DNA from: Naegleria gruberi
Taxonomy: Eukaryota
DNA length: 64,000 nucleotides
Assembly (NCBI GenBank): GCA_000004985.1
Contig: GG738891.1
Reading direction: 5' to 3' (one strand)
Shown here: one piece after another, positions 1 through 64,000 of the stretch
How the letters are laid out: every line of letters begins with the position of its first letter
Position numbering within the stretch: the stretch's first letter is position 1
The notes under the pieces: model-generated
What the model was told of the DNA's origin: nothing
Seen by the model: only the letters and a program-made list of their open reading frames with translations
Database searches by the model: none
Position numbers and translations under genes: made by a program

Positions 1-269
1 ACCCAAACCCAAACCCAAACCCAAACCCAAACCCAAACCCAAACCCAAACCCAACCCCAAACCCAAACCCAAACCCAAAACCCAAACCCAAACCCAAACC
101 CAAACCCAAACCCAAACCCAAACCCAAACCCAAACCCAAACCCAAACCCAAACCCAAACCCAAACCCAAACCCAAACCCAAACCCAAACCCAAACCCAAA
201 CCCAAACCCAAACCCAAACCCAAACCCAAACCCAAACCCAAACCCAAACCCAAACCCAAACCCCAAACC
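1..269. repeat. Telomeric repeat array at the scaffold start, C-strand (CCCAAA)n = G-strand TTTGGG
   Basis: Near-perfect CCCAAA hexamer tandem repeats begin at base 1, with sporadic CCCCAA and CCCAAAA variants near 51-60 and 74-80. The C-rich strand running 5'->3' on + at the left end is the expected orientation for a left chromosome terminus. The array ends in degenerate ...ccccaaacct before unique DNA. Confidence 0.9.
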
Positions 270-270
270 T

Positions 271-609
271 ATTTTTTTCTCCATTAGTATCAAACATGTT
301 TTGTATTATTAAAGGACAATTAGGTATTAATATTAAAAAAGAAAATAATTCTTGTTTAAGTTTACTAGCACAGTGATCATCATTTAAAATTTGTTTCCCA
401 AGAGCATTAATAGATTTAAATAATTTAAATTTATCTTCTTCCGTTTTACGTTTATTCCATTTATATTTGTTTAATATATCTCTTGGAATATTTGGTGTTG
501 ATGATGATGATGATGTTGATGTTGATGATGATGATGATGTTGATGATGATGATGATGTAGATGATGATGATGATGTTGATGATGATGTTGATGTTAATGA
601 TGGTGCCAT
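271..609 (-). CDS. ORF fragment: Ser/Thr-rich N-terminus followed by about 70 non-repetitive codons, reading without a stop into the telomere tract
   Basis: ATG at 609-607 sits in an A-rich context (aaaaaaaATGgca). My hand translation gives MAPSLTS(S/T)n...[53 protein letters not shown]... It continues in frame as FG FG through the TTTGGG repeats, with no stop before base 1. It is absent from the ORF track, presumably because it has no stop inside the window. Confidence 0.3.
497..600. repeat. Trinucleotide microsatellite (GAT)n with GTT interruptions
   Basis: The run gatgatgatgatgttgat... gives poly-Asp/Val on the + strand (track ORF 467..673) and poly-Ser/Thr (TCA/ACA) on the - strand. Confidence 0.85.
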
Positions 610-734
610 TTTTTTTATCAGCTCTCGCATTGTATTATCTGACGACATTTTTTCTTTCAATAAAAATGCGTAATAATAGTATTTGTATTTGTAATATTAA
701 ACAAAGCATAAATATTCATAAACTAATCTTACTA

Positions 735-784
735 NNNNNNNNNNNNNNNNNNNNNNNNNNNNNNNNNNNNNNNNNNNNNNNNNN
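735..784. other. Assembly gap (50 N)
   Basis: A run of n separates unique subtelomeric DNA from a second telomere-repeat block. Confidence 0.95.
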
Positions 785-1130
785 CCCAAACCCAAACCCA
801 AACCCAAACCCAAACCCAAACCCAAACCCAAACCCAAACCCAAACCCAAACCCAAACCCAAACCCAAACCCAAACCCAAACCCAAACCCAAACCCAAACC
901 CAAACCCAAACCCAAACCCAAACCCAAACCCAAACCCAAACCCAAACCCAAACCCAAACCCAAACCCAAACCCAAACCCAAACCCAAACCCAAACCCAAA
1001 CCCAAACCCAAACCCAAACCCAAACCCAAACCCAAACCCAAACCCAAACCCAAACCCAAACCCAAACCCAAACCCAAACCCAAACCCAAACCCAAACCCA
1101 AACCCAAACCCAAACCCAAACCCAAACCCA
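785..1130. repeat. Second (internal) telomere-repeat block (CCCAAA)n, same orientation as the terminal block
   Basis: Perfect CCCAAA repeats. At 1131-1170 they end in a different degenerate junction: cagaactaaaaatagaattcttctaaacccaaccttcaaaccctaacccaaaa, with CTAAACCC/TAACCC variants. Confidence 0.9.
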
Positions 1131-1634
1131 GAACTAAAAATAGAATTCTTCTAAACCCAACCTTCAAACCCTAACCCAAAATTATAAACTTATTCAAATA
1201 TCATTAAATTTTATATCATTCGATAGCTAATGATGAGTAGAACAATGTGGTATATTTAGTTTTTCAATTTATAAAATATTAACTTTTTAAATAGAGTCAG
1301 ATTAAAATTTCATAAATGAAACCATAGGAAGAATAATAATTTCGAAATCCTTTAATGAGATTATATAGTTTATATCATCATTAACAACATTTATAATCAC
1401 TTTCATATCAAATTTCAAAAGTTCATGTCTGTAGGTATAAAAGTATAGAGTGAAAAGGGTAGTTGTGAGGTACAATAGGTCAACTATAACTTTTGAGTTT
1501 CTCATCAAAACATATTAAATCCTGATATGAAAATGTTCCATTTGGAGTTGATACAAATAAACGGTGAGACGGGCAACGGGATGAACGGGATTCAGGCCGT
1601 TTCTTATTCTAAACGGGAGATTCTCTCCGCTTAA

Positions 1635-4600
1635 NNNNNNNNNNNNNNNNNNNNNNNNNNNNNNNNNNNNNNNNNNNNNNNNNNNNNNNNNNNNNNNNNN
1701 NNNNNNNNNNNNNNNNNNNNNNNNNNNNNNNNNNNNNNNNNNNNNNNNNNNNNNNNNNNNNNNNNNNNNNNNNNNNNNNNNNNNNNNNNNNNNNNNNNNN
1801 NNNNNNNNNNNNNNNNNNNNNNNNNNNNNNNNNNNNNNNNNNNNNNNNNNNNNNNNNNNNNNNNNNNNNNNNNNNNNNNNNNNNNNNNNNNNNNNNNNNN
1901 NNNNNNNNNNNNNNNNNNNNNNNNNNNNNNNNNNNNNNNNNNNNNNNNNNNNNNNNNNNNNNNNNNNNNNNNNNNNNNNNNNNNNNNNNNNNNNNNNNNN
2001 NNNNNNNNNNNNNNNNNNNNNNNNNNNNNNNNNNNNNNNNNNNNNNNNNNNNNNNNNNNNNNNNNNNNNNNNNNNNNNNNNNNNNNNNNNNNNNNNNNNN
2101 NNNNNNNNNNNNNNNNNNNNNNNNNNNNNNNNNNNNNNNNNNNNNNNNNNNNNNNNNNNNNNNNNNNNNNNNNNNNNNNNNNNNNNNNNNNNNNNNNNNN
2201 NNNNNNNNNNNNNNNNNNNNNNNNNNNNNNNNNNNNNNNNNNNNNNNNNNNNNNNNNNNNNNNNNNNNNNNNNNNNNNNNNNNNNNNNNNNNNNNNNNNN
2301 NNNNNNNNNNNNNNNNNNNNNNNNNNNNNNNNNNNNNNNNNNNNNNNNNNNNNNNNNNNNNNNNNNNNNNNNNNNNNNNNNNNNNNNNNNNNNNNNNNNN
2401 NNNNNNNNNNNNNNNNNNNNNNNNNNNNNNNNNNNNNNNNNNNNNNNNNNNNNNNNNNNNNNNNNNNNNNNNNNNNNNNNNNNNNNNNNNNNNNNNNNNN
2501 NNNNNNNNNNNNNNNNNNNNNNNNNNNNNNNNNNNNNNNNNNNNNNNNNNNNNNNNNNNNNNNNNNNNNNNNNNNNNNNNNNNNNNNNNNNNNNNNNNNN
2601 NNNNNNNNNNNNNNNNNNNNNNNNNNNNNNNNNNNNNNNNNNNNNNNNNNNNNNNNNNNNNNNNNNNNNNNNNNNNNNNNNNNNNNNNNNNNNNNNNNNN
2701 NNNNNNNNNNNNNNNNNNNNNNNNNNNNNNNNNNNNNNNNNNNNNNNNNNNNNNNNNNNNNNNNNNNNNNNNNNNNNNNNNNNNNNNNNNNNNNNNNNNN
2801 NNNNNNNNNNNNNNNNNNNNNNNNNNNNNNNNNNNNNNNNNNNNNNNNNNNNNNNNNNNNNNNNNNNNNNNNNNNNNNNNNNNNNNNNNNNNNNNNNNNN
2901 NNNNNNNNNNNNNNNNNNNNNNNNNNNNNNNNNNNNNNNNNNNNNNNNNNNNNNNNNNNNNNNNNNNNNNNNNNNNNNNNNNNNNNNNNNNNNNNNNNNN
3001 NNNNNNNNNNNNNNNNNNNNNNNNNNNNNNNNNNNNNNNNNNNNNNNNNNNNNNNNNNNNNNNNNNNNNNNNNNNNNNNNNNNNNNNNNNNNNNNNNNNN
3101 NNNNNNNNNNNNNNNNNNNNNNNNNNNNNNNNNNNNNNNNNNNNNNNNNNNNNNNNNNNNNNNNNNNNNNNNNNNNNNNNNNNNNNNNNNNNNNNNNNNN
3201 NNNNNNNNNNNNNNNNNNNNNNNNNNNNNNNNNNNNNNNNNNNNNNNNNNNNNNNNNNNNNNNNNNNNNNNNNNNNNNNNNNNNNNNNNNNNNNNNNNNN
3301 NNNNNNNNNNNNNNNNNNNNNNNNNNNNNNNNNNNNNNNNNNNNNNNNNNNNNNNNNNNNNNNNNNNNNNNNNNNNNNNNNNNNNNNNNNNNNNNNNNNN
3401 NNNNNNNNNNNNNNNNNNNNNNNNNNNNNNNNNNNNNNNNNNNNNNNNNNNNNNNNNNNNNNNNNNNNNNNNNNNNNNNNNNNNNNNNNNNNNNNNNNNN
3501 NNNNNNNNNNNNNNNNNNNNNNNNNNNNNNNNNNNNNNNNNNNNNNNNNNNNNNNNNNNNNNNNNNNNNNNNNNNNNNNNNNNNNNNNNNNNNNNNNNNN
3601 NNNNNNNNNNNNNNNNNNNNNNNNNNNNNNNNNNNNNNNNNNNNNNNNNNNNNNNNNNNNNNNNNNNNNNNNNNNNNNNNNNNNNNNNNNNNNNNNNNNN
3701 NNNNNNNNNNNNNNNNNNNNNNNNNNNNNNNNNNNNNNNNNNNNNNNNNNNNNNNNNNNNNNNNNNNNNNNNNNNNNNNNNNNNNNNNNNNNNNNNNNNN
3801 NNNNNNNNNNNNNNNNNNNNNNNNNNNNNNNNNNNNNNNNNNNNNNNNNNNNNNNNNNNNNNNNNNNNNNNNNNNNNNNNNNNNNNNNNNNNNNNNNNNN
3901 NNNNNNNNNNNNNNNNNNNNNNNNNNNNNNNNNNNNNNNNNNNNNNNNNNNNNNNNNNNNNNNNNNNNNNNNNNNNNNNNNNNNNNNNNNNNNNNNNNNN
4001 NNNNNNNNNNNNNNNNNNNNNNNNNNNNNNNNNNNNNNNNNNNNNNNNNNNNNNNNNNNNNNNNNNNNNNNNNNNNNNNNNNNNNNNNNNNNNNNNNNNN
4101 NNNNNNNNNNNNNNNNNNNNNNNNNNNNNNNNNNNNNNNNNNNNNNNNNNNNNNNNNNNNNNNNNNNNNNNNNNNNNNNNNNNNNNNNNNNNNNNNNNNN
4201 NNNNNNNNNNNNNNNNNNNNNNNNNNNNNNNNNNNNNNNNNNNNNNNNNNNNNNNNNNNNNNNNNNNNNNNNNNNNNNNNNNNNNNNNNNNNNNNNNNNN
4301 NNNNNNNNNNNNNNNNNNNNNNNNNNNNNNNNNNNNNNNNNNNNNNNNNNNNNNNNNNNNNNNNNNNNNNNNNNNNNNNNNNNNNNNNNNNNNNNNNNNN
4401 NNNNNNNNNNNNNNNNNNNNNNNNNNNNNNNNNNNNNNNNNNNNNNNNNNNNNNNNNNNNNNNNNNNNNNNNNNNNNNNNNNNNNNNNNNNNNNNNNNNN
4501 NNNNNNNNNNNNNNNNNNNNNNNNNNNNNNNNNNNNNNNNNNNNNNNNNNNNNNNNNNNNNNNNNNNNNNNNNNNNNNNNNNNNNNNNNNNNNNNNNNNN

Positions 4601-7600
4601 NNNNNNNNNNNNNNNNNNNNNNNNNNNNNNNNNNNNNNNNNNNNNNNNNNNNNNNNNNNNNNNNNNNNNNNNNNNNNNNNNNNNNNNNNNNNNNNNNNNN
4701 NNNNNNNNNNNNNNNNNNNNNNNNNNNNNNNNNNNNNNNNNNNNNNNNNNNNNNNNNNNNNNNNNNNNNNNNNNNNNNNNNNNNNNNNNNNNNNNNNNNN
4801 NNNNNNNNNNNNNNNNNNNNNNNNNNNNNNNNNNNNNNNNNNNNNNNNNNNNNNNNNNNNNNNNNNNNNNNNNNNNNNNNNNNNNNNNNNNNNNNNNNNN
4901 NNNNNNNNNNNNNNNNNNNNNNNNNNNNNNNNNNNNNNNNNNNNNNNNNNNNNNNNNNNNNNNNNNNNNNNNNNNNNNNNNNNNNNNNNNNNNNNNNNNN
5001 NNNNNNNNNNNNNNNNNNNNNNNNNNNNNNNNNNNNNNNNNNNNNNNNNNNNNNNNNNNNNNNNNNNNNNNNNNNNNNNNNNNNNNNNNNNNNNNNNNNN
5101 NNNNNNNNNNNNNNNNNNNNNNNNNNNNNNNNNNNNNNNNNNNNNNNNNNNNNNNNNNNNNNNNNNNNNNNNNNNNNNNNNNNNNNNNNNNNNNNNNNNN
5201 NNNNNNNNNNNNNNNNNNNNNNNNNNNNNNNNNNNNNNNNNNNNNNNNNNNNNNNNNNNNNNNNNNNNNNNNNNNNNNNNNNNNNNNNNNNNNNNNNNNN
5301 NNNNNNNNNNNNNNNNNNNNNNNNNNNNNNNNNNNNNNNNNNNNNNNNNNNNNNNNNNNNNNNNNNNNNNNNNNNNNNNNNNNNNNNNNNNNNNNNNNNN
5401 NNNNNNNNNNNNNNNNNNNNNNNNNNNNNNNNNNNNNNNNNNNNNNNNNNNNNNNNNNNNNNNNNNNNNNNNNNNNNNNNNNNNNNNNNNNNNNNNNNNN
5501 NNNNNNNNNNNNNNNNNNNNNNNNNNNNNNNNNNNNNNNNNNNNNNNNNNNNNNNNNNNNNNNNNNNNNNNNNNNNNNNNNNNNNNNNNNNNNNNNNNNN
5601 NNNNNNNNNNNNNNNNNNNNNNNNNNNNNNNNNNNNNNNNNNNNNNNNNNNNNNNNNNNNNNNNNNNNNNNNNNNNNNNNNNNNNNNNNNNNNNNNNNNN
5701 NNNNNNNNNNNNNNNNNNNNNNNNNNNNNNNNNNNNNNNNNNNNNNNNNNNNNNNNNNNNNNNNNNNNNNNNNNNNNNNNNNNNNNNNNNNNNNNNNNNN
5801 NNNNNNNNNNNNNNNNNNNNNNNNNNNNNNNNNNNNNNNNNNNNNNNNNNNNNNNNNNNNNNNNNNNNNNNNNNNNNNNNNNNNNNNNNNNNNNNNNNNN
5901 NNNNNNNNNNNNNNNNNNNNNNNNNNNNNNNNNNNNNNNNNNNNNNNNNNNNNNNNNNNNNNNNNNNNNNNNNNNNNNNNNNNNNNNNNNNNNNNNNNNN
6001 NNNNNNNNNNNNNNNNNNNNNNNNNNNNNNNNNNNNNNNNNNNNNNNNNNNNNNNNNNNNNNNNNNNNNNNNNNNNNNNNNNNNNNNNNNNNNNNNNNNN
6101 NNNNNNNNNNNNNNNNNNNNNNNNNNNNNNNNNNNNNNNNNNNNNNNNNNNNNNNNNNNNNNNNNNNNNNNNNNNNNNNNNNNNNNNNNNNNNNNNNNNN
6201 NNNNNNNNNNNNNNNNNNNNNNNNNNNNNNNNNNNNNNNNNNNNNNNNNNNNNNNNNNNNNNNNNNNNNNNNNNNNNNNNNNNNNNNNNNNNNNNNNNNN
6301 NNNNNNNNNNNNNNNNNNNNNNNNNNNNNNNNNNNNNNNNNNNNNNNNNNNNNNNNNNNNNNNNNNNNNNNNNNNNNNNNNNNNNNNNNNNNNNNNNNNN
6401 NNNNNNNNNNNNNNNNNNNNNNNNNNNNNNNNNNNNNNNNNNNNNNNNNNNNNNNNNNNNNNNNNNNNNNNNNNNNNNNNNNNNNNNNNNNNNNNNNNNN
6501 NNNNNNNNNNNNNNNNNNNNNNNNNNNNNNNNNNNNNNNNNNNNNNNNNNNNNNNNNNNNNNNNNNNNNNNNNNNNNNNNNNNNNNNNNNNNNNNNNNNN
6601 NNNNNNNNNNNNNNNNNNNNNNNNNNNNNNNNNNNNNNNNNNNNNNNNNNNNNNNNNNNNNNNNNNNNNNNNNNNNNNNNNNNNNNNNNNNNNNNNNNNN
6701 NNNNNNNNNNNNNNNNNNNNNNNNNNNNNNNNNNNNNNNNNNNNNNNNNNNNNNNNNNNNNNNNNNNNNNNNNNNNNNNNNNNNNNNNNNNNNNNNNNNN
6801 NNNNNNNNNNNNNNNNNNNNNNNNNNNNNNNNNNNNNNNNNNNNNNNNNNNNNNNNNNNNNNNNNNNNNNNNNNNNNNNNNNNNNNNNNNNNNNNNNNNN
6901 NNNNNNNNNNNNNNNNNNNNNNNNNNNNNNNNNNNNNNNNNNNNNNNNNNNNNNNNNNNNNNNNNNNNNNNNNNNNNNNNNNNNNNNNNNNNNNNNNNNN
7001 NNNNNNNNNNNNNNNNNNNNNNNNNNNNNNNNNNNNNNNNNNNNNNNNNNNNNNNNNNNNNNNNNNNNNNNNNNNNNNNNNNNNNNNNNNNNNNNNNNNN
7101 NNNNNNNNNNNNNNNNNNNNNNNNNNNNNNNNNNNNNNNNNNNNNNNNNNNNNNNNNNNNNNNNNNNNNNNNNNNNNNNNNNNNNNNNNNNNNNNNNNNN
7201 NNNNNNNNNNNNNNNNNNNNNNNNNNNNNNNNNNNNNNNNNNNNNNNNNNNNNNNNNNNNNNNNNNNNNNNNNNNNNNNNNNNNNNNNNNNNNNNNNNNN
7301 NNNNNNNNNNNNNNNNNNNNNNNNNNNNNNNNNNNNNNNNNNNNNNNNNNNNNNNNNNNNNNNNNNNNNNNNNNNNNNNNNNNNNNNNNNNNNNNNNNNN
7401 NNNNNNNNNNNNNNNNNNNNNNNNNNNNNNNNNNNNNNNNNNNNNNNNNNNNNNNNNNNNNNNNNNNNNNNNNNNNNNNNNNNNNNNNNNNNNNNNNNNN
7501 NNNNNNNNNNNNNNNNNNNNNNNNNNNNNNNNNNNNNNNNNNNNNNNNNNNNNNNNNNNNNNNNNNNNNNNNNNNNNNNNNNNNNNNNNNNNNNNNNNNN

Positions 7601-9763
7601 NNNNNNNNNNNNNNNNNNNNNNNNNNNNNNNNNNNNNNNNNNNNNNNNNNNNNNNNNNNNNNNNNNNNNNNNNNNNNNNNNNNNNNNNNNNNNNNNNNNN
7701 NNNNNNNNNNNNNNNNNNNNNNNNNNNNNNNNNNNNNNNNNNNNNNNNNNNNNNNNNNNNNNNNNNNNNNNNNNNNNNNNNNNNNNNNNNNNNNNNNNNN
7801 NNNNNNNNNNNNNNNNNNNNNNNNNNNNNNNNNNNNNNNNNNNNNNNNNNNNNNNNNNNNNNNNNNNNNNNNNNNNNNNNNNNNNNNNNNNNNNNNNNNN
7901 NNNNNNNNNNNNNNNNNNNNNNNNNNNNNNNNNNNNNNNNNNNNNNNNNNNNNNNNNNNNNNNNNNNNNNNNNNNNNNNNNNNNNNNNNNNNNNNNNNNN
8001 NNNNNNNNNNNNNNNNNNNNNNNNNNNNNNNNNNNNNNNNNNNNNNNNNNNNNNNNNNNNNNNNNNNNNNNNNNNNNNNNNNNNNNNNNNNNNNNNNNNN
8101 NNNNNNNNNNNNNNNNNNNNNNNNNNNNNNNNNNNNNNNNNNNNNNNNNNNNNNNNNNNNNNNNNNNNNNNNNNNNNNNNNNNNNNNNNNNNNNNNNNNN
8201 NNNNNNNNNNNNNNNNNNNNNNNNNNNNNNNNNNNNNNNNNNNNNNNNNNNNNNNNNNNNNNNNNNNNNNNNNNNNNNNNNNNNNNNNNNNNNNNNNNNN
8301 NNNNNNNNNNNNNNNNNNNNNNNNNNNNNNNNNNNNNNNNNNNNNNNNNNNNNNNNNNNNNNNNNNNNNNNNNNNNNNNNNNNNNNNNNNNNNNNNNNNN
8401 NNNNNNNNNNNNNNNNNNNNNNNNNNNNNNNNNNNNNNNNNNNNNNNNNNNNNNNNNNNNNNNNNNNNNNNNNNNNNNNNNNNNNNNNNNNNNNNNNNNN
8501 NNNNNNNNNNNNNNNNNNNNNNNNNNNNNNNNNNNNNNNNNNNNNNNNNNNNNNNNNNNNNNNNNNNNNNNNNNNNNNNNNNNNNNNNNNNNNNNNNNNN
8601 NNNNNNNNNNNNNNNNNNNNNNNNNNNNNNNNNNNNNNNNNNNNNNNNNNNNNNNNNNNNNNNNNNNNNNNNNNNNNNNNNNNNNNNNNNNNNNNNNNNN
8701 NNNNNNNNNNNNNNNNNNNNNNNNNNNNNNNNNNNNNNNNNNNNNNNNNNNNNNNNNNNNNNNNNNNNNNNNNNNNNNNNNNNNNNNNNNNNNNNNNNNN
8801 NNNNNNNNNNNNNNNNNNNNNNNNNNNNNNNNNNNNNNNNNNNNNNNNNNNNNNNNNNNNNNNNNNNNNNNNNNNNNNNNNNNNNNNNNNNNNNNNNNNN
8901 NNNNNNNNNNNNNNNNNNNNNNNNNNNNNNNNNNNNNNNNNNNNNNNNNNNNNNNNNNNNNNNNNNNNNNNNNNNNNNNNNNNNNNNNNNNNNNNNNNNN
9001 NNNNNNNNNNNNNNNNNNNNNNNNNNNNNNNNNNNNNNNNNNNNNNNNNNNNNNNNNNNNNNNNNNNNNNNNNNNNNNNNNNNNNNNNNNNNNNNNNNNN
9101 NNNNNNNNNNNNNNNNNNNNNNNNNNNNNNNNNNNNNNNNNNNNNNNNNNNNNNNNNNNNNNNNNNNNNNNNNNNNNNNNNNNNNNNNNNNNNNNNNNNN
9201 NNNNNNNNNNNNNNNNNNNNNNNNNNNNNNNNNNNNNNNNNNNNNNNNNNNNNNNNNNNNNNNNNNNNNNNNNNNNNNNNNNNNNNNNNNNNNNNNNNNN
9301 NNNNNNNNNNNNNNNNNNNNNNNNNNNNNNNNNNNNNNNNNNNNNNNNNNNNNNNNNNNNNNNNNNNNNNNNNNNNNNNNNNNNNNNNNNNNNNNNNNNN
9401 NNNNNNNNNNNNNNNNNNNNNNNNNNNNNNNNNNNNNNNNNNNNNNNNNNNNNNNNNNNNNNNNNNNNNNNNNNNNNNNNNNNNNNNNNNNNNNNNNNNN
9501 NNNNNNNNNNNNNNNNNNNNNNNNNNNNNNNNNNNNNNNNNNNNNNNNNNNNNNNNNNNNNNNNNNNNNNNNNNNNNNNNNNNNNNNNNNNNNNNNNNNN
9601 NNNNNNNNNNNNNNNNNNNNNNNNNNNNNNNNNNNNNNNNNNNNNNNNNNNNNNNNNNNNNNNNNNNNNNNNNNNNNNNNNNNNNNNNNNNNNNNNNNNN
9701 NNNNNNNNNNNNNNNNNNNNNNNNNNNNNNNNNNNNNNNNNNNNNNNNNNNNNNNNNNNNNNN
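1635..9763. other. Assembly gap (8129 N)
   Basis: N run. It is flanked on the left by a short GC-rich island (1561-1634, AACGGG repeated) and on the right by telomere repeats. Confidence 0.95.
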
Positions 9764-10183
9764 AACCCAAACCCAAACCCAAACCCAAACCCAAACCCAA
9801 ACCCAAACCCAAACCCAAACCCAAACCCAAACCCAAACCCAAACCCAAACCCAAACCCAAACCCAAACCCAAACCCAAACCCAAACCCAAACCCAAACCC
9901 AAACCCAAACCCAAACCCAAACCCAAACCCAAACCCAAACCCAAACCCAAACCCAAACCCAAACCCAAACCCAAACCCAAACCCAAACCCAAACCCAAAC
10001 CCAAACCCAAACCCAAACCCAAACCCAAACCCAAACCCAAACCCAAACCCAAACCCAAACCCAAACCCAAACCCAAACCCAAACCCAAACCCAAACCCAA
10101 ACCCAAACCCAAACCCAAACCCAAACCCAAACCCAAACCCAAACCCAAACCCAACCAACACCAACCCCAAACCCAAACCCAAA
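9764..10183. repeat. Third telomere-repeat block (CCCAAA)n, same orientation
   Basis: Perfect CCCAAA repeats end in a third, distinct degenerate junction (cccaaccaacaccaaccccaaacccaaacccaaag) followed by unique DNA. Confidence 0.9.
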
Positions 10184-10262
10184 GATTATAAGAAATATAA
10201 TCAATGATACGAATCTTCACTAAGTAATCTCTTAAATAACCCAAATAAATCAACTCTGAATC

Positions 10263-10645
10263 CTAACCAAACCCTTCTAATTTTGATACAAAAAAATTGC
10301 TTTTAGGAGCAATTGGAGAACAATATTTTTCTATTGTTAGAGGAGTTTGTATTATAGTATTATCATTTAATAATTGTAAATGTTGTTTTTTAATTGTTAT
10401 TAAATTATTTTGATATTTATGTATAAAATTAGTAAACAAATTATAACTTTCATTCCATTTAATATCTTCCAAAATACAATCATCTTCATTAATTTCTTTT
10501 ACCTTTCCTTGTCCACATTTTACCATAATGTTATTATTAAATATAATACTTTCAACACTAAAAAAAAAATCATAATATTGTTTAGTTTTTACTTTAATTA
10601 TATCCAAATTAGCTTTGTAATTACTATAAATAAAATCTTCTTTTA
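10263..10645 (-). CDS. 3' (C-terminal) part of a protein-coding gene of unknown function; the 5' part lies in the 13.9-kb gap
   Basis: Track ORF 10263..10607 extends in frame, without a stop, up to the gap edge at 10645. The track's M at 10607 is a TTG, so it is not a real start. The C-terminal sequence is ...KEDFIYSNYKANLDIIKVKTKQYYDFFFSVESIIFNNNIMVKCGQGKVKEINEDDCILEDIKWNESYNLF...SKLEGFG*. I find no recognisable domain. The stop lies about 80 bp from telomere block 3. Confidence 0.45.
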
Positions 10646-13600
10646 NNNNNNNNNNNNNNNNNNNNNNNNNNNNNNNNNNNNNNNNNNNNNNNNNNNNNNN
10701 NNNNNNNNNNNNNNNNNNNNNNNNNNNNNNNNNNNNNNNNNNNNNNNNNNNNNNNNNNNNNNNNNNNNNNNNNNNNNNNNNNNNNNNNNNNNNNNNNNNN
10801 NNNNNNNNNNNNNNNNNNNNNNNNNNNNNNNNNNNNNNNNNNNNNNNNNNNNNNNNNNNNNNNNNNNNNNNNNNNNNNNNNNNNNNNNNNNNNNNNNNNN
10901 NNNNNNNNNNNNNNNNNNNNNNNNNNNNNNNNNNNNNNNNNNNNNNNNNNNNNNNNNNNNNNNNNNNNNNNNNNNNNNNNNNNNNNNNNNNNNNNNNNNN
11001 NNNNNNNNNNNNNNNNNNNNNNNNNNNNNNNNNNNNNNNNNNNNNNNNNNNNNNNNNNNNNNNNNNNNNNNNNNNNNNNNNNNNNNNNNNNNNNNNNNNN
11101 NNNNNNNNNNNNNNNNNNNNNNNNNNNNNNNNNNNNNNNNNNNNNNNNNNNNNNNNNNNNNNNNNNNNNNNNNNNNNNNNNNNNNNNNNNNNNNNNNNNN
11201 NNNNNNNNNNNNNNNNNNNNNNNNNNNNNNNNNNNNNNNNNNNNNNNNNNNNNNNNNNNNNNNNNNNNNNNNNNNNNNNNNNNNNNNNNNNNNNNNNNNN
11301 NNNNNNNNNNNNNNNNNNNNNNNNNNNNNNNNNNNNNNNNNNNNNNNNNNNNNNNNNNNNNNNNNNNNNNNNNNNNNNNNNNNNNNNNNNNNNNNNNNNN
11401 NNNNNNNNNNNNNNNNNNNNNNNNNNNNNNNNNNNNNNNNNNNNNNNNNNNNNNNNNNNNNNNNNNNNNNNNNNNNNNNNNNNNNNNNNNNNNNNNNNNN
11501 NNNNNNNNNNNNNNNNNNNNNNNNNNNNNNNNNNNNNNNNNNNNNNNNNNNNNNNNNNNNNNNNNNNNNNNNNNNNNNNNNNNNNNNNNNNNNNNNNNNN
11601 NNNNNNNNNNNNNNNNNNNNNNNNNNNNNNNNNNNNNNNNNNNNNNNNNNNNNNNNNNNNNNNNNNNNNNNNNNNNNNNNNNNNNNNNNNNNNNNNNNNN
11701 NNNNNNNNNNNNNNNNNNNNNNNNNNNNNNNNNNNNNNNNNNNNNNNNNNNNNNNNNNNNNNNNNNNNNNNNNNNNNNNNNNNNNNNNNNNNNNNNNNNN
11801 NNNNNNNNNNNNNNNNNNNNNNNNNNNNNNNNNNNNNNNNNNNNNNNNNNNNNNNNNNNNNNNNNNNNNNNNNNNNNNNNNNNNNNNNNNNNNNNNNNNN
11901 NNNNNNNNNNNNNNNNNNNNNNNNNNNNNNNNNNNNNNNNNNNNNNNNNNNNNNNNNNNNNNNNNNNNNNNNNNNNNNNNNNNNNNNNNNNNNNNNNNNN
12001 NNNNNNNNNNNNNNNNNNNNNNNNNNNNNNNNNNNNNNNNNNNNNNNNNNNNNNNNNNNNNNNNNNNNNNNNNNNNNNNNNNNNNNNNNNNNNNNNNNNN
12101 NNNNNNNNNNNNNNNNNNNNNNNNNNNNNNNNNNNNNNNNNNNNNNNNNNNNNNNNNNNNNNNNNNNNNNNNNNNNNNNNNNNNNNNNNNNNNNNNNNNN
12201 NNNNNNNNNNNNNNNNNNNNNNNNNNNNNNNNNNNNNNNNNNNNNNNNNNNNNNNNNNNNNNNNNNNNNNNNNNNNNNNNNNNNNNNNNNNNNNNNNNNN
12301 NNNNNNNNNNNNNNNNNNNNNNNNNNNNNNNNNNNNNNNNNNNNNNNNNNNNNNNNNNNNNNNNNNNNNNNNNNNNNNNNNNNNNNNNNNNNNNNNNNNN
12401 NNNNNNNNNNNNNNNNNNNNNNNNNNNNNNNNNNNNNNNNNNNNNNNNNNNNNNNNNNNNNNNNNNNNNNNNNNNNNNNNNNNNNNNNNNNNNNNNNNNN
12501 NNNNNNNNNNNNNNNNNNNNNNNNNNNNNNNNNNNNNNNNNNNNNNNNNNNNNNNNNNNNNNNNNNNNNNNNNNNNNNNNNNNNNNNNNNNNNNNNNNNN
12601 NNNNNNNNNNNNNNNNNNNNNNNNNNNNNNNNNNNNNNNNNNNNNNNNNNNNNNNNNNNNNNNNNNNNNNNNNNNNNNNNNNNNNNNNNNNNNNNNNNNN
12701 NNNNNNNNNNNNNNNNNNNNNNNNNNNNNNNNNNNNNNNNNNNNNNNNNNNNNNNNNNNNNNNNNNNNNNNNNNNNNNNNNNNNNNNNNNNNNNNNNNNN
12801 NNNNNNNNNNNNNNNNNNNNNNNNNNNNNNNNNNNNNNNNNNNNNNNNNNNNNNNNNNNNNNNNNNNNNNNNNNNNNNNNNNNNNNNNNNNNNNNNNNNN
12901 NNNNNNNNNNNNNNNNNNNNNNNNNNNNNNNNNNNNNNNNNNNNNNNNNNNNNNNNNNNNNNNNNNNNNNNNNNNNNNNNNNNNNNNNNNNNNNNNNNNN
13001 NNNNNNNNNNNNNNNNNNNNNNNNNNNNNNNNNNNNNNNNNNNNNNNNNNNNNNNNNNNNNNNNNNNNNNNNNNNNNNNNNNNNNNNNNNNNNNNNNNNN
13101 NNNNNNNNNNNNNNNNNNNNNNNNNNNNNNNNNNNNNNNNNNNNNNNNNNNNNNNNNNNNNNNNNNNNNNNNNNNNNNNNNNNNNNNNNNNNNNNNNNNN
13201 NNNNNNNNNNNNNNNNNNNNNNNNNNNNNNNNNNNNNNNNNNNNNNNNNNNNNNNNNNNNNNNNNNNNNNNNNNNNNNNNNNNNNNNNNNNNNNNNNNNN
13301 NNNNNNNNNNNNNNNNNNNNNNNNNNNNNNNNNNNNNNNNNNNNNNNNNNNNNNNNNNNNNNNNNNNNNNNNNNNNNNNNNNNNNNNNNNNNNNNNNNNN
13401 NNNNNNNNNNNNNNNNNNNNNNNNNNNNNNNNNNNNNNNNNNNNNNNNNNNNNNNNNNNNNNNNNNNNNNNNNNNNNNNNNNNNNNNNNNNNNNNNNNNN
13501 NNNNNNNNNNNNNNNNNNNNNNNNNNNNNNNNNNNNNNNNNNNNNNNNNNNNNNNNNNNNNNNNNNNNNNNNNNNNNNNNNNNNNNNNNNNNNNNNNNNN

Positions 13601-16600
13601 NNNNNNNNNNNNNNNNNNNNNNNNNNNNNNNNNNNNNNNNNNNNNNNNNNNNNNNNNNNNNNNNNNNNNNNNNNNNNNNNNNNNNNNNNNNNNNNNNNNN
13701 NNNNNNNNNNNNNNNNNNNNNNNNNNNNNNNNNNNNNNNNNNNNNNNNNNNNNNNNNNNNNNNNNNNNNNNNNNNNNNNNNNNNNNNNNNNNNNNNNNNN
13801 NNNNNNNNNNNNNNNNNNNNNNNNNNNNNNNNNNNNNNNNNNNNNNNNNNNNNNNNNNNNNNNNNNNNNNNNNNNNNNNNNNNNNNNNNNNNNNNNNNNN
13901 NNNNNNNNNNNNNNNNNNNNNNNNNNNNNNNNNNNNNNNNNNNNNNNNNNNNNNNNNNNNNNNNNNNNNNNNNNNNNNNNNNNNNNNNNNNNNNNNNNNN
14001 NNNNNNNNNNNNNNNNNNNNNNNNNNNNNNNNNNNNNNNNNNNNNNNNNNNNNNNNNNNNNNNNNNNNNNNNNNNNNNNNNNNNNNNNNNNNNNNNNNNN
14101 NNNNNNNNNNNNNNNNNNNNNNNNNNNNNNNNNNNNNNNNNNNNNNNNNNNNNNNNNNNNNNNNNNNNNNNNNNNNNNNNNNNNNNNNNNNNNNNNNNNN
14201 NNNNNNNNNNNNNNNNNNNNNNNNNNNNNNNNNNNNNNNNNNNNNNNNNNNNNNNNNNNNNNNNNNNNNNNNNNNNNNNNNNNNNNNNNNNNNNNNNNNN
14301 NNNNNNNNNNNNNNNNNNNNNNNNNNNNNNNNNNNNNNNNNNNNNNNNNNNNNNNNNNNNNNNNNNNNNNNNNNNNNNNNNNNNNNNNNNNNNNNNNNNN
14401 NNNNNNNNNNNNNNNNNNNNNNNNNNNNNNNNNNNNNNNNNNNNNNNNNNNNNNNNNNNNNNNNNNNNNNNNNNNNNNNNNNNNNNNNNNNNNNNNNNNN
14501 NNNNNNNNNNNNNNNNNNNNNNNNNNNNNNNNNNNNNNNNNNNNNNNNNNNNNNNNNNNNNNNNNNNNNNNNNNNNNNNNNNNNNNNNNNNNNNNNNNNN
14601 NNNNNNNNNNNNNNNNNNNNNNNNNNNNNNNNNNNNNNNNNNNNNNNNNNNNNNNNNNNNNNNNNNNNNNNNNNNNNNNNNNNNNNNNNNNNNNNNNNNN
14701 NNNNNNNNNNNNNNNNNNNNNNNNNNNNNNNNNNNNNNNNNNNNNNNNNNNNNNNNNNNNNNNNNNNNNNNNNNNNNNNNNNNNNNNNNNNNNNNNNNNN
14801 NNNNNNNNNNNNNNNNNNNNNNNNNNNNNNNNNNNNNNNNNNNNNNNNNNNNNNNNNNNNNNNNNNNNNNNNNNNNNNNNNNNNNNNNNNNNNNNNNNNN
14901 NNNNNNNNNNNNNNNNNNNNNNNNNNNNNNNNNNNNNNNNNNNNNNNNNNNNNNNNNNNNNNNNNNNNNNNNNNNNNNNNNNNNNNNNNNNNNNNNNNNN
15001 NNNNNNNNNNNNNNNNNNNNNNNNNNNNNNNNNNNNNNNNNNNNNNNNNNNNNNNNNNNNNNNNNNNNNNNNNNNNNNNNNNNNNNNNNNNNNNNNNNNN
15101 NNNNNNNNNNNNNNNNNNNNNNNNNNNNNNNNNNNNNNNNNNNNNNNNNNNNNNNNNNNNNNNNNNNNNNNNNNNNNNNNNNNNNNNNNNNNNNNNNNNN
15201 NNNNNNNNNNNNNNNNNNNNNNNNNNNNNNNNNNNNNNNNNNNNNNNNNNNNNNNNNNNNNNNNNNNNNNNNNNNNNNNNNNNNNNNNNNNNNNNNNNNN
15301 NNNNNNNNNNNNNNNNNNNNNNNNNNNNNNNNNNNNNNNNNNNNNNNNNNNNNNNNNNNNNNNNNNNNNNNNNNNNNNNNNNNNNNNNNNNNNNNNNNNN
15401 NNNNNNNNNNNNNNNNNNNNNNNNNNNNNNNNNNNNNNNNNNNNNNNNNNNNNNNNNNNNNNNNNNNNNNNNNNNNNNNNNNNNNNNNNNNNNNNNNNNN
15501 NNNNNNNNNNNNNNNNNNNNNNNNNNNNNNNNNNNNNNNNNNNNNNNNNNNNNNNNNNNNNNNNNNNNNNNNNNNNNNNNNNNNNNNNNNNNNNNNNNNN
15601 NNNNNNNNNNNNNNNNNNNNNNNNNNNNNNNNNNNNNNNNNNNNNNNNNNNNNNNNNNNNNNNNNNNNNNNNNNNNNNNNNNNNNNNNNNNNNNNNNNNN
15701 NNNNNNNNNNNNNNNNNNNNNNNNNNNNNNNNNNNNNNNNNNNNNNNNNNNNNNNNNNNNNNNNNNNNNNNNNNNNNNNNNNNNNNNNNNNNNNNNNNNN
15801 NNNNNNNNNNNNNNNNNNNNNNNNNNNNNNNNNNNNNNNNNNNNNNNNNNNNNNNNNNNNNNNNNNNNNNNNNNNNNNNNNNNNNNNNNNNNNNNNNNNN
15901 NNNNNNNNNNNNNNNNNNNNNNNNNNNNNNNNNNNNNNNNNNNNNNNNNNNNNNNNNNNNNNNNNNNNNNNNNNNNNNNNNNNNNNNNNNNNNNNNNNNN
16001 NNNNNNNNNNNNNNNNNNNNNNNNNNNNNNNNNNNNNNNNNNNNNNNNNNNNNNNNNNNNNNNNNNNNNNNNNNNNNNNNNNNNNNNNNNNNNNNNNNNN
16101 NNNNNNNNNNNNNNNNNNNNNNNNNNNNNNNNNNNNNNNNNNNNNNNNNNNNNNNNNNNNNNNNNNNNNNNNNNNNNNNNNNNNNNNNNNNNNNNNNNNN
16201 NNNNNNNNNNNNNNNNNNNNNNNNNNNNNNNNNNNNNNNNNNNNNNNNNNNNNNNNNNNNNNNNNNNNNNNNNNNNNNNNNNNNNNNNNNNNNNNNNNNN
16301 NNNNNNNNNNNNNNNNNNNNNNNNNNNNNNNNNNNNNNNNNNNNNNNNNNNNNNNNNNNNNNNNNNNNNNNNNNNNNNNNNNNNNNNNNNNNNNNNNNNN
16401 NNNNNNNNNNNNNNNNNNNNNNNNNNNNNNNNNNNNNNNNNNNNNNNNNNNNNNNNNNNNNNNNNNNNNNNNNNNNNNNNNNNNNNNNNNNNNNNNNNNN
16501 NNNNNNNNNNNNNNNNNNNNNNNNNNNNNNNNNNNNNNNNNNNNNNNNNNNNNNNNNNNNNNNNNNNNNNNNNNNNNNNNNNNNNNNNNNNNNNNNNNNN

Positions 16601-19600
16601 NNNNNNNNNNNNNNNNNNNNNNNNNNNNNNNNNNNNNNNNNNNNNNNNNNNNNNNNNNNNNNNNNNNNNNNNNNNNNNNNNNNNNNNNNNNNNNNNNNNN
16701 NNNNNNNNNNNNNNNNNNNNNNNNNNNNNNNNNNNNNNNNNNNNNNNNNNNNNNNNNNNNNNNNNNNNNNNNNNNNNNNNNNNNNNNNNNNNNNNNNNNN
16801 NNNNNNNNNNNNNNNNNNNNNNNNNNNNNNNNNNNNNNNNNNNNNNNNNNNNNNNNNNNNNNNNNNNNNNNNNNNNNNNNNNNNNNNNNNNNNNNNNNNN
16901 NNNNNNNNNNNNNNNNNNNNNNNNNNNNNNNNNNNNNNNNNNNNNNNNNNNNNNNNNNNNNNNNNNNNNNNNNNNNNNNNNNNNNNNNNNNNNNNNNNNN
17001 NNNNNNNNNNNNNNNNNNNNNNNNNNNNNNNNNNNNNNNNNNNNNNNNNNNNNNNNNNNNNNNNNNNNNNNNNNNNNNNNNNNNNNNNNNNNNNNNNNNN
17101 NNNNNNNNNNNNNNNNNNNNNNNNNNNNNNNNNNNNNNNNNNNNNNNNNNNNNNNNNNNNNNNNNNNNNNNNNNNNNNNNNNNNNNNNNNNNNNNNNNNN
17201 NNNNNNNNNNNNNNNNNNNNNNNNNNNNNNNNNNNNNNNNNNNNNNNNNNNNNNNNNNNNNNNNNNNNNNNNNNNNNNNNNNNNNNNNNNNNNNNNNNNN
17301 NNNNNNNNNNNNNNNNNNNNNNNNNNNNNNNNNNNNNNNNNNNNNNNNNNNNNNNNNNNNNNNNNNNNNNNNNNNNNNNNNNNNNNNNNNNNNNNNNNNN
17401 NNNNNNNNNNNNNNNNNNNNNNNNNNNNNNNNNNNNNNNNNNNNNNNNNNNNNNNNNNNNNNNNNNNNNNNNNNNNNNNNNNNNNNNNNNNNNNNNNNNN
17501 NNNNNNNNNNNNNNNNNNNNNNNNNNNNNNNNNNNNNNNNNNNNNNNNNNNNNNNNNNNNNNNNNNNNNNNNNNNNNNNNNNNNNNNNNNNNNNNNNNNN
17601 NNNNNNNNNNNNNNNNNNNNNNNNNNNNNNNNNNNNNNNNNNNNNNNNNNNNNNNNNNNNNNNNNNNNNNNNNNNNNNNNNNNNNNNNNNNNNNNNNNNN
17701 NNNNNNNNNNNNNNNNNNNNNNNNNNNNNNNNNNNNNNNNNNNNNNNNNNNNNNNNNNNNNNNNNNNNNNNNNNNNNNNNNNNNNNNNNNNNNNNNNNNN
17801 NNNNNNNNNNNNNNNNNNNNNNNNNNNNNNNNNNNNNNNNNNNNNNNNNNNNNNNNNNNNNNNNNNNNNNNNNNNNNNNNNNNNNNNNNNNNNNNNNNNN
17901 NNNNNNNNNNNNNNNNNNNNNNNNNNNNNNNNNNNNNNNNNNNNNNNNNNNNNNNNNNNNNNNNNNNNNNNNNNNNNNNNNNNNNNNNNNNNNNNNNNNN
18001 NNNNNNNNNNNNNNNNNNNNNNNNNNNNNNNNNNNNNNNNNNNNNNNNNNNNNNNNNNNNNNNNNNNNNNNNNNNNNNNNNNNNNNNNNNNNNNNNNNNN
18101 NNNNNNNNNNNNNNNNNNNNNNNNNNNNNNNNNNNNNNNNNNNNNNNNNNNNNNNNNNNNNNNNNNNNNNNNNNNNNNNNNNNNNNNNNNNNNNNNNNNN
18201 NNNNNNNNNNNNNNNNNNNNNNNNNNNNNNNNNNNNNNNNNNNNNNNNNNNNNNNNNNNNNNNNNNNNNNNNNNNNNNNNNNNNNNNNNNNNNNNNNNNN
18301 NNNNNNNNNNNNNNNNNNNNNNNNNNNNNNNNNNNNNNNNNNNNNNNNNNNNNNNNNNNNNNNNNNNNNNNNNNNNNNNNNNNNNNNNNNNNNNNNNNNN
18401 NNNNNNNNNNNNNNNNNNNNNNNNNNNNNNNNNNNNNNNNNNNNNNNNNNNNNNNNNNNNNNNNNNNNNNNNNNNNNNNNNNNNNNNNNNNNNNNNNNNN
18501 NNNNNNNNNNNNNNNNNNNNNNNNNNNNNNNNNNNNNNNNNNNNNNNNNNNNNNNNNNNNNNNNNNNNNNNNNNNNNNNNNNNNNNNNNNNNNNNNNNNN
18601 NNNNNNNNNNNNNNNNNNNNNNNNNNNNNNNNNNNNNNNNNNNNNNNNNNNNNNNNNNNNNNNNNNNNNNNNNNNNNNNNNNNNNNNNNNNNNNNNNNNN
18701 NNNNNNNNNNNNNNNNNNNNNNNNNNNNNNNNNNNNNNNNNNNNNNNNNNNNNNNNNNNNNNNNNNNNNNNNNNNNNNNNNNNNNNNNNNNNNNNNNNNN
18801 NNNNNNNNNNNNNNNNNNNNNNNNNNNNNNNNNNNNNNNNNNNNNNNNNNNNNNNNNNNNNNNNNNNNNNNNNNNNNNNNNNNNNNNNNNNNNNNNNNNN
18901 NNNNNNNNNNNNNNNNNNNNNNNNNNNNNNNNNNNNNNNNNNNNNNNNNNNNNNNNNNNNNNNNNNNNNNNNNNNNNNNNNNNNNNNNNNNNNNNNNNNN
19001 NNNNNNNNNNNNNNNNNNNNNNNNNNNNNNNNNNNNNNNNNNNNNNNNNNNNNNNNNNNNNNNNNNNNNNNNNNNNNNNNNNNNNNNNNNNNNNNNNNNN
19101 NNNNNNNNNNNNNNNNNNNNNNNNNNNNNNNNNNNNNNNNNNNNNNNNNNNNNNNNNNNNNNNNNNNNNNNNNNNNNNNNNNNNNNNNNNNNNNNNNNNN
19201 NNNNNNNNNNNNNNNNNNNNNNNNNNNNNNNNNNNNNNNNNNNNNNNNNNNNNNNNNNNNNNNNNNNNNNNNNNNNNNNNNNNNNNNNNNNNNNNNNNNN
19301 NNNNNNNNNNNNNNNNNNNNNNNNNNNNNNNNNNNNNNNNNNNNNNNNNNNNNNNNNNNNNNNNNNNNNNNNNNNNNNNNNNNNNNNNNNNNNNNNNNNN
19401 NNNNNNNNNNNNNNNNNNNNNNNNNNNNNNNNNNNNNNNNNNNNNNNNNNNNNNNNNNNNNNNNNNNNNNNNNNNNNNNNNNNNNNNNNNNNNNNNNNNN
19501 NNNNNNNNNNNNNNNNNNNNNNNNNNNNNNNNNNNNNNNNNNNNNNNNNNNNNNNNNNNNNNNNNNNNNNNNNNNNNNNNNNNNNNNNNNNNNNNNNNNN

Positions 19601-22600
19601 NNNNNNNNNNNNNNNNNNNNNNNNNNNNNNNNNNNNNNNNNNNNNNNNNNNNNNNNNNNNNNNNNNNNNNNNNNNNNNNNNNNNNNNNNNNNNNNNNNNN
19701 NNNNNNNNNNNNNNNNNNNNNNNNNNNNNNNNNNNNNNNNNNNNNNNNNNNNNNNNNNNNNNNNNNNNNNNNNNNNNNNNNNNNNNNNNNNNNNNNNNNN
19801 NNNNNNNNNNNNNNNNNNNNNNNNNNNNNNNNNNNNNNNNNNNNNNNNNNNNNNNNNNNNNNNNNNNNNNNNNNNNNNNNNNNNNNNNNNNNNNNNNNNN
19901 NNNNNNNNNNNNNNNNNNNNNNNNNNNNNNNNNNNNNNNNNNNNNNNNNNNNNNNNNNNNNNNNNNNNNNNNNNNNNNNNNNNNNNNNNNNNNNNNNNNN
20001 NNNNNNNNNNNNNNNNNNNNNNNNNNNNNNNNNNNNNNNNNNNNNNNNNNNNNNNNNNNNNNNNNNNNNNNNNNNNNNNNNNNNNNNNNNNNNNNNNNNN
20101 NNNNNNNNNNNNNNNNNNNNNNNNNNNNNNNNNNNNNNNNNNNNNNNNNNNNNNNNNNNNNNNNNNNNNNNNNNNNNNNNNNNNNNNNNNNNNNNNNNNN
20201 NNNNNNNNNNNNNNNNNNNNNNNNNNNNNNNNNNNNNNNNNNNNNNNNNNNNNNNNNNNNNNNNNNNNNNNNNNNNNNNNNNNNNNNNNNNNNNNNNNNN
20301 NNNNNNNNNNNNNNNNNNNNNNNNNNNNNNNNNNNNNNNNNNNNNNNNNNNNNNNNNNNNNNNNNNNNNNNNNNNNNNNNNNNNNNNNNNNNNNNNNNNN
20401 NNNNNNNNNNNNNNNNNNNNNNNNNNNNNNNNNNNNNNNNNNNNNNNNNNNNNNNNNNNNNNNNNNNNNNNNNNNNNNNNNNNNNNNNNNNNNNNNNNNN
20501 NNNNNNNNNNNNNNNNNNNNNNNNNNNNNNNNNNNNNNNNNNNNNNNNNNNNNNNNNNNNNNNNNNNNNNNNNNNNNNNNNNNNNNNNNNNNNNNNNNNN
20601 NNNNNNNNNNNNNNNNNNNNNNNNNNNNNNNNNNNNNNNNNNNNNNNNNNNNNNNNNNNNNNNNNNNNNNNNNNNNNNNNNNNNNNNNNNNNNNNNNNNN
20701 NNNNNNNNNNNNNNNNNNNNNNNNNNNNNNNNNNNNNNNNNNNNNNNNNNNNNNNNNNNNNNNNNNNNNNNNNNNNNNNNNNNNNNNNNNNNNNNNNNNN
20801 NNNNNNNNNNNNNNNNNNNNNNNNNNNNNNNNNNNNNNNNNNNNNNNNNNNNNNNNNNNNNNNNNNNNNNNNNNNNNNNNNNNNNNNNNNNNNNNNNNNN
20901 NNNNNNNNNNNNNNNNNNNNNNNNNNNNNNNNNNNNNNNNNNNNNNNNNNNNNNNNNNNNNNNNNNNNNNNNNNNNNNNNNNNNNNNNNNNNNNNNNNNN
21001 NNNNNNNNNNNNNNNNNNNNNNNNNNNNNNNNNNNNNNNNNNNNNNNNNNNNNNNNNNNNNNNNNNNNNNNNNNNNNNNNNNNNNNNNNNNNNNNNNNNN
21101 NNNNNNNNNNNNNNNNNNNNNNNNNNNNNNNNNNNNNNNNNNNNNNNNNNNNNNNNNNNNNNNNNNNNNNNNNNNNNNNNNNNNNNNNNNNNNNNNNNNN
21201 NNNNNNNNNNNNNNNNNNNNNNNNNNNNNNNNNNNNNNNNNNNNNNNNNNNNNNNNNNNNNNNNNNNNNNNNNNNNNNNNNNNNNNNNNNNNNNNNNNNN
21301 NNNNNNNNNNNNNNNNNNNNNNNNNNNNNNNNNNNNNNNNNNNNNNNNNNNNNNNNNNNNNNNNNNNNNNNNNNNNNNNNNNNNNNNNNNNNNNNNNNNN
21401 NNNNNNNNNNNNNNNNNNNNNNNNNNNNNNNNNNNNNNNNNNNNNNNNNNNNNNNNNNNNNNNNNNNNNNNNNNNNNNNNNNNNNNNNNNNNNNNNNNNN
21501 NNNNNNNNNNNNNNNNNNNNNNNNNNNNNNNNNNNNNNNNNNNNNNNNNNNNNNNNNNNNNNNNNNNNNNNNNNNNNNNNNNNNNNNNNNNNNNNNNNNN
21601 NNNNNNNNNNNNNNNNNNNNNNNNNNNNNNNNNNNNNNNNNNNNNNNNNNNNNNNNNNNNNNNNNNNNNNNNNNNNNNNNNNNNNNNNNNNNNNNNNNNN
21701 NNNNNNNNNNNNNNNNNNNNNNNNNNNNNNNNNNNNNNNNNNNNNNNNNNNNNNNNNNNNNNNNNNNNNNNNNNNNNNNNNNNNNNNNNNNNNNNNNNNN
21801 NNNNNNNNNNNNNNNNNNNNNNNNNNNNNNNNNNNNNNNNNNNNNNNNNNNNNNNNNNNNNNNNNNNNNNNNNNNNNNNNNNNNNNNNNNNNNNNNNNNN
21901 NNNNNNNNNNNNNNNNNNNNNNNNNNNNNNNNNNNNNNNNNNNNNNNNNNNNNNNNNNNNNNNNNNNNNNNNNNNNNNNNNNNNNNNNNNNNNNNNNNNN
22001 NNNNNNNNNNNNNNNNNNNNNNNNNNNNNNNNNNNNNNNNNNNNNNNNNNNNNNNNNNNNNNNNNNNNNNNNNNNNNNNNNNNNNNNNNNNNNNNNNNNN
22101 NNNNNNNNNNNNNNNNNNNNNNNNNNNNNNNNNNNNNNNNNNNNNNNNNNNNNNNNNNNNNNNNNNNNNNNNNNNNNNNNNNNNNNNNNNNNNNNNNNNN
22201 NNNNNNNNNNNNNNNNNNNNNNNNNNNNNNNNNNNNNNNNNNNNNNNNNNNNNNNNNNNNNNNNNNNNNNNNNNNNNNNNNNNNNNNNNNNNNNNNNNNN
22301 NNNNNNNNNNNNNNNNNNNNNNNNNNNNNNNNNNNNNNNNNNNNNNNNNNNNNNNNNNNNNNNNNNNNNNNNNNNNNNNNNNNNNNNNNNNNNNNNNNNN
22401 NNNNNNNNNNNNNNNNNNNNNNNNNNNNNNNNNNNNNNNNNNNNNNNNNNNNNNNNNNNNNNNNNNNNNNNNNNNNNNNNNNNNNNNNNNNNNNNNNNNN
22501 NNNNNNNNNNNNNNNNNNNNNNNNNNNNNNNNNNNNNNNNNNNNNNNNNNNNNNNNNNNNNNNNNNNNNNNNNNNNNNNNNNNNNNNNNNNNNNNNNNNN

Positions 22601-24540
22601 NNNNNNNNNNNNNNNNNNNNNNNNNNNNNNNNNNNNNNNNNNNNNNNNNNNNNNNNNNNNNNNNNNNNNNNNNNNNNNNNNNNNNNNNNNNNNNNNNNNN
22701 NNNNNNNNNNNNNNNNNNNNNNNNNNNNNNNNNNNNNNNNNNNNNNNNNNNNNNNNNNNNNNNNNNNNNNNNNNNNNNNNNNNNNNNNNNNNNNNNNNNN
22801 NNNNNNNNNNNNNNNNNNNNNNNNNNNNNNNNNNNNNNNNNNNNNNNNNNNNNNNNNNNNNNNNNNNNNNNNNNNNNNNNNNNNNNNNNNNNNNNNNNNN
22901 NNNNNNNNNNNNNNNNNNNNNNNNNNNNNNNNNNNNNNNNNNNNNNNNNNNNNNNNNNNNNNNNNNNNNNNNNNNNNNNNNNNNNNNNNNNNNNNNNNNN
23001 NNNNNNNNNNNNNNNNNNNNNNNNNNNNNNNNNNNNNNNNNNNNNNNNNNNNNNNNNNNNNNNNNNNNNNNNNNNNNNNNNNNNNNNNNNNNNNNNNNNN
23101 NNNNNNNNNNNNNNNNNNNNNNNNNNNNNNNNNNNNNNNNNNNNNNNNNNNNNNNNNNNNNNNNNNNNNNNNNNNNNNNNNNNNNNNNNNNNNNNNNNNN
23201 NNNNNNNNNNNNNNNNNNNNNNNNNNNNNNNNNNNNNNNNNNNNNNNNNNNNNNNNNNNNNNNNNNNNNNNNNNNNNNNNNNNNNNNNNNNNNNNNNNNN
23301 NNNNNNNNNNNNNNNNNNNNNNNNNNNNNNNNNNNNNNNNNNNNNNNNNNNNNNNNNNNNNNNNNNNNNNNNNNNNNNNNNNNNNNNNNNNNNNNNNNNN
23401 NNNNNNNNNNNNNNNNNNNNNNNNNNNNNNNNNNNNNNNNNNNNNNNNNNNNNNNNNNNNNNNNNNNNNNNNNNNNNNNNNNNNNNNNNNNNNNNNNNNN
23501 NNNNNNNNNNNNNNNNNNNNNNNNNNNNNNNNNNNNNNNNNNNNNNNNNNNNNNNNNNNNNNNNNNNNNNNNNNNNNNNNNNNNNNNNNNNNNNNNNNNN
23601 NNNNNNNNNNNNNNNNNNNNNNNNNNNNNNNNNNNNNNNNNNNNNNNNNNNNNNNNNNNNNNNNNNNNNNNNNNNNNNNNNNNNNNNNNNNNNNNNNNNN
23701 NNNNNNNNNNNNNNNNNNNNNNNNNNNNNNNNNNNNNNNNNNNNNNNNNNNNNNNNNNNNNNNNNNNNNNNNNNNNNNNNNNNNNNNNNNNNNNNNNNNN
23801 NNNNNNNNNNNNNNNNNNNNNNNNNNNNNNNNNNNNNNNNNNNNNNNNNNNNNNNNNNNNNNNNNNNNNNNNNNNNNNNNNNNNNNNNNNNNNNNNNNNN
23901 NNNNNNNNNNNNNNNNNNNNNNNNNNNNNNNNNNNNNNNNNNNNNNNNNNNNNNNNNNNNNNNNNNNNNNNNNNNNNNNNNNNNNNNNNNNNNNNNNNNN
24001 NNNNNNNNNNNNNNNNNNNNNNNNNNNNNNNNNNNNNNNNNNNNNNNNNNNNNNNNNNNNNNNNNNNNNNNNNNNNNNNNNNNNNNNNNNNNNNNNNNNN
24101 NNNNNNNNNNNNNNNNNNNNNNNNNNNNNNNNNNNNNNNNNNNNNNNNNNNNNNNNNNNNNNNNNNNNNNNNNNNNNNNNNNNNNNNNNNNNNNNNNNNN
24201 NNNNNNNNNNNNNNNNNNNNNNNNNNNNNNNNNNNNNNNNNNNNNNNNNNNNNNNNNNNNNNNNNNNNNNNNNNNNNNNNNNNNNNNNNNNNNNNNNNNN
24301 NNNNNNNNNNNNNNNNNNNNNNNNNNNNNNNNNNNNNNNNNNNNNNNNNNNNNNNNNNNNNNNNNNNNNNNNNNNNNNNNNNNNNNNNNNNNNNNNNNNN
24401 NNNNNNNNNNNNNNNNNNNNNNNNNNNNNNNNNNNNNNNNNNNNNNNNNNNNNNNNNNNNNNNNNNNNNNNNNNNNNNNNNNNNNNNNNNNNNNNNNNNN
24501 NNNNNNNNNNNNNNNNNNNNNNNNNNNNNNNNNNNNNNNN
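10646..24540. other. Assembly gap (13895 N)
   Basis: N run. It probably hides the 5' ends of the flanking genes, including further EGF repeats of the gene starting at 24541. Confidence 0.95.
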
Positions 24541-27500
24541 AATGTTTTGGATTGAATTCCAGTGATAATTCAGTTTGTTCAAGTCATGGTCAATGTATTA
24601 ATGCTGACACTTGTCAATGTAATACTGGATGGTTTGGAAGTAACTGCTCAATTCACTCCTGCAATGGAACTAGTTCACAAGATTTAAAACACGTCTGCAA
24701 TGGAAATGGAGTATGTATTCAAATGGACAAGTGTGATTGTAATAATGGATGGTTTGGATCTGATTGTTCAATTCATTCTTGTAATGGAACCAGTTCACAA
24801 GATTTACACAGTGTTTGTAATAATGGTAATGGTCAGTGCATTGGAACAGAGTTGTGTTTGTGTAACCAAAATTGGGCTGGTCAGTTCTGTACTATTCCTA
24901 AATGTTTTGGCGTTATTTCTACAGACGCTACAGTTTGCTCTACTCATGGTAATTGTACTGATATTAATACTTGTCAATGTAATACAGGTTGGTTTGGAAC
25001 TGATTGTTCAATTCACTCCTGCAATGGAACTAGTTCACAAGATTTAAAACACGTCTGCAATGAGGAAATGGAGTATGTGTTCAAATGGACAAGTGTGATT
25101 GTAATAAGGGATGGTTTGGATCTGATTGTTCAATTCATTCTTGTAATGGAACCAGTTCACAAGATGAGCAAAATGTTTGTAATGGAGGAAGAGGTCAATG
25201 TATTGGCACTGATATTTGCTCATGTAATGAAACATGGACAGGTCAATTCTGTGAAATTCCAAAATGTTTTGGATTGAATTCCAGTGATAATTCAGTTTGT
25301 TCCAGTCATGGTCAATGTATTAATGCTGACACTTGTCATTGTAATAAGGGATGGTTTGGTAGTAACTGCTCAATTCATTCGTGTAATGGAACTAGTTCAC
25401 AAGATGTGCAAAACGTTTGTAATGGAGGAAATGGTCAGTGCATTGGAACAGATTTGTGTTTGTGTAACCAAAATTGGGCTGGTCAGTTCTGTACTATTCC
25501 TAAATGTTATGGCGTTATTTCTACAGACGCTACAGTTTGCTCTACTCATGGTAACTGTACTGATATTAATACTTGCCAATGTAATACAGGTTGGTTTGGT
25601 CCATTATGTAGTATTCACTCCTGCAATGGAACTAGTTCACAAGATTTAAAACACGTCTGCAATGGTGGTAATGGAGTATGCATTCAAATGGATAAGTGTG
25701 ATTGTAAATCTGGTTGGACAGGCCAGTTCTGTGAAATTCCAACATGTTTCGGATTAGCTTCAACTGCTAAAAAAGTGTGTGCTGGTCATGGAGATTGCAT
25801 GAGCTCTGATAAATGCTCTTGTAATAATGGATGGTTTGGATCTGATTGTTCAATTCATTCTTGTAATGGAACTAGTTCACAAGATGAGCAAAATGTTTGT
25901 AATGGAGGAAGAGGTCAATGTATTGGCACTGATATTTGCTCATGTAATGAAACATGGACAGGTCAATTCTGTGAAATTCCTAAATGTTTTGGATTGAATT
26001 CAAGTGATAATTCAGTTTGTTCCAGTCATGGTCAATGTATTAATGCTAACACTTGTCATTGTAATAAGGGATGGTTTGGTAGTAACTGCTCAATTCATTC
26101 ATGTAATGGAACAAGTTCACAAGATGTACAAAACGTTTGTAATGGAGGAAATGGTGAGTGCATTGGAATAGAGTTGTGTTTGTGTGACCAAAATTGGNNN
26201 NNNNNNNNNNNNNNNNNNNNNNNNNNNNNNNNNNNNNNNNNNNNNNNNNNNNNNNNNNNNNNNNNNNNNNNNNNNNNNNNNNNNNNNNNNNNNNNNNNNN
26301 NNNNNNNNNNNNNNNNNNNNNNNNNNNNNNNNNNNNNNNNNNNNNNNNNNNNNNNNNNNNNNNNNNNNNNNNNNNNNNNNNNNNNNNNNNNNNNNNNNNN
26401 NNNNNNNNNNNNNNNNNNNNNNNNNNNNNNNNNNNNNNNNNNNNNNNNNNNNNNNNNNNNNNNNNNNNNNNNNNNNNNNNNNNNNNNNNNNNNNNNNNNN
26501 NNNNNNNNNNNNNNNNNNNNNNNNNNNNNNNNNNNNNNNNNNNNNNNNNNNNNNNNNNNNNNNNNNNNNNNNNNNNNNNNNNNNNNNNNNNNNNNNNNNN
26601 NNNNNNNNNNNNNNNNNNNNNNNNNNNNNNNNNNNNNNNNNNNNNNNNNNNNNNNNNNNNNNNNNNNNNNNNNNNNNNNNNNNNNNNNNNNNNNNNNNNN
26701 NNNNNNNNNNNNNNNNNNNNNNNNNNNNNNNNNNNNNNNNNNNNNNNNNNNNNNNNNNNNNNNNNNNNNNNNNNNNNNNNNNNNNNNNNNNNNNNNNNNN
26801 NNNNNNNNNNNNNNNNNNNNNNNNNNNNNNNNNNNNNNNNNNNNNNNNNNNAATAATGAAGGAAATGGATTACTGTTCCAAATGACCTCTCCAAATCATT
26901 TCACATCCTTAAATGTTGATTGTAACAATTTATTAGATTCTTCAAGTATTTCCTCATTTGGTTCAAATGTAGTTTGTAGATATTCTAATAAGACATCCAA
27001 TGATTTTATTATTGAATTGGGAACTGATAATTCTATTCAAGTTGATCAAGAAATTTTATTGAATAGAAATGTGTTTAATAGAAACAAATTAGGAAATGAT
27101 TATCAATCATTCAAAATTGGAAATGCTGAAAATCCCATTCCACCAACAATTTTAATTTCTCAAAAAACAACATATTCAAGTTGTGAAAATATTCTATTGG
27201 ATGCAAGTGAAAGTTATTCCACAGATGGAAAACAAATTTCCTATAAATGGGAAATTGTATCTTCCAACATGATGACACTTCCAAACAATAATTCAAGCAA
27301 ACTGTCAATCACCTATGACAGTATAAATGCTGGAAGTCATACTTTCAAATTGACAACTACAAGCCAAATTTTGAAAACATCCTCATCTAAGCAAGTCACA
27401 TTCCAAAAATTGAATTATGCAACACCTGTCATTTCTATTGAAGGAAGTGACAGCCTTTCACTTTCAACAAGCTCATTGCCTTTGATTGTAAGAAAATTAA

Positions 27501-29932
27501 TCACATTACCTTCTTGTTTACCTTCAAAATCTGAAATTATTGTAAAATGGGAATATTTGAGTGGAACTGGAATGGAATATCAAGTTGACTCTTACAATAA
27601 CTTGAAGATTGTTAAATTTAATGATTTGACACAGTTAACACATCAAGTTAAAGTTTCATCATATTTGAAAGGCAAAGAAGATCAAATTTCATCAGTCAAT
27701 CTTAATATCCAAATGACAGCTAGACCACTAGTTGTTAACTTGATCCAAATTGAATCAACAATTGACCAAGTAATAATTGAGATCGAAGAAATTGATTCTG
27801 ATTTGCAAACTATTCCATTCGACAGAGAATGGTCCACCAATAATTTGAATAACAATGACAACATCTTACAATATCTATCATCTATCAAGAATAATACATT
27901 AACAATTACAAAATCATTAGTGAACGGTGCTTCTCAATTCGACATTTCATTAAGGTCAAGTAAGGTTTCCAGATATTCCACTTCAACTCTCTCCATTTTA
28001 TTCCCAGAATCTCCTACACAAATTCCACCTTCAATCACACCAGCTAACTCACCACCATCAAAACTGAATAAGGGAACTTTATTAAGCGTACAAAGTATTG
28101 TTTCGAGTGCAAGTAACAATATTATTAGAGAATGGACAATGAATGGACAATCTATTCCTTCAGATTTGACAAGTAATATGAGAATGCAACTTTCCGAGTC
28201 TGATGAATTAATTTTGGACACATCTTCTTTGACAGAAGGTTCTACTTATCAAATTTCTTTCAAAGTTACTAATGTTGATTCTTTGTTGTCTGCTTCATTG
28301 AATCATTCATTTGTAATTAACAAATCACCAAAACCATGTGACTGTCAAGTGTCACCTTTGAGTGGTATTGCAATGACAACAATATTTACTTTCAATTGTC
28401 CAAAATGTCAAAACGATCAGAATAGTAATACTTTTGAATATGGTTTTATTGATGACTTTTCAAAATCCAACTTTCCACTTTCTAAAACAGAAGAATTATA
28501 TCAAAAACTTCCAATGCCAAATTCTGGAAACAAATTAGATCTTTATGTCAAGGTAATTGATTCATTGACAGGATCTAGCTCCATAACAACCAAACAAGTT
28601 ACCATTTCTCTTCCAGTTGTCAAAAGTTTAGCAGAAATCAAAGCATTAACGTCTTCTTGGAACCAAATAGCAACATTGGCTCCTGTTGGTGATTATCAAC
28701 GAAGTGTTTTCAATACTGCAACCATTTCTAGAACAATGAATTTATTATTTAACAGTATAAGTTCAAAGAGAGATTTTTGTAATGGAAATGGACAATTTAA
28801 GGATGGAAAATGTGTTTGTAATTTTGGATTTACAACAAGAAATTGTAAATGGTCCACTGAAGATTTTGAATTTATTCAATCTTTAATTAGAGATTTATTG
28901 AATGATTTTATGGGTTCAAGTCAAATCATGACAACCGCTTCAGAATCAACAAATAGAAATTACATTACAAATTTATTATTTGGATTGAATTCAATTTCAC
29001 AAAATTCTGAATATCTTTCTAACCAAATGGTCAACTCTAGTTTAATTTTATTGAGAGATGCTTTGGTATCAGTTCAATCAAGTACTGCCTTTGTTCTGTC
29101 TAGAGGAGATTTGGTCAACTTGCAAAATATTTTGAACTTGCAAGAAAATTTAATGGATGGTGAAAAATTATTGCAAACTGTTGAATTATTAGGACAAGTT
29201 TTATTGAGAAATGTTTTAATTGGTCAAACACCATTTAAATTTGAAACTAACAGTTATTTGACAGTTTTAAACAAACATTTCAAGAATCAAATGAATGGAA
29301 TGAAATTCGAAAGTGAGATGGTGAATATCACGTTGCCATGGAACATTTCATCTTTCTTGAAAACTAATTCAATCAAGTCACCAATCAAGTACAGATGGAA
29401 TATTCAAAAAAATACAGACACCATTGCAATTGCAAATCAACCTGGAAAGATAATATCAATCAATTCAGTTGCGAATAGTTTACAACTTGATCCTTCACCT
29501 CAATCTTATTCGAAATACTTATTCGACATTGAGATGAAACAATACGACAGTCAGGCAGCTTATGTTTGTGCCAACATTGGATCAGCATCATTGGAAACTG
29601 ATTGTTCCATTTCTATCAAGAATAACCAAATAGCAACTTGTGAATGCTCTTCATTAGGATATAATCTTGTAATTCTTGAATACAAATCCATTGAAAATCA
29701 TGTATCAACCTCCTCTTCATCAAATTCAAATATAATTGTCAAAAAACCTCCAACGAGCAATCCATTAATGTGGTTATTATTGTTACTAGTCCTCATTCCA
29801 CTTACTGCCCTACTAATTGCAGTAATTGTATGGTTTGTAGTAAAGAAACTGGGTAAAGATAAGAATAATACAAGAAATCCATACATGCAAACACAAGAAA
29901 GCAGTTCTACAATTGAATTGAAGCATGTTTAA
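24541..29932 (+). CDS. Very large EGF-repeat surface protein (5' end in gap). It has tandem tenascin/laminin-type EGF modules, a long Ser/Thr/Asn-rich extracellular region, a membrane-proximal EGF and a GPS-like Cys motif, one C-terminal TM helix and a short cytoplasmic tail
   Basis: The open frame runs from the gap edge. About 12 near-identical EGF units (C-x-C-N-x-G-W-x-G-x-x-C-S-I-H-S-C-N-G-T-S-S-Q-D...) are repeated almost exactly at the DNA level. An apparent frameshift near 25062 (caatgaggaaatgg versus caatggaggaaatgg in sister repeats) splits the track ORFs 10410..25277 and 25085..29932; it is most simply a 1-nt deletion error. An internal gap lies at 26198-26851. After the repeats come CNGNGQFKDGKCVCNFGFTTRNCKW (EGF) and ATCECSSLGYNLVILEY (GPS-like), then the TM helix LMWLLLLLVLIPLTALLIAVIVWFVV, and the stop at 29930-29932. 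Confidence 0.8.
26198..26851. other. Assembly gap (654 N) inside the EGF-repeat gene
   Basis: N run. The reading frame is plausible on both sides of it. Confidence 0.9.
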
Positions 29933-30276
29933 TCTCGTTAATAATATGAAAAAGATTAGTTTGATAGGAGACGGTTATGTGATTGTGACTGAAACAACTC
30001 CGAAAGTGTCTAATTTGTGGAAATAAACACCATTCGAGTCATTCGAGCTCGTAAACCCATGAAGTATAATTTCTGTCTATTATTATTGTATTACATTACG
30101 AATCACCACAACATTGAAAAAACACAAAAGAATTCACTAAGAGAGCTCAAAATATCTGACATTGCGTTCCTTTCATTTTGGATTTACCTACCGGATAAGT
30201 TATAAAAATCGTTTTGGGATCACATATCATGAATTTCGTGTCATTGTGAAAATTCTACTATCAAGTCTCATAAAAA

Positions 30277-32364
30277 ATGTTTCCACAACAAGCTCCACGG
30301 ATTGTGGTAGAGATAAAACTTGGTAACACAGTTGCTCAATTGTTTCCAGATGGTAGCTTGAGTAATGGTTCAACCAGTATTACTGATTTCAGCGCAGTTG
30401 CACTAAACAAGCAAAACAAGCAAGTATGGGGGTTTGAAAATGACAAAGTTAAAATATTGTGCAATCAAAACCACGTTTGTAGTTATGGTCAAGTCAACCA
30501 CTTGATAACAGGCAAGGGATTAAATAGGCTTCGTTCTCTTTACAATCTCGTAATAACAAAATATCTCCAACAACAGCCAAACATCACCGTTCCCAGAACC
30601 AATGCTGGTGACACCACACCAGCAACACATGATGCCTTCCAAAAGAAATTGGCTGAATTAGTTGAAAAATTCAAAACCAAGTATTCGAAACTAAGAGGTG
30701 TAGAATTCATTCAACCTGTTGTGTTTGGATCTTCTGTCCATGGCAGAGAGTTTAATGAAGATACAGTCAAAGATGTTGAAATTGTTACCATTTATGATGC
30801 TCCATCTCTTCATGCTTTACAATATGGAGTGGCTGGTTTGGGAGAAACGTCTTACTATGATGCTCAGTTGGCCTCCCAATATGAGTGTCTCAATATTTAT
30901 GGAGCTGAATGTTGTTTTATTGAAGCAATCAAAACACCATGTGAACATACTTTTGAAGGAATTAGTTATAGTAATGAAAGAAGTGAATGGATTGAACTGC
31001 TAGTTCTTCAATTAAGATTGTTTCCAAACCTCAGACAAATCAGAGTGCTTTGTTGTAAGAAAAACCAAAATATCTTGTTGGGAAATGATATCTTCAATTT
31101 GATTGCTGCCAAGACAGAAGTAATTGTTTTCATGCATTCATCCCCAACAAATGTCATGTACAACCGTTCAGAAATGTTCAATGAGAGAGAAGCAAAAAAG
31201 AAAGAAGGACTACCACAACCATATAGTAAGGACTTTAACTCTTTCGTGACACGTGCCTCACAGTATACAGCTATCAATATTGATTTGAAAAAAGAAAGAT
31301 CTAATATTCAAAACAAGGAACCAAGTGGAAAGAAAACAGATAACACAACCAAGCCACAACCATTTAAATTCGAAAGGTTCTTTTCCTCCAATAAGTGGAA
31401 AGCTCTAGAACCGACTGAAGAGACAAGTAATCTACACAGAGACTGGAACGAAGTGTTTGATTCACGTGAATATAGCACTATCAAGGAATATTGTGATTAT
31501 CTCACTTCAAGACCTGGCCAGTGTCAATTTGATAGTGTATTACTATTGATCAATGAACCAGATAGAAATTTGAGAGAGGAAGTGGCTCAACACATTGAAC
31601 TAAATTGTGATTATTACCAAGAATATATTGATGAACCATTTGAACAATACATTCGTAAAGTTCGTGGAAATGATTGGGGAGATAATATCACACTAAGAGC
31701 TATATCTGAAGTATTAAGTGTGAGAATTATAGTTGTTGATGAGGATGAAGGAACAGATGATGTTGTTTTGGGTCATTTCTTTGAAGAAGAAATTGTTTTA
31801 GGATTTGTCAATCAATCTCATTACATCCCACTGATCAAAAGAGAACACATGCCTACATATCATCATTATGGCACTGCCATTGAACAACAGAGAATGATTT
31901 CTGCTGAACTTACTGATGTTCATGAAACAAGTACTGATGGTGGCCATTACGATTGGCAAACCTCTCAATTACCATCCAACCAATCAACCCAAAATGTTCC
32001 AGATGAAGGCCAAGAAGGCAACTCCAAAGAAGAGAGCTATATTGAGAGAAACCCCCATAAATCACACACACAAAAAAAAAGTTCTAACAGAAATACTAGA
32101 AAGAATCAATTCAATCCTGCTCTTTGTGTATTTATTACCAATCTATCCTATTCATCAACATGGAGAGAAATTAAGGAATTATTTGATGGAGCTACCTATG
32201 TTAAATTATTCAAAAATCAAGATTCTGAACAACACAAAGGATGTGGTTATATTCAATTCAAATCCAAAGAACAGAAAGATGCTGCTTTAAAATTGAAGCA
32301 ACCAATATCACACAATGGAAGAAACATTAAGATAAGAGAATATGAAAAGAGAAACAACAAATAG
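30277..32364 (+). CDS. OTU-domain (ovarian-tumour cysteine protease/deubiquitinase-like) protein with a C-terminal RRM RNA-binding domain
   Basis: A single 695-aa ORF starts with ATG at 30277. The OTU signature reads RPGQCQFDSVLLLI (Cys box) ... GNDWGDNITLRAISEVLSVRIIVV ... NQSHYIPL (His box). The RRM has RNP2 LCVFITNL and RNP1 KGCGYIQF. The N-terminal roughly 330 aa have no recognisable domain. Confidence 0.65.
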   Translation: MFPQQAPRIVVEIKLGNTVAQLFPDGSLSNGSTSITDFSAVALNKQNKQVWGFENDKVKILCNQNHVCSYGQVNHLITGKGLNRLRSLYNLVITKYLQQQPNITVPRTNAGDTTPATHDAFQKKLAELVEKFKTKYSKLRGVEFIQPVVFGSSVHGREFNEDTVKDVEIVTIYDAPSLHALQYGVAGLGETSYYDAQLASQYECLNIYGAECCFIEAIKTPCEHTFEGISYSNERSEWIELLVLQLRLFPNLRQIRVLCCKKNQNILLGNDIFNLIAAKTEVIVFMHSSPTNVMYNRSEMFNEREAKKKEGLPQPYSKDFNSFVTRASQYTAINIDLKKERSNIQNKEPSGKKTDNTTKPQPFKFERFFSSNKWKALEPTEETSNLHRDWNEVFDSREYSTIKEYCDYLTSRPGQCQFDSVLLLINEPDRNLREEVAQHIELNCDYYQEYIDEPFEQYIRKVRGNDWGDNITLRAISEVLSVRIIVVDEDEGTDDVVLGHFFEEEIVLGFVNQSHYIPLIKREHMPTYHHYGTAIEQQRMISAELTDVHETSTDGGHYDWQTSQLPSNQSTQNVPDEGQEGNSKEESYIERNPHKSHTQKKSSNRNTRKNQFNPALCVFITNLSYSSTWREIKELFDGATYVKLFKNQDSEQHKGCGYIQFKSKEQKDAALKLKQPISHNGRNIKIREYEKRNNK

Positions 32365-32400
32365 ACAGCACAGCAGTAACAAAATTAACAATTAAAAATA

Positions 32401-34188
32401 TTAGTGGTCATTAAAATAAACAACCATACTACCATGTGTAATTTCCCAAGCCAATTTCAATTCCCAACAATAAGGTACTTCCTTAGAAATTAATGCAATT
32501 GAGCCATTATCCTCATTTCCAATTATTAGAAAGTTCAATTTAATGTCATCATCAATGAAAGGAAAATAGGTAACTGATAATTTATCCCCTTCATTTTCTA
32601 CTCCAACGTGACACTTTTCGTCCTTCCAATCAAAACTTCCTTCAAATACAGAGCCATGCGCCTCCAAATTACATGAGACAATTGACTGGTTTTGAGATAT
32701 TTCAATATAGTTACTAGTGGCAACTTTCAAGGAATCTTTCACTTCGTCTGATAGATATTCTGATGATAATACCATTTTTGAAACATGTTCTGGAATTGAT
32801 TTGAGAGAACTTGAAAAATTATTCGAAACGAAATCTGAAACGATTCCACAAACAAATTCCAAATGTTCTCTCTTTTCATATTTCATCATGAAATAGAGAG
32901 TATAAACTGGATTCAATGCTTGCAAGATTTGTGAAATTGTCATTTCATCTCCTAAATATAAACATAATTCGTATAATAATTCTAAACTTTCAAATGGCTT
33001 TCCAATAAAATAATCTTGTAAATCTAATGGTTTAACTTTCAGACTTTCCAAATATAATTCAAATATTTCAATAACTTTTTCTGATTGAGAAATAATGTTT
33101 TTTTCAATGCCTGTCATGTCAATTATCAAAACACCATCTTGGTTTCTCTTACAATTTTCTTTCCAATTAGAGCTCAACATGGTTGACAAGAAATTTGATC
33201 TTTTCAACAATTGACTTTCGAATAAAAATTCATTTTTGGAAAATTGAATCAAAACCTTCTCATCCGTAACTGAAATGTCATTCACACTTTCCATCACATT
33301 ATTAGAAAACATCAATCTTCCAACATTTTCAATTGGATTAATCAAAATCTTGACTTTGGAATTCTCAATTAAAACTTTCGAATACCATTTCAATTTCTCT
33401 TCTTCTGTGAAAAAATCATTGACAATTTCAAAAATTCTGTTAAATGATGCAAAATGTCCACAATTAAATGCCATGATGAAATATTCCAATGATTTTACAT
33501 AATCATCATAGTCATCATCTTCGGCTCCTGAATAAATATTCCCTAAACCTATTAAGGCATTGACGCAATTCAATTCAGCAGCTTTCGAATAGTATTCCAC
33601 TGCTTTTGCAGTATCATAGTTAACTTTCATATAAAAGTTTCCAATAGCACATAGAGAAGCTGGATGATCTTGTTGAGCAGCTTTCATATACCATTCTAAA
33701 GCTTTCGAATAATCTTTTTTAACTCCCTTTCCCTTTGCAAACAAATTTCCAATACAATATTGAGACTCTGCACTATTTAATTCAGCAGCTTTCGAATACC
33801 ATTTCATAGAATTTTTGTAATCACTGTCTGAAGAATACAAGGAGCCAATCTTCAAGATTGCATTCAAATGATTATTTTCCATCGATTTCACACACCATTC
33901 CCATGCATTGTCCAAATCTTCTTGGCGATTTAAATAAAAAATATAAAATCTAGTGAATGGATGCTTAGCTGTCATTATGGAAATGTCATTAATCAATTGA
34001 TCAAATAAATCGGAATGAATTTTAATTTCTTGCTTCTTATTTTTGATATTTTCCAATAATTGCTCATTCCAATTTATCAATTTTTCAATTTCTGCTTCTT
34101 CATATTTGGACACCAACTTTCGGTCAGTTTCTTCTAGTTTAACTTTCTTCAAATCTTGTTGTGATTCTCCCTCACCCACTCTTTTCAT
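32401..34188 (-). CDS. Sel1-like repeat protein with a central BTB/POZ-like region
   Basis: 595-aa ORF, ATG at 34188. There are at least four Sel1/TPR-like repeats (YSKAAELNSAESQYCIGNLFAKGKGVKKDYSKALEWYMKAAQQDHPASLCAIGNFY..., YSKAAELNCVNALIGLGNIYSG). The stretch VLIQFSKNEFLFESQLLKRSNFLSTMLSSNW...GVLIID resembles the start of a BTB domain. Confidence 0.65.
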   Translation of the reverse strand: MKRVGEGESQQDLKKVKLEETDRKLVSKYEEAEIEKLINWNEQLLENIKNKKQEIKIHSDLFDQLINDISIMTAKHPFTRFYIFYLNRQEDLDNAWEWCVKSMENNHLNAILKIGSLYSSDSDYKNSMKWYSKAAELNSAESQYCIGNLFAKGKGVKKDYSKALEWYMKAAQQDHPASLCAIGNFYMKVNYDTAKAVEYYSKAAELNCVNALIGLGNIYSGAEDDDYDDYVKSLEYFIMAFNCGHFASFNRIFEIVNDFFTEEEKLKWYSKVLIENSKVKILINPIENVGRLMFSNNVMESVNDISVTDEKVLIQFSKNEFLFESQLLKRSNFLSTMLSSNWKENCKRNQDGVLIIDMTGIEKNIISQSEKVIEIFELYLESLKVKPLDLQDYFIGKPFESLELLYELCLYLGDEMTISQILQALNPVYTLYFMMKYEKREHLEFVCGIVSDFVSNNFSSSLKSIPEHVSKMVLSSEYLSDEVKDSLKVATSNYIEISQNQSIVSCNLEAHGSVFEGSFDWKDEKCHVGVENEGDKLSVTYFPFIDDDIKLNFLIIGNEDNGSIALISKEVPYCWELKLAWEITHGSMVVYFNDH

Positions 34189-34416
34189 ATTTTTTGAAGA
34201 GAGAAAGTTGCCGAAACCTGAAAATCAAAAGATTACAATAGAACAATTTTAGAAGGTGACAACAAAAAAAAATACCCAACAAGCTCCCTCTCATTAACCT
34301 CTTGAGATTTTTCAACAACAATAACCGTTTCAGTTGATTTTTCTCATCATCGGAACAAAAATTTGTTGTTTTTTATATAAATTAAAAAAAATTTTGCTCA
34401 TCACACAACACAGAAA

Positions 34417-36201
34417 ATGAATATTTTAAAAAGTAATATTGTCGTGATGATGATGGTGATGATGATATTTGGACTGCTGTTCATGACATTGGGAACGTGG
34501 TGTGCTAATACGGTAGAGTTTGGACGTTACTATCCTATTGAACCATTATCTGAAGAATTGTTTTATAAGGATTTATCTCTGCCTCAAGTGAGTGTCACGA
34601 TTCAGTATAGAAAAGATCTTGTCGTGTCTAGTGGACAAATAATGCTTGATAGAAATTTGATTGTTACTGATAGAGTGTTGAACAGTTCGAATTTTGTTGA
34701 TTCTTCACAATTGAAATATGAAAGTATGAAATTATTAGCCATTTACGAGTTGGATTTGGCTCGATTGACTGCCGTATCCGATATTGAACAAGAAGAATTG
34801 ACAAGTATCATGTACATTACTATTCAGTGGACAAGTCCACTCATGAACACAAATCCCGAATCAATGATTCCATTAATTTTGAATGAAAACTATGATAGAG
34901 CAATTGTTCCATCAAATGTCTCTAAAATTCTCGGAGAACCATCAAGTGTGGAATTTAATGTGGAATCTATTGAGAATTATCTTGGAAAGAAGAGATTAGT
35001 TTTTGCTTTGGGAGGTTATTCTAAACCTATTGATGCTGTTTTTGGGACTACGTACGAAGTTGAAGAATTTCCAAGAAGTTTCTTATTCAAAAATCAATTG
35101 AGAGATTCGTCCCAGTATTTACAAATTGAAATGAACAAACCAGAATTGGTCCAATCCTTCTCTGTAGAAATGTACAATGAAAAGGAATCTGTAGTATCTG
35201 GATTATTGAACTCTAATTATACTACACTTTATATTTTGAATGTGAATCAACAAATGTTTGGAGGAAAGAAGATTTTTTACTATAATAGAAAGAAGGCCAT
35301 AAGAGATATTGATGATAAGTTGGTAATCATCAAACCAGATACTGTCAAATTATTTTTTAGAACTGTTGATGGATCATTTAAAGGAGTTTGGTCGAGTTCA
35401 ACAACTACTGTCACTTGTCCAGAGTATGGAACTTACACGTGTACAGCCTCAAGTGAATTACCAATCTATGACACAACAGAAGTAGGAATTGTGGCAGAAA
35501 TTGATGTGGAAGCAACTAAATTAATTATTGAAAATGGAAATTCAACTGATAATTCAACAATGGCTACAAATCTTTTGGATGGAACATTTATTAATTATCA
35601 ACCAATTTCTTCAACTATTCAACCACATTATCAAGTAGTTTTGGATGGATTTCAAATTTTGAAATTGAAAGATGTCAAAATTTCAGGTAGCTCCACTTCC
35701 AAAGTTGTGGTTTATCAATCAAATGGCACTCCATTCCCAAATGCCACAATGTATGACAACCGATATGAATTTTCATCATCTGACACTTCTAAATCGATTG
35801 AATTGAAACATAGAAGTTTTTCCAAAGCCACTTACTATCTCAGAATAGTCAACCTTGATGAATCTCAACCAGACAACACTTGTTATATTACATTTTCTGT
35901 ATCTGTCGCTTCATTTACAGATGACAAGATTACTCCAGAAGATAATGGCCCAATTTATCCATATATTTTCATTGGAGTATTTGGTGGAATAGTTGCAATT
36001 TTGATTTTCATTTCAGTTGTTTATATTTTATGGAAGAAGACCAAGAAACCTAAAAGAACTATGTCTAACAAACAATTCCCATCTGTCTCCTCTCAAATGT
36101 CAATTCAAAGCGAACAAATTATTTCAAATACTCCAAGTGCTGTAGGTTTAGATATTGAACAAGGTAATCAATCAACTCAATATTATAGAATGAATGAATA
36201 A
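34417..36201 (+). CDS. Type I membrane glycoprotein of unknown function (signal peptide, about 500-aa N-glycosylation-rich ectodomain, one TM helix, short tail)
   Basis: 594-aa ORF, ATG at 34417. The hydrophobic N-terminus is MMMVMMIFGLLFMTLGTWC. There are many N-x-S/T sites. The C-terminal TM helix is IYPYIFIGVFGGIVAILIFISVVYILW, followed by a KKTKKPKR stop-transfer and a Ser/Gln-rich tail. Confidence 0.55.
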   Translation: MNILKSNIVVMMMVMMIFGLLFMTLGTWCANTVEFGRYYPIEPLSEELFYKDLSLPQVSVTIQYRKDLVVSSGQIMLDRNLIVTDRVLNSSNFVDSSQLKYESMKLLAIYELDLARLTAVSDIEQEELTSIMYITIQWTSPLMNTNPESMIPLILNENYDRAIVPSNVSKILGEPSSVEFNVESIENYLGKKRLVFALGGYSKPIDAVFGTTYEVEEFPRSFLFKNQLRDSSQYLQIEMNKPELVQSFSVEMYNEKESVVSGLLNSNYTTLYILNVNQQMFGGKKIFYYNRKKAIRDIDDKLVIIKPDTVKLFFRTVDGSFKGVWSSSTTTVTCPEYGTYTCTASSELPIYDTTEVGIVAEIDVEATKLIIENGNSTDNSTMATNLLDGTFINYQPISSTIQPHYQVVLDGFQILKLKDVKISGSSTSKVVVYQSNGTPFPNATMYDNRYEFSSSDTSKSIELKHRSFSKATYYLRIVNLDESQPDNTCYITFSVSVASFTDDKITPEDNGPIYPYIFIGVFGGIVAILIFISVVYILWKKTKKPKRTMSNKQFPSVSSQMSIQSEQIISNTPSAVGLDIEQGNQSTQYYRMNE

Positions 36202-36205
36202 AATT

Positions 36206-37149
36206 TTAATGTAAAATTGAAATGAGTAACATCATGACACTAATCAACATTGCATTCCAAATTTGTTGAACTGCAAAACTGACAGCTGGTATTTGAGTAA
36301 AGGTTCCAAAATTTTGCACATCTCCAAACATTTTAATATAACATCCACTACAGTTGGCCTTATGTTGACCTAACCATCTAGTAGTATCAAAGAAATCACC
36401 AAAAAAGGCATGTGCAGTATTATTCAAAATCATGTCCCATCCTTCATCATATCCTGGAATTTTAACAATTCTTGCATTCTTAAAATTGGCTAATAACCAA
36501 GCTTCATAGGTTGTACCTGTTGGAACAACTACAGTATACTTGGTAGTGTCTAATTGCGACACATCAGTAATCGTTGTATCATTTTGATAGGTATTTCTCA
36601 AGAAACTCTTTGAACCCATTCCATATGGACCTTAATTATCGTTGTAAATTGAAAAAATCATAATTCACTAAACTTACATTGGAAATGAACAACTTTAGCT
36701 CTGTCAGCGTTATGATTAGTGGCAGCAATAGCAACATCACATTCTCCACTTTGAACTCTTTCATTCAATGATGAGAAATATCCTGTAGATGTATCATAGG
36801 TAGTAATCACATAGGTCAGATTTAACTTGTATTGTTCATTCAAAGTACTAGTCAACATCTTTGAGGCTGACAAGTGATAGGTCACCCAAGGTTCTCCTGC
36901 CTCCTTGTCATAACAATAATTGATAACAGATTTGTTAAAAGCAAAGTAAGATGGAAAGGTTGGCTCACTTGAACAGTCTGGCAATAAAGTTGGGAGAAAG
37001 GCCTTTGCTAATGTGTTTGCCCACTCTGTAGTTCTAATATATTTGAAAGTTGCTGCGTCAATGGCTTGGACAAAGAGAGGATCCGCTAAACCGTGGACTG
37101 TGTATGTGGAAAGAAAGAGAATGAGAAAGATGACTGAGATTAGTTTCAT
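36206..37149 (-). CDS. Secreted, probably GPI-anchored, bacterial-type solute-binding protein family 3 (amino-acid-binding / iGluR-LBD-like). Two exons
   Basis: Exon 1 spans 37149..36678 and carries a signal peptide MKLISVIFLILFLSTYTVHG. It ends ...SGECDVAIAATNHNADRAKVVHFQ, the SBP_bac_3 hinge motif G-x-x-D-x-A-I-A-x-x-T-x-x-x-x-R-x-K-V-x-x-F. A 47-nt intron (about 36677..36631) runs from GTAAGT to AG and joins phase 1 in frame. Exon 2 spans about 36630..36206 and reads CPYGMGSKSFL...VVVPTGTTYEAWLLANFKNARIVKIPGYDEGWDMILNNTAHAFFGDFFDT... It ends in a hydrophobic tail (NAMLISVMMLLISILH) typical of a GPI signal. Track ORFs 36658..37149 and 36206..36619 are the two exons. Confidence 0.65.
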
Positions 37150-37564
37150 TTTTTTGAAGTGTTAAAAGGTAGCAAAATGATAATGTAAGGATCATGATAG
37201 CCACATGCGAAGTGTCACTATCTTGTGTAGGTTCTTACCAAATCCTTTTGAAAGTTATTTGTAAATCTATGAAAGGTGACACAAATTTGGTATTTAACCC
37301 TCAAAAGATCATAACATCCCTTTATCTTTTATATCCACCAGTCAATTAGGTCTCAACCAATTTATATTTCACATGCCAAATAATTAATAAATAGTAAATT
37401 TGGTTATTAAAGAATGTGCACTATCCATTGTTACTATCGTTACTCGACAAATTCAAAGAGGATAGTGCAGTTACCAATTTACAATAACTCTAAAAATTGT
37501 AATTGTTTTTGATATTTTGAAATTATAATTTCAACAATATAATTGAATTGAAAGTGAAATGATT

Positions 37565-38530
37565 TTATATCTTTGCAATGCAATCCATAACTTCTCTATC
37601 ATTAAAACATTGCACAAAATGTTGATTTTGAGCATTATTGAGATTTCCTCTTCCCATTTTCTTCAAACATGAATTCATGGCCTTGGCACACAATAATGAT
37701 GATTGACAATGTTCGTATTTGTATGTTTTTACCATTTCCTTAAATGTATCCTTTGTTATATTTACATTATTTGGTTCAATTGTTGCTTGAGCTTGATATT
37801 TGAGACATGGATTTAATTTATCTTCCAAAATTTTCTTCTTTTCCTCTTCAGATTCAGCAGCATTTGCCGAGTTAGCTGCCAATGTATTGAATTTACCCTT
37901 CCAATCACTATTTTCCAAGTAATATAATAATAAATTTAATTATATTTAAATAATTAATATTAAATAAAAATTAAATAATTAAATAATTAAATAAACAACA
38001 AATAGATCCAACACAAACCTTGGTAAATTATCAAAGAGTTTTCCACTAGTAGCATTCTTAATCTTTTCTTCAATAATATGTCTAACAACTCTAGTTTGCA
38101 TACATTCAGCATTCTTATTATTTACTCTATTATATAATTCCGTTTCTTCTTCAGTTTTCTTTTTCAAATCAGCTTCAGCTTGCTTATCAACAGGAGCTCT
38201 TCTCTTACCAGAGGCTTGCATACCAGCAGCCAATGCTCTTGCTTGTTTTTGTTGGAGCATATCATGAACAGCATCAAATTCCGTATAACAAGGCTCATTA
38301 GCAACTTGTCTCTTTTCCGAAGCTGTATACATATCAAATCTATTAAAATACTTGTTCAAACAACTAAAATAATATCCTGTTTTAAATAATTTAGCTGAAA
38401 ATTCCATATTTTGAGCACTGAGAGCCATTCTATAGTCGGCTAAAGGAACATAACATGGTGATGAATTAATAGTGTGGAGTTGGAACATATCTTCCAATGG
38501 TCCTTTTTCTTCTCTCTTAAACCAAGACAT
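37565..38530 (-). CDS. Hypothetical protein; two track ORFs probably joined by a 111-nt GTTTGT..AG intron
   Basis: The ORFs are 38530..37979 (MSWFKREEKGPLEDMFQLHTINSSPCYVPLADY...) and 37918..37565 (...SDWKGKFNTLAANSANAAESEEEKKK...CQSSLLCAKAMNSC...FVQCFNDREVMDCIAKI). They are only 60 nt apart on the same strand. The spacer is more than 90 percent AT and is bounded by aagGTTTGT (donor near 38018) and aaaatAG (acceptor near 37909), which join in frame (phase 2). I recognise no domain. The Cys-rich C-terminus could be a twin-Cx(n)C type. Confidence 0.4.
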
Positions 38531-38958
38531 TCCGATAATGATGATGATGAAATATTAAAAAAATTGCAAAATTGATGATGAAACTCCTTCCGAGGTGGAT
38601 GTTGAAAGTTTTTTTTCAAATTCAATTTTAAAAAAAAAATTTCCAATCAATTTTAAAAAAAATATTTCGCTCACTTGTCGCATTGATAAAGTCAATCATT
38701 TTGTTGTGTTGATCATGATTGGCTAGAGGAAGGTTGTTATTGTGTCTGAGACTTTTTCTGTTGAATTAGTAGTACAACAACAAGGAAGAATAACACCATG
38801 AATTTTAATTAATGTTGCTAATTTTAATAACAAAAGGACATGTGGAAGTAATAGTGAATGTCCATCATGATGACTTTGATTAGACTCTACTTGATATTCA
38901 TAATCATAACAACAACAATAGCTACAAGTTAATATTTATAATAACAAATAACTATTAT

Positions 38959-40275
38959 TTAAACAATATATTGCTTGTAATCTTGATTGGAGTGGAAGAA
39001 TTCATACTTTTTCAAATCATCAGCACTACAAATCTCCTTCTTCAACTCTTGAGGAGTAACTTGATGCAAAAGTGGACGGTAAACTTCACAATCTCTTCTG
39101 ATAAAGTTGTGAACTATACGAGCAGTATCTTCCTCTCTCTCCATAAAGAACAAGTGTTTAGTATTGTTGAGGAGAACGTATTGGGCCTTATCATTCTTGG
39201 AGAAGGGAGTGTGGAATTGTGGGAAACATTCATCGGATGGTACAGTAGTATCAAACATGGCCCAAATGATGAGAGTATTCTTGTTCATGGAGGCAACATG
39301 TTCAATTTCATTCTTACTATCATTCAATGGAAAGTGTCTATTATCAGCATGTTATTATTATGAAAATAGTTATTATGGTTATGGTAATAGGAACAACAAA
39401 ACTTACTTGTAGGAATTCAAAAAGCTCTTTGTGAGAACATCATGATCTTCTTGTTCCTTCATCTCGAGAGCAAACTTTAATCTCTGCTGGGTAATGTCAT
39501 TCTTCATATCAAACAAGTCGACTTCCATCTTTTGCTCATAAGTTTGAGAGGAATCAACAGCATTATACAAGAGACTTCCCAAGAATGGTAACTTGATGAG
39601 ACCAGCTCCTGTTGGTAATTTCCATACACCTCCTGCTGGTGAGAAGAGAATCAAGGCATCCACCATATCTGGATGAGTGTGTGTGAATTGAGTTGCCAAA
39701 CAACCTCCCATACTGAACCCCAACACTGTTATTTTACAATTCTTCTTTACAACAGGTTTACTCAATACATAGTCCAACAATTCTTTCAATTGTCCAACAA
39801 AGAGTTCTCTATTTTGATCATGATTTGGATTTGACGATTTTCCTCTTCCGTAGGCCTCATATCTCAATATGGCCAAATTATCATCATGGAATCCTCGTGA
39901 TGTATGTTCGGTGGTTGGATTTCTTTCCTCATTCAAACATTCCCCAACGTAATCCTTATCCATTTCCAAAATACGTTTTGACAATTGATAATAACAATAG
40001 GTATGAGCACTATGCAGAGAAATTCCTCCCAAGCAACAAACAATATTCTCAATAGGAGCTCCACTGCTACTTTCCAAATCTACAATACCCTCCAAGTGTT
40101 GCTTGCTGCTCAATACAAATGCACTTCTTCCATGAGATGAAGGTGCATAATGAATCACTTCGGGACAAACATCCTTCAATTTATGATGATATGCCTTATT
40201 ATCTACAACAATTTGTTGAAACTTTACATCATCACCTGGTGCACTAGTATCATCAGAACTTTTCAATACTACCAT
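38959..40275 (-). CDS. Alpha/beta-hydrolase fold protein (GFSMGG nucleophile elbow), two exons
   Basis: Exon 1 spans 40275..39407 and contains VLGFSMGGCLATQF (GxSxG). The intron donor GTAAGT lies at 39406. Two in-frame candidate acceptors (near 39338 or 39317) give a 69- or 90-nt intron. Exon 2 runs to the stop at 38959 and contains the Asp and His regions (IIWAMFDTTVP ... NNTKHLFFME). Confidence 0.6.
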
Positions 40276-40614
40276 ATTATCTCTCTGAATATATATTTAC
40301 ACTATGAAAATAATAACAATATGGATGATTAAGATATTGATTTTTTTTAGATTTTGAAATTAAATCTGATGCCCCTAAAGTTCATCATCAATAATTTATT
40401 TACAATTATCATGATTCAATTATTCAAGTTCCATTAAGGATGAACACCAATAAATTCAATAAATTGTAAATAAGCGTTCAAATTTCAAGAATGGAAAGTA
40501 ATAATTGTTTCTGCTTCCTCGCGCTTATTGGACGCAATAATCCATCAATAACACCGAAAAAAAAAGCAACAACATCAAACTCTTCCAAACCTTTGAGAAA
40601 ACACAATCATCATC

Positions 40615-42809
40615 ATGGATTCGCCCTTCTTTTCATCATCCCTTTCCCAGATGATATCGAAAAATGAACAATTACATCAACAACAACATTCTATGAGAAA
40701 CAACAATAACAATAATACTACTAACAGCATACTGAATAATAGTAATAATAATAATAATAATTGGAATGCTAATAATTTGATGAATCAATTTTCGGTCAAT
40801 CAAAATAGCCTTCAACAAAATCAACAACAACAGTTAGTCATTCCTTCCTTTAGTGATTTACTTTCAATGGGTAGTAATAATAATATAATGTCGAGTAGTA
40901 GTAATAACATGTTCATTAGTCAAATGTCAACAAATAATAGTAATAATAATGTAAATCTTGGCAGAAGAGCAAGTGTAGTTTCGAATAGTAGTAATACGAA
41001 TATGAATAATAACATTGGTAGTAGCAGTGCACCACAAGTACTTTCTTCTTCATCTTCTACGAATAGTAATGAAGCAACTAGCTCTTTTCAAGTTTCGAAT
41101 AATGCAACTGGAGAAGAATCATCACAGTTTCACCCAATTTCGTGTATTAACTGCAGAAAGGTACACAAAAAGTGCGATAAACAATTGCCTAGTTGTGCCA
41201 AATGTGTAGCTAAAGGAGCCACTTGTATAGTAAGTAATTAGTTCAATTGTTTCCATTCTATAAGAAATATTAGTATGAAAATCCAAAGAAAAGAGGAAAA
41301 GGGTCATTAGCTTACCCACACAAAAAGAAGAAACTTGATATTGTTCAACAAGAGGATGATGCCACGACCACTGTTATTCATCAAGAAAGTCCTTCTGCTG
41401 CAAACAAATCTCAGAGTGGATCTAGCTCAACAATTCAAAGTAATCAACTATATTCATTGAGAGTAGTGAATTTAGTGGAATTGTACTTTACTTTTATTTG
41501 TGCTGGACATCCATTCATTAGAAAGGCCAAGTTGGAGTATTTCATTAATAACTTTTTGATTTATTTTGAAAATGAGGTGAACATTGATCAGATTCATTTT
41601 GCTCCAAATGAATTCATTGAAAGCATTGGAGAATTGAAATGTATATATGCATTTTACTTGTCAGTACTGGCACTAGGTCATCAATTATTGGCAAATACAG
41701 AAACATCAGATGGAATTGCTAAACTATGTGAAGTTGAAATTGCAAAATTATCAATTGAATATTATTTGAATTTCTATTGGGCTTGCTCCACATTCCATCT
41801 CTGTATTTATTATAATGGAAGTGGCGTGCTTCAAAAAGCAAGATATTATGTTAGATTTGCTGATTTTTATTGTTTAGAATTCCCTAACATGACAGATATT
41901 ATTCAAAAAAATCTAGTCAAGAGGAAAGTCTTCTCAGTTGGGTATTATGGAGATTCTATCAATGAATTTGCAGTATTTTTCAAAAACATGCCAAATGTAT
42001 TTGAAATTACATCAAATCTCAAGTTGGAAAATATAGTTCTCCCAAATACATTAGAGTATTTACAATCAGCAAACGTTACTCCACAGAATTTCTTACTTTT
42101 CAGACAAGTGATTGATTTTTCTTTTGCAGTCACTACTCAATACAGAACAGAGCTAATGAAAAAGATGACAGATTGCCACTCCCCTCTATTTTTCACTGGA
42201 CAAATAGTTTTGAGATTAATGGTAATGAATGGCTTTAAGCTTTTATTCCTTTTAAAGGTTCCAGAGCATGCCAAACAGATGGCTGAAGAGGTGGCACTCA
42301 GAATTACCTTATTGGCAGATCATGATGTTTTCACATATGCTAATGGAGATGTTTCAATTAGTATCAAGACTGCCTCACGATTCCATTTGGATATTTGTAA
42401 AGATATTGAAGAAGGAAAGAGAACGAATAATGCAACATTGAAAACATCCAACGGAAAGGGATTGAATGTTGACTATTTTTCAATTTTGGAAAAGAATCTC
42501 AAAGCAATGAAAATTCATACCAAGAAATACGTACGTGTTCGCAATGAATGCAGTGGAATGATGAAAGAAATGGAGGAAATGTTGGAAAGACATAGACAGC
42601 GAAGAAATTTAGCAATTACTTTGGATAATCATTGCCAATCATGGATAAGTCAGGGCGATCAGTTCCCAGACCAACAAGATCCTGTTTTGTCATCTGTACT
42701 GACCTACCTCAATGAATTGAATCAACAAATGCCAAAGCAAATGACAACAACACCTCAGGAAGAATTTGATTCAGAATGGAGAGATATTTTTACTGATTCT
42801 CTTCTCTAA
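40615..42809 (+). CDS. Zn(II)2Cys6 binuclear-cluster DNA-binding protein (Gal4-type) with a long C-terminal regulatory region; two exons
   Basis: Exon 1 spans 40615..41229. It has an Asn/Ser-rich N-terminus and then CINCRKVHKKCDKQLPSCAKCVAKGATCI (C-x2-C-x6-C-x6-C-x2-C-x6-C). A 44-nt intron (41230 GTAAGT ... AG 41273) sits in phase 0. Exon 2 spans 41274..42809 and continues YENPKKRGKGSLAYPHKKKK... A basic linker after the cluster is typical of this family. Track ORFs 40615..41241 and 41457..42809 are parts of it. Confidence 0.7.
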
Positions 42810-45321
42810 TAGATTCCCAATATCTCTTTACAATGAGATACCATTTGTTTCACAACTATATCTTCAGGATTATCCCTTTTAAAAGTTTCGAATAATGTAA
42901 GAGCCTTCTCGATATCATTTTTAAAGAATAGAGAGCATGCCTCATTATAAATCTTCCATTTTTGCTTCCTTTCCTGTTCTCTCAATTCATATAACCATTC
43001 ATCTGCTGCATGTTGCGTAGAATCACCCAATTCGTATACTTTCTGTTCGAATTTCAATGTCAAATCGTTTTCCAATAATTCAGAGCTGTGTGGCAATAGA
43101 GAGCTATACTCATCAACCATCAATGATTGAATTTCAGCAATGAATCTTGTATGATATAATATCTCAACTGCTTTGTGCACTTCACTGCTAATTAGAATTT
43201 CTAAATTATAATATTTGGTCAATTGTAACATTTTTGAAAGACTCCAACGAGCATTGGTGATGAGAGTGAAATTTTTCACATCATTGGTTCCTATATTTCC
43301 ACACAGCACTTCCTGCGTAGTAACAGCTACTCTAAATCTGATATTTTCTATTAGATTCTTGAAGCTATCATTTCTAATTAACTTGTTGGAAGCCATTAAC
43401 CATTTCTTATCTCGAGTAATTTTTAGTTTTTCAATAATTGACCTGGCTGCTTGAACTCCCTTCTCCTGGTGTTTAGGGTGGTTAGCTGCTGTGTTAAAAG
43501 TGATGGAAATTGAATCATTTTCAAAATGTCCTAACAAGCCACCTTGAATTTTAGTGACACATGTCAATTGGTCGAAAATATCTGTCAATAAATGGATACT
43601 TTCTGAAGGAGGCATTTGAGATATCAGCTCTGAGAACTCATCTATCAATACACAAACAATAGTTACATGTTTCTTATCCAAATATAACGAAAATAATTGC
43701 TTTGATGTCAGCTGTCCTTTAAATAAATTAACAGTGCTTCTGATTGATGTCCTCATCGAGTCCATAAGTGAAGGATTGACAGCCACTGAGTCGTGTTCAG
43801 CGCTTACTTTCAAATCTCTTGATTTCTTCATAATTTCCATCTTTTCCACTTGATTCAACAAGTGTTGTGGAATAAACGAACGAAACAGACGAATCTGATT
43901 CGTCATTTGAACGAATTGCTTTTGTAATGTTCTCACCTCTGAGAATTTACTCGTTTTAATATCCAAACTTTCCATATCCATTCTCGAAACTGCCTGAAAT
44001 TGTTCAATTAAATTGTGGAATGGTTTTACAATTTTTACAGAAACAAAAATGGAAAGTGAAACTGCAATGCAAATTATTAAACAAGTTCCAATGATTGAAA
44101 CTATTAATCCAATTACCAAAGATCCAATAAAGTTCCATTGAGGTATTGAAAGTACAAAAATCCAATCCACTCCAGTTTCGGCACAGAATCGATTAATGTA
44201 AACGAAATCGTCCAAATGTTCGATTGTGATTGCATTGTTGCAGGGTAAACTTTTAAAGTTATTTCGAGTTTCTTCCAAAATTCTATGAGATAACTGATTA
44301 ATCTTGTCATCTTTGATTGTAAAAATAGTATTTCTCTTGACAGAGCTGTCAGAATTAATTTCTGTAATTTTTAAATCTTTTCTGTCAACTGTTACAAAAA
44401 TTTCAATAAGAAAGTTGAAAAATTAAACATACCAGCTACGAAATATTGCTTATCAGTTTCAAAAATAAAACTCCTCGATCCATCAATTGATCCAATTTTG
44501 GAAATTAAAATGTCAGAAAATCCACTGACAGTCATGTCAAATCCCAGATAATAATCAAATGAATTATCCTTCGATTTGTTAAAGGAATAGCAATATAACA
44601 AGGTAAAGAACGTGTCAATGTTTGGCGTTGTGACATCTACATAACTTCTCGAAAAAACTAATTGATTTGGATTGGCATTACAGCTGTCAGTTAAATCTGA
44701 CAGATCGACAGCAGGTATTACACTTGTAGGTTGATTATCCAATCTCCTTTTACAATACGGATATTTTTCCAAATCAGAATCACATTCATAAAAATACTGA
44801 GCTACCAATGACATGTTTAACCAATTGACTGACGTGCCAGAATAGAAAATTCCCAAAGCATTTCCACTAGGCTCTCCTATATACACCGTAACCACAAATT
44901 CCTTTCTCATTTTCCATTCAGATAAGAATGATTGATAAGTGACTTGTTCGATTTGTTTCGAATTTTGAAAATCTAATAAATATAACAATTGTCCTTTCAT
45001 TACATCCAAGGAAATCGTTGCTTCGACCACTGACTTGGTAACAGACGAAACTATATCAGAAAATTGAGCTTCCCTTTGACCAATCGTTCCTTTGATGGCA
45101 TTCGGAAGTAAAGAACTCATCCAGACAAGTGACAGGACGAGAATACTTGATATAACGAGCAGGGAAAGTAGTAGAATGATACAAAATTTGATAGAGCTAA
45201 AGAATTGGTAGGGTTCATGATTAGTTTCTTGAGTTTCGAATAATGATGAAGGAATATTTTGAGTTTCTTGAGTTTCTTGAGTTTCGGAAAGATTAGGTGT
45301 TATTTGATTAATCTTGACCAT
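42806..45321 (-). CDS. Receptor-type class III nucleotidyl (adenylyl/guanylyl) cyclase homology-domain protein: TM1, extracellular domain, TM2, cyclase domain
   Basis: Exon 1 spans 45321..44433. It encodes an N-terminal cytoplasmic stretch with ETQ repeats, a TM helix FCIILLLSLLVISSILVLSLVWM and an ectodomain of about 250 aa. A 44-nt intron (GTATGT near 44432 to AG near 44389) is in phase 1. Exon 2 runs to the stop at 42806. It encodes a second TM helix (FIGSLVIGLIVSIIGTCLIICIAVSLSIFV) and a cyclase homology domain: VTIVCVLIDEFSEL ... RFRVAVTTQEVLCGNIGTNDVKNFTLITNARWSLSKMLQLTKYYNLEILISSEV. Confidence 0.65.
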
Positions 45322-45565
45322 TTTTTTTGAGATGAGATTTATTGATAGATTTAAAATGTTGAATGATTAGTTTTATGATTTCTTGTCAGCACCTTTCAAA
45401 TTTCCATTTTCAGATTAAGCGAAAAATCAGTTAGATTCGAATAACAATTAGTATTTACATTGTAGTTTATACAAAGAGTTCATATAAAGGAAGTTTTCAA
45501 TTCTTGCAATTTTTTACAATTTTTGTAAACAATTTTTCAATAAAATTTTTTAATTATTTCACAAA

Positions 45566-46329
45566 TTAATGACGTCCAACAATACACTCAGCAATTGCTT
45601 CTGTCAATTCTGCAATATCTTCAGGTGCTCTACCAGAAAAAATAAACAAATCAGATCTGACAACTGTTGAATCTCTGTATTCAGCTCCAGCATTTTCCAA
45701 ATCTTGACGTATGGCAGGTGCTCCTGTCACTTTCTTTCCCTTAATCAATCCAGCATTGATCAATAATGAAGAAGACATGTCAATTGTGCCAATCATGTTT
45801 CCATAATTGTATGTTTTTTGAATTAGAGAAATAGCATCGCTGTCAGTTCTCATTGTGGCAGTTGACCAAGCTCCTCCTGCAATAAATAAGGCATCATATT
45901 GCAAAAGGTATGCTTCCTTGAATGTCTTGTTGATAGAAACAACTCTGTTTGCACGAACATATTGACATGAAACTATTTTTCTGTCAACTGTCCAACTTGG
46001 TCCAACAATGTCGACAGTTGCACCTCTGCTTGTCAAATAAATGTATGGGAATGTTAAATCTACCTCTTCAAAACAATGTGATGCCATAATTGCAACACGT
46101 GCTCCTTGAAGAATTGTTGGAAAATGCACAATTGGCTAATTTGACGTGTTAGATTAATGACAGATGTGTTAAAACTTACTTGTGAAATATTGTAAGCAAC
46201 TCCTCTGAGTCCTAACTTATCTTCTTCATCAAGAGAACTAATCAGAGGGAAAATATTGTTAATATTCTGAGCAGAAATGCATACTGTCAAGAATAGGAAC
46301 GCAACAATGATAAAAGTGAGTTTTGACAT
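45566..46329 (-). CDS. Secreted DJ-1/PfpI-family (class I glutamine-amidotransferase-like fold) protein, two exons
   Basis: Exon 1 spans 46329..46180 and carries the signal peptide MSKLTFIIVAFLFLTVCISAQ. A 44-nt intron (GTAAGT 46179 ... AG 46136) is in phase 0. Exon 2 spans 46135..45566: PIVHFPTILQGARVAIMASHCFEEVDLTFPYIYLTSRGATVDIVGP...DALFIAGGAWS...MIGTIDMSSSLLI... This aligns with the DJ-1 core, but the nucleophile-elbow position reads Asp (IGTIDMS), not Cys. Confidence 0.55.
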
Positions 46330-46468
46330 TTTTTTTCAAGTAGAAATTTGCAAAGGTTGACAGGAAGAATCCAATTTGTTGTTGTGGAGGATACTGGTCC
46401 ATCCTTTAACTGTTACTTGAAGGTTGGAAAATATTTCCTATTTTGTAAACTGTAATCCTACCTTAAGA

Positions 46469-47980
46469 TTATTCTTTCACATTGTCAAAATCCTTGATAG
46501 AATAAATGGAACAAGTATCTAATATGAAATCTCGCATGTAGAGAAAGTTTTTAGCATATTTTAGGCATTTCTTATTGATTCGAATAGCCTTTCTTATAAA
46601 TGCCTCGTTAGTCGAATAATCTGATTCAATTAAGGAAATGGCAAAGTCGTCATCGTTCTTGATTGCTTCCAACATGATATCTTCATCACATCTTGCTTTT
46701 TCTAACTCTTCATATCTCAATGAATGAAATTTCGTCAAGTTTCTAATTTTTCCATAAATAACTTCCTTTGACGAACCAATCGATTGGTGTTTTCTCATCC
46801 AAAAATCAATTCCAACACGTGGAATCCAAATATCTTGTTCATTATCTACTTGTTGTGGAAGATTAGTTGTCAGTTGTTGTTGAACTTGAAGAGAAGCAAA
46901 TTTCAAAGCATCTAGATTTTGGTCAACTGCACTTTTTACAATATCATAATCTGATTTGAATTTCTCAAGAGTAAATTCTAAAGCAAGAGGGTGGTTTCTA
47001 ATAGCTGTTAAATTAATGAGCTCGCTGTCTAGAAGAGGAGGTTTAACAAACTCTAACGCTCGTCCGTCTTGGTTGACTGCGATCATTACAATTGTTTCGT
47101 TGAAACTCTTGATGGAATCATGAGCATATTCTAATTCTAACCCATTTTTCTTGACCAGTTCAGTGACGATGAGTTCATTATTATTGTGAGCTTTCAGATA
47201 TTTTAGAAATTTCGGATAAACTTTCTTCTTGATGCAATTCAATACGAAATTCACTTCCTTCACTAGAGGAGTAATTTCCAGAATGGAAGGTTCTTTCAAT
47301 ACAGCTCTAGTGACTAATTCTTCATTAGTTTTCAATGAAACATCCACAAATCTAATGCAGTTTCCATTTAGTTTTACACATTTCAAAGCAAAATCAAAGT
47401 TTCGTCTCAAATCTTCATGAGCAAATGTCAAATTTACAGGTTTAATCTTCACTGCCTCATAAATCATCTGCTCATCCCTACAAAACTCTTCATTCATTTC
47501 GAATATTTCCTTAACTAATTCTCCTCCACCACTTTCCAAAGCTTTCAATGCAACTATTCGATTCTTCTTTAATTTTTCACTCAAAAATCTATACGAATCA
47601 CCCTCACTCTTCACAGCAGCCAACCCAAACTCAAAATCATCTTTAAACTCAACTGGCATTTCTCTAATAAACAACCCAAATTGACCCAAACATTCCTTTA
47701 TAAAAATTCGATCCGTTATCAAATCTTGTGGAATTTTCTTCATCAAATACTTGGGTCCATATATTCTAGTGAGAGAAAACGCCAAAATCTTTGTGTATTT
47801 CATGGTTTGTAGTTCGTGTGATGATTGTTGGAAAACTGATCGGAGGAGAAAACTCTTGAAAGTTTGATCGAGAATGAGTTGAACGGAAGTTTCGTCCAAA
47901 TCATCTTCTTGATGTGAAATCATTTTTTTTGAAGCTTGAATTTGTTGAATTAAACACGGTGTTATTAGTTGGACTAACAT
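46469..47980 (-). CDS. DUF4116-repeat protein
   Basis: 503-aa ORF with ATG at 47980. It contains repeated about 35-aa units of the DUF4116 type: FEFGLAAVKSEGDSYRFLSEKLKKNRIVALKALESGG, FDFALKCVKLNGNCIRFVDVSLKTNEELVTRAVLKEP, and IVMIAVNQDGRALEFVKPPLLDSELINLTAIRNHPLALEF...YDIVKSAVDQNLDALKFASLQ. Confidence 0.5.
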   Translation of the reverse strand: MLVQLITPCLIQQIQASKKMISHQEDDLDETSVQLILDQTFKSFLLRSVFQQSSHELQTMKYTKILAFSLTRIYGPKYLMKKIPQDLITDRIFIKECLGQFGLFIREMPVEFKDDFEFGLAAVKSEGDSYRFLSEKLKKNRIVALKALESGGGELVKEIFEMNEEFCRDEQMIYEAVKIKPVNLTFAHEDLRRNFDFALKCVKLNGNCIRFVDVSLKTNEELVTRAVLKEPSILEITPLVKEVNFVLNCIKKKVYPKFLKYLKAHNNNELIVTELVKKNGLELEYAHDSIKSFNETIVMIAVNQDGRALEFVKPPLLDSELINLTAIRNHPLALEFTLEKFKSDYDIVKSAVDQNLDALKFASLQVQQQLTTNLPQQVDNEQDIWIPRVGIDFWMRKHQSIGSSKEVIYGKIRNLTKFHSLRYEELEKARCDEDIMLEAIKNDDDFAISLIESDYSTNEAFIRKAIRINKKCLKYAKNFLYMRDFILDTCSIYSIKDFDNVKE

Positions 47981-48208
47981 TCTTTCTATTTATAAGCAAT
48001 TTCCTATAATTTCATGTTCATAATCTTGAATGAACACTTTACAATAATTTACAATTCTGTTTTATAAAAAAACGAAAAATTTCAATATATTAAATTGTTT
48101 AATCGTACTTCCTCCTAGTGCGTAGTGCTATTCCGTTGTTTGATCATCCTTTTGGTTCAAAATATCCCGCTTCAAGGATTCTTTATTCGAAACTCAATTA
48201 CAAAAAAA

Positions 48209-48964
48209 ATGTCAACACTTCAAAATCTCTGCAAACACTATCTGACAGCTCTTGATTCTGCCTTTCAACAAGCACTTGATTATTATCAAGAAATCAACGA
48301 TCAAACAAATGGTTGGGTCAATTACAAAACTACACCTGAACAAGCTCAGTATTTCATTAACAAGAAGAAACATTCGTATTGGATTTGGATGGGAGAAATG
48401 AAGAATGTGGAGATTCCAGAAAGTATTGCCAAAAATTCAAGAGATTTGATCAAGTATTTGGATGAGGAAAGTGAACGAAAGTTGTGGGATGAAGAATTTG
48501 TATCAGGTGTAAAAATTCATGACAAGATTGAAAAGAATTGTAACGAAACTTGTAAGAACGGAAGTGATCATTCTGATTTTAATGTTTATTATAGAGTTTT
48601 CACAGTAGGATCCAAAGCAGTTTCGAATAGAGAATTCGTCATTTCTAGAAATATTTATCAAGATCCAAAGTTGGAAAATGTAACTTGGATGTGCAATCAA
48701 ACACCTTTAGATTTTCCAGATTATGAACACAAGAAGGCACCTACAAATTCATCATGTGTTAGAGGAACAGTTCATGTCACTGCTTGGAGATTCGAACAGT
48801 TGAAATCTTCCATTTCTGGAAAATCTGTTTTTAACATTTCTGTAATTAGTCATTCTGAACCTGGTGGATGGGTGACTGCTTCTTTTTTCAATAATGGAGC
48901 AGGAGATCGTCCAGCATCAGCCGTTGTGAGATTAGTCAAATATTTACAAAGTAAACAAAACTAG
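48209..48964 (+). CDS. START/Bet v1-like (SRPBCC) lipid-binding domain protein
   Basis: The true ATG is at 48209 (MSTLQNLCKHY...); the track start at 48125 is a GTG. The C-terminal half has a START-like pattern: SNREFVISRNIYQDP...VTWMCNQTPLDFPD...SCVRGTVHVTAWRFEQL...ISHSEPGGWVTASFFNNGAGDRPASAVVRLVKYL. Confidence 0.45.
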   Translation: MSTLQNLCKHYLTALDSAFQQALDYYQEINDQTNGWVNYKTTPEQAQYFINKKKHSYWIWMGEMKNVEIPESIAKNSRDLIKYLDEESERKLWDEEFVSGVKIHDKIEKNCNETCKNGSDHSDFNVYYRVFTVGSKAVSNREFVISRNIYQDPKLENVTWMCNQTPLDFPDYEHKKAPTNSSCVRGTVHVTAWRFEQLKSSISGKSVFNISVISHSEPGGWVTASFFNNGAGDRPASAVVRLVKYLQSKQN

Positions 48965-49023
48965 TTTTCAATTTTTTAAAAAAAACCCAAAAATTTTACG
49001 ATTTTTCATCATTACAAAAAAAA

Positions 49024-51834
49024 ATGAATGAACAGGAACCGATTCTCTCCACCACAGGTCGTCTCGCCAATGCTCCCTACAAAATCTTCGATTGGGATCA
49101 AGAGGAGCCTCCTCTCTCTCGTGAAAAAGCCATTGAAAATCTAATGCAAGCGGAATATTACAACTACACTGTTGAGGAGATTATCGAGGAAGGTATTGAT
49201 CCAAATGAATATGGAAGGGCAAGGTTTATTTCCGAAGCCTTGATCATGATGGAAAATACGGGTGATGATGAGAAGGAAAATCAAGTAAAAAAACAACCAT
49301 CAACAATAAGAAGAGAAGATGATGATGAACCAAAGTTTTGGAGGAGAAGGGACTTGTTGATTCCTGGACAATCAATTCAAATTCCTTCAAAGATTACGAC
49401 AGTGCACTTGTTGAAGGAAAAACCGATTGAACATCAAGAGAAAAGTGGTGATGATTATGATAATGATTATGAGGAAGATAATGAGGAAAAGGAAAGCCAG
49501 GATGTTGAAACAATTATCAATCAAGATCGTTGTATTTATATTGGAAGTTTACTATCCCGAACAGAATGTAGTGATTTGATTGATTCCACATCAAGATTGG
49601 GATATGCAGAAATTGATAAGGAATATCCAAAGGAATATCGTAATAGTGAGAGAGTTTTGGTCAAGAGTAAGAAACTTGCGGACATGATTTGGTCTCGAAT
49701 TGTTCCATTCTTGAAAAAGTCTGATATTGATGGTGTGAAACCTTATGGTTTTGATAATGATGGTTGTTGGGTTCCTTGTGGAATTAATGAAGTATTGAGA
49801 TTCAACAAGTATAGTCGTGGAACTTTCTTTAAACCTCACACTGATGCTCAATTCGTTAGAAATGATAATGAAAAATCAATCTTCACAGTGTTGGTCTATT
49901 TGAGCGACTCTTCTGCAGCTACAACCCTTCTGAAAAAGGTTGGAGAGAAGATTGAGGATGATAGTATTTCCTTTGATTTCAAAAAGTTGGCATCCATCAA
50001 ACCAACAGAAGGAAGTGTTGGTAAGTTGAATAGATTAATGATTCTAAATAATAATTTAAAGCTATTTTTAACCATGATCTCTATCATGACGGCCAAAAAC
50101 TATACTATGGATCAAAGTATGTTGTGAGAAGTGAAATCATCTTCAAGAGAATTGATAAGGATAGCATTTATAGAATGGATTATAGAAATAGTGAAGAATT
50201 CAAACGAGTAAAGAACCTCATTGATGATAGCTACGAGTTGGAACGTCAAGGTAATTTAACTCAATCCACCATCAAATATATCCAAGCTATGGACTTGCAG
50301 ACATCCTTGTCCCACTCCATTCAAAGAAAATCAAATAGAAAATTGAGTTTTATTGAAGAAAATCTTCCTGAAGAGGTATTCGTTCACATATTTAACTATT
50401 TAACGGATGAAGAAGTTTGTACGAGTGTCATTCCTATCAATTCTGAAATTAATTCAATTGCTAGAAATGAAACCATGTGGGAACAAAGATTTTCAAAAAA
50501 GTGGGGATCTGAAACAATGGAAAAGTCAATTCTTGATAGAGTCATTAGATATGAATATGATGAAAATTATGAACCTACAAATGAAGAGAAGATTGAATTT
50601 CATAGTAAGGAAAATGAAATTATCAATCTTCTTCAAAAAGATACTCACGATTGGTATAATGCATTTTCTTGCAGATCAAATATGGAAAAATCTTTCAATG
50701 CTGTACTTTTAGATCTTGGGCAGCATACTTACAAGTATGGATTAGCAAGTAATAATGCCTATTGGAGATCAATGACAGCTGTCGGTGAACCTAATCATCC
50801 TCACTTTTATTTACCATCCTATGGATTTGACGATGTTATAACAGGAGATAGATTTGTTCAAGCTCAATACCATTGTAGATTGAACAAGTTCTTTAACTCT
50901 AAAGGAGTACCCAAGAAGAAACTGCTCAAAATTTTCCTTTATCAGCTCTATAAGGAAGATTTAAGAGTTAACTTACAAGAACACCCTCTTCTTATGGCTG
51001 TGCCTCCTCACTGGGATAAGGAATACTTGAAAAAGGTGGAACAGGTTGCAGTAAGTTCTCTATATTGCAAATTATATTTAATTTCATTGATAGTTTTCTT
51101 TAGGTATTCCAGCAGTTCACTTTGTGGACTCGTTCAAGCTACTTGCATTGTATTATCAAAAACCAACATCCTTAATTATTAGTGCAACACCAAATGGATC
51201 GACATGTGTACCAGTCATAGATTGTGAGTCTAAGACTGCATGTATGGATATGAATGTGTTTAACATGTACGAGGAGTATAGGAATATGAATGAAGATATG
51301 CGCTATTATGAAATGACTTTCAGAGAGGAAGTATCAGAATTTTTGAAAATTGCCCCTTGCAGTCCGAGCCAAGATCAAAAAGAATTTAATGAATTTGTAC
51401 AAAACCTTGAACCTTTCGAATGGACTTCATACATGGTTTCACCAATCAATGAAAGAGCCAATATTTCGGAAATTTTCTACTCTCATGTATGGGAAAATGT
51501 CCAAAAATCAATCACCTTAATTCGAAATAATCAATCTCTTTCCAATATTGAAAAAGATCAAATTCTAAACAATATTTTAATTGTAGGTGGATTCTCAGCA
51601 TTAACAGGATTTAGAGAAAGAATTAAGAAGGACATTTTGGAATATCTTGGACAAGAATACTCTCCATCATTTACTTTTAGAGAACAGAAGGCTGATTATT
51701 CTGTCAGAAAAACAGGTATCAAGGTCAGCATTGTTGGACAAGATATGGACGTAGTTGGAGGAGCTAGAATTGTTTCCAATCTCTCAAACTTTAGAGAAAT
51801 TTGTAGTTACAATCAAGCATATAACAAGTATTAA
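49024..51834 (+). CDS. Composite ORF of at least 3 exons: prolyl-4-hydroxylase-like 2OG-Fe(II) oxygenase domain, then an F-box motif, then a divergent actin-related protein (Arp)
   Basis: Exon 1 (49024..50020) carries P4Hc-like RCIYIGSLLSRTECSDLI ... and an HxD motif, FKPHTDAQF. A 41-nt intron (GTAAGT 50021 ... AG 50061) in phase 1 restores the second-His region, AIFNHDLYHDGQKLYYGSKYVVRSEIIF. The same frame then continues with no stop for about 1.1 kb. It passes through an F-box (LPEEVFVHIFNYLTDEEVCTSVIPINSEINSIARNETMWEQRFSKKW). It then enters the actin-fold N-terminus (NAVLLDLGQHTYKYGLASNNAYWRSMTAVGEP ... EHPLLMAVPPHWDKEYLKKVEQVAV). After a third intron near 51041-51104 the actin fold continues in track ORF 51124..51834: IPAVHFVDSFKLLALYYQK ... 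ILIVGGFSALTGFRERIKKDI ... VSIVGQDMDVVGGARIVSNLSNF. The obvious GTAAGT donor of that intron is out of phase by 1 nt. A GT 4 nt downstream (a|GTTCTC, about a 49-nt intron) would restore the frame. Confidence 0.55.
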
Positions 51835-51938
51835 ATAGACAACCATTTATTAAATTATATCATGTAATATTTTCCAGACAAATTGACATTCTATTGAATT
51901 GTTTCGAAATAGTGATCATGGCTGGAATTTTAACCGAT

Positions 51939-52652
51939 TTATTTTGAAGGTGTGTGATTTACAAATTCCCACTTTCTCTTTCTTGGAATAGTTACTGGTT
52001 CTGTTGTTTCCAAAATTGGTTGGTATTGGATATTTTCATATGCAGTTATATTTTTTCTTAGTTCTGCCCTTGCACTGTTTTCATAGTCGTTTTTGTTGAT
52101 GATAATTACATTATATTCGAAATTACGACAGAGTGGCCTAAAAAACTTTCCTTGAATTTCTAAATAAATTCTTCCTTTGTAGTTTTTGCATTGGGGATAT
52201 TGAGAGATGATATGGATTGCACGATATGCTGTTTCTTTTTTTGGAAAAGTAATAGTTGAAGTTCCAAGCAACGTCAAATCTCTACTTTTTTTAGGTTTGT
52301 GTTTACCATAAATTAGCATTTCAAAACATAATTCAGAAGAATTTTTGCTACAAATAATTTTGAAATCATTGTGAACTGTTTGAATTTCGCTTTTGCTTGG
52401 CAAGATGTTAATGCTAGATGACATTGGCATTTGTTGAGCGGTTTGTTGATTTTGAATTTGTGAGACGTTTTGCAATTGATTTTCATATGGCATATGAATT
52501 AATGTTGGTTGCCGATTCCAGAATTGAGTGTTAATTTTGAAACTCAGTAACTTCATCCTGATAGAGGATAGTTGAGAGTGGTGAGAATATCGAGGGACTT
52601 GAGGCAGTGTTATTGGATGTAACTTGGTGAGTATTATCGGTGATATCTTCAT
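51939..52652 (-). CDS. Hypothetical protein (237 aa), no confident domain
   Basis: ORF with ATG at 52652 and a Gln/Asn-rich N-terminal third. The C-terminal part (FKIICSKNSSELCFEMLIYGK...IYLEIQGKFFRPLCRNFEYNVIIINKNDYENSARAELRKN...) is vaguely LURP-one/scramblase-like, but I cannot support a family call. Confidence 0.4.
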   Translation of the reverse strand: MKISPIILTKLHPITLPQVPRYSHHSQLSSIRMKLLSFKINTQFWNRQPTLIHMPYENQLQNVSQIQNQQTAQQMPMSSSINILPSKSEIQTVHNDFKIICSKNSSELCFEMLIYGKHKPKKSRDLTLLGTSTITFPKKETAYRAIHIISQYPQCKNYKGRIYLEIQGKFFRPLCRNFEYNVIIINKNDYENSARAELRKNITAYENIQYQPILETTEPVTIPRKRKWEFVNHTPSK

Positions 52653-53396
52653 AACGAAGGAAACAAATCATCGTCATCATTAATTTCATGAGTGTCAGCT
52701 TGTTGGTGTTCATACAAGGTGCAACTGAGTTTTTATACTCACATTCTCTTATTTTAGATTTTCATTACAACTCACAATTATTTTTAATTTTAGTAATGGA
52801 TGATTGTTAGGTACTTGGCCACGCTCACGTTTATTTTTAATTTTCAAGCATAATCAAAGTCCTTGGACAAGAATCGAACACGTGGTTTCTTCCTTGACAA
52901 TCTACAGTGTTTGACCTTTCGAATAATGGTGTGTACCATTAAAATTGTCTAACATTTTAAAAGTAGGCAAAAAAAAATGCCTCCATTTGCTTCTCACTAC
53001 AACCTGCTTCATTCAATAAATCATTTATAAAATTATGAGTACATACAATATGAAATAAATCATCAACTTGTTTAAATGTGAAATACATTCTAATTCTTTA
53101 ATTATTAATACTTCAATGTTCTAAACATTTTCTACATCTTTTCCGATGTTGTTACATCATTCCATGATGAGGAAGTAAAAAAATTCAATTTCAGTCCAAT
53201 AAAGTTAAACAAGTAATGTAATTGGTATGTATCGAATTTCTCGACCAATAAACACTAAATAAACACATGAGGTGGAATACCAGCAACTAATATTAATCTT
53301 CGTGTTCTAATAATTTAATGACTAACAACAAACGAGCGTGAAAATATTTATTTAAAATGAAAAGATTTCACAAGAATCAGGGTCAATGATGGTCAA

Positions 53397-53660
53397 TTGA
53401 CTCATTTTGGAAGTTTTGGAGCTTTCCATGGACCTCAAGCTATTGCTGATTTCTTCCAAAATGTTTTATTTGGACAAGTTGGCGCCAGAAATCCACAATT
53501 GACTTCACATGTTATTCAAAGAATTGACGAATCAACAATTTATAAATTGGGTAAAGTTCTGGTGGAGAAATTGAAGCTCCTTATACAGTTGTTTGGACTA
53601 TGGGTCAAGAAGGAGAATATAAGATTAAAATTGATACTTTCTAACACTTTTTTGAATTAG
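53397..53660 (+). CDS. Small ORF (87 aa) inside the duplicated segment; coding status doubtful
   Basis: Track ORF MTHFGSFGAFHGPQAIADFFQNVLFGQVGARNPQLTSHVIQRIDESTIYKLGKVLVEKLKLLIQLFGLWVKKENIRLKLILSNTFLN. Its 3' half is repeated identically on the - strand at 62207..62340. I see no domain. Confidence 0.2.
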   Translation: MTHFGSFGAFHGPQAIADFFQNVLFGQVGARNPQLTSHVIQRIDESTIYKLGKVLVEKLKLLIQLFGLWVKKENIRLKLILSNTFLN

Positions 53661-53802
53661 TTTACAAATATTTTTCAATTGAAAATTAAAGTTGCTATAA
53701 ATCAACAATAAGGAAAGATTGTCGTACAATTCAATTAATAATCATAATTAGTAACCACACTAAAATGGAAAGCAAATTCTCATTATTCGAAACTCAAAAA
53801 AA

Positions 53803-54086
53803 ATGCCACAATTACATGTAAATCCACTGCATCCTCCCAATCACACCAGAACAAGAGGAAATTCAGGTCCAACTCACCATCATCACTCGCACCACTCACA
53901 CCATCACCCAACGTCAACACATCACACGAGACAAGTCAGTAATCCATCTCCACCTTCTAACAGCAGTCCAGATAACATAATTAAATTTATTTCTGATGAA
54001 GATGAAAAGCATAACTGTACAATGATCGGATATTCATTTGCATCCTTCTTGGTGTCAACTTTATTATCAGTGACATTGGCAGTTGT
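53803..54086 (+). CDS. 5' part of a second copy of the His-rich type II membrane protein gene, truncated by a 51-N gap
   Basis: The first 95 codons (MPQLHVNPLHPPNHTRTRGNSGPTHHHHSHHSHHHPTSTHH...SVTLAV) and 140 nt of upstream DNA are identical to the full copy at 62064..61042 (- strand). Confidence 0.5.
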
Positions 54087-54137
54087 NNNNNNNNNNNNNN
54101 NNNNNNNNNNNNNNNNNNNNNNNNNNNNNNNNNNNNN
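54087..54137. other. Assembly gap (51 N) joining the truncated membrane-protein gene copy to a PARP 3' fragment
   Basis: N run. Confidence 0.9.
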
Positions 54138-54500
54138 GGACATGGTAATTATTTCGGTAAGTTTCTATTTCATTACTGACCTATTTCAATAACCAAAAAA
54201 GCCGACAAATTCAAGAAATCTCTCGGATATACCAGTTTCACAGGATCCTATTGGGCAGGAGGTTCTTCAGATAAGGCCTATCTTGCTGTATTTGATGTAC
54301 ATGTTGGCAAACAATTGGAAGTTACTAATTGGGATCACACACTTTCGGATTTCACAGAAGAATCCTTGACGAATTATAATGGACAAGATTATGATTCATT
54401 ATTTGCAAAAGCAAAGAATGGATTCTTGCTTAATAATGAATTTATAGTGTATAACTCAGCTCAATGCACAATCAAGTTTATGGTTGAAATTAAACAATAG
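54138..54500 (+). CDS. 3' end of a PARP catalytic-domain gene copy: last codons of exon 1, a 45-nt intron, and the complete last exon
   Basis: The sequence reads GHGNYF|gtaagt...45 nt...aaaaag|ADKFKKSLGYTSFTGSYWAGGSSDKAYLAVFDVHVGKQLEVTNWDHTLSDFTEESLTNYNGQDYDSLFAKAKNGFLLNNEFIVYNSAQCTIKFMVEIKQ*. It matches the PARP C-terminal consensus (G-x-YFAD...SKS...LLYNEYIVY). The track ORF 54315..54500 is its tail. Confidence 0.6.
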
Positions 54501-54534
54501 TGAAGATTCTATTAATTAAAAAATGTTATAAAAG

Positions 54535-54607
54535 AGAAACAAGATGGATTTGAACCACCGACCTTGGGGGTGAGAGCCCCATATTCTCCCCGCTGAACTA
54601 CTGTTCC
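54535..54607 (-). tRNA. tRNA-Glu (anticodon CTC) candidate
   Basis: Folded by hand on the - strand: acceptor GGAACAG/TTGTTTC with two G-U pairs, D-arm GTTC-AGCGGGGA-GAAT, anticodon arm TGGGG-CTCTCAC-CCCCA (loop CU-CUC-AC), variable loop AGGTC, and T-arm GGTGG-TTCAAAT-CCATC. A T-run (tcttttataacatttttt) follows downstream as a Pol III terminator. Confidence 0.55.
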
Positions 54608-54746
54608 TCATGGTAGCTGCCAAAATCTTTAGACACTCAATAAACTGATGATTTTTTCCCTCCAAAAACTGGTTAGATTCATTTTTTGATGTTAAGCATA
54701 CAAAATTTCCTTCAATCAACCCACTTCAGGAATTGGTTCTGACATC

Positions 54747-54813
54747 TTGACATTGTGACAAGCCAACCACGTGTCCAAATTTCCAACCATCATTGACATT
54801 GTGACAAGCCAAC
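54747..54813 (+). promoter_or_regulatory. Perfect 21-bp direct repeat (ttgacattgtgacaagccaac) x2 immediately upstream of the F-box/LRR gene ATG
   Basis: Copies lie at 54747-54767 and 54793-54813, with 46-nt spacing. The second copy ends 8 nt before the ATG at 54822. Confidence 0.3.
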
Positions 54814-54821
54814 AAAAAAAA

Positions 54822-55895
54822 ATGAGCAAACGTACAACAAGCCATGATCCGCTCAGCAACCAATCAATGGATTTAAAAAAGAAGAAACTCTCCCATCAAG
54901 AAAATATCTTCTCAGATGACATTCTTTATGACATTTTGTCATTTCACAAAAATGATTTTCCATTTATTGTAATGAATTGTGCGTTGGTTTCAAAACAGTG
55001 GTCAAATGTCATTTTAGAAAGATTGAAAGTGGAATTGAGTTGTGGAAATGACAAGAAAGTGAATGGTCAATTTTTACAAAATGTCGAAACTTTTCACATG
55101 AACATCAATGTATTTGTCAAGAGTTTCGAATGTGAAAGGTTTAGTTTGTTTAAACAATTAACAAAGCTTGATATTGCTTATGAATTAGAAGATCCTGATT
55201 ATTTGGACCATCTAAGAGAACAAGATTATGAAGAATACCAAAAATACCTCCAATTTACTCACAAAATTGGTAAAACGGGAGCAAAATATATTGGTGATCA
55301 ATTGAGACAGTTGACTTATCTCAATATTGGTAATAATGATATTGGAGATGAAGGAGCCAAGCACATTAGTCAATTGAAACTCTTGACTTTTCTTGATGTT
55401 TATGAAAATCGAATTAGCAATGTAGGACTTGTCAATTTCAGTAACGAATTGCAACATTTGACACATCTTAATATCAATTCCAATTATATTTTCTCAGATG
55501 ATGCAAAATTATTAATTGAAATGAAACAATTAACTCATCTCAATATTGGTGATAATTCTCTTCAAGAGGAAGGTGCCAAATGGATTAGTGAAATGAAGCA
55601 ATTGAAATATCTCAATATTTCCAGAAACCTTATTAGAAGTGAAGGCATGAAATATATTTGTGAGTTGACAAATTTAACAACTCTCAACGTTTCCCAGAAT
55701 AGTATAAAAGATAAAGGGATAGAGAAATTACCAAATTTGGAAAAATTGACCGAGCTCAATATTAGTTACAACAATATTAGTAACAAAGGAGCTAAATTGA
55801 TCAACGAGTTGAAACAATTGACTTTTCTTGATATGGACTGCAATGAAGGAGGTGATATGAAAGGATTCAAAATTACTATTGCACTTAAAAATTGA
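54822..55895 (+). CDS. F-box / leucine-rich-repeat (RNI-type LRR) protein
   Basis: The true ATG is at 54822 (MSKRTTSHDP...); the track start at 54771 is a GTG. The F-box-like N-terminus reads DDILYDILSFHKNDFPFIVMNCALVSKQWSNVI. It is followed by at least nine 24-28-aa LRRs of RNI type (LTYLNIGNNDIGDEGAKHISQLKLLTFLDVYENRISNVG...). Confidence 0.6.
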   Translation: MSKRTTSHDPLSNQSMDLKKKKLSHQENIFSDDILYDILSFHKNDFPFIVMNCALVSKQWSNVILERLKVELSCGNDKKVNGQFLQNVETFHMNINVFVKSFECERFSLFKQLTKLDIAYELEDPDYLDHLREQDYEEYQKYLQFTHKIGKTGAKYIGDQLRQLTYLNIGNNDIGDEGAKHISQLKLLTFLDVYENRISNVGLVNFSNELQHLTHLNINSNYIFSDDAKLLIEMKQLTHLNIGDNSLQEEGAKWISEMKQLKYLNISRNLIRSEGMKYICELTNLTTLNVSQNSIKDKGIEKLPNLEKLTELNISYNNISNKGAKLINELKQLTFLDMDCNEGGDMKGFKITIALKN

Positions 55896-56080
55896 AATTT
55901 ATCGTAATCTTTCAGATTAAATACAAAATGCTAATGTAATTTATACGAATTTTATGATTGAATCATGTCAATAAACATGTATATTCAAATATTAATGAAT
56001 TTACAAATTTCTGTTAATGACCTAGATCAGAATTTCATCCTCTAAAAAAAGAGGTACAAATTTTTTGTAATGATAGATAA

Positions 56081-56169
56081 CCCGTTGTAGTCCAATGGTT
56101 AGGACATGTGACTCAGTCCAACAAGACTAAAGTTCTCACAAGATCCTGGTTCAACTCCAGGCAATGGGT
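56081..56169 (+). tRNA. Intron-containing tRNA gene (type I; anticodon uncertain)
   Basis: Acceptor CCCGTTG/CAATGGG with one G-U pair, D-arm GTCC-AATGGTTA-GGAC, anticodon stem TGTGA/TCACA enclosing 24 nt (a 7-nt loop plus about a 17-nt intron pairing AGTC with GACT), variable loop AGATC, and T-arm CCTGG-TTCAACT-CCAGG. A T9 run follows about 25 nt downstream. With canonical intron placement the loop reads CU-CAG-U; that anticodon conflicts with the type I structure, so the amino-acid identity is unresolved. Confidence 0.5.
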
Positions 56170-56368
56170 ATCCAATTATTGCAATCTGTTTCAATTTTTT
56201 TTTAACCTTCAGCAAACCTTAAAAGAACTATGCAATTTTCACCCCAACTCCGACCTATTCCTTTCGAATACTGTATCAAGGTCACAATTTCACTCCACTC
56301 TTTTCCACTTCGCTCCAAATTAAAAAAATCCAAGATTCTAATTTAGCGCCAAAATCAAATCTAAAAAA

Positions 56369-59010
56369 ATGGCCCACGAGATTTTTGCCAACACGATCGT
56401 GTTGAGTGAGGGCAATTCCTTCTTGTCATCGTCCTCGGAGGGGTTGTATAATGTATTGATGCAAAGTGTACAGGCATATAATGGAGGTGGTTTTCCTGGA
56501 TTACCATTTTTCAATGATACAATGTGTGGGGATTATGCTGTCTTGTCGGCTAGTCTGCCCGATAATATGGATTTGTGTGCTTGGAGAGCTTGGTTATTTG
56601 TAAGTTGTTGTTATTGTTGTTTTTAATTGTCATTATCTTTTTATTCAACAATTTTCTTGATGATGATGGATATGTTATTATTATAATATGGAATTATTTT
56701 GATGGGTTGAATATGAATAGTTCGTTTTGCTCATCTTTATTCTGACCATTGTATCCGGAATTATACTCACCATCTTATCGTGGGTTGTATTTGCAGTGAT
56801 CAATTTTTGCAAGTGTTTATTTGGAGGAGATTCAAAGAGAAAGAACTATCAAAGAATTGGTGAAGAACCACTCTCTAGGCACTTCCAAAATAGAGGAGAT
56901 TCCTTGTTTGATGGAGTGAGCTCTGATGGTCTTGTTACTAGAACTTGTGGACTTTCATATTGTTGTATTGTTTTGTTCTTGTTGGTTGTTTGTCTTGCAG
57001 GTATGTTTTCAATAACTAGAATAATTAGATAACTTTATTTTACTATAATATTATTATTTGTAATGGATAATAATTTATTCACACAACAATTAACCTTGCT
57101 CATCATGATATGTGAATAATATTTTGGAATTTAATTTTCTGTTGAAATTCTTCATCAAATAACGATATCATATCAACATTTAAATAACAACAACAACAGG
57201 TGTTGGTTTCTCTGTAGCTTTCTATGTTGGTCTGGATAGAGCAGCTGATCCATTGATTACTTCATTGGAAAAGGCTAGAAATGCTATCAATGAAACAGCT
57301 ACCATCATGTCTAACACTACTTATCAATCCAACTTGACTGGATTTGTTGAATACATTCCAAGGATTCAAACTCTTGTACAAGGAGCCATTCAAAATGGTC
57401 AGGCCTATTTGGAAAATGCAGTAATTGATAATAATGATAGACTTCATTTGGAATATTTAATTTATGATCAATTGAATGGAGCAACAAAGAGTCTCTATGA
57501 AAACTCAACTGAAATCAATGCTCTTGTTCAAAAGTATCAAAATATTGTTTCAAAGAGTTCTATTGATGTTTTCAATTTGGATGACGTATTTAATTATCAA
57601 GCTCTGATGCCAAACGGATTGGTTGCCAGAATGTTAATTGCTCACGAAAACCTCGTAGATGCCTTGTCAAACACCAGTTATCTTGTTGAACATTTGAATT
57701 ATACCAATGAAGTCTTTTCTGGTAACACCTACTCCAAGTGGAATCAAATGTATAGTGAAGTCTTTGTTCCTTTGGCAATCAATGCTCCAACCATTCCAGA
57801 TCAAATGGGTCAATTCCAAACTGTATTGGACTATTTACTCACCTACTCTGATGGAAATACTGTATTTATTGATTTCCAAATCACGTACATGTCAGTTTTT
57901 ATTGGTTTCTTTGCAATTGGTATTTGTGTTGCATTGTTTGCTGGTATTGGTCTCACTAGAAGAAGTAATGCCTTGTTGAATATTACATGCTGTTGCAGCT
58001 GCTCACTTTTGGTTTGGTTCGTTCTCTTTGCTGCTGTTAACATTGCCGTATCATTGGCTATTGCTCCATATTGTGTTCACAAGGGTGACTTGTTCGATCC
58101 AAATAATTTGAAGCATTCTGAACCAGTTAAGGTTCAACCAAGCTCCCTCGGCCTTTCTGACATTAATTCTAATACTCCAAACATTTTTGTTAACAATTAT
58201 ACATTTGTCATTAATGTTACCAGATTCTTTATGAATTGTGGTGGTAAGAATTTCGATCAAGAAGCTGATGCCCAAGAAAATGTTCTCGATGCTATTCAAT
58301 TGGCTCAACAAGGTCACTATGCCACAGTTGAAGATTACAATCAATTCTTTGATGCCTTCATTTCTGGTATGGAATCATTGAACTTTACTGAGCAAGCTAT
58401 GAATGTTGCTAATAATGGTCAAACACTCTTCAAAAACATGCTTCTCATCCAACAAGATCTTGCAGCTGTTGGTAATACTCTCCAATCATACGTAACAGCA
58501 CTTGAAGCTCTCAAGTCACGTGTAAATAACAATACCTTGTATGAAGATTATGAAGCTAACAAGCAAGTAATTACCCAATTCCAAAATGAAATGACTCCAC
58601 TCTTGAACAAATTGATCCAAGAAGCTCAAACCACTAATGATATTCAATACAATGATGCTCAATCCTATTTCACTGGTACCTCCTATCCTGAATTTTTACA
58701 AGGATACCAATTGGGATCTACCTTTATGATTAATTACATTTCCAATTTGCCAGTTGATGCTAATGTTTTGGTTCCTAGTGCTGAAACTGTTGGATTGTTA
58801 TTGAACGATTTGAAGGATAGAACCACCTGTAGCTTTATGAGTAAGGCTATTGAAGAAGTCAACACAGATCTTTGTGGAGTTATGGGCATTGGTACTCTTG
58901 GTAATGCCATTTCTCAAATCCTTGTTTCTCTCTTCTTGTTCCTCTTGATTCCAATTGGAGTTATTTTGGCAAGCAGATTACACAGAGACAAGTATGTCGG
59001 CATTAACTAA
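56369..59010 (+). CDS. Pentaspan membrane glycoprotein with prominin-like topology; 3 exons
   Basis: The exons are 56369..about 56601, about 56719..57001 and about 57207..59010. The introns are about 117 nt (GTAAGT...gaatAG) and about 205 nt (GTATGT...caacAG), in phase 0 and phase 1. The predicted product has TM1, a short Cys-rich cytoplasmic loop (CKC), TM2, and an ectoloop of about 330 aa with many N-x-S/T sites. TM3, a Cys-cluster loop (CCCSCS), TM4, a second ectoloop of about 330 aa, TM5 and a short tail follow. Track ORFs 56369..56626, 56727..57032 and 57253..59010 are the exons. Confidence 0.4.
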
Positions 59011-59384
59011 TTTATTATTTTCACAAATTTGAAATAAATCTAAAAAAATCATCTTATTATATAGAAATCTTTTTTAATGAACTAATGGAATTTTGAAAAC
59101 TTTAGATTATTCATCGTCACTTACAAACTCCAAAAATAGGAACTTTGATTATCTGTGATGATAACACTTTTGATCTGTACAGTTCCTTGTTCACGCAGTT
59201 GTGTTCAGTTTCTTATCCACCATACAACAAATTTCCACTCACATAAACTGTCAAAAAATTCTTAAAAAAATTTCAACATCCAACAGACAGTTTCAACACA
59301 TTCTTGGATACATCATTATTCCATCATCTATTCAATCCCAAGAACATTAGTTTTCTTTCGTCTCTTCAAATACGAAACAACACA

Positions 59385-59530
59385 CTCTTCGCGCGCAAAC
59401 TTCTTTCAAAAACTACATACAAATTGTTTTGATCATCAAAAAAGAAGCGCGAAAACAAAACCTTCCTCTCTCGAGCTCTCGCTACTTTTTTCATCATCAA
59501 AAAGTGATAAGAAACACAAAGCCTCTCCGC
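59385..59530 (+). promoter_or_regulatory. GC-enriched CGCG-containing elements upstream of the G-alpha gene (candidate promoter)
   Basis: The elements are ctcttcGCGCGCaaacttc (59385-59403), gaaGCGCGaaaac (59445-59457) and ctcgagctctcgctac (59471-59486). They sit in an otherwise more than 80 percent AT region, 80-220 nt upstream of the ATG at 59608. Confidence 0.3.
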
Positions 59531-59607
59531 TCTACTAATATAACAACAACAACAACAACAACAATAACATCAATCATATAATTATAATTTTATAAATTTT
59601 AATAATA

Positions 59608-61014
59608 ATGGGAAATTGTTTTGGAAAACCAAGTCCTCCCAATGATAATTCTCAAAGAGGCAACGACAATAAAACAACAAAAACAGATAATTCAAAAGGA
59701 CATCATACGAATGGAGGAGTGAATGGTTCACCTTCTAATGCTACTGCTGATCCTAAAGCTACAGATAATGCTGCCGTTGATTTGAAAATATTATTATTGG
59801 GAAGTGGTGATAGTGGTAAAAGTAAGTAGTACTTGTTGTTCTTGTTTATTGAAGATTTAATTTCGTATGAACTTTCTAATAATATTATTACTTTAAATTG
59901 TATTTTTATACTTAATAATTATAATAATAATATAGGTACCCTTTTCAAACAAATTAAAATTACAGAAACTGGTGGATTTACACATCAAGAAGTTTTACGT
60001 TATCAGAGTACTATTTACGGAAATTTAATACATACTATTGATAGTTTGGTGGATCTGCTGAAAGAAAAGGGAAATATTGCTAGATTGCTTCCACAAAACA
60101 ATGAAAGAGTTTCCAGGNTGAAGGAAGTGACAGGGATGCCACACGACACTATACAGAGGAAATGGCAAATGACATTCAAGAATTGNCCAATGATCCAGAT
60201 ATAATTAATGCTTTTAACAATATGAGATATGAAGCACACGTTTTTGAAGGTTTGTTTTCTTGTATTCACCATTTAATCAATTCTTTCAATTGTAATAACA
60301 ACAAATTAGGTGCTACATACTTTTTCAAGGATTTAGAGAGATTACGTCCACCAGATTATAAACCAAATGATACTGACATTTTATATTGTAGACAAAAGAC
60401 AACAGGTATTTCAGATGTCACATTCGAATTTAATACAAAGAAACTTAAAGTTGTTGATGTTGGAGGTCAAAGACCAGAAAGAAGAAAATGGATTAATGCT
60501 TATGATGAAGTTGATGCTATTATATTTGTTGCCAGTCTTAGTGATTTTGATCAAAAATGTTATGAAGATGATTTGGTAAGTTTTTTTGCTTTACTTTCAA
60601 ATTAATTTTACTATATTTATGTATTATAAATATTGATTTATGAATATAAAATAGACTAATAGAATGCAAGAATCAATAGATTTATTTTCAAAAACAATCA
60701 ATGATGAACGGTTTAGAGATACCCCAATAATACTGCTACTGAACAAGACTGATGTTTTCACACGAAAACTTCAACAAAAATCCATTCGAACCTTGTTTGC
60801 TGACGAATATACTGGACCAGATAAATTTGAGGAATCAGTCAAGTTTATTGAGAACAAATACTTGAGTACTAACCGATTCGATCCTAATAGAATTTTCACA
60901 TTTTGGAGTTGTGCCACACAAACCGATGATATCAAGGAAGTGTTTGGACAAGTCAAAAAGAGACTTTTGGAAGCCAAATTCCCTGAACTCAGAGAATCGC
61001 ACCCTTCGAATTAA
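59608..61014 (+). CDS. Heterotrimeric G-protein alpha subunit, 4 exons
   Basis: The protein starts MGNCFGK (myristoylation/palmitoylation motif) and has about a 60-aa insert before the P-loop KILLLGSGDSGKS|T. Intron 1 is 59822-59935 (114 nt, GTAAGT..AG). Exon 2 reads LFKQIKITETGGFTHQEVLRYQ... Intron 2 is about 60250-60309 (60 nt, GTTTGT..AG). Exon 3 carries KTTGISDVTFEFNTKKLKVVDVGGQRPERRKWINAYDEVDAIIFVASLSDFD. Intron 3 is 60576-60654 (79 nt). Exon 4 reads TNRMQESIDLFSKTINDERFRDTPIILLLNKTDVF...FWSCATQTD, with the stop at 61012-61014. An apparent 1-nt frameshift falls between 60118 and 60165, next to ambiguous n bases (60118, 60186). Confidence 0.85.
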
Positions 61015-61041
61015 ATTAATTTATTTATTACAATAAGCTCA

Positions 61042-62064
61042 TTATTTGTCTCTAAAAGTCATGTATCCAACCACATACAACATTTGAGAATATCCAAATC
61101 CATCAGCAATTTCAGAACTAGTCAATGGTGTCAATACTGTCAAAATCCATTGTTCTTGGGGATGTAAAATATTTCTTCTCAACACTGCAATTACCTCATT
61201 GGAACCATCCAATTTTACAATTGGCATCTCATAGGAAATGAAATCAATCCTCTGCTGAACCATTGCTCTATTCGCTCCCTTTGCATCTCTCAAATAATAA
61301 GTCTTGACTCCAGAGTTAACTTGTAATTTTATAGAACCACCAAAAATTCCCTGATCTGCACTATTCAATCCAACAATGGAACTCACACTAGGAACACAAC
61401 TAGCTGAATTATCATAATGTCCAATCTGAATCGTATCAGATAGAGTAAAATAAGAACCCATTGCAAATGAAATTCCCTTTCCATCATTCCAAATAAAATC
61501 CATCATTGTGGGGACACTCCAAGTTCTCAATTGTAAACTTCCAATGCTTTGTTTTGTGTATTGAGAGAGTTTTCCAGATGATAGTAATGAAATAATTGAA
61601 TCACCACTCAAATCATTGTATTTTTCAATGACAAATTGACCTTGTGAAAACATGTCTCTTGTCATGACAAAACTGTCATTAGTAGAAAGAGTTTCAATAC
61701 TTGAAAGTGTAGTTAAATAATTAGAATTATAAACAAAACAATTTTTAGGTGCCTTGCTTGAAATTGCTCCTAAAACAATGACAACTGCCAATGTCACTGA
61801 TAATAAAGTTGACACCAAGAAGGATGCAAATGAATATCCGATCATTGTACAGTTATGCTTTTCATCTTCATCAGAAATAAATTTAATTATGTTATCTGGA
61901 CTGCTGTTAGAAGGTGGAGATGGATTACTGACTTGTCTCGTGTGATGTGTTGACGTTGGGTGATGGTGTGAGTGGTGCGAGTGATGATGGTGAGTTGGAC
62001 CTGAATTTCCTCTTGTTCTGGTGTGATTGGGAGGATGCAGTGGATTTACATGTAATTGTGGCAT
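61042..62064 (-). CDS. His-rich type II single-pass membrane protein of unknown function (full copy)
   Basis: 340-aa ORF with ATG at 62064. It has a His-rich cytoplasmic N-terminus (THHHHSHHSHHHPTSTHH), a TM helix MIGYSFASFLVSTLLSVTLAVVIVLGAI, and an extracellular/lumenal domain of about 250 aa. Confidence 0.55.
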   Translation of the reverse strand: MPQLHVNPLHPPNHTRTRGNSGPTHHHHSHHSHHHPTSTHHTRQVSNPSPPSNSSPDNIIKFISDEDEKHNCTMIGYSFASFLVSTLLSVTLAVVIVLGAISSKAPKNCFVYNSNYLTTLSSIETLSTNDSFVMTRDMFSQGQFVIEKYNDLSGDSIISLLSSGKLSQYTKQSIGSLQLRTWSVPTMMDFIWNDGKGISFAMGSYFTLSDTIQIGHYDNSASCVPSVSSIVGLNSADQGIFGGSIKLQVNSGVKTYYLRDAKGANRAMVQQRIDFISYEMPIVKLDGSNEVIAVLRRNILHPQEQWILTVLTPLTSSEIADGFGYSQMLYVVGYMTFRDK

Positions 62065-62348
62065 TTTTTTTGAGTTTCGAATAATGAGAATTTGCTTTCC
62101 ATTTTAGTGTGGTTACTAATTATGATTATTAATTGAATTGTACGACAATCTTTCCTTATTGTTGATTTATAGCAACTTTAATTTTCAATTGAAAAATATT
62201 TGTAAACTAATTCAAAAAAGTGTTAGAAAGTATCAATTTTAATCTTATATTCTCCTTCTTGACCCATAGTCCAAACAACTGTATAAGGAGCTTCAATTTC
62301 TCCACCAGAACTTTACCCAATTTATAAATTGTTGATTCGTCAATTCTT

Positions 62349-62398
62349 NNNNNNNNNNNNNNNNNNNNNNNNNNNNNNNNNNNNNNNNNNNNNNNNNN
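62349..62398. other. Assembly gap (50 N) inside the last exon of the PARP gene
   Basis: N run. The sequence just before the gap (ggaagtactaatggat) differs by two 1-nt indels from the other copy (ggaagttactaattgggat), suggesting low-quality consensus there. Confidence 0.9.
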
Positions 62399-63646
62399 AT
62401 CCATTAGTACTTCCAATTGTTTGCCAACATGTACATCAAATACAGCAAGATAGGCCTTATCTGAAGAACCTCCTGCCCAATAGGATCCTGTGAAACTGGT
62501 ATATCCGAGAGATTTCTTGAATTTGTCGGCTTTTTTGGTTATTGAAATAGGTCAGTAATGAAATAGAAACTTACCGAAATAATTACCATGTCCAAACATT
62601 CTACCATTAGCAGCAGGTCTCAATTGAAGACCATTGATCATGATGGACAAAAAGTTTGCATTTTTAGAGCCATGCCAGAACAATTCTCTCTTTTGATTTC
62701 GTTTCCTTTGGACGAAATTGTCGAATAGTGTTTGAGTTTGATTATTGGTAACTCTGAAAGCTCTGTAAAACAAGTGACTATCTGAGCCCATCATCTTCTT
62801 GAGGAGTTTAATTTCATCTTGTGAAGCATCCTCCACAACAAGTCCATTCTTTTTAAGGAAATCAGGTTGATCAGATTGATCATGTTTTGTAATCTTGACT
62901 TGAGTAGCCATGACATCAAGAATTTCCTGCTGATCATCTAATAGTGAAGCAGCACTATCCTTATTACTCTTATCATTAATCAAATAATCCTGAACTTTCT
63001 TCATCTTTCTTGGAATGACAGCGTACAATTTCAGTAATTTTTCATTGAATGAATTCAGAAAATCCTCATCATTCTTGAAATTCTCATTCACCTTATACAA
63101 TTCATCCAAAATAGATTGAGCAGAGTCCAATTGTTCCTTTGTAACACTTCCAACTCCAACATTGTAATTGCTTACAATGGAAATATTCGAAAAATTATTC
63201 AACTCTGAAATTAAACTCTTCACATCTGGACTGGAATTCTCTAAATAAATATCATCCCCTGCATTGGTCATATCAGATCCCAAATTTGTCATATCTACAT
63301 AGCCTTTCTTCATCTTGGATCGAACTAAACTATCCCATTCACTCAAACTGGCTTTGATTGCAATTCCTGTGGCACCAACTCGACCATAGACAATATGAAT
63401 TTCACCATCCTTTTCAGTCATTTCATAATACTTGTTATTATTCTTGGAGGAGACCATAATTAATTTACAATATCTTCCGGCAGTGTTTGTGAAATTTTTC
63501 ACACTCGAGGAAAAGCTTCGGATTGGATGAATCGTGGAGGAAAAATTATTAACTCTCTTCATCATGCTCATGCTTCTGTTGAGCATTAGTGGTGAAATAA
63601 TCTCCCGATGGGAAGCAATAGATAAAGTACAGTTTAGTTTGCGCAT
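62399..63646 (-). CDS. Poly(ADP-ribose) polymerase with WGR, helical regulatory and catalytic domains; 2 exons, last exon interrupted by the gap
   Basis: The true ATG is at 63646 (MRKLNCTL...); the track start at 63679 is a TTG. The WGR-like region reads YCKLIMVSSKNNNKYYEMTEKDGEIHIVYGRVGATG. The catalytic signature is RELFWHGSKNANFLSIMINGLQLRPAANGRMFGHGNYF. Exon 1 ends near 62575 at GTAAGT. After a 45-nt intron the last exon (ADKFKKSLGYTSFTGSYWAGGSSDKAYLAVFDVHVGKQLEV...) runs into the gap at 62398. The complete last exon is seen in the other copy at 54206..54500. Confidence 0.75.
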
Positions 63647-64000
63647 TTTTTTGTGGTTGACTATTGTGAAATTGATCAAGATTTTGATTGGGATTGAAAT
63701 TGATTGAAAGATAACGAAAGAAATGATTTTTAATTATTAGTATTGTAAACTCTGTGAACACTGTTATGTAGAAGTTAAATCTCCCAGTTGATGATAGTAT
63801 TCCACCTCATGTTTTTATTGGCGAGAAATTAGATACATGCTAATTACATTTCTTTTTATTGTACTGAAATTTATTTTTTACTTTCTCATTATAATGAAAC
63901 AAAAGTATGAATCTGATGATGTAACAACATCGGAAAAGATGTAGAAAATGGATAGAACATTGAAGTATTAATAATTAAAGAATTAAAATGTATTTCACAT

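Follow-up and report, generated by a model that had tools for sequence, protein, structure and literature searches.

Three telomere-repeat blocks at the left end of a Naegleria gruberi draft scaffold are probably separate junction contigs laid in line

Within the first 10 kb or so of a draft scaffold of Naegleria gruberi stand three blocks of the telomere-type repeat (CCCAAA)n, all pointing the same way, and we think it probable that these are three telomere/subtelomere junction contigs from different DNA molecules, which the scaffolder put head to tail. The nested layout is, in other words, most likely a product of scaffolding and not a chromosome structure. A first-pass annotation of this DNA had set two alternatives side by side, a genuine nested architecture and separate chromosome ends joined via N padding; our analysis speaks for the second and against the first, given that sequence to the left is lacking for every array, the contigs are the size of reads, the contig ends before the gaps are free of repeat, the flanks are unrelated and the same scaffold carries a scaffolding error elsewhere. 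The absent left junctions, the unrelated flanks and the error are directly observed, as are the arrays themselves, the contig boundaries and the organism.

The whole stretch of DNA that we analysed (the window, 64,000 nucleotides) is the leftmost 64 kb of a scaffold of 339,217 bp in the N. gruberi NEG-M draft (ACER00000000), and its GC content is 33%. An exact-sequence look-up covering ten long open reading frames (ORFs) of the window returned an ORF at 30277-32361 (plus strand, 695 aa) with 100% identity to N. gruberi XP_002673296.1/EFC40552.1 (NAEGRDRAFT_71477), while another at 36661-37149 (minus strand) clusters with N. gruberi XP_002673364.1, which belongs to the same 339,217-bp record. 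In addition, a Sel1-repeat ORF in the window finds its best match in N. gruberi, in this case a paralogous one. A dictyostelid source, to which the AT-richness and the EGF repeats might have pointed, is rejected on the strength of the exact protein match. The draft was reportedly sequenced from plasmid and fosmid Sanger libraries to about 8x coverage and put together with the JAZZ assembler. It is the JGI draft of 2010, whose 1977 contigs are arranged in 784 scaffolds (PMC6831594 Table 1).

Tandem Repeats Finder places the arrays at 1-269 (array A; 44.5 copies, 97% match), 785-1130 (array B; 57.7 copies, 100% match) and 9764-10183 (array C; 70.3 copies, 98% match), all with a period of 6 and exactly at the coordinates first reported for them. 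Array A, which opens both the scaffold and the window, contains a few variant units (two of CCCCAAA and one each of CCCAA and CCCAAAA). Across the 41,169 non-N bases the hexamer CCCAAA occurs 179 times against the roughly 9 expected from base composition, with 167 of these occurrences inside the three arrays and the remaining 12 dispersed, one pair apart, as single copies; the enrichment of the arrays over chance is real. The C-rich strand is on the plus strand in all three, and each array lies to the left of its own flank, which bears out the earlier statement that they are oriented as a left chromosome end would be. As for the repeat itself, TTTGGG is the candidate telomere unit of N. gruberi, put forward from a search in which genome assemblies were scanned for minisatellites that are terminal and correctly oriented (Fulneckova et al. 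2013, PMC3622300). Since this is the candidate unit of the very species concerned, the three blocks can, on their sequence, be regarded as its genuine telomere repeat. The remark in the first-pass annotation that TTTGGG matches no well-known lineage has accordingly been overtaken, the unit having already been assigned in print. Among the papers searched, no second one connects Naegleria with TTTGGG.

The way in which these arrays are embedded is central to our argument. Contig A (1-734, 734 bp) is followed by a gap of 50 N (735-784), contig B (785-1634, 850 bp) by one of 8129 N (1635-9763, the size being an estimate) and contig C (9764-10645, 882 bp) by one of 13895 N (10646-24540), so that the arrays are indeed separated by N gaps, as had been noted. 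The first substantial sequence of the scaffold comes only at 24541-29932, where a receptor gene with EGF/teneurin-like repeat, REJ and PKD features lies on the plus strand, itself containing a gap of 654 N at 26198-26851. In total, Ns fill 22,074 of the 24,540 positions up to the end of the third gap (90%), and the ‘nested architecture’ therefore depends wholly on scaffolding. Each of the three small contigs consists of 269-420 bp of array and then 462-504 bp of flank, and each is about as long as one Sanger read, which means that the length of the arrays is limited by that of the reads.

Arrays B and C open at the first base after a run of Ns, and each is therefore terminal within its own contig. 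The contigs that precede these gaps (1-734 and 785-1634) have right ends, …cataaactaatcttacta and …gattctctccgcttaa respectively, that are ordinary unique sequence with no CCCAAA at all, and it follows that no array has a sequenced left junction. For every array just one junction, that on the inner side, has been sequenced. Such a pattern marks a terminal tract; were a tract truly interstitial and too long for reads to span, the contig to its left would normally end in repeat too. In contiguous sequence nothing except repeat lies distal to the junction of A, B or C, just as in a terminal array, with the proviso that this holds at the level of the contig. An interstitial array would have contiguous non-telomeric DNA on both sides, and for arrays B and C the left side consists of Ns. 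To call B and C interstitial, as was done at first, is correct in scaffold coordinates only, each being in fact the start of a contig after a run of Ns. Against our reading of the contigs as coming from separate molecules, it must be said that the 8129-N gap could conceal a left junction of array C.

The flanks differ among themselves, and so do the junctions. In contig A, the array ending …CCCCAAACCT gives way nearly abruptly at 269/270 to a flank beginning ATTTTTTT (the junction is also written as …CCCCAAACCT followed by ATTTTTTTCTCC), and the flank (270-734, 465 bp, GC 0.25) runs to a unique, AT-rich end. Flank B (1131-1634, 504 bp, GC 0.29) also has a non-telomeric end. Degenerate remnants resembling telomere repeat occur in it at 1153-1181, and at about 1560-1634 ACGGG recurs within a patch of higher GC. 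At junction C there are variant units at 10150-10169 and, within the flank (10184-10645, 462 bp, GC 0.21), telomere-like remnants at 10238-10275. The earlier description of a degenerate junction at each array is thus borne out by the remnants and variants of B and C, and fails for the near-abrupt A. With their degenerate repeats, junctions B and C have the look of natural junctions of some age; a healed break would be in keeping with junction A, which is abrupt and lies within an open frame. The frame in question, on the minus strand of flank A (648 to 271), has 126 codons from its ATG, is rich in Ser and Thr and enters the array without a stop codon. A second ORF, on the minus strand of flank C (10263-10607), has a frame that stays open to the gap edge at 10643.

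A search of 5.8 billion proteins yielded no homologue of the flank A or the flank C ORF, the ORFs of the small contigs showed no Pfam domain, and HMMER with the flank A ORF against 1.84 billion representatives returned compositional Ser/Thr matches only. Positions 1-1634 have no match in Rfam to a structured RNA, and flank B, the one flank tested in this respect, matches neither E. coli nor plasmid sequence. When flanks A, B and C were compared with each other and with the window (blastn, word size 7), the only matches were telomere-like remnants and low-complexity sequence. The flanks are unrelated, and this argues against a tandem subtelomeric element of the Y' type, in which a homologous element would come after each tract.

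How far can the order of pieces in this scaffold be trusted? A self-comparison of the window gives a rather clear answer from its other end, where the remaining gaps of about 50 N (54087-54137, 51 N, and 62349-62398, 50 N) enclose a block of 8.2 kb at 54138-62348. Over 568 bp, the segment 53519-54086 matches the reverse complement of 61781-62348 with 100% identity, and over 192 bp, 54138-54329 matches that of 62403-62593 with 99.5% identity; the matched segments are the very contig ends, four in all, that border the two gaps. Both ends of the block overlap their neighbours only after it is flipped, from which we conclude that it is in the wrong orientation or, less likely, that it marks an inversion polymorphism. 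Judged from these sequences, the gaps of about 50 N represent overlaps that the assembler missed, and 50 N appears to be a floor value for gap size. The 50 N between contigs A and B form another gap of this kind. On the simplest reading, the scaffolder's estimate placed A and B at essentially one position, and for two contigs placed together in this way, alternative ends fit better than consecutive segments.

A plausible course of events can be proposed. Sequence made up purely of the repeat cannot be told apart between one chromosome end and another, so that pure-repeat reads would be interchangeable; because of this, and because subtelomeres assemble poorly, the assembler may have been left with three small contigs of telomere plus flank. 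These the scaffolder could only order linearly, padding them with gaps of estimated or floor-value size. The contigs might represent different chromosome ends brought together by false links, in which case subtelomeric repeats could sit in the gaps, or they might represent alternative ends of homologues or of subclones on a single arm, brought together by true links from large-insert clones. The route by which the scaffolder chained the contigs, and which of the junctions, if any, is a real arm end, are points that we infer.

The second of these situations deserves particular attention. Here the three contigs would be alternative ends of one arm, from homologues or subclones with truncation at a different point in each and subsequent healing by telomerase, and nothing but their arrangement in series would be artificial; we regard this as a tentative possibility. 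It is one form of the broader statement that the arrays do not lie in series on one molecule, and biologically it is the more interesting form. Telomere addition inside a gene would be expected to give just what is seen at junction A, a near-abrupt switch with a 126-codon ORF running into the array without a stop codon, and by a rough estimate an open frame of 126 codons at 25% GC is rare by chance; however, the ORF has neither the homologue nor the domain that would mark a gene truncation. Judged from the coordinates and the library sizes, clones of about 35-40 kb could tie all three small contigs to the 27-kb contig. The scaffolder must, after all, have needed some link for each contig, and true fosmid links, in tying all three to the arm, would favour variants of homologues over unrelated chromosome ends. 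Naegleria has, moreover, been reported to be mainly a heterozygous diploid with aneuploidy (PMC9928731). Two homologues would, on the other hand, be too few for three variants unless the culture was mixed. A further difficulty is that reads from a longer homologue, if there were one, should extend flanks B and C leftward, and nothing has been assembled there.

A genuinely nested architecture, with a terminal array and two same-orientation interstitial arrays on one molecule, which could be left over from successive healing events or come from subtelomeric duplications, strikes us as improbable. Internal telomeric blocks are present in many genome assemblies (PMC3622300), and the gaps do allow for unseen left junctions, at least ahead of array C, but apart from the order in the scaffold and the shared orientation of the arrays there is no positive support. 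To the left of every array sequence is lacking; contig A ends in unique DNA at a 50-N floor gap, where a read crossing into array B would be expected; the flanks are unrelated, unlike Y'-type repeats; all arrays and contigs are read-sized; and the scaffold is demonstrably unreliable at its gaps of about 50 N. A very improbable explanation, in our view, is that one or more of the contigs, and especially A, stems from a chimeric clone or read, in which a fragment of telomere repeat was ligated to an unrelated genomic fragment in the library. Junction A, abrupt, within an open reading frame and devoid of degenerate repeats, is what such an accident would produce, and contig A is read-sized and joins nothing else. 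Yet one would expect a chimera's unique part to have been assembled with its true locus, flank B (the only flank tested) shows no vector or E. coli sequence, and all three contigs have the telomere-proper orientation, for which the chance under random ligation is 1 in 8. Separate junction contigs laid in line by the scaffolder are thus the reading that we prefer.

Weak context for this preference comes from metagenomes, where TTTGGG arrays in gap-free sequence behave as simple termini. A scan of metagenome contigs for (CCCAAA)6 gave at least 120 loci; among the matches listed, many lie internally in GC-rich contigs as short microsatellites, none matches the window and none is N. gruberi. Among the same listed matches, AT-rich contigs (GC ≤0.40) carry 17 terminal arrays in the telomere-proper orientation as against 2 in the wrong one, with a single project, JAESGV01, supplying 13 of the 17. 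A second, separate array (at least 4 units) further in was seen in none of the 19 gap-free contigs with a correctly oriented terminal TTTGGG array among the matches listed, which between them offer 116.6 kb of flank, although these come from organisms other than N. gruberi and long arrays collapse in short-read assemblies.

What, then, should be made of these arrays? Their biological weight is small: repeat and species had been linked in print before, and what underlies the nested layout is 22 kb of Ns. For those who use the assembly, the practical message is that the initial 24 kb or so of the scaffold should not be taken as subtelomere structure, that the same scaffold carries an 8.2-kb block in the wrong orientation, and that internal telomere blocks counted in the N. 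gruberi draft are at least partly artefacts. The abutment of array A on an ORF without a stop codon is suggestive, but only with confirmation from long reads would it be relevant to chromosome healing in Naegleria. Should the scaffold order be true after all, which we doubt strongly, a terminal TTTGGG array and two long same-orientation interstitial arrays would lie within 10 kb, and this would speak of repeated terminal loss, healing (once inside a coding sequence) and re-extension by the capture of new distal DNA.

Several known systems offer themselves for comparison. In the Y'/X subtelomeres of yeast, internal TG1-3 tracts occur that are short, lie between homologous tandem Y' copies and are found in contiguous sequence; tracts of the same orientation would nest inward from a terminal tract much as the scaffold suggests, whereas here the flanks are unrelated and nothing is contiguous. 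Chromosome healing by de novo telomere addition is known from the subtelomeric deletions of Plasmodium falciparum and from human terminal deletions, and junction A, which switches abruptly from repeat to an ORF with no stop codon, bears a certain likeness to it; the gene truncation there is, however, a candidate only, and junctions B and C look old and natural. The telomeres of Paramecium, which mix TTGGGG and TTTGGG units, make TTTGGG an established telomerase product in another lineage, but the arrays described here are almost pure TTTGGG and their host is a heterolobosean, not a ciliate. Closer to home, the N. gruberi candidate telomere of Fulneckova et al. 2013 (PMC3622300) concerns the same species, the same unit, the same public assembly and the same kind of evidence from terminal position and orientation as used here; that work names the unit only, and the three stacked junction contigs at the present scaffold end are not described in it. 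The false internal telomere blocks of draft assemblies, which represent a kind of assembly artefact and no family in the biological sense, share with our case arrays that sit at a contig edge beside Ns with one sequenced junction each, a likeness that extends to the read-sized contigs and the orientation error in the present scaffold.

The 8.2-kb block at 54138-62348 lies between two gaps of about 50 Ns. The contig ends that flank both gaps carry reverse-complement copies of one another (spans 53519-54329 and 61781-62593; one match is 568 bp long and 100% identical, the other covers 192 bp with 99.5% identity), and once the block is flipped it overlaps its neighbours at both ends. It is therefore most likely that the block is mis-oriented in the scaffold, or else that we are looking at an inversion polymorphism. 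A further inverted similarity, between 53076-53280 and 63797-64000, is diverged (75.6% over 225 bp, with the match cut by the window end), and this is probably a paralogous fragment close to the PARP/WGR-like gene at 62552-63679 on the minus strand.

A 654-N gap interrupts the large plus-strand receptor-like gene at 24541-29932, whose product combines teneurin-type EGF repeats with REJ and PKD domains and has, as read from the translation, a hydrophobic stretch at its C-terminal end. The EGF repeats make up tandem DNA repeats of 240/362 bp with 70-80% identity, and it is probably these that break the assembly here. Contig B, which carries the second telomere block, could stop at the border of a repeat element at which assembly halted: its final ~75 bp (1560-1634) have a GC content of 0.44-0.48, versus 0.16-0.36 across the remaining flank, and contain four ACGGG motifs, with no match in Rfam, E. 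coli and plasmid comparisons.

Next to the first telomere block, a Ser/Thr-rich ORF of 126 codons (271-648, minus strand) has no stop codon before the array, so that its frame enters the repeat directly. This could be a gene truncated through de novo telomere addition; searches of protein collections and Pfam found neither homologue nor domain for it, only Ser/Thr compositional matches.

Among the metagenome matches listed, at least 13 AT-rich contigs of the WGS project JAESGV01 (L006, L028, L030, L041, L053, L076, L077, L081, L082, L083, L101, L114 and L119) terminate in TTTGGG arrays in the orientation proper to telomeres, some with CCCCAA-type variants close to the junction. Several have ORFs of ~700-1250 codons for which the standard genetic code suffices, and the terminal arrays point to a eukaryote having TTTGGG-type telomeres. 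In L083, a Ty3/gypsy-type pol ORF of 1208 aa (139-3762, plus strand; RT, RNase H and integrase) begins immediately at the inner edge of the array, and is a retrotransposon located at the telomere junction.

Follow-up and report, generated by a model that had tools for sequence, protein, structure and literature searches.

A predicted GPI-anchored surface protein of Naegleria gruberi belongs to a eukaryotic family of binding-protein (family 3) domains that appears to be circularly permuted

The gene NAEGRDRAFT_80943 occupies the minus strand of the 64-kb window (the whole stretch of N. gruberi DNA that was analysed), at the position given by the original prediction. Its spliced coding sequence (CDS) of 897 nt encodes 298 amino acids, with the following features.

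36206..37149, minus strand: NAEGRDRAFT_80943, whole gene, two exons, 298-aa product (spliced translation exactly that of XP_002673364.1)
37149-36678, minus strand: exon 1
36631..36677, minus strand: 47-nt spliceosomal intron, phase 1, in the Cys158 codon (HFQ|C), with GT..AG ends
36630-36206, minus strand: exon 2, TAA stop included
37090..37149, minus strand: predicted signal peptide, residues 1-20 (MKLISVIFLILFLSTYTVHG), with a hydrophobic core (Kyte-Doolittle >2) and small residues at -3/-1 (V-H-G)
36991..37089, minus strand: N-terminal two-helix segment, residues 21-53, the putative permuted element, homologous to the helices that end bacterial family-3 proteins (AF2; segment profile; hhalign)
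36928..36990, minus strand: linker, residues 54-74, from the former C terminus to the former N terminus, with Cys59 and the invariant Pro66 (family alignment A1)
36287..36927, minus strand: binding-protein core, residues 75-272, both lobes, with the intron inside this range (Foldseek matches to GlnBP, AncQR, ArgBP, and the AvGluR1 LBD; hhalign)
36700..36702, minus strand: Arg150 codon, equivalent to GlnBP Arg75 (ligand α-carboxylate) in the hhalign register
36395..36397, minus strand: Asp236 codon, equivalent to GlnBP Asp157 (ligand α-ammonium) in the hhalign register
36209..36286, minus strand: C-terminal GPI-attachment-like signal, residues 273-298 (26 residues), with Ser273 as the candidate omega residue (S-F-A), the spacer VQQIWN, and the tail AMLISVMMLLISILH

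The spliced protein is identical to N. gruberi XP_002673364.1 (D2VR69_NAEGR), annotated as a "hypothetical protein," and the public gene model therefore has the same intron; a literature search found no paper that mentions NAEGRDRAFT_80943. The 47-nt spliceosomal intron recognized in the original prediction stands: it runs from GTAAGT to TTAAG (GC content, 21%), and an intron of 188 nt occupies the same position, in the same phase, in the N. lovaniensis paralogue P0007. The locus is also carried by an independent environmental Naegleria contig that is 98.6% identical. Between the two strains the intron differs at 4 of 47 positions (8.5%), compared to 0.9% for the CDS, and this faster divergence confirms the intron by evolution; the changes in the CDS (seven synonymous and one nonsynonymous) point to purifying selection. 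Positions 26852 to 54086 are contiguous and gap-free, with neighbouring genes of the OTU+RRM, Sel1, Zn2Cys6, START, and DUF4116 types, and NAEGRDRAFT_80943 agrees with its neighbours in composition (GC, 36%; GC3, 30%) and codon use (correlation, r = 0.75). No paralogue was found in the window, and none of the approximately 20 neighbouring open reading frames (ORFs) in it encodes ABC permease or ATPase domains.

Judged from the single sequence, the similarity to bacterial solute-binding proteins is real but weak. The Pfam model SBP_bac_3 (PF00497) matches residues 123 to 171 only (25.7 bits, E = 1.1e-5; gathering cutoff, 26.4), TIGR01096 matches at an E value of 5.9e-9, and the best phmmer match in the PDB has an E value of 1.8e-5; hhalign to Escherichia coli GlnBP gives a probability of 96% (E = 1.4e-9). 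At the level of the family the similarity is beyond doubt: the family profile matches solved SBP3 proteins in the PDB at an E value of 9e-23, SBP_bac_3 is matched by 14 of 27 family members (best E = 4.7e-13), and Foldseek agrees. The HMM search suggested as a check by the original prediction thus supports SBP_bac_3 similarity, weakly for the lone sequence and firmly for the family profile.

The AlphaFold (AF2) model of the protein (pLDDT, 90.3; pTM, 0.82) has the two-lobed type II periplasmic-binding-protein fold of family 3. Ligand-bound bacterial Trp-, Gln-, and Arg-binding proteins are ranked at the top by Foldseek against the PDB (E about 3e-13), and the best 50 matches (E = 3e-13 to 5e-11) are all family-3 binders, dehydratase derivatives, or ligand-binding domains (LBDs) of iGluRs. 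The model resembles closed GlnBP (1wdn; TM, 0.68) more than the open form (1ggg; TM, 0.46). Together, the family profile and Foldseek bear out the assignment of the protein body to the SBP_bac_3/iGluR-LBD fold. The motif GECDVAIAATNHNADRAKVVHF, described in the original prediction as a hinge, is present at residues 135 to 156 but is mainly the lobe 1 ligand-binding strand-loop-helix with Arg150, and only its end (HFQCPYG) belongs to the hinge.

The iGluR LBDs (S1S2, including that of bacterial GluR0) share the fold class and an analogous Arg/Thr/acidic ligand clamp, and both the AvGluR1 LBD (Foldseek, E = 1.4e-11) and GluR0 (Slr1257; family profile, E ∼1e-6) are among the matches. In iGluRs, however, S1 and S2 are split by the pore domain, whereas the N. 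gruberi domain is continuous and closer in sequence to the bacterial binders. It lacks a Pfam Lig_chan match and reaches an E value of only 0.16 with Lig_chan-Glu_bd; the reading as an iGluR fragment was rejected, and the protein is hydrophobic at its two termini only. Literature searches on Naegleria solute-binding proteins and iGluRs found nothing.

Word-indexed homology searches returned only NAEGRDRAFT_80943 and one relative, and the family became visible only in an exhaustive HMMER search of 1.84 billion representatives, which yielded at least 59 sequence clusters at an E value of <1e-10. Members come from N. gruberi, N. lovaniensis, N. fowleri, Willaertia magna, Heterolobosea sp. BB2, and uncultured eukaryotes, paralogues are 25 to 40% identical, and nearly all full-length members have a signal peptide and a GPI-like tail. 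At three other loci the family genes do not form tandem arrays. The N. gruberi paralogue P0006 could not be placed on a contig. Synteny around paralogues in three other genomes is not conserved: these surroundings contain no conserved neighbour, no candidate transmembrane partner, no ABC permease or ATPase gene, and no homologue of the 594-aa neighbour of NAEGRDRAFT_80943.

In the hhalign register, Phe125, Arg150, Thr197, and Asp236 of the target correspond to GlnBP Phe50, Arg75, Thr118, and Asp157. These are the ligand-backbone contacts of bacterial PAAT/family-3 binders (GlnBP/GlnH, HisJ, LAO, and ArtJ; SBP_bac_3 and TIGR01096), with which the target also shares the type II fold and homologous sequence. 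Among 27 family members, Arg150 is invariant (27/27), position 125 is aromatic in 25, position 197 is Thr or Ser in 25, and position 236 is Asp or Glu in 23. The predicted α-carboxylate/α-amino clamp (Phe125, Arg150, Thr197, and Asp236) is retained in the target. Pocket positions 143 to 145, 194, 198, and 235 are variable among members, as is the equivalent of GlnBP Thr70, which is Asn in the target. As aligned, the paralogues differ at side-chain-facing pocket positions and keep the residues of the backbone clamp. The family has six conserved cysteines, each present in 23 to 27 of the 27 members and absent from GlnBP, which probably form three disulfides in the target; the target also carries five N-glycosylation sequons.

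The order of the chain departs from that of canonical SBP3 proteins, in which β1 is N-terminal and a helix pair (...N.AL..L...G.Y..I..KWF) is C-terminal. In the target, the helix pair is N-terminal (AF2 helices 24 to 37 and 41 to 49; pLDDT, 92 to 97), the mature C terminus lies directly behind the last β-strand, and the intervening linker is conserved (alignment A1; Cys59 in 26 of 27 members and Pro66 in all 27). Comparisons with the wider family strongly suggest a circular permutation that places the two C-terminal helices of bacterial proteins at the N terminus. First, the N-terminal segment profile of the wider family matches only SBP3 C termini in the PDB (5eyf, residues 209 to 236 of 245; E = 4.2e-6). 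Second, hhalign connects the Naegleria segment to the wider-family segment (P = 2.4e-8) and to the bacterial C-terminal helices (P = 2.2e-4). Third, the helix segment lies ahead of the core in 56 matches, and among the matches the permuted order is restricted to eukaryote-type proteins. The N-terminal segment of the Naegleria clade alone has no meaningful match in the PDB, and de-permuting the target alone leaves its score at 36.3 bits (that of P0007 alone is likewise unchanged), so we infer permutation of the target itself through its family links and the modest gain of the clade profile on de-permutation (4zv1, from 51.9 to 59.8 bits). The target carries the features of the permuted ectodomains, namely, the N-terminal helix pair, the Cys/Pro linker, Cys137, Cys158, and the C-x-x-C core motifs. 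A literature search on natural circular permutation of the family-3 fold found nothing, and its matches were engineered cpGFP sensors.

Both termini of the target were judged by rule-of-thumb criteria. The N terminus, MKLISVIFLILFLSTYTVHG|LADP, has the form of a signal peptide, with n, h, and c regions and the V-H-G cleavage motif, in agreement with the original prediction. The C-terminal GPI-like hydrophobic tail that was also predicted is found as well: the last 15 residues, AMLISVMMLLISILH, have a Kyte-Doolittle value of 2.4, the protein ends there, and 39 of 68 family representatives end in a comparable tail, which an omega-like small-residue triplet accompanies in 38 of them. Across the family the tail appears to be conserved as a feature and not as a sequence. 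The target is most likely GPI anchored at about Ser273, as predicted from these signals. Evidence of GPI-anchored proteins in Naegleria genomes has been reported (PMC9928731), and a literature search on the Naegleria GPI transamidase found nothing.

Instead of being exchanged for GPI, the hydrophobic stretch might persist and span the membrane, giving a type I protein with almost no cytoplasmic tail, as the modelling of residues 273 to 297 as a helix by AF2 and the true transmembrane (TM) helices of related proteins (the Cavostelium kinase) would allow. This is unlikely, as the uninterrupted hydrophobic run spans only ∼14 to 15 residues and the protein stops one residue later. Further, a basic stop-transfer cluster is absent, 22 of the 39 tailed representatives have no charged residue in the final 20 aa, and a Ser/Gly/Ala/Asn-rich run precedes the tail in 38 of the 39. 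The true TM relatives differ in these respects, e.g., in the KRRR cluster behind the Cavostelium TM segment.

Compared to bacterial family-3 binders, then, the target is distinguished by its apparently permuted chain, six conserved cysteines, N-glycosylation sequons, a eukaryotic signal peptide, an intron, a GPI-like tail, and the lack of an ABC importer partner. Distantly related proteins of amoebozoans carry the ectodomain on transmembrane kinases. A permuted ectodomain, a TM segment, and a Tyr/Ser-Thr kinase are combined in one chain in a protein of Cavostelium apophysatum (EP01114_P015199) and in an environmental protein (P0101), and on an environmental eukaryotic contig a permuted ectodomain is encoded directly upstream of a kinase ORF. 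The Nematostelium gracile protein (EP01118_P003916) has the kinase but is truncated at the N terminus, and the helix pair falls outside the available sequence. The Cavostelium protein and P0101 share with the target the N-terminal helix pair, the Cys-containing linker, and the core motifs F-[ST]-C-x-Y and C-x-x-C, and they score 98 to 101 bits with the family HMM, compared to 20 to 76 bits for prokaryotic proteins. The amoebozoan ectodomains are ∼25% identical to the target, and in the amoebozoan kinases they are followed by a stalk, then a TM helix, and finally the Tyr/Ser-Thr-type kinase, where the target has a GPI-like signal. A survey of protist transmembrane kinases does not mention a family-3 ectodomain (PMC10463195).

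We propose, with a probability of about 0.5, that as a whole these features are best explained if the target is a GPI-anchored ligand sensor or co-receptor at the surface of N. gruberi. (i) A cleaved signal peptide would take the protein into the secretory pathway. (ii) The protein would fold as a "Venus flytrap" of the polar-amino-acid-binding class (family 3, type II), stabilized by disulfides and N-glycosylated. (iii) A GPI anchor at about Ser273 would tether it to the outer leaflet of the plasma membrane; since the helices that end bacterial proteins begin the target, the permuted chain would leave the domain right after the last β-strand and pass directly into the tether. (iv) Each paralogue may bind, and close on, a ligand of its own, either an amino acid or a small carboxylate like it; the retained clamp and the variable side-chain positions suggest such a one-ligand-per-paralogue scheme. 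(v) The ligand-closed paralogue would signal to a transmembrane partner, and the family would make up a set of extracellular co-receptors for chemosensing, used to find prey or nutrients.

A sensor role is favored by the fusion of the same permuted ectodomain to TM and kinase segments in relatives and by the precedent of EhVFT of Entamoeba histolytica, a stand-alone module that experiments showed to be GPI anchored at the surface and to affect motility and phagocytosis (PLoS Pathog 2026, PMC12965686). Like the target, EhVFT is an amoeba protein with a signal peptide, a stand-alone flytrap module, a C-terminal GPI signal, and a retained amino-acid-binding motif, and it lacks transmembrane and cytoplasmic domains. 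The two differ in that EhVFT is type I (LIVBP/ANF-receptor/class C GPCR-like), single copy in Entamoeba (Amoebozoa), and not reported to be permuted (PMC12965686), whereas the target is type II family 3 and belongs to a large, apparently permuted family of Heterolobosea (Discoba); a Pfam scan of the target gave no ANF_receptor or Peripla_BP match, and its structural matches are all type II family 3. EhVFT did not bind the ligands tried (PMC12965686), and a retained pocket is therefore no guarantee of a simple ligand.

Eukaryotic carriers normally import free amino acids without a binding protein. Nevertheless, a GPI-anchored domain could enrich amino acids or other small nutrients at the cell surface and, with no signalling role, hand them to a permease close by or have them taken in by endocytosis, and trypanosomes, which also belong to Discoba, have GPI-anchored nutrient receptors that work by such capture. 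Pocket conservation would apply equally to this role, as would the GPI-like tail without a cytoplasmic part, the large and diversified set of paralogues, and the transport function of the nearest bacterial relatives. We consider nutrient capture improbable, because the output domains fused in relatives are kinases and not transporters, no permease or ABC gene lies beside any family member examined, and eukaryotic uptake does not ordinarily need a binding protein. It is very unlikely that small-molecule binding has been lost and that the target is a variable surface coat or adhesion protein or an enzyme comparable to cyclohexadienyl dehydratase, itself a descendant of the family-3 binding-protein class. 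The family is large and fast diverging (25 to 40% paralogue identity), as are protist surface-coat families, and both the sequence and the structure searches matched cyclohexadienyl dehydratases, but Arg150, which is invariant, and the other conserved positions (Thr/Ser197, Asp/Glu236, and Phe125) coincide exactly with the ligand-backbone contacts, which a pure coat protein would have no reason to keep, and the best structural matches are binders rather than dehydratases. Bacterial contamination is refuted and recent horizontal transfer rejected with near certainty, even though the domain family takes its name and its most familiar members from bacteria, by the intron that a paralogue from a second species shares, the gap-free eukaryotic surroundings (on which, with the intron, the original prediction had rightly relied), the concordant GC, GC3, and codon use, the independent environmental contig, a top bacterial match of only E ∼1e-6 and to the core alone among 1.84 billion representatives, and the restriction of the permuted order, among matches, to eukaryote-type proteins.

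An ancient acquisition of the family-3 domain fits the data, short of proof, because no bacterial protein among the 1.84 billion representatives surpasses an E value of ∼1e-6. Permutation is a rare change, and as a shared character it can help to trace where the eukaryotic clade came from; it is better suited to this than an NJ tree, which at 20 to 25% identity would not be informative. It would also mean that one of the most thoroughly studied binding folds has been circularly permuted in nature, with the chain exit shifted beside the membrane tether. The multigene family, the receptor-kinase relatives, and the circular permutation go beyond the earlier reading of this DNA.

The detection of prey and nutrients by amoebae is, to our knowledge, poorly understood, and we know of few surface receptors in Naegleria, the genus of the lethal N. 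fowleri. The locus points to a large, uncharacterized family whose members probably bind ligands at the cell surface and have an interpretable pocket, so that ligands can be screened directly on recombinant ectodomains, and the receptor-kinase relatives in other amoebae suggest one shared sensing module with different outputs. Since EhVFT controls motility and phagocytosis (PMC12965686), the sensor hypothesis is testable by the same methods. More tentatively, and with the odds against it at present, the permuted family-3 domain may be a eukaryote-specific receptor module of great age in Discoba and Amoebozoa, possibly dating from near the eukaryote root, and a third lineage of eukaryotic chemoreceptors descended from binding proteins, beside iGluRs and class C GPCRs. 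If so, the module would be used as a GPI-anchored co-receptor in Naegleria and as a kinase fusion in variosean amoebae, and free-living and pathogenic amoebae, N. fowleri among them, could sense amino acids that prey or host tissue releases.

The 298-aa product of the minus-strand gene NAEGRDRAFT_80943 is an exact match to N. gruberi XP_002673364.1 (D2VR69, “hypothetical protein”), and the neighboring ORF at 30277-32364 matches XP_002673296.1 exactly; the window is therefore N. gruberi scaffold. It is AT-rich eukaryotic DNA (GC about 32%) with several assembly gaps, and very long “ORFs” across the N runs (up to 4,955 aa) were rejected as artefacts of these gaps. The parts of the gene and the gaps are as follows.

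37149-36206, minus strand, two target ORFs (163 and 137 aa)
36677-36631, minus strand, target intron (47 nt, GTAAGT...TTAAG, 21% GC)
1635-9763, 10646-24540, and 26198-26851, assembly gaps (N runs)
735, 54087, and 62349, assembly gaps (50-nt N runs)

Removal of the 47 nt (36677-36631) fuses the two ORFs in frame, the intron interrupting a Cys codon after base 1, and the public gene model has the same intron. An environmental contig (L001) with 98.6% identity to the window over 3 kb has eight differences in the coding sequence, seven of them synonymous, and four in the 47-nt intron, the pattern expected of purifying selection on a coding sequence and a true intron. In N. lovaniensis, the paralogue P0007 (41% identity) carries a 188-nt intron at the same codon and phase. 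The spliceosomal intron of the original prediction is confirmed. In addition, several environmental ORF fragments terminate in “...HFQC[KR]”, as happens when an ORF reads through into this intron, which is missing from one N. fowleri paralogue.

The eukaryotic host, also predicted originally, is borne out by the shared intron and by the genomic setting. The target lies in a gap-free stretch (26852-54086) whose other genes encode OTU+RRM, Sel1/TPR, alpha/beta-hydrolase, Zn2Cys6, DUF4116-repeat, and START proteins, and its GC content (36%), GC3 (30%), and codon use (r = 0.75 versus pooled neighbors) are neighbor-like. Bacterial contamination is ruled out by this gap-free position among eukaryotic genes and by host-like composition and codon use. 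Other features of the window include the following.

34417-36201, plus strand, convergent neighbor of the target (594 aa) with a signal peptide and one transmembrane (TM) helix near the C terminus
25085-29932, plus strand, large ORF with REJ (polycystin-1-type; E = 3e-24), PKD-like, and EGF-like domains, broken by an assembly gap; by its domains a polycystin-like surface protein of Naegleria
40615-41241, plus strand, 208-aa ORF whose end carries a Zn(2)-Cys(6) binuclear cluster domain of the fungal type (E = 1e-7), probably joined past an intron to the ORF at 41457-42809
46469-47980, minus strand, 503-aa protein with seven DUF4116 repeats (E = 9e-53)
50124-51834, plus strand, two overlapping ORFs with weak F-box-like and Actin matches (the latter to N- and C-terminal portions of the model), possibly a single F-box/actin-related gene interrupted by an intron or a frameshift

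The 594-aa neighbor had no Pfam match and no homologue beside the paralogues examined. Its stop codon (36199-36201) and that of the target (36206-36208) are only 4 nt apart, so the two genes must either overlap at their 3' ends or have one very short terminator region in common.

Single-sequence matches of the target to family-3 binding proteins are weak but consistent: E = 1.1e-5 for Pfam SBP_bac_3 (25.7 bits; cutoff, 26.4), 5.9e-9 for TIGR01096, 1.4e-5 for the GlnH model, 0.16 for Pfam Lig_chan-Glu_bd, and 1.8e-5 and weaker for solved opine-, glutamine-, and arginine-binding proteins. When 1.84 billion representatives were searched exhaustively with the target by HMMER, 116 matched, 59 of them at <1e-10. 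The profile of a 27-member family alignment matched solved family-3 binders (AncCDT-1, 9e-23; a glutamate binder, 2e-16) and bacterial GluR0 (about 1e-6), and 14 of the 27 members matched SBP_bac_3 individually (best E, 4.7e-13). The confident AlphaFold2 model built with this alignment (pLDDT, 90.3; pTM, 0.82) was closest in Foldseek to ligand-bound bacterial Trp-, Gln-, Arg-, and Cys-binding proteins (E of about 3e-13 to 1e-11), with a rotifer iGluR ligand-binding domain at 1.4e-11, and it resembles closed E. coli glutamine-binding protein (GlnBP; 1wdn, TM-score 0.68) more than the open form (1ggg, 0.46). The predicted SBP_bac_3/iGluR ligand-binding fold is thus upheld by profile and HMM searches, Foldseek, and AlphaFold2.

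The target belongs to a large, diversifying family. By cluster look-ups, N. gruberi has a second gene (XP_002676195), and members also occur in N. lovaniensis, N. fowleri, and Willaertia magna; a protein of Heterolobosea sp. BB2 is more distantly related, and environmental eukaryotic contigs supply many more. Paralogues are scattered rather than in tandem, with no conserved neighbors at the loci examined. On the N. fowleri contig VFQX01000013.1 (L003, 10001-13515), the family member P0013 is intronless; the 742-aa protein encoded beside it carries a NIT (nitrate/nitrite-sensing) domain, likewise an extracellular sensor module of bacterial type. On an environmental eukaryotic contig (Ga0606064_0079; L005, 1457-7033), the GPI-tailed member P0110 lies near an 1,858-aa kinase/histidine-kinase hybrid (protein kinase, AAA_16, TPR, GAF, HisKA, and HATPase_c).

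Full-length members (280 to 340 aa) run from a hydrophobic N-terminal signal through the binding domain to a terminal hydrophobic tail. The tail is present in 39 of 68 representatives, the others being mostly fragments broken at introns; an omega-like small-residue triplet lies 17 to 31 residues before the end in 38 of these 39, and the last 20 aa lack charged residues in 22. The target ends in Ser273-Phe-Ala, followed by VQQIWN and AMLISVMMLLISILH. Tail sequence varies across the family while the tail itself is kept, as expected for a processing signal. Six cysteines (59, 79, 137, 158, 251, and 254) are conserved in 23 to 27 of the 27 aligned members and absent from E. coli GlnBP, and the target has five N-x-S/T sequons, features typical of a secretory-pathway protein. 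The signal peptide and GPI-like tail proposed originally therefore stand as sequence features, and GPI anchoring itself, at about Ser273, is what we infer from them. Alternatively, the hydrophobic tail may be retained as a C-terminal TM anchor; the omega-like triplets and the uncharged ends of many members speak against this.

Several lines of evidence favor a circular permutation of the binding domain. First, bacterial proteins align only to a central part of the family HMM (about positions 129 to 255; 20 to 76 bits), whereas the eukaryote-type set aligns from the N terminus onward (98 to 162 bits). Between signal peptide and first beta-strand lies a segment that, in alignment, resembles the helix pair at the C terminus of bacterial binders (e.g., LTSVLNAAIDDMWSDGDIDAIYSEWF in the kinase of Cavostelium and LRTAISAALKEVMANSEWDTIYYKWF in an environmental protein, set against the GlnBP pair); in the family, no helices follow the last strand. 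In the target, helices 24-37 and 41-49 (pLDDT, 92 to 97) have the lengths of the bacterial pair. Second, a profile of this segment (35 columns, 23 members) searched against all 177,635 PDB sequences found almost only family-3 binding proteins, always at the extreme C terminus: 5eyf (209-236 of 245; E = 4.2e-6), 6h30 (2e-5), 8b5e (194-223 of 225; 1.6e-3), and HisJ (203-231 of 238; 0.19), with all 16 matches at E < 1 being such C termini. Third, shifting the segment to the C terminus improved scores against full-length bacterial models. The environmental protein P0070 rose from 63.5 to 79.4 bits with TIGR01096 (coverage, 36-220 to 36-250 of 250) and from 54.5 to 68.4 bits with GlnH, and the environmental receptor kinase P0101 rose from 32.8 to 39.1 bits, with coverage to position 250 of 250. 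Natively, P0101 residues 2-32 match GlnH positions 214-244, and P0110 residues 23-57 match EhuB positions 234-268 of 275. When native and de-permuted profiles of 16 Naegleria-type sequences were searched against the PDB, de-permuted alignments continued colinearly through the C-terminal helices (4zv1, 51.9 to 59.8 bits, chain coverage 58-190 to 58-229 of 233; 5eyf, 49.9 to 51.7 bits, coverage to 234 of 245; 4i62, 39.0 to 42.4 bits).

Fourth, in hhalign comparisons, the segments of the Naegleria clade and other eukaryotes align in register (P = 2.4e-8), those of other eukaryotes align with bacterial C-terminal helices (P = 5e-13), and the Naegleria clade aligns directly with the bacterial helices at P = 2.2e-4. 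The segment precedes the core in 56 of the HMMER matches and clearly follows it only in P0118, a canonical, nonpermuted prokaryotic family-3 binder (TIGR01096, 170 bits). P0118 is the top scorer among prokaryotic proteins compared with the family HMM and has the F-S-C-P-Y motif in common with the family; it ends in a PGF-CTERM-like tail (SSPGFEWMVPIVVLLPLALGTMVIRRRK), a C-terminal signal for lipid anchoring of the archaeal type, and so parallels the GPI tail in a prokaryote. Permutation is strongly supported for the clade and transitively for the target, because the Naegleria-only segment has no PDB match of its own and the target alone, de-permuted, does not change in score. Since tandem binding domains exist in bacteria (e.g., 6h30), partial deletion of a tandem duplicate would be a plausible origin.

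Profile alignment of the family with E. coli GlnBP (96% probability; E = 1.4e-9) used a GlnBP sequence checked against the published residue numbers D10, F13, F50, G68, T70, R75, K115, T118, G119, H156, and D157. GlnBP Phe50, Arg75, Thr118, and Asp157 are established ligand contacts, and their counterparts in the 27-member alignment are as follows.

Phe125 (GlnBP Phe50), stacks on ligand, aromatic in 25/27
Arg150 (Arg75), alpha-carboxylate, 27/27
Thr197 (Thr118), ligand-backbone contact, Thr/Ser in 25/27
Asp236 (Asp157), alpha-ammonium, Asp/Glu in 23/27

Positions turned toward the ligand side chain (143-145, 194, 198, and 235) differ among paralogues. A conserved clamp with such variable positions suggests that the paralogues bind one class of ligand, alpha-amino acids or similar carboxylates, but differ in specificity. 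A nonbinding role, as coat or enzyme, sits poorly with this conservation.

The domain assignment is not new: the target is listed as hypothetical, and some relatives, including N. lovaniensis entries ([quoted passage not shown]), are labeled automatically. A limited literature search found nothing on this gene, its Naegleria family, or natural permutation of the fold. Recent transfer is excluded by host-like composition, an intron common to divergent paralogues, and prokaryotic scores no better than about 1e-6, confined to the core. Given this host-like gene, the common intron, and a permuted order found in heteroloboseans, variosean amoebozoans, and other eukaryotes, the data fit an old eukaryotic lineage of the fold, with either one ancient acquisition and then permutation or later eukaryote-to-eukaryote spread. 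A bacterial-type “PBPb” gene is reported to be common to Euglena and several algae via transfer, so such genes move among protists (PMC2064935).

By its sequence, the target is a secretory-type protein with a conserved, intact flytrap pocket and no cytoplasmic part. We propose that the anchored protein would bind an amino-acid-like ligand by lobe closure and hand the signal to a transmembrane partner. This last step has analogues in bacteria, where binding proteins dock on chemoreceptors or sensor kinases, and in animals, which have GPI-anchored co-receptors. An experimental precedent is the Entamoeba protein EhVFT, a GPI-anchored, stand-alone Venus-flytrap protein without a TM domain, whose knock-down lowers motility and phagocytosis (PMC12965686). 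The likeness is one of architecture, not family: EhVFT is a type I module and the target type II, and, unlike EhVFT, the target family is circularly permuted, expanded, and linked to receptor kinases.

A conserved pocket would also serve nutrient capture for uptake instead of sensing, and three relatives with an output domain bear on the choice between them. The proteins of Cavostelium apophysatum (673 aa) and Nematostelium gracile (540 aa, N-terminally truncated) and the environmental protein P0101 (667 aa) are each extended by a protein kinase. The Cavostelium protein and P0101 have a permuted ectodomain (Pfam SBP_bac_3, 1e-14 to 4e-15), a Ser/Pro-rich stalk, a TM helix, and a Tyr/Ser-Thr-type kinase; the Nematostelium protein has the kinase and scores about 100 bits with the family HMM, without a Pfam SBP_bac_3 match. 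On another environmental eukaryotic contig (L006, 10001-11997; SRR10663366), a kinase ORF lies 129 nt downstream of the ectodomain ORF P0078 on the same strand, and the two probably form a single receptor-kinase gene interrupted by an intron. The permuted module thus serves as a receptor ectodomain in other amoebae, and this is the main reason that a sensing role is preferred for the target.

What the first reader, a model, noticed from the sequence alone, without database searches (positions are those of the whole stretch)
41091..62090. Recurrent CpG-containing word ATTATTCGAAACT(C/T)AA, twice immediately upstream of start codons
CpG is rare in this genome, yet the 14-16-mer occurs at 48183-48198 (11 nt before the START-domain gene ATG: tttattcgaaactcaattacaaaaaaaATG). 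It occurs at 53784-53799 and again at 62069-62084 on the - strand, 7 nt before the His-rich membrane gene ATG (cattattcgaaactcaaaaaaaATG). It also occurs inside coding sequence at about 45235-45250 on the - strand, where it encodes SLFETQ. Two further coding occurrences are at about 42885-42898 on the - strand (encoding LFETF) and 41093-41106 on the - strand (antisense to the coding strand). A 12-mer core is at 52922-52933. Six or more occurrences of a 14-mer in about 40 kb of non-N sequence is far above expectation. The two 5'-UTR instances share extended context, suggesting a core promoter/TSS element or a short dispersed repeat.
Basis: seen in the sequence. Interest (0 to 1): 0.5.

Follow-up and report, generated by a model that had tools for sequence, protein, structure and literature searches.

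The report
Over-represented exact DNA word in Naegleria
The flagged 14-16-mer is the long form of an exact CpG-centred word, TATTCGAAA(C/G), about 20 times too frequent in this stretch of Naegleria gruberi; it lies mostly inside genes on either strand, so it is a DNA-level recognition word of unknown reader, not a general promoter element.

Summary
The window is Naegleria gruberi. ATTCGAAACT occurs 10 times against 0.07 expected. The true core is the exact 9-mer TATTCGAAA: 21 hits against 0.9 expected. ATTCGAAA (27 hits) is the 4th commonest 8-mer in a CpG-depleted sequence. Single-mismatch variants sit near background (at most about 4x). Information content is confined to about 13 bp (c-a-t-T-ATTCGAAA-S-t), so it is not a dispersed repeat or mobile element.

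Of 26 independent sites, 22 lie inside long ORFs, 14 sense and 8 antisense. They force use of the rare Ser codon TCG (YSK, VSN) or TTC|GAA. A synonymous-codon shuffle gives 3.9 sites against 22 observed.

Only two independent genes (START, His-rich) carry the word just 5' of the ATG. The third start-proximal copy is a 100% identical, gap-flanked inverted duplicate. Most genes have a TCA...A-run...ATG start context without the word.

Sampled loci of N. fowleri, N. lovaniensis and an unidentified homologue-bearing ENA metagenome contig lack the enrichment.

Best reading: a lineage-specific recognition site for a sequence-specific DNA-binding factor, maintained at the DNA level. A neutral repair or conversion drive is the main rival. 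Whether it is genome-wide could not be tested.

The parts
48184..48193 (+). TATTCGAAAC, 15 nt before the ATG (48209) of the START-domain gene; context tttATTCGAAACTCAattacaaaaaaaATG
   Evidence: The gene is 100% identical to an NCBI N. gruberi protein. The site is unchanged in the second strain or haplotype, L001.
62074..62083 (-). TATTCGAAAC, 9 nt before the ATG (62064) of the His-rich membrane-protein gene; full 16-mer at 62070-62085
   Evidence: The N. fowleri, N. lovaniensis and L005 orthologues/homologues lack the word upstream.
53784..53793 (+). Duplicate of the 62074 site. It lies inside a 568-bp segment (53519-54086) that is 100% identical to the reverse complement of 61781-62348. Both segments end at N gaps.
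   Evidence: Likely an assembly duplicate or a very recent inverted duplication; not counted as independent.
45233..45242 (-). TATTCGAAAC (full 16-mer 45229-45244) in ORF 44392-45321(-), sense, TTA|TTC|GAA|ACT = LFET, +80 from the ATG
44956..44963 (-). ATTCGAAA in the same ORF, sense, AAT|TCG|AAA = NSK, +358
42885..42894 (-). TATTCGAAAC in ORF 42806-43981(-), sense, LFET, +1088
41092..41101 (-). TATTCGAAAC antisense in ORF 40615-41241(+) (Zn2Cys6 gene exon), gene frame GTT|TCG|AAT = VSN, +478
40978..40987 (-).
48620..48629 (-).
   Evidence: conserved in L001
55124..55131 (-).
30682..30691 (+).
31368..31375 (+). ATTCGAAA(G) sense in the same gene, KFE, +1091
32820..32829 (+). TATTCGAAAC antisense in Sel1 gene 32401-34188(-), VSN
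33215..33798 (-). Five TATTCGAAAG sites (33215, 33375, 33582, 33702, 33789) sense in the Sel1-repeat gene. Four are TAT|TCG|AAA = YSK and one is LFE. They are partly paralogous repeat units, so were down-weighted.
29305..29515 (+). Two ATTCGAAA sites (29305 KFE; 29508 YSK) sense in the REJ/PKD gene
47497..47504 (-). ATTCGAAA sense in DUF4116 gene 46469-47980(-), IFE, +476
   Evidence: conserved in L001
51414..51527 (.). Two ATTCGAAA sites (51414 -, 51520 +) in the actin-like/F-box gene exon 51244-51834(+)
52115..52122 (+). ATTCGAAA antisense in ORF 51939-52652(-), NFE, +530
52916..52925 (-).
56261..56270 (-). TATTCGAAAG outside long ORFs, about 95 nt downstream of tRNA-Leu 56081-56169
63185..63192 (+). 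ATTCGAAA antisense in PARP-like ORF 62552-63646(-), FSN, +454

Best explanation
The 14-16-mer is the best-matching tail of a family of sites built on an exact, asymmetric, CpG-centred word, consensus c-a-t-T-ATTCGAAA-(C/G)-t. This word is kept at high density in Naegleria gruberi DNA as such, not through the proteins or mRNAs it lies in.

I read it as the recognition site of a sequence-specific DNA-binding factor that binds as a monomer, because the flanks are asymmetric. The factor would work in either orientation. Sites lie mainly in the 5'-proximal part of gene bodies (about 0.3-0.5 kb after the start codon) and occasionally directly against the TCA...A-run...ATG start context.

Shown: the excess, the exactness, the DNA-level nature, the intragenic location, the lack of orientation bias, and the absence of the excess from the sampled N. 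fowleri and N. lovaniensis loci.

Inferred: that a protein reads it, that selection rather than a mutational drive maintains it, and that it acts on transcription or chromatin near gene 5' ends.
For: Excess and exactness:
- TATTCGAAA occurs 21 times against 0.9 expected (order-2 Markov, log10 p = -21). It is the top non-microsatellite 9-mer.
- ATTCGAAA is the 4th most frequent 8-mer in absolute count despite CpG observed/expected of 0.44.
- It holds 27 of 36 TTCGAA sites and 6% of all CpGs.
- Every single-base variant sits near background, at most about 4x. TATTCGAAA is 3x commoner than any other TATTNNAAA.

DNA-level cause:
- The palindrome TTCGAA carries asymmetric flanks (A..A read on one strand, T..T on the other) in 27 of 36 cases, against about 22% expected. 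An mRNA or peptide signal does not explain this.
- Sites use Ser TCG, which is 5% of Ser codons, in 6 of 9 YSK and 4 of 8 VSN tripeptides. YSK occurs 9 times against 2.3 expected.
- Phe TTC is not avoided before GAA, although it is avoided before other G-initial codons.
- A synonymous-codon shuffle gives 3.9 +/- 1.8 sites (maximum 11 in 1000) against 22 observed.

Short site, not a repeat: information is confined to -4..+9 and there are no enriched flank words.

Position:
- 11 of 20 intra-ORF sites, in 9 of 11 site-bearing ORFs, lie 302-530 nt from the first ATG, in both orientations. Scan-statistic Monte Carlo gives p about 0.013.
- 2 of 4 non-ORF sites abut an ATG in sense orientation.

Other:
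- All three sites in the region covered by a second strain or haplotype (98.3% identity) are unchanged.
- The excess is lineage-specific in the sample: 0.73 per kb here, against 0.14, 0.14 and 0 per kb in N. fowleri, N. lovaniensis and an unidentified homologue-bearing contig.
Against: - No binding factor, transcript, chromatin or methylation data were available.
- Only 37 kb of N. gruberi sequence, from a scaffold end with telomere-like repeats, could be examined. A regional peculiarity is therefore not excluded.
- The positional clustering is post hoc, rests on first-ATG ORF starts, and has p about 0.01.
- Conservation in the second haplotype (3 of 3 sites) has no statistical power.
- Regulatory sites are usually enriched outside coding sequence, and here the opposite holds.
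- A sequence-specific repair or gene-conversion drive would give the same exactness without any function for individual sites.
Confidence: 0.4

Rival explanations
1. Neutral DNA-level drive. A sequence-specific repair, gene-conversion or nuclease-avoidance process in the N. gruberi lineage creates or protects this exact word. Examples would be short-patch mismatch repair tied to a site-specific modification enzyme, or conversion away from a cleavable near-cognate word. Copies accumulate wherever a near-match exists, and individual sites have no function.
For: - Enrichment is for the exact word, with variants at background.
- There is no orientation bias relative to genes.
- Sites occur in coding sequence at the cost of rare codons.
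- The excess is missing from the sampled N. fowleri and N. lovaniensis loci, so it arose recently.
- CpG depletion in Naegleria is not explained by present-day 5mC levels (PMC12695648). Unusual CpG-context processes are therefore conceivable.
Against: - The word is 9x above even the composition expectation without CpG depletion (my arithmetic from the frequencies), so mere protection from CpG loss is insufficient.
- The presumed precursor or product words TATTTGAAA and TATTCAAAA are not depleted.
- Known modification and repair systems of this kind recognise palindromes, whereas the flanks here are asymmetric.
- A drive does not predict clustering 0.3-0.5 kb from start codons or placement against two ATGs.
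Confidence: 0.25
2. The word is a promoter or TSS-proximal element. It sits just 5' of an initiator-like TCA and helps fix the start site. The intragenic copies would be cryptic, internal or antisense promoters.
For: - Two independent genes have TATTCGAAAC-TCA-(A-rich)-ATG, with 9-15 nt between word and ATG, in sense orientation.
- 2 of 4 non-ORF sites are of this kind, against roughly 0.2-0.35 expected under a uniform spread (my arithmetic).
- The other haplotype (L001) carries an extra AAATTCGAAAAT about 45 nt upstream of the 49024 ATG.
- Six of the eight antisense intragenic sites lie 300-530 nt inside genes. Antisense promoters reading back over the 5' end would fit this.
Against: - About 20 of 22 gene starts lack it, and the shared start context is TCA...A-run...ATG alone.
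- 85% of sites are in ORFs, with higher density than in intergenic DNA.
- No ORF start follows the intragenic copies.
- It is not conserved upstream of the N. fowleri, N. lovaniensis or L005 orthologues/homologues of the His-rich gene.
Confidence: 0.15
3. Remnants of a short dispersed repeat or mobile element (MITE or SINE end, or a transposon target or footprint).
For: There are many copies on both strands. Three independent copies share 15-16 nt.
Against: - No similarity beyond about 13 bp.
- No terminal inverted repeats, target duplications or shared flank words.
- Copies are in frame inside unrelated ORFs without length disruption.
- The only extended identity is the gap-flanked duplicate.
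- The 26-nt indel in L001 has AAAAT microhomology, typical of slippage or deletion rather than insertion.
Confidence: 0.04
4. By-product of composition, codon usage or a recurrent peptide motif, or chance.
For: Five copies lie in Sel1 repeat units (YSKA), which are paralogous. In ORFs the word avoids the frame that needs the rare Arg codon CGA.
Against: - Dinucleotide shuffles give 0.07-0.23 against 9-17 observed.
- Markov models give 0.9 against 21.
- A synonymous-codon shuffle gives 3.9 against 22.
- Sites occur in two sense frames, in antisense frames and outside ORFs.
- The excess remains after collapsing the Sel1 and duplicate copies.
Confidence: 0.02

Closest known systems
Bacterial over-represented genomic words: DNA uptake sequences (Haemophilus USS, Neisseria DUS), cyanobacterial HIP1 (GCGATCGC), Chi (from general knowledge)
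   Same: An exact 8-10-mer at roughly one per 1-2 kb, on both strands, inside coding sequence. It is accommodated in particular reading frames and skews codon and tripeptide usage. It is lineage-specific.
   Different: This is a eukaryote with no uptake or RecBCD machinery. The core is palindromic but the flanks are asymmetric. There is a possible positional preference relative to gene starts. Genome-wide status is untested. This is an analogy of pattern, not membership.
CpG-centred housekeeping promoter or insulator words such as Drosophila DRE (TATCGATA, bound by DREF/BEAF-32), and yeast general regulatory factor sites (Reb1, Abf1) (from general knowledge)
   Same: A short, near-exact, CpG-containing word bound by a dedicated factor, very abundant in a compact genome, sometimes abutting the start site.
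   Different: Those are concentrated in promoters and intergenic DNA. Here 85% of sites are in ORFs. No factor is known and the sequence differs.
Protist core-promoter elements next to an initiator (Trichomonas vaginalis Inr TCA+1 with M3/M5 motifs; Entamoeba GAAC box) (from general knowledge)
   Same: Very short 5' leaders. In two genes the word sits directly 5' of a TCA followed by an A-run and the ATG.
   Different: There is no fixed position or orientation for most copies. It is present at fewer than 10% of the gene starts examined. The sequence is unrelated.
TFIIIC B box and extra-TFIIIC (ETC/COC) sites, GGTTCGANTCC (PMC3395662)
   Same: It shares the TTCGA core. ETC sites are abundant non-tRNA binding sites with architectural roles.
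   Different: The flanking GG and TCC are absent (TA-TTCGAA-ACT). The two tRNA genes in the window have canonical GGTTCAAATCC and GGTTCAACTCC.

Membership tests
Core promoter / TSS element | Fixed position and orientation relative to the transcription or translation start | tested here: not met
   Only 2 independent sites lie 9-15 nt before an ATG in sense orientation. 22 of 26 are inside ORFs, from +80 to +2626, with 14 sense and 8 antisense.
Core promoter / TSS element | Present at a substantial share of genes, or of a co-regulated class | tested here: not met
   About 2 of 22 long-ORF starts. The common context is TCA...A-run...ATG without the word.
Core promoter / TSS element | Transcripts initiate at or just downstream of the element | not testable with these tools
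   No CAGE, RACE or RNA-seq data were accessible.
Core promoter / TSS element | Conserved upstream of orthologues | tested here: not met
   It is absent upstream of the N. fowleri (L002), N. lovaniensis (L177) and L005 orthologues/homologues of the His-rich gene. These are distant, at 42-46% amino-acid identity.
Dispersed repeat / mobile element | Homology extending beyond the core, terminal repeats or target-site duplications | tested here: not met
   Information content is at background outside -4..+9. There are no enriched flank k-mers. Self-BLAST finds only the gap-flanked duplicate.
TFIIIC B box / ETC site | GGTTCGANTCC consensus, including the G53-equivalent GG and the 3' TCC | tested here: not met
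   The word is TATTCGAAAC(T). The window's tRNAs carry canonical B boxes.
Heat-shock element | Inverted nGAAn units with 2-nt spacing (TTCnnGAA) | tested here: not met
   TTC and GAA are contiguous in every copy. The consensus is from general knowledge.
Genomic signature word (USS/DUS/HIP1-like pattern) | Exact word, about 1 per kb, both strands, in coding sequence with frame and peptide bias | tested here: met
   (within this 37-kb sample).
Genomic signature word (USS/DUS/HIP1-like pattern) | Excess holds across the whole genome | not testable with these tools
   The NCBI N. gruberi assembly is not indexed in the look-up of encoding contigs. The metagenome and viral scans returned only background.
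CpG-context survival artefact | Frequency no higher than non-CpG analogues; symmetric flanks | tested here: not met
   TATTCGAAA has 21 hits, against at most 8 for any other TATTNNAAA. Flanks are asymmetric in 27 of 36 TTCGAA.

The most novel reading that the evidence does not exclude
N. gruberi carries, genome-wide (tens of thousands of copies if the density here holds), a lineage-specific exact DNA word. It is maintained by selection inside genes, in either orientation, preferentially about 0.4 kb downstream of start codons. That would make it a eukaryotic counterpart of bacterial signature words (USS/HIP1/Chi-like), read by an unknown factor that marks gene 5' bodies for chromatin, recombination or replication purposes, and strong enough to reshape codon and tripeptide usage.
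Probability: 0.2. Interest if true: 0.8.

Novelty: new variant of a known kind. Interest (0 to 1): 0.55.

Why it matters
Almost nothing is known about cis-elements in Heterolobosea. I found no paper pairing this word with Naegleria.

A 9-10-bp word that overrides codon preference in both orientations and is absent from sister species points to a strong sequence-specific DNA-level process. That process could be a factor with thousands of intragenic sites or a novel repair or conversion drive.

Either reading is directly testable with the existing N. gruberi assemblies and the published H3K4me3, 6mA, nanopore and RNA-seq data. Either would also bear on why Naegleria is CpG-depleted despite very low 5mC.

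For annotation, the practical message is that the word should not be used as a promoter or TSS marker.

Tried and rejected
1. More N. gruberi DNA. The look-up of encoding contigs returned only a 3-kb ENA metagenome contig of the same locus (L001). The paralogue P0002 is not on record. Seven of the 10 window ORFs tested are absent from the protein collection, and the rest are NCBI-only or come from the same locus. A genome-wide test was therefore impossible.
2. A DUF4116 family search, meant to reach other N. gruberi loci, gave no further N. gruberi proteins.
3. A viral-contig scan with TTATTCGAAACTCA gave only single matches in every locus listed (85 of 120 shown), consistent with random background. 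This does not support a giant-virus promoter or an integrated element.
4. A metagenome-contig scan with CATTATTCGAAACTCAA gave 51 single hits, about the chance number. The one locus with extra ATTCGAAA copies (L162, with L146 and L173, the same marine sequence) lacks the flank consensus.
5. Literature searches for the word with Naegleria, for a Naegleria core promoter and for Naegleria motifs found nothing relevant.
6. The TFIIIC B-box idea was rejected on sequence.
7. A decayed-site search (ATTCAAAA, ATTTGAAA) showed no clear consensus flanks, apart from a modest excess of G after ATTTGAAA (7 of 17).
8. A search for a bipartite partner motif found none.
9. A runs test on site orientation along the chromosome gave z of about -1.4 to -1.9, not significant (hand calculation).
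10. Synteny with N. fowleri and N. lovaniensis is too patchy for site-level comparison. The paralogue protein alignment was uninformative about codons.

Full report
**Source and layout.** The START-domain ORF at 48209-48964 is 100% identical to an NCBI 'predicted protein [Naegleria gruberi]'. Two further ORFs match NCBI N. gruberi models exactly, so the window is N. gruberi. Only 41 kb of the 64 kb is sequence. Positions 1-1634 and 9764-10645 hold telomere-like (CCCAAA)n blocks, and 24541-64000 is gene-dense with mostly uninterrupted ORFs. GC is 33% and CpG observed/expected is 0.42-0.44.

**The observation.**
- ATTCGAAACT occurs 10 times against 0.07 expected from dinucleotide shuffles.
- The 13-mer ATTATTCGAAACT occurs 5 times exactly and 4 more times with one mismatch, against 0.19 expected.
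- The 16-mer with up to 2 mismatches occurs 9 times against 0.23.
- The copies at 53782 and 62070 are the same sequence. Segment 53519-54086 is 100% identical to the reverse complement of 61781-62348, and both end at N gaps. A neighbouring 192-bp piece is also duplicated but in swapped order. This looks like a scaffolding duplicate or a very recent inverted duplication.
- So two independent genes, START and the His-rich membrane protein, have the word before their ATG.

**The real unit is shorter and far more frequent.**
- ATTCGAAA occurs 27 times between 29.3 and 63.2 kb.
- That is 27 of the 36 TTCGAA sites and 6% of all 452 CpGs.
- In absolute count it is the 4th most common 8-mer, level with poly-A and simple AT-rich words.
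- TATTCGAAA occurs 21 times against 0.9 expected (log10 p = -21). It is the top word once trinucleotide repeats are set aside.
- TATTCGAAAS occurs 17 times against 0.13.
- Every single-base variant of TATTCGAAA is near background, at most about 4x.
- No other TATTNNAAA exceeds 8 copies.
- With the duplicate and three Sel1 copies removed, information content is confined to positions -4 to +9, giving c-a-t-T-ATTCGAAA-(C/G)-t.
- No flanking k-mer is enriched.
- This is therefore a compact site of about 10-13 bp, not the remnant of a longer repeat.

**Where the sites lie.**
- Of 26 independent sites, 22 lie inside long ORFs (0.87 per kb) and 4 outside (0.34 per kb).
- Fourteen intra-ORF sites are sense and 8 antisense, or 10 to 8 after collapsing the Sel1 repeats.
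- In ORFs the word almost always sits as TAT|TCG|AAA (Tyr-Ser-Lys), as xxA|TTC|GAA|Axx (Phe-Glu), or, when antisense, as GTT|TCG|AAT (Val-Ser-Asn) or T|TTC|GAA|T.
- The frame that needs the rare Arg codon CGA is used once.

**The cause is at the DNA level.**
- TCG is only 5% of Ser codons, yet it encodes Ser in 6 of 9 YSK and 4 of 8 VSN tripeptides.
- YSK itself occurs 9 times against 2.3 expected.
- Phe TTC is avoided before other G-initial codons (16-31%) but not before GAA (41%).
- Shuffling synonymous codons within each ORF gives 3.9 +/- 1.8 sites (maximum 11 in 1000) against 22 observed.
- The palindromic core has asymmetric flanks: A..A on one strand, which reads T..T on the other. The palindromic alternatives ATTCGAAT and TTTCGAAA are rare. 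That is natural for a double-stranded DNA word and hard to derive from an mRNA or peptide signal.
- The word is also about 9x above plain base-composition expectation (my arithmetic). Escape from CpG depletion alone therefore cannot explain it.

**Promoter reading.**
- The upstream 70 nt of the long ORFs show a common context, TCA followed by an A-run and the ATG. Examples are 30277, 34188, 37149, 45321, 49024 and 63646.
- Only START (tttATTCGAAACTCAattacaaaaaaaATG) and His-rich (attATTCGAAACTCAaaaaaaATG) add the word. Its 3' end supplies the TCA.
- Two of four non-ORF sites are of this type, which is more than a uniform spread predicts (about 0.2-0.35 expected, my arithmetic).
- The second haplotype or strain, L001 (98.3% identical over 46743-49746), keeps all three sites in its span. 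It also carries a 26-nt segment with AAATTCGAAAAT about 45 nt upstream of the 49024 ATG. The window lacks this segment through an AAAAT-microhomology deletion.
- A promoter-proximal role at some genes therefore remains possible. The word is not the general core promoter, and most copies are not promoter-proximal.
- None of the intragenic copies is followed by a plausible ORF start.

**An unexpected regularity.** Eleven of 20 intra-ORF sites, in 9 of 11 site-bearing ORFs, lie 302-530 nt after the ORF's first ATG, irrespective of orientation. A scan-statistic Monte Carlo that corrects for choosing the interval gives p about 0.013. This is post hoc and depends on ORF starts, three of which are confirmed by NCBI models. 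It is the one feature that favours a positioned, functional element over a purely mutational word.

**Comparison with relatives.**
- Homologues of the His-rich gene were retrieved with 10-kb flanks from N. fowleri (L002) and N. lovaniensis (L177), and on a 9.6-kb ENA metagenome contig of unidentified origin (L005).
- None has the word upstream of the gene.
- ATTCGAAA density is 0.14, 0.14 and 0 per kb, against 0.73 per kb in the window.
- Unbiased k-mer ranking in those loci yields only trinucleotide repeats.
- In this sample the excess is therefore specific to the N. gruberi lineage.
- Naegleria is reported to be CpG-depleted despite very low 5mCG, with 5mC confined to transposons (PMC12695648). 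A simple methylation-deamination account of CpG contexts is therefore not available.

**Comparison with known elements.**
- The TFIIIC B box (GGTTCGANTCC, PMC3395662) shares only TTCGA. The two tRNA genes in the window have canonical B boxes.
- Heat-shock elements need TTCnnGAA spacing.
- Rfam finds only the two tRNAs.
- The pattern resembles bacterial signature words (USS/DUS, HIP1, Chi) in exactness, density, presence in coding sequence and effect on peptides.
- It resembles CpG-centred promoter or insulator words such as Drosophila DRE in being a short, near-exact site that can abut the start.
- It fits neither family on location or sequence. I found no paper linking this word to Naegleria (and also 11, 15, 31, 64).

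**Limits.**
- The family search did not reach other N. gruberi loci.
- Motif scans of the viral and metagenome collections returned only chance-level single hits.
- Whether the excess is genome-wide or a feature of this telomere-proximal region is therefore untested.

**Verdict.**
- The dispersed-repeat interpretation is rejected.
- The promoter or TSS interpretation holds at most for two genes.
- The most likely account (about 0.4) is a lineage-specific recognition site for a sequence-specific DNA-binding factor. It would be maintained at the DNA level, orientation-independent and mainly in 5'-proximal gene bodies.
- A neutral sequence-specific repair or conversion drive (about 0.25) is the main rival.
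- A simple genome-wide count and metagene profile would decide most of this.

Noticed in passing
window 1-269, 785-1130, 9764-10183: There are three blocks of perfect or near-perfect hexamer repeat (CCCAAA/ACCCAA)n, separated by large N gaps. This is telomere-like repeat at the scaffold end (TTTGGG on the other strand). Having three separate blocks suggests several telomeric contigs were scaffolded together.
   Followed up: partly
window 53076-54329 vs 61781-64000: An inverted duplicate: 568 bp at 100% identity and 192 bp at 99.5%. Both pieces are flanked by 50-nt N gaps and their order is swapped. An 85-bp match lies 1.2 kb out of register. This is probably a mis-scaffolded haplotype or contig copy, and it truncates a second copy of the His-rich gene at 53803-54192.
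   Followed up: partly
window 24541-26197: A tandem array with periods 240 and 362 nt (70-80% matches) encodes EGF-like Cys-rich repeats at the 5' part of a large REJ/PKD-domain gene (to 29932). It accounts for other over-represented words, such as GAACTAGTTC and AGTTCACAAGA.
   Followed up: partly
window, 25 nt upstream of most long-ORF ATGs (e.g. 30277, 34188, 37149, 45321, 49024, 63646): There is a common start context: TCA, then an A-rich run, directly before the ATG. This suggests very short leaders and an initiator-like TCA, as in Trichomonas. It is a better candidate for the general core promoter signal than the flagged word.
   Followed up: no
window intra-ORF sites; Intragenic ATTCGAAA sites cluster 302-530 nt after the first ATG in 9 of 11 site-bearing ORFs, in both orientations (scan-statistic p about 0.013).
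   Followed up: partly
L001 2250-2275 vs window 48994: The second N. gruberi strain or haplotype (an ENA metagenome contig, 98.3% identity) has a 26-nt segment bounded by AAAAT microhomology. It is missing from the window and contains AAATTCGAAAAT upstream of the 2OG-oxygenase-like gene.
   Followed up: yes
window 54535-54607(-), 56081-56169(+): Two tRNA genes, Glu-CTC and Leu-CAG, lie between protein-coding genes. Their B boxes are canonical. One motif site lies about 95 nt downstream of tRNA-Leu.
   Followed up: yes
L002 6432-10972 vs window 37979-62064: There is partial synteny with N. fowleri. Homologues of the 37979, DUF4116 and His-rich genes lie within 4.5 kb there, but are spread over 24 kb here with many unrelated genes between them. 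The N. gruberi region is therefore expanded or rearranged.
   Followed up: no
window 40615-41241(+): A fungal-type Zn2Cys6 binuclear cluster domain lies at the end of an ORF that probably continues after an intron (41457-42809). This is one of several signs of introns, along with the actin-like/F-box gene 50175-51834 and the truncated PARP-like ORF.
   Followed up: no

Follow-up and report, generated by a model that had tools for sequence, protein, structure and literature searches.

The pairing of an oxygenase with an F-box is already known from proteins with JmjC domains, namely KDM2A/B and JcdI/Fbxo13. In animals, KDM2A/FBXL11 and KDM2B/FBXL10 carry an N-terminal Fe(II)/2-oxoglutarate (2OG) oxygenase, an F-box and a C-terminal protein-binding domain, which consists of leucine-rich repeats and is accompanied by CXXC/PHD chromatin modules. 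FBXL5, an iron- and oxygen-sensing F-box protein, has its sensor N-terminal to the F-box and its substrate-binding domain C-terminal to it; the sensor is a hemerythrin domain with no enzyme activity, and the receptor is again formed by leucine-rich repeats. In protists, which lack HIF, PhyA acting on Skp1 is, to our knowledge, the only well-understood ubiquitin-linked oxygen sensor, with JcdI as a second candidate. PhyA is a stand-alone cytosolic 2OG-Fe(II) oxygenase of the PHD/EGLN type that has no F-box and is tied functionally to the SCF (Skp1-cullin-F-box) ubiquitin ligase through Skp1. In Dictyostelium, deletion of phyA abrogates both the hydroxylation and the glycosylation of Skp1, and JcdI/Fbxo13 and JcdH combine a non-heme dioxygenase with an F-box; JcdI/Fbxo13 binds Skp1 directly, shows a physiological, limiting dependence on O2 and is conserved across protists (PMC9485057).

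The locus described here, which shares features with each of these systems, was found in a 64,000-nt stretch (the window) that forms a chromosome end of Naegleria gruberi. Positions 49024-51834 of the plus strand hold one intact gene with three exons and 908 codons (Table 1). The start codon (ATG at 49024) is preceded by an in-frame stop codon and is supported by the N-termini of the orthologues, which share the motif R.A.AP.Y.WD; the reading frame closes with a TAA at 51832-51834. The encoded protein places a 2OG-Fe(II) oxygenase domain, an F-box and an actin-like domain in that order, and is best read as a variant of the KDM2/JcdI/FBXL5 theme.

Table 1. Coordinates within the window of the exons, introns and encoded domains of the N. 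gruberi gene.
Feature	Position	Strand	Description
Exon 1	49024..50020	+	codons 1-332 and base 1 of codon 333; from ORF and translation
Intron 1	50021..50061	+	41 nt, GTAAGT...AAAG, phase 1
Exon 2	50062..51050	+	codons 333-662; single uninterrupted exon
Intron 2	51051..51093	+	43 nt, GTAAGT...ATAG, phase 0
Exon 3	51094..51834	+	codons 663-908 and TAA stop; remainder of actin-like domain
2OG-Fe(II) oxygenase domain, PF13640	49516..50159	+	aa ~165-365, split by intron 1
Helical linker	50160..50339	+	aa 366-425, weakly TPR-like; conserved in family
F-box	50340..50510	+	aa 426-482
Actin-like (orphan Arp) domain	50646..51831	+	aa 528-908, split by intron 2

Exon 1 covers an acidic, low-complexity N-terminal region, after which come the first two thirds of the oxygenase domain with H272 (49837-49839) and D274 (49843-49845). 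Exon 2 encodes the end of the oxygenase, with H341 (50085-50087) and R355 (50127-50129), followed by the helical linker, the complete F-box and the initial ~135 residues of the actin fold. Its counterpart in N. lovaniensis is one exon of 324 codons, and in Willaertia it lies inside one exon of 569 codons that likewise runs from the oxygenase through the F-box to the start of the actin fold. The original prediction had joined a prolyl-4-hydroxylase (P4H)-like 2OG-Fe(II) oxygenase, an F-box and a full actin-fold protein in one gene while allowing that separate genes might be present; the former proposal is upheld and the latter is excluded, because exon 2 by itself contributes to each of the three domains. 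The proposal that a 41-nt phase-1 intron restores the region of the second histidine and the arginine was also borne out: its excision yields EGSV^AIFNHDLYHDG...KYVVRSE (a caret marks the exon junction), which aligns without gaps with all seven orthologues. In the sister-species ORF P0009 (84% identical), translation reads through the site of this intron into the identical wrong frame.

The second intron had appeared to pose a frame problem, in that its obvious GTAAGT donor was judged to be 1 nt out of phase, leaving room for a sequence error or an alternative splice. The donor (51051) is in fact correct, and it was the acceptor that had been misassigned: the true acceptor is the AG at 51092-93, 10 bases upstream of the AG assumed earlier (51102-03). 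Since the acceptor at 51092-93 restores the frame, there is no need to assume an indel, another donor or a sequencing error. Splicing from 51051 to 51093 yields KKVEQVA^FSLGIPAVHFVD (peptide EQVA^FSLGIPAVHF), a junction that is identical to that of the deposited N. gruberi protein P0001 and fits the orthologue motif F(S/E)LGIP, and in N. lovaniensis a phase-0 GTAAGT...CAG intron interrupts the gene at exactly this point (SDV^FSLGIPG). Correcting the intron lifts the score with Pfam Actin from 42.8 to 49.5 bits. The combination proposed earlier, which pairs a GT donor at 51055 with the AG at 51102-03, would give QVAV^SIPAV; this disagrees with the deposited model, with every orthologue and with the intron position in N. 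lovaniensis.

These observations bear on whether the locus is an artefact of annotation or assembly, in which two or three neighbouring genes (for an oxygenase, an F-box protein and an Arp) had been merged, or a frameshifted locus. Such a reading could draw on the 1-nt phase problem first seen at intron 2 and on the variation among deposited models: the N. gruberi gene is already in the database as the “predicted protein” P0001, which begins 40 codons late, at 49144, and the N. fowleri model P0004 is missing the F-box. The phase problem, however, disappears with the acceptor at 51092-93, the single exons of N. gruberi and Willaertia span the three domains, and the N. fowleri ORF P0010 runs straight through the F-box omitted from P0004. 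In addition, no stop codon occurs between the oxygenase, F-box and actin-like domains, the stop codon of the upstream gene lies just 59 nt before the ATG at 49024, and transcriptomes of five amoebozoans (Physarum, Arcella, Pyxidicula, Soliformovum and Dracoamoeba) hold the three domains on single transcripts. An artefact is thus scarcely credible, and the two deposited models need only small corrections, to the start codon in N. gruberi and to the missing F-box in N. fowleri.

The gene is a member of an old, uncharacterised family with a fixed three-domain order. A homologue search identified 350 proteins at E<=1e-30, and iterated domain searches on a set of 236 proteins, with E-values relative to that set, detected all three domains in order in 83 of the 97 long cluster representatives. 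Among 63 members, Pfam matched PF13640 in 63, F-box-like in 40, F-box in 31 and Actin in 25. The order oxygenase, F-box, actin-like domain is therefore present in at least 83 protein clusters, which belong to Heterolobosea, Amoebozoa (including dictyostelids and Physarum) and chytrids. The orthologue in D. cf. discoideum is a protein of 779 aa (KAM9998903.1); a further homologue search, started from the alignment of 63 members, yielded six proteins, none of them carrying a D. discoideum AX4 name. The Arp fusion had been regarded as unprecedented, a view that these clusters and the N. gruberi model already deposited overturn; a comparison of orthologous loci, proposed at the same time, did reveal the same fusion in related species, in the exons of N. 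lovaniensis and Willaertia. No description of an oxygenase-F-box-actin protein was found in a literature search: the Dictyostelium actinome paper (PMC2441452) contains no occurrence of the terms hydroxylase/oxygenase or F-box, and a supplementary file to the Skp1-interactome paper does not mention such a protein.

The N-terminal domain of the spliced protein was matched by Pfam 2OG-FeII_Oxy_3 at 29.9 bits, above the cut-off of 27, in the HMMER search that the original prediction had proposed. H272, D274, H341 and R355 are invariant in an alignment of eight orthologues; across 94 family members the HxD motif and the second histidine never vary, and the basic residue that binds 2OG hardly does. 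No Pfam match to JmjC or Cupin was obtained in the spliced protein or in the family, and the oxygenase belongs to PF13640. The AlphaFold2 (AF2) model of the domain is of moderate confidence (pLDDT 70.6) and has a double-stranded beta-helix fold, and a Foldseek search with it returned 2OG oxygenases only, with a Chlamydomonas P4H as the top match; P4H, AlkB, PHD2, AspH and fungal oxygenases all scored E~1e-5, a result that does not separate the subfamilies. A profile of the family oxygenase searched against the PDB matched Bacillus anthracis P4H (E=2e-4) and Chlamydomonas P4H (0.16), both weakly; with the limit relaxed to E<=10 it still retrieved neither PhyA nor any PHD chain. The closest solved relatives are thus the collagen-type and bacterial P4Hs (B. 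anthracis 3itq/5hv0; Chlamydomonas P4H-1 2jig), which share the HxD...H pattern but only 12-16% identity, and whose fold scores are no better than those of AlkB, PHD2 and others. The nearest relatives in sequence are unnamed bacterial PF13640 proteins of ~180 residues, many of which also carry PF03336, together with small rotifer and fungal proteins. Judged from its sequence, the oxygenase looks catalytically competent and most similar to prolyl-4-hydroxylases, and from the weak similarity at E=2e-4 we infer that it may be a protein hydroxylase.

Between the oxygenase and the F-box, the linker follows a consensus across the family (Y..A..LY..S..L...GD....T..Y..A). Pfam TPR_2 reached 22.3 bits, below threshold, on the linker of one chytrid member and had no match on that of N. 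gruberi. The F-box core, LPEEVFVHIFNYL...W at aa 433-474, shows the LP start and the hydrophobic pattern of the ~45-residue motif. The motif had been noticed in the original prediction, and although its Pfam F-box-like score in the N. gruberi protein (19.5 bits) falls under the cut-off of 24.3, the assignment is secured by the orthologues, six of eight of which are matched by F-box-like (best E 6e-9), and by a 12-sequence profile of the family F-box, whose top matches in the PDB are exclusively F-box proteins. FBXL5 was the best of these (E=1e-6); FBXW21, Cdc4, FBXO4, KDM2B, KDM2A and Skp2 are among the others, each matched at its F-box. The presence of this domain predicts binding to Skp1.

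The C-terminal domain was confirmed as the full actin-fold protein foreseen earlier. The spliced protein scores 49.5 bits with Pfam Actin (cut-off 27), and phmmer aligned it with PDB actins across actin residues 1-319 (E=2e-5). The AF2 model (pLDDT 82.5, pTM 0.81) matched actins in Foldseek at E~1e-21 and TM 0.75-0.79 over ~385 columns, and together these analyses predict a complete four-subdomain actin fold. Although the complete fold is held in common with the Arps (Arp1-11 and orphan Arps), the N. gruberi domain is only 16-17% identical to actin and carries substitutions at key ATPase positions: the equivalents of actin D11, G13 and K18 are kept, but Q137 is changed to K, D154 to A, G156 to P, D157 to N and H161 to C, at positions that are variable across the family. 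Because residues for ATP hydrolysis have been lost, the domain is probably a protein-binding module, recognising actin or actin-fold binders, rather than a polymerising actin. A loop with the motif G.P.HPH(F/Y) is conserved within the domain. That an actin fold can bear a long N-terminal extension, as here, is known from Dictyostelium filactin (PMC2441452).

The degenerate ATPase residues, together with an oxygenase Pfam score barely over its cut-off, could also indicate a non-catalytic scaffold, in which the oxygenase-like and actin-like domains are both pseudo-enzymes retained for binding. The HxD...H residues, however, are invariant in the 94 members from three supergroups, and the basic residue is nearly so, which is the pattern of an active enzyme; a scaffold is accordingly considered quite improbable.

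It had been suggested that the F-box recruits the hydroxylase to Skp1, so that the protein would be a prolyl 4-hydroxylase tethered to its substrate, a cis-recruited equivalent of the PhyA of Dictyostelium and Toxoplasma. In keeping with this, the F-box is real, the catalytic residues of the oxygenase are kept, prolyl 4-hydroxylases are its nearest characterised relatives, and NCBI has given one N. gruberi paralogue the name “P4Hc domain-containing protein”. The protein and PhyA also fall under the same broad PF13640/P4Hc heading. Several lines of evidence nevertheless argue against a Skp1 hydroxylase. In Skp1, the target proline is located where the protein packs against the F-box, and Skp1 bound to an F-box protein is a poor substrate of PhyA. 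A relation to the PHD/EGLN-type enzymes PhyA and PHD2 failed at the level of profiles, the oxygenase profile having met only the bacterial and Chlamydomonas P4Hs in the PDB, and PHD2 was just one of many equal scorers in Foldseek. Furthermore, the conserved actin-like domain would be left without a role, and dictyostelids carry the oxygenase-F-box-actin family besides PhyA; since deletion of phyA abolishes Skp1 hydroxylation in Dictyostelium (PMC9485057), the dictyostelid family member is no substitute for PhyA. The suggested recruitment to Skp1 is thus disfavoured by the absence of PhyA/PHD-like sequence and by the coexistence of both enzymes in dictyostelids, and it is unlikely that the protein is a Skp1 hydroxylase.

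The protein is probably an oxygen-dependent enzyme attached to an SCF ubiquitin ligase instead. More fully, the reading that we favour, with somewhat better than even confidence, is that the product of this gene acts as an SCF-associated oxygenase, with its divergent actin fold as a binding module, and is not a dedicated Skp1 prolyl hydroxylase. The corresponding mechanism was pieced together from the domain content and known relatives. The F-box would dock the protein on Skp1 and make it part of an SCF complex, and the actin-like domain stands C-terminal to the F-box, where substrate-binding domains are usually located. With O2, 2-oxoglutarate and Fe(II), the N-terminal oxygenase would hydroxylate an amino-acid residue, either in a bound partner or in the protein itself, and ubiquitylation, or the stability of the protein, might then follow oxygen and metabolic state. 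Precedents for such a logic are FBXL5, KDM2A/B and Dictyostelium JcdI/Fbxo13. The resemblance to KDM2A/B is one of architecture and logic only, as their oxygenase is a JmjC histone demethylase and not a P4H-like PF13640 domain. JcdI/Fbxo13 is the best functional analogue, although it differs in its JmjC (JMJD6-like) domain, in an F-box placed near the N-terminus and in lacking an actin-like domain.

The same analogue suggests another arrangement, in which the SCF acts upon the protein: the oxygenase would work independently of ubiquitylation, the actin-like domain would localise it to actin structures or actin-binding partners, and the F-box would serve only its own turnover, in dependence on oxygen or the state of Skp1. 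The O2-related phenotype of Dictyostelium JcdI/Fbxo13 requires dioxygenase activity and not the F-box, and association with Skp1 correlates with lower JcdI levels (PMC9485057). The F-box of the Naegleria protein lies in the middle of the chain, and most F-box proteins have it near the N-terminus. Its strict retention between the other two domains in most members fits both models equally. This arrangement is regarded as possible but clearly the less probable of the two. The dispensability of the JcdI F-box for the O2-related phenotype (PMC9485057) raises the possibility that SCF membership may serve turnover alone.

For the N. gruberi locus itself the outcome is modest: the gene is real and was in the database beforehand, and there is no frameshift of the kind suspected. 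The family has wider significance: beside PhyA and JcdI it adds a third oxygenase, one that differs in structure, forms part of an F-box protein and is conserved in three supergroups of eukaryotes; a literature search found no description of an actin-fold domain as an SCF receptor module. A more speculative proposal, to which we give little weight, is that the family is an undescribed oxygen-, 2-oxoglutarate- and iron-sensing arm of the SCF, with an actin mimic as its receptor, that ties the turnover of cytoskeletal regulators to oxygen and metabolism in crawling cells. The catalytically dead actin-like domain would dock on actin or on actin-fold binders, and the hydroxylase would modify either the partner caught in this way or the protein's own G.P.HPH(F/Y) loop. 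This proposal fits the distribution of the family, because Heterolobosea, Amoebozoa and chytrids, the only groups in which it has been found so far, all have amoeboid stages. With orthologues present in the genetically tractable Dictyostelium, the role of the family would be directly testable.

The N. gruberi locus comprises three consecutive ORFs on the plus strand (49024-50127, 50124-51182 and 51124-51834) that are joined by two short introns, and its spliced product is 100% identical to the deposited N. gruberi "predicted protein" (P0001). The first intron lies where it was originally predicted, and its excision yields ...TEGSV/AIFNHDLYHDGQKLYYGSKYVVRSE, which aligns without gaps to seven orthologues. 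The second intron had been thought to be out of phase, raising the suspicion of an error or an unusual donor; this problem arose from the use of the AG at 51102-51103 as the acceptor. At this junction, the sequence of P0001 and of every orthologue is ...EQVA/FSLGIPAVHF, as obtained by splicing from the GTAAGT donor at 51051 to the AG at 51092-51093; the N. lovaniensis intron, also in phase 0 and bounded by GTAAGT...CAG, is located exactly at ...SDV/FSLGIPG, and correct splicing raises the Pfam Actin score from 42.8 bits to 49.5 bits. Thus, no frameshift, indel or unusual donor is needed. Since an N-terminal motif kept in orthologues, R.A.AP.Y.WD, is encoded upstream of 49144, the Met at which P0001 begins, the true start is probably the ATG at 49024, which would make P0001 40 codons late at its start and 40 residues short. 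A further N-terminal motif, PKFWRRRDLLIPGQSIQ (aa 103-119, window ~49330-49380), is specific to heteroloboseans and includes X-Pro-Gly, the triplet that collagen-type P4Hs recognise; the motif may be no more than a structural strand.

The possibility that the locus holds separate genes is contradicted by the exon structure. Parts of all three domains are encoded by exon 2 alone: it holds the second His of the oxygenase together with its Arg, continues through the linker and the F-box, and reaches ~135 residues into the actin fold. In Willaertia magna, a single exon of 569 codons begins at the start codon and spans the oxygenase and F-box before entering the actin fold, and the same domain junctions lie within one 324-codon exon in N. 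lovaniensis. In addition, the three domains occur on single transcripts (Trinity or MMETSP) in Physarum, Arcella, Pyxidicula, Soliformovum and Dracoamoeba, which is cDNA-level support for the fusion in homologues. The deposited N. fowleri orthologue (P0004) is without the F-box, but an ORF of the same species (P0010) reads through ...LPEEIFATIFSYL...; hence, the gap in P0004 is probably an annotation error in which the F-box was removed as a false intron.

Coordinates of the oxygenase/F-box/actin-like gene and of other features in the window
Feature	Position	Strand	Remarks
CDS of the gene	49024-50020, 50062-51050, 51094-51834	+	908 codons
Intron 1	50021-50061	+	41 nt, GTAAGT...AAAG, phase 1
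Intron 2	donor GTAAGT at 51051, acceptor AG at 51092-51093	+	43 nt, phase 0
START-domain (lipid-binding) gene	48206-48964	+	PF01852, 34.6 bits; stop at 48964, 59 nt upstream of ATG 49024
503-codon ORF	46469-47980	-	eight DUF4116 repeats (PF13475, 176 bits), a repeat family of unknown function
Convergent 237-codon ORF	51939-52652	-	stop 104 nt from that of the gene; Pfam match not found
Assembly gaps (N runs)	735-784, 1635-9763, 10646-24540, 26198-26851, 54087-54137, 62349-62398

The gene is tightly packed between its neighbours. The window, with a G+C content of ~32%, is an N. gruberi chromosome or scaffold end; positions 1-270 carry a telomere-like CCCAAA array with occasional CCCCAA variants. 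Of the first 27 kb, ~23 kb consists of assembly gaps, leaving the subtelomeric region mostly unassembled, and the giant "ORFs" found there are artefacts of Ns.

A search of 1.84 billion cluster representatives with a profile built from the eight full-length proteins found 350 matches at E<=1e-30. In a Pfam scan of 63 long matches, PF13640 was detected in all 63, F-box-like in 40, F-box in 31 and Actin in 25. With locally iterated profiles, for which E-values are relative to a small sequence set, the order oxygenase, F-box, actin-like domain was found in 83 of the 97 representatives of at least 600 residues, with no exception to the order. Named members occur in Heterolobosea (Naegleria, Willaertia), Amoebozoa (Physarum, Tieghemostelium, Cavenderia, Acytostelium, Dictyostelium cf. 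discoideum, D. purpureum, Arcella, Pyxidicula, Dracoamoeba and Soliformovum) and chytrids (Rhizophlyctis, Nowakowskiella). Shorter paralogues in which just the oxygenase and F-box are present, such as P0014 (451 aa), also occur in N. gruberi; this protein and the environmental P0015 (447 aa) both end just past the first beta-hairpin of the actin fold, and they form either a true short subfamily or a pair of gene models with the same truncation. Additional domains (ankyrin repeats, rhodanese, FYVE, Macro, NADAR or a RanBP zinc ribbon; alignment A6) are found in a few members, and one D. purpureum member has 2127 residues.

The N. gruberi oxygenase domain matches Pfam 2OG-FeII_Oxy_3 at 29.9 bits (cut-off 27). 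Eight heterolobosean sequences all share H272, D274, H341 and R355; in 94 family members the HxD...H triad does not vary, and the basic residue is almost invariant. In the PDB, the only matches of the family oxygenase profile were the P4Hs of B. anthracis (E=2e-4) and Chlamydomonas (E=0.16); PhyA and PHD chains were absent from the matches even at E<=10. The AlphaFold model is moderately confident (pLDDT 70.6) and has Chlamydomonas P4H as its top fold match, with AlkB, PHD2 and others within the same E-value decade, so that many 2OG oxygenases match about equally; the closest sequence relatives outside the family are unnamed bacterial PF13640 proteins of ~180 residues, many also with PF03336, and small rotifer and fungal proteins. 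Therefore, "P4H-like" is the fair label. The oxygenase is followed by a conserved helical hairpin, whose similarity to TPRs is below threshold, and by the F-box, which alone scores 19.5 bits in N. gruberi, under the Pfam cut-off of 24.3, and is matched in six of eight orthologues; a 12-sequence profile of it retrieves FBXL5 (1e-6), FBXW21, Cdc4, FBXO4, KDM2B, FBXL2 and Skp2 at their F-boxes.

The phmmer match of the C-terminal domain to actins covers actin residues 1-319. Its confident AlphaFold model (pLDDT 82.5, pTM 0.81), in which the actin fold is complete, aligns structurally with conventional actins across ~385 columns (E~1e-21, TM 0.75-0.79, 16-17% identity). The ATP-hydrolysis residues are replaced in N. 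gruberi (Q137 to K, D154 to A, G156 to P, D157 to N, H161 to C), and we infer that the domain serves as a binding module and neither polymerises nor hydrolyses ATP. The whole family shares a G.P.HPH(F/Y) motif that includes an invariant His (EPNHPHF in N. gruberi, aa 576-582, window ~50790-50810; columns ~48-56 of alignment A7) and occupies the position of actin GRPRH at the base of the DNase-I-binding loop; as an exposed Pro/His motif beside a fused hydroxylase, it could serve as a cis target or bind a metal.

KDM2A/B, FBXL5 and JcdI/Fbxo13, a JmjC dioxygenase of Dictyostelium, share with this gene the layout of an Fe/2OG- or O2-responsive domain, an F-box and a binding domain; according to PMC9485057, the F-box of JcdI/Fbxo13 binds Skp1 and its Km for O2 is near the air level. 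Because of this known logic, we favour the reading that the product would be an SCF-associated oxygenase, and that the actin-like domain would determine its choice of target, its localisation or its stability. The original prediction, that the F-box tethers a Skp1 hydroxylase to Skp1, is unlikely, since the oxygenase does not resemble PhyA (the Skp1 prolyl 4-hydroxylase) or PHD in sequence, dictyostelids carry the family and PhyA together, loss of PhyA alone abolishes Skp1 hydroxylation in Dictyostelium (PMC9485057), and the conserved actin-like domain would be left without a role. Database records call family members hypothetical, "F-box domain-containing" or "Fe2OG dioxygenase domain-containing" proteins, and no description of the architecture was found in the literature searched. 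The gene and its relatives belong among the oxygenase-bearing F-box proteins, a kind already known, and their architecture is conserved and experimentally testable in Dictyostelium.
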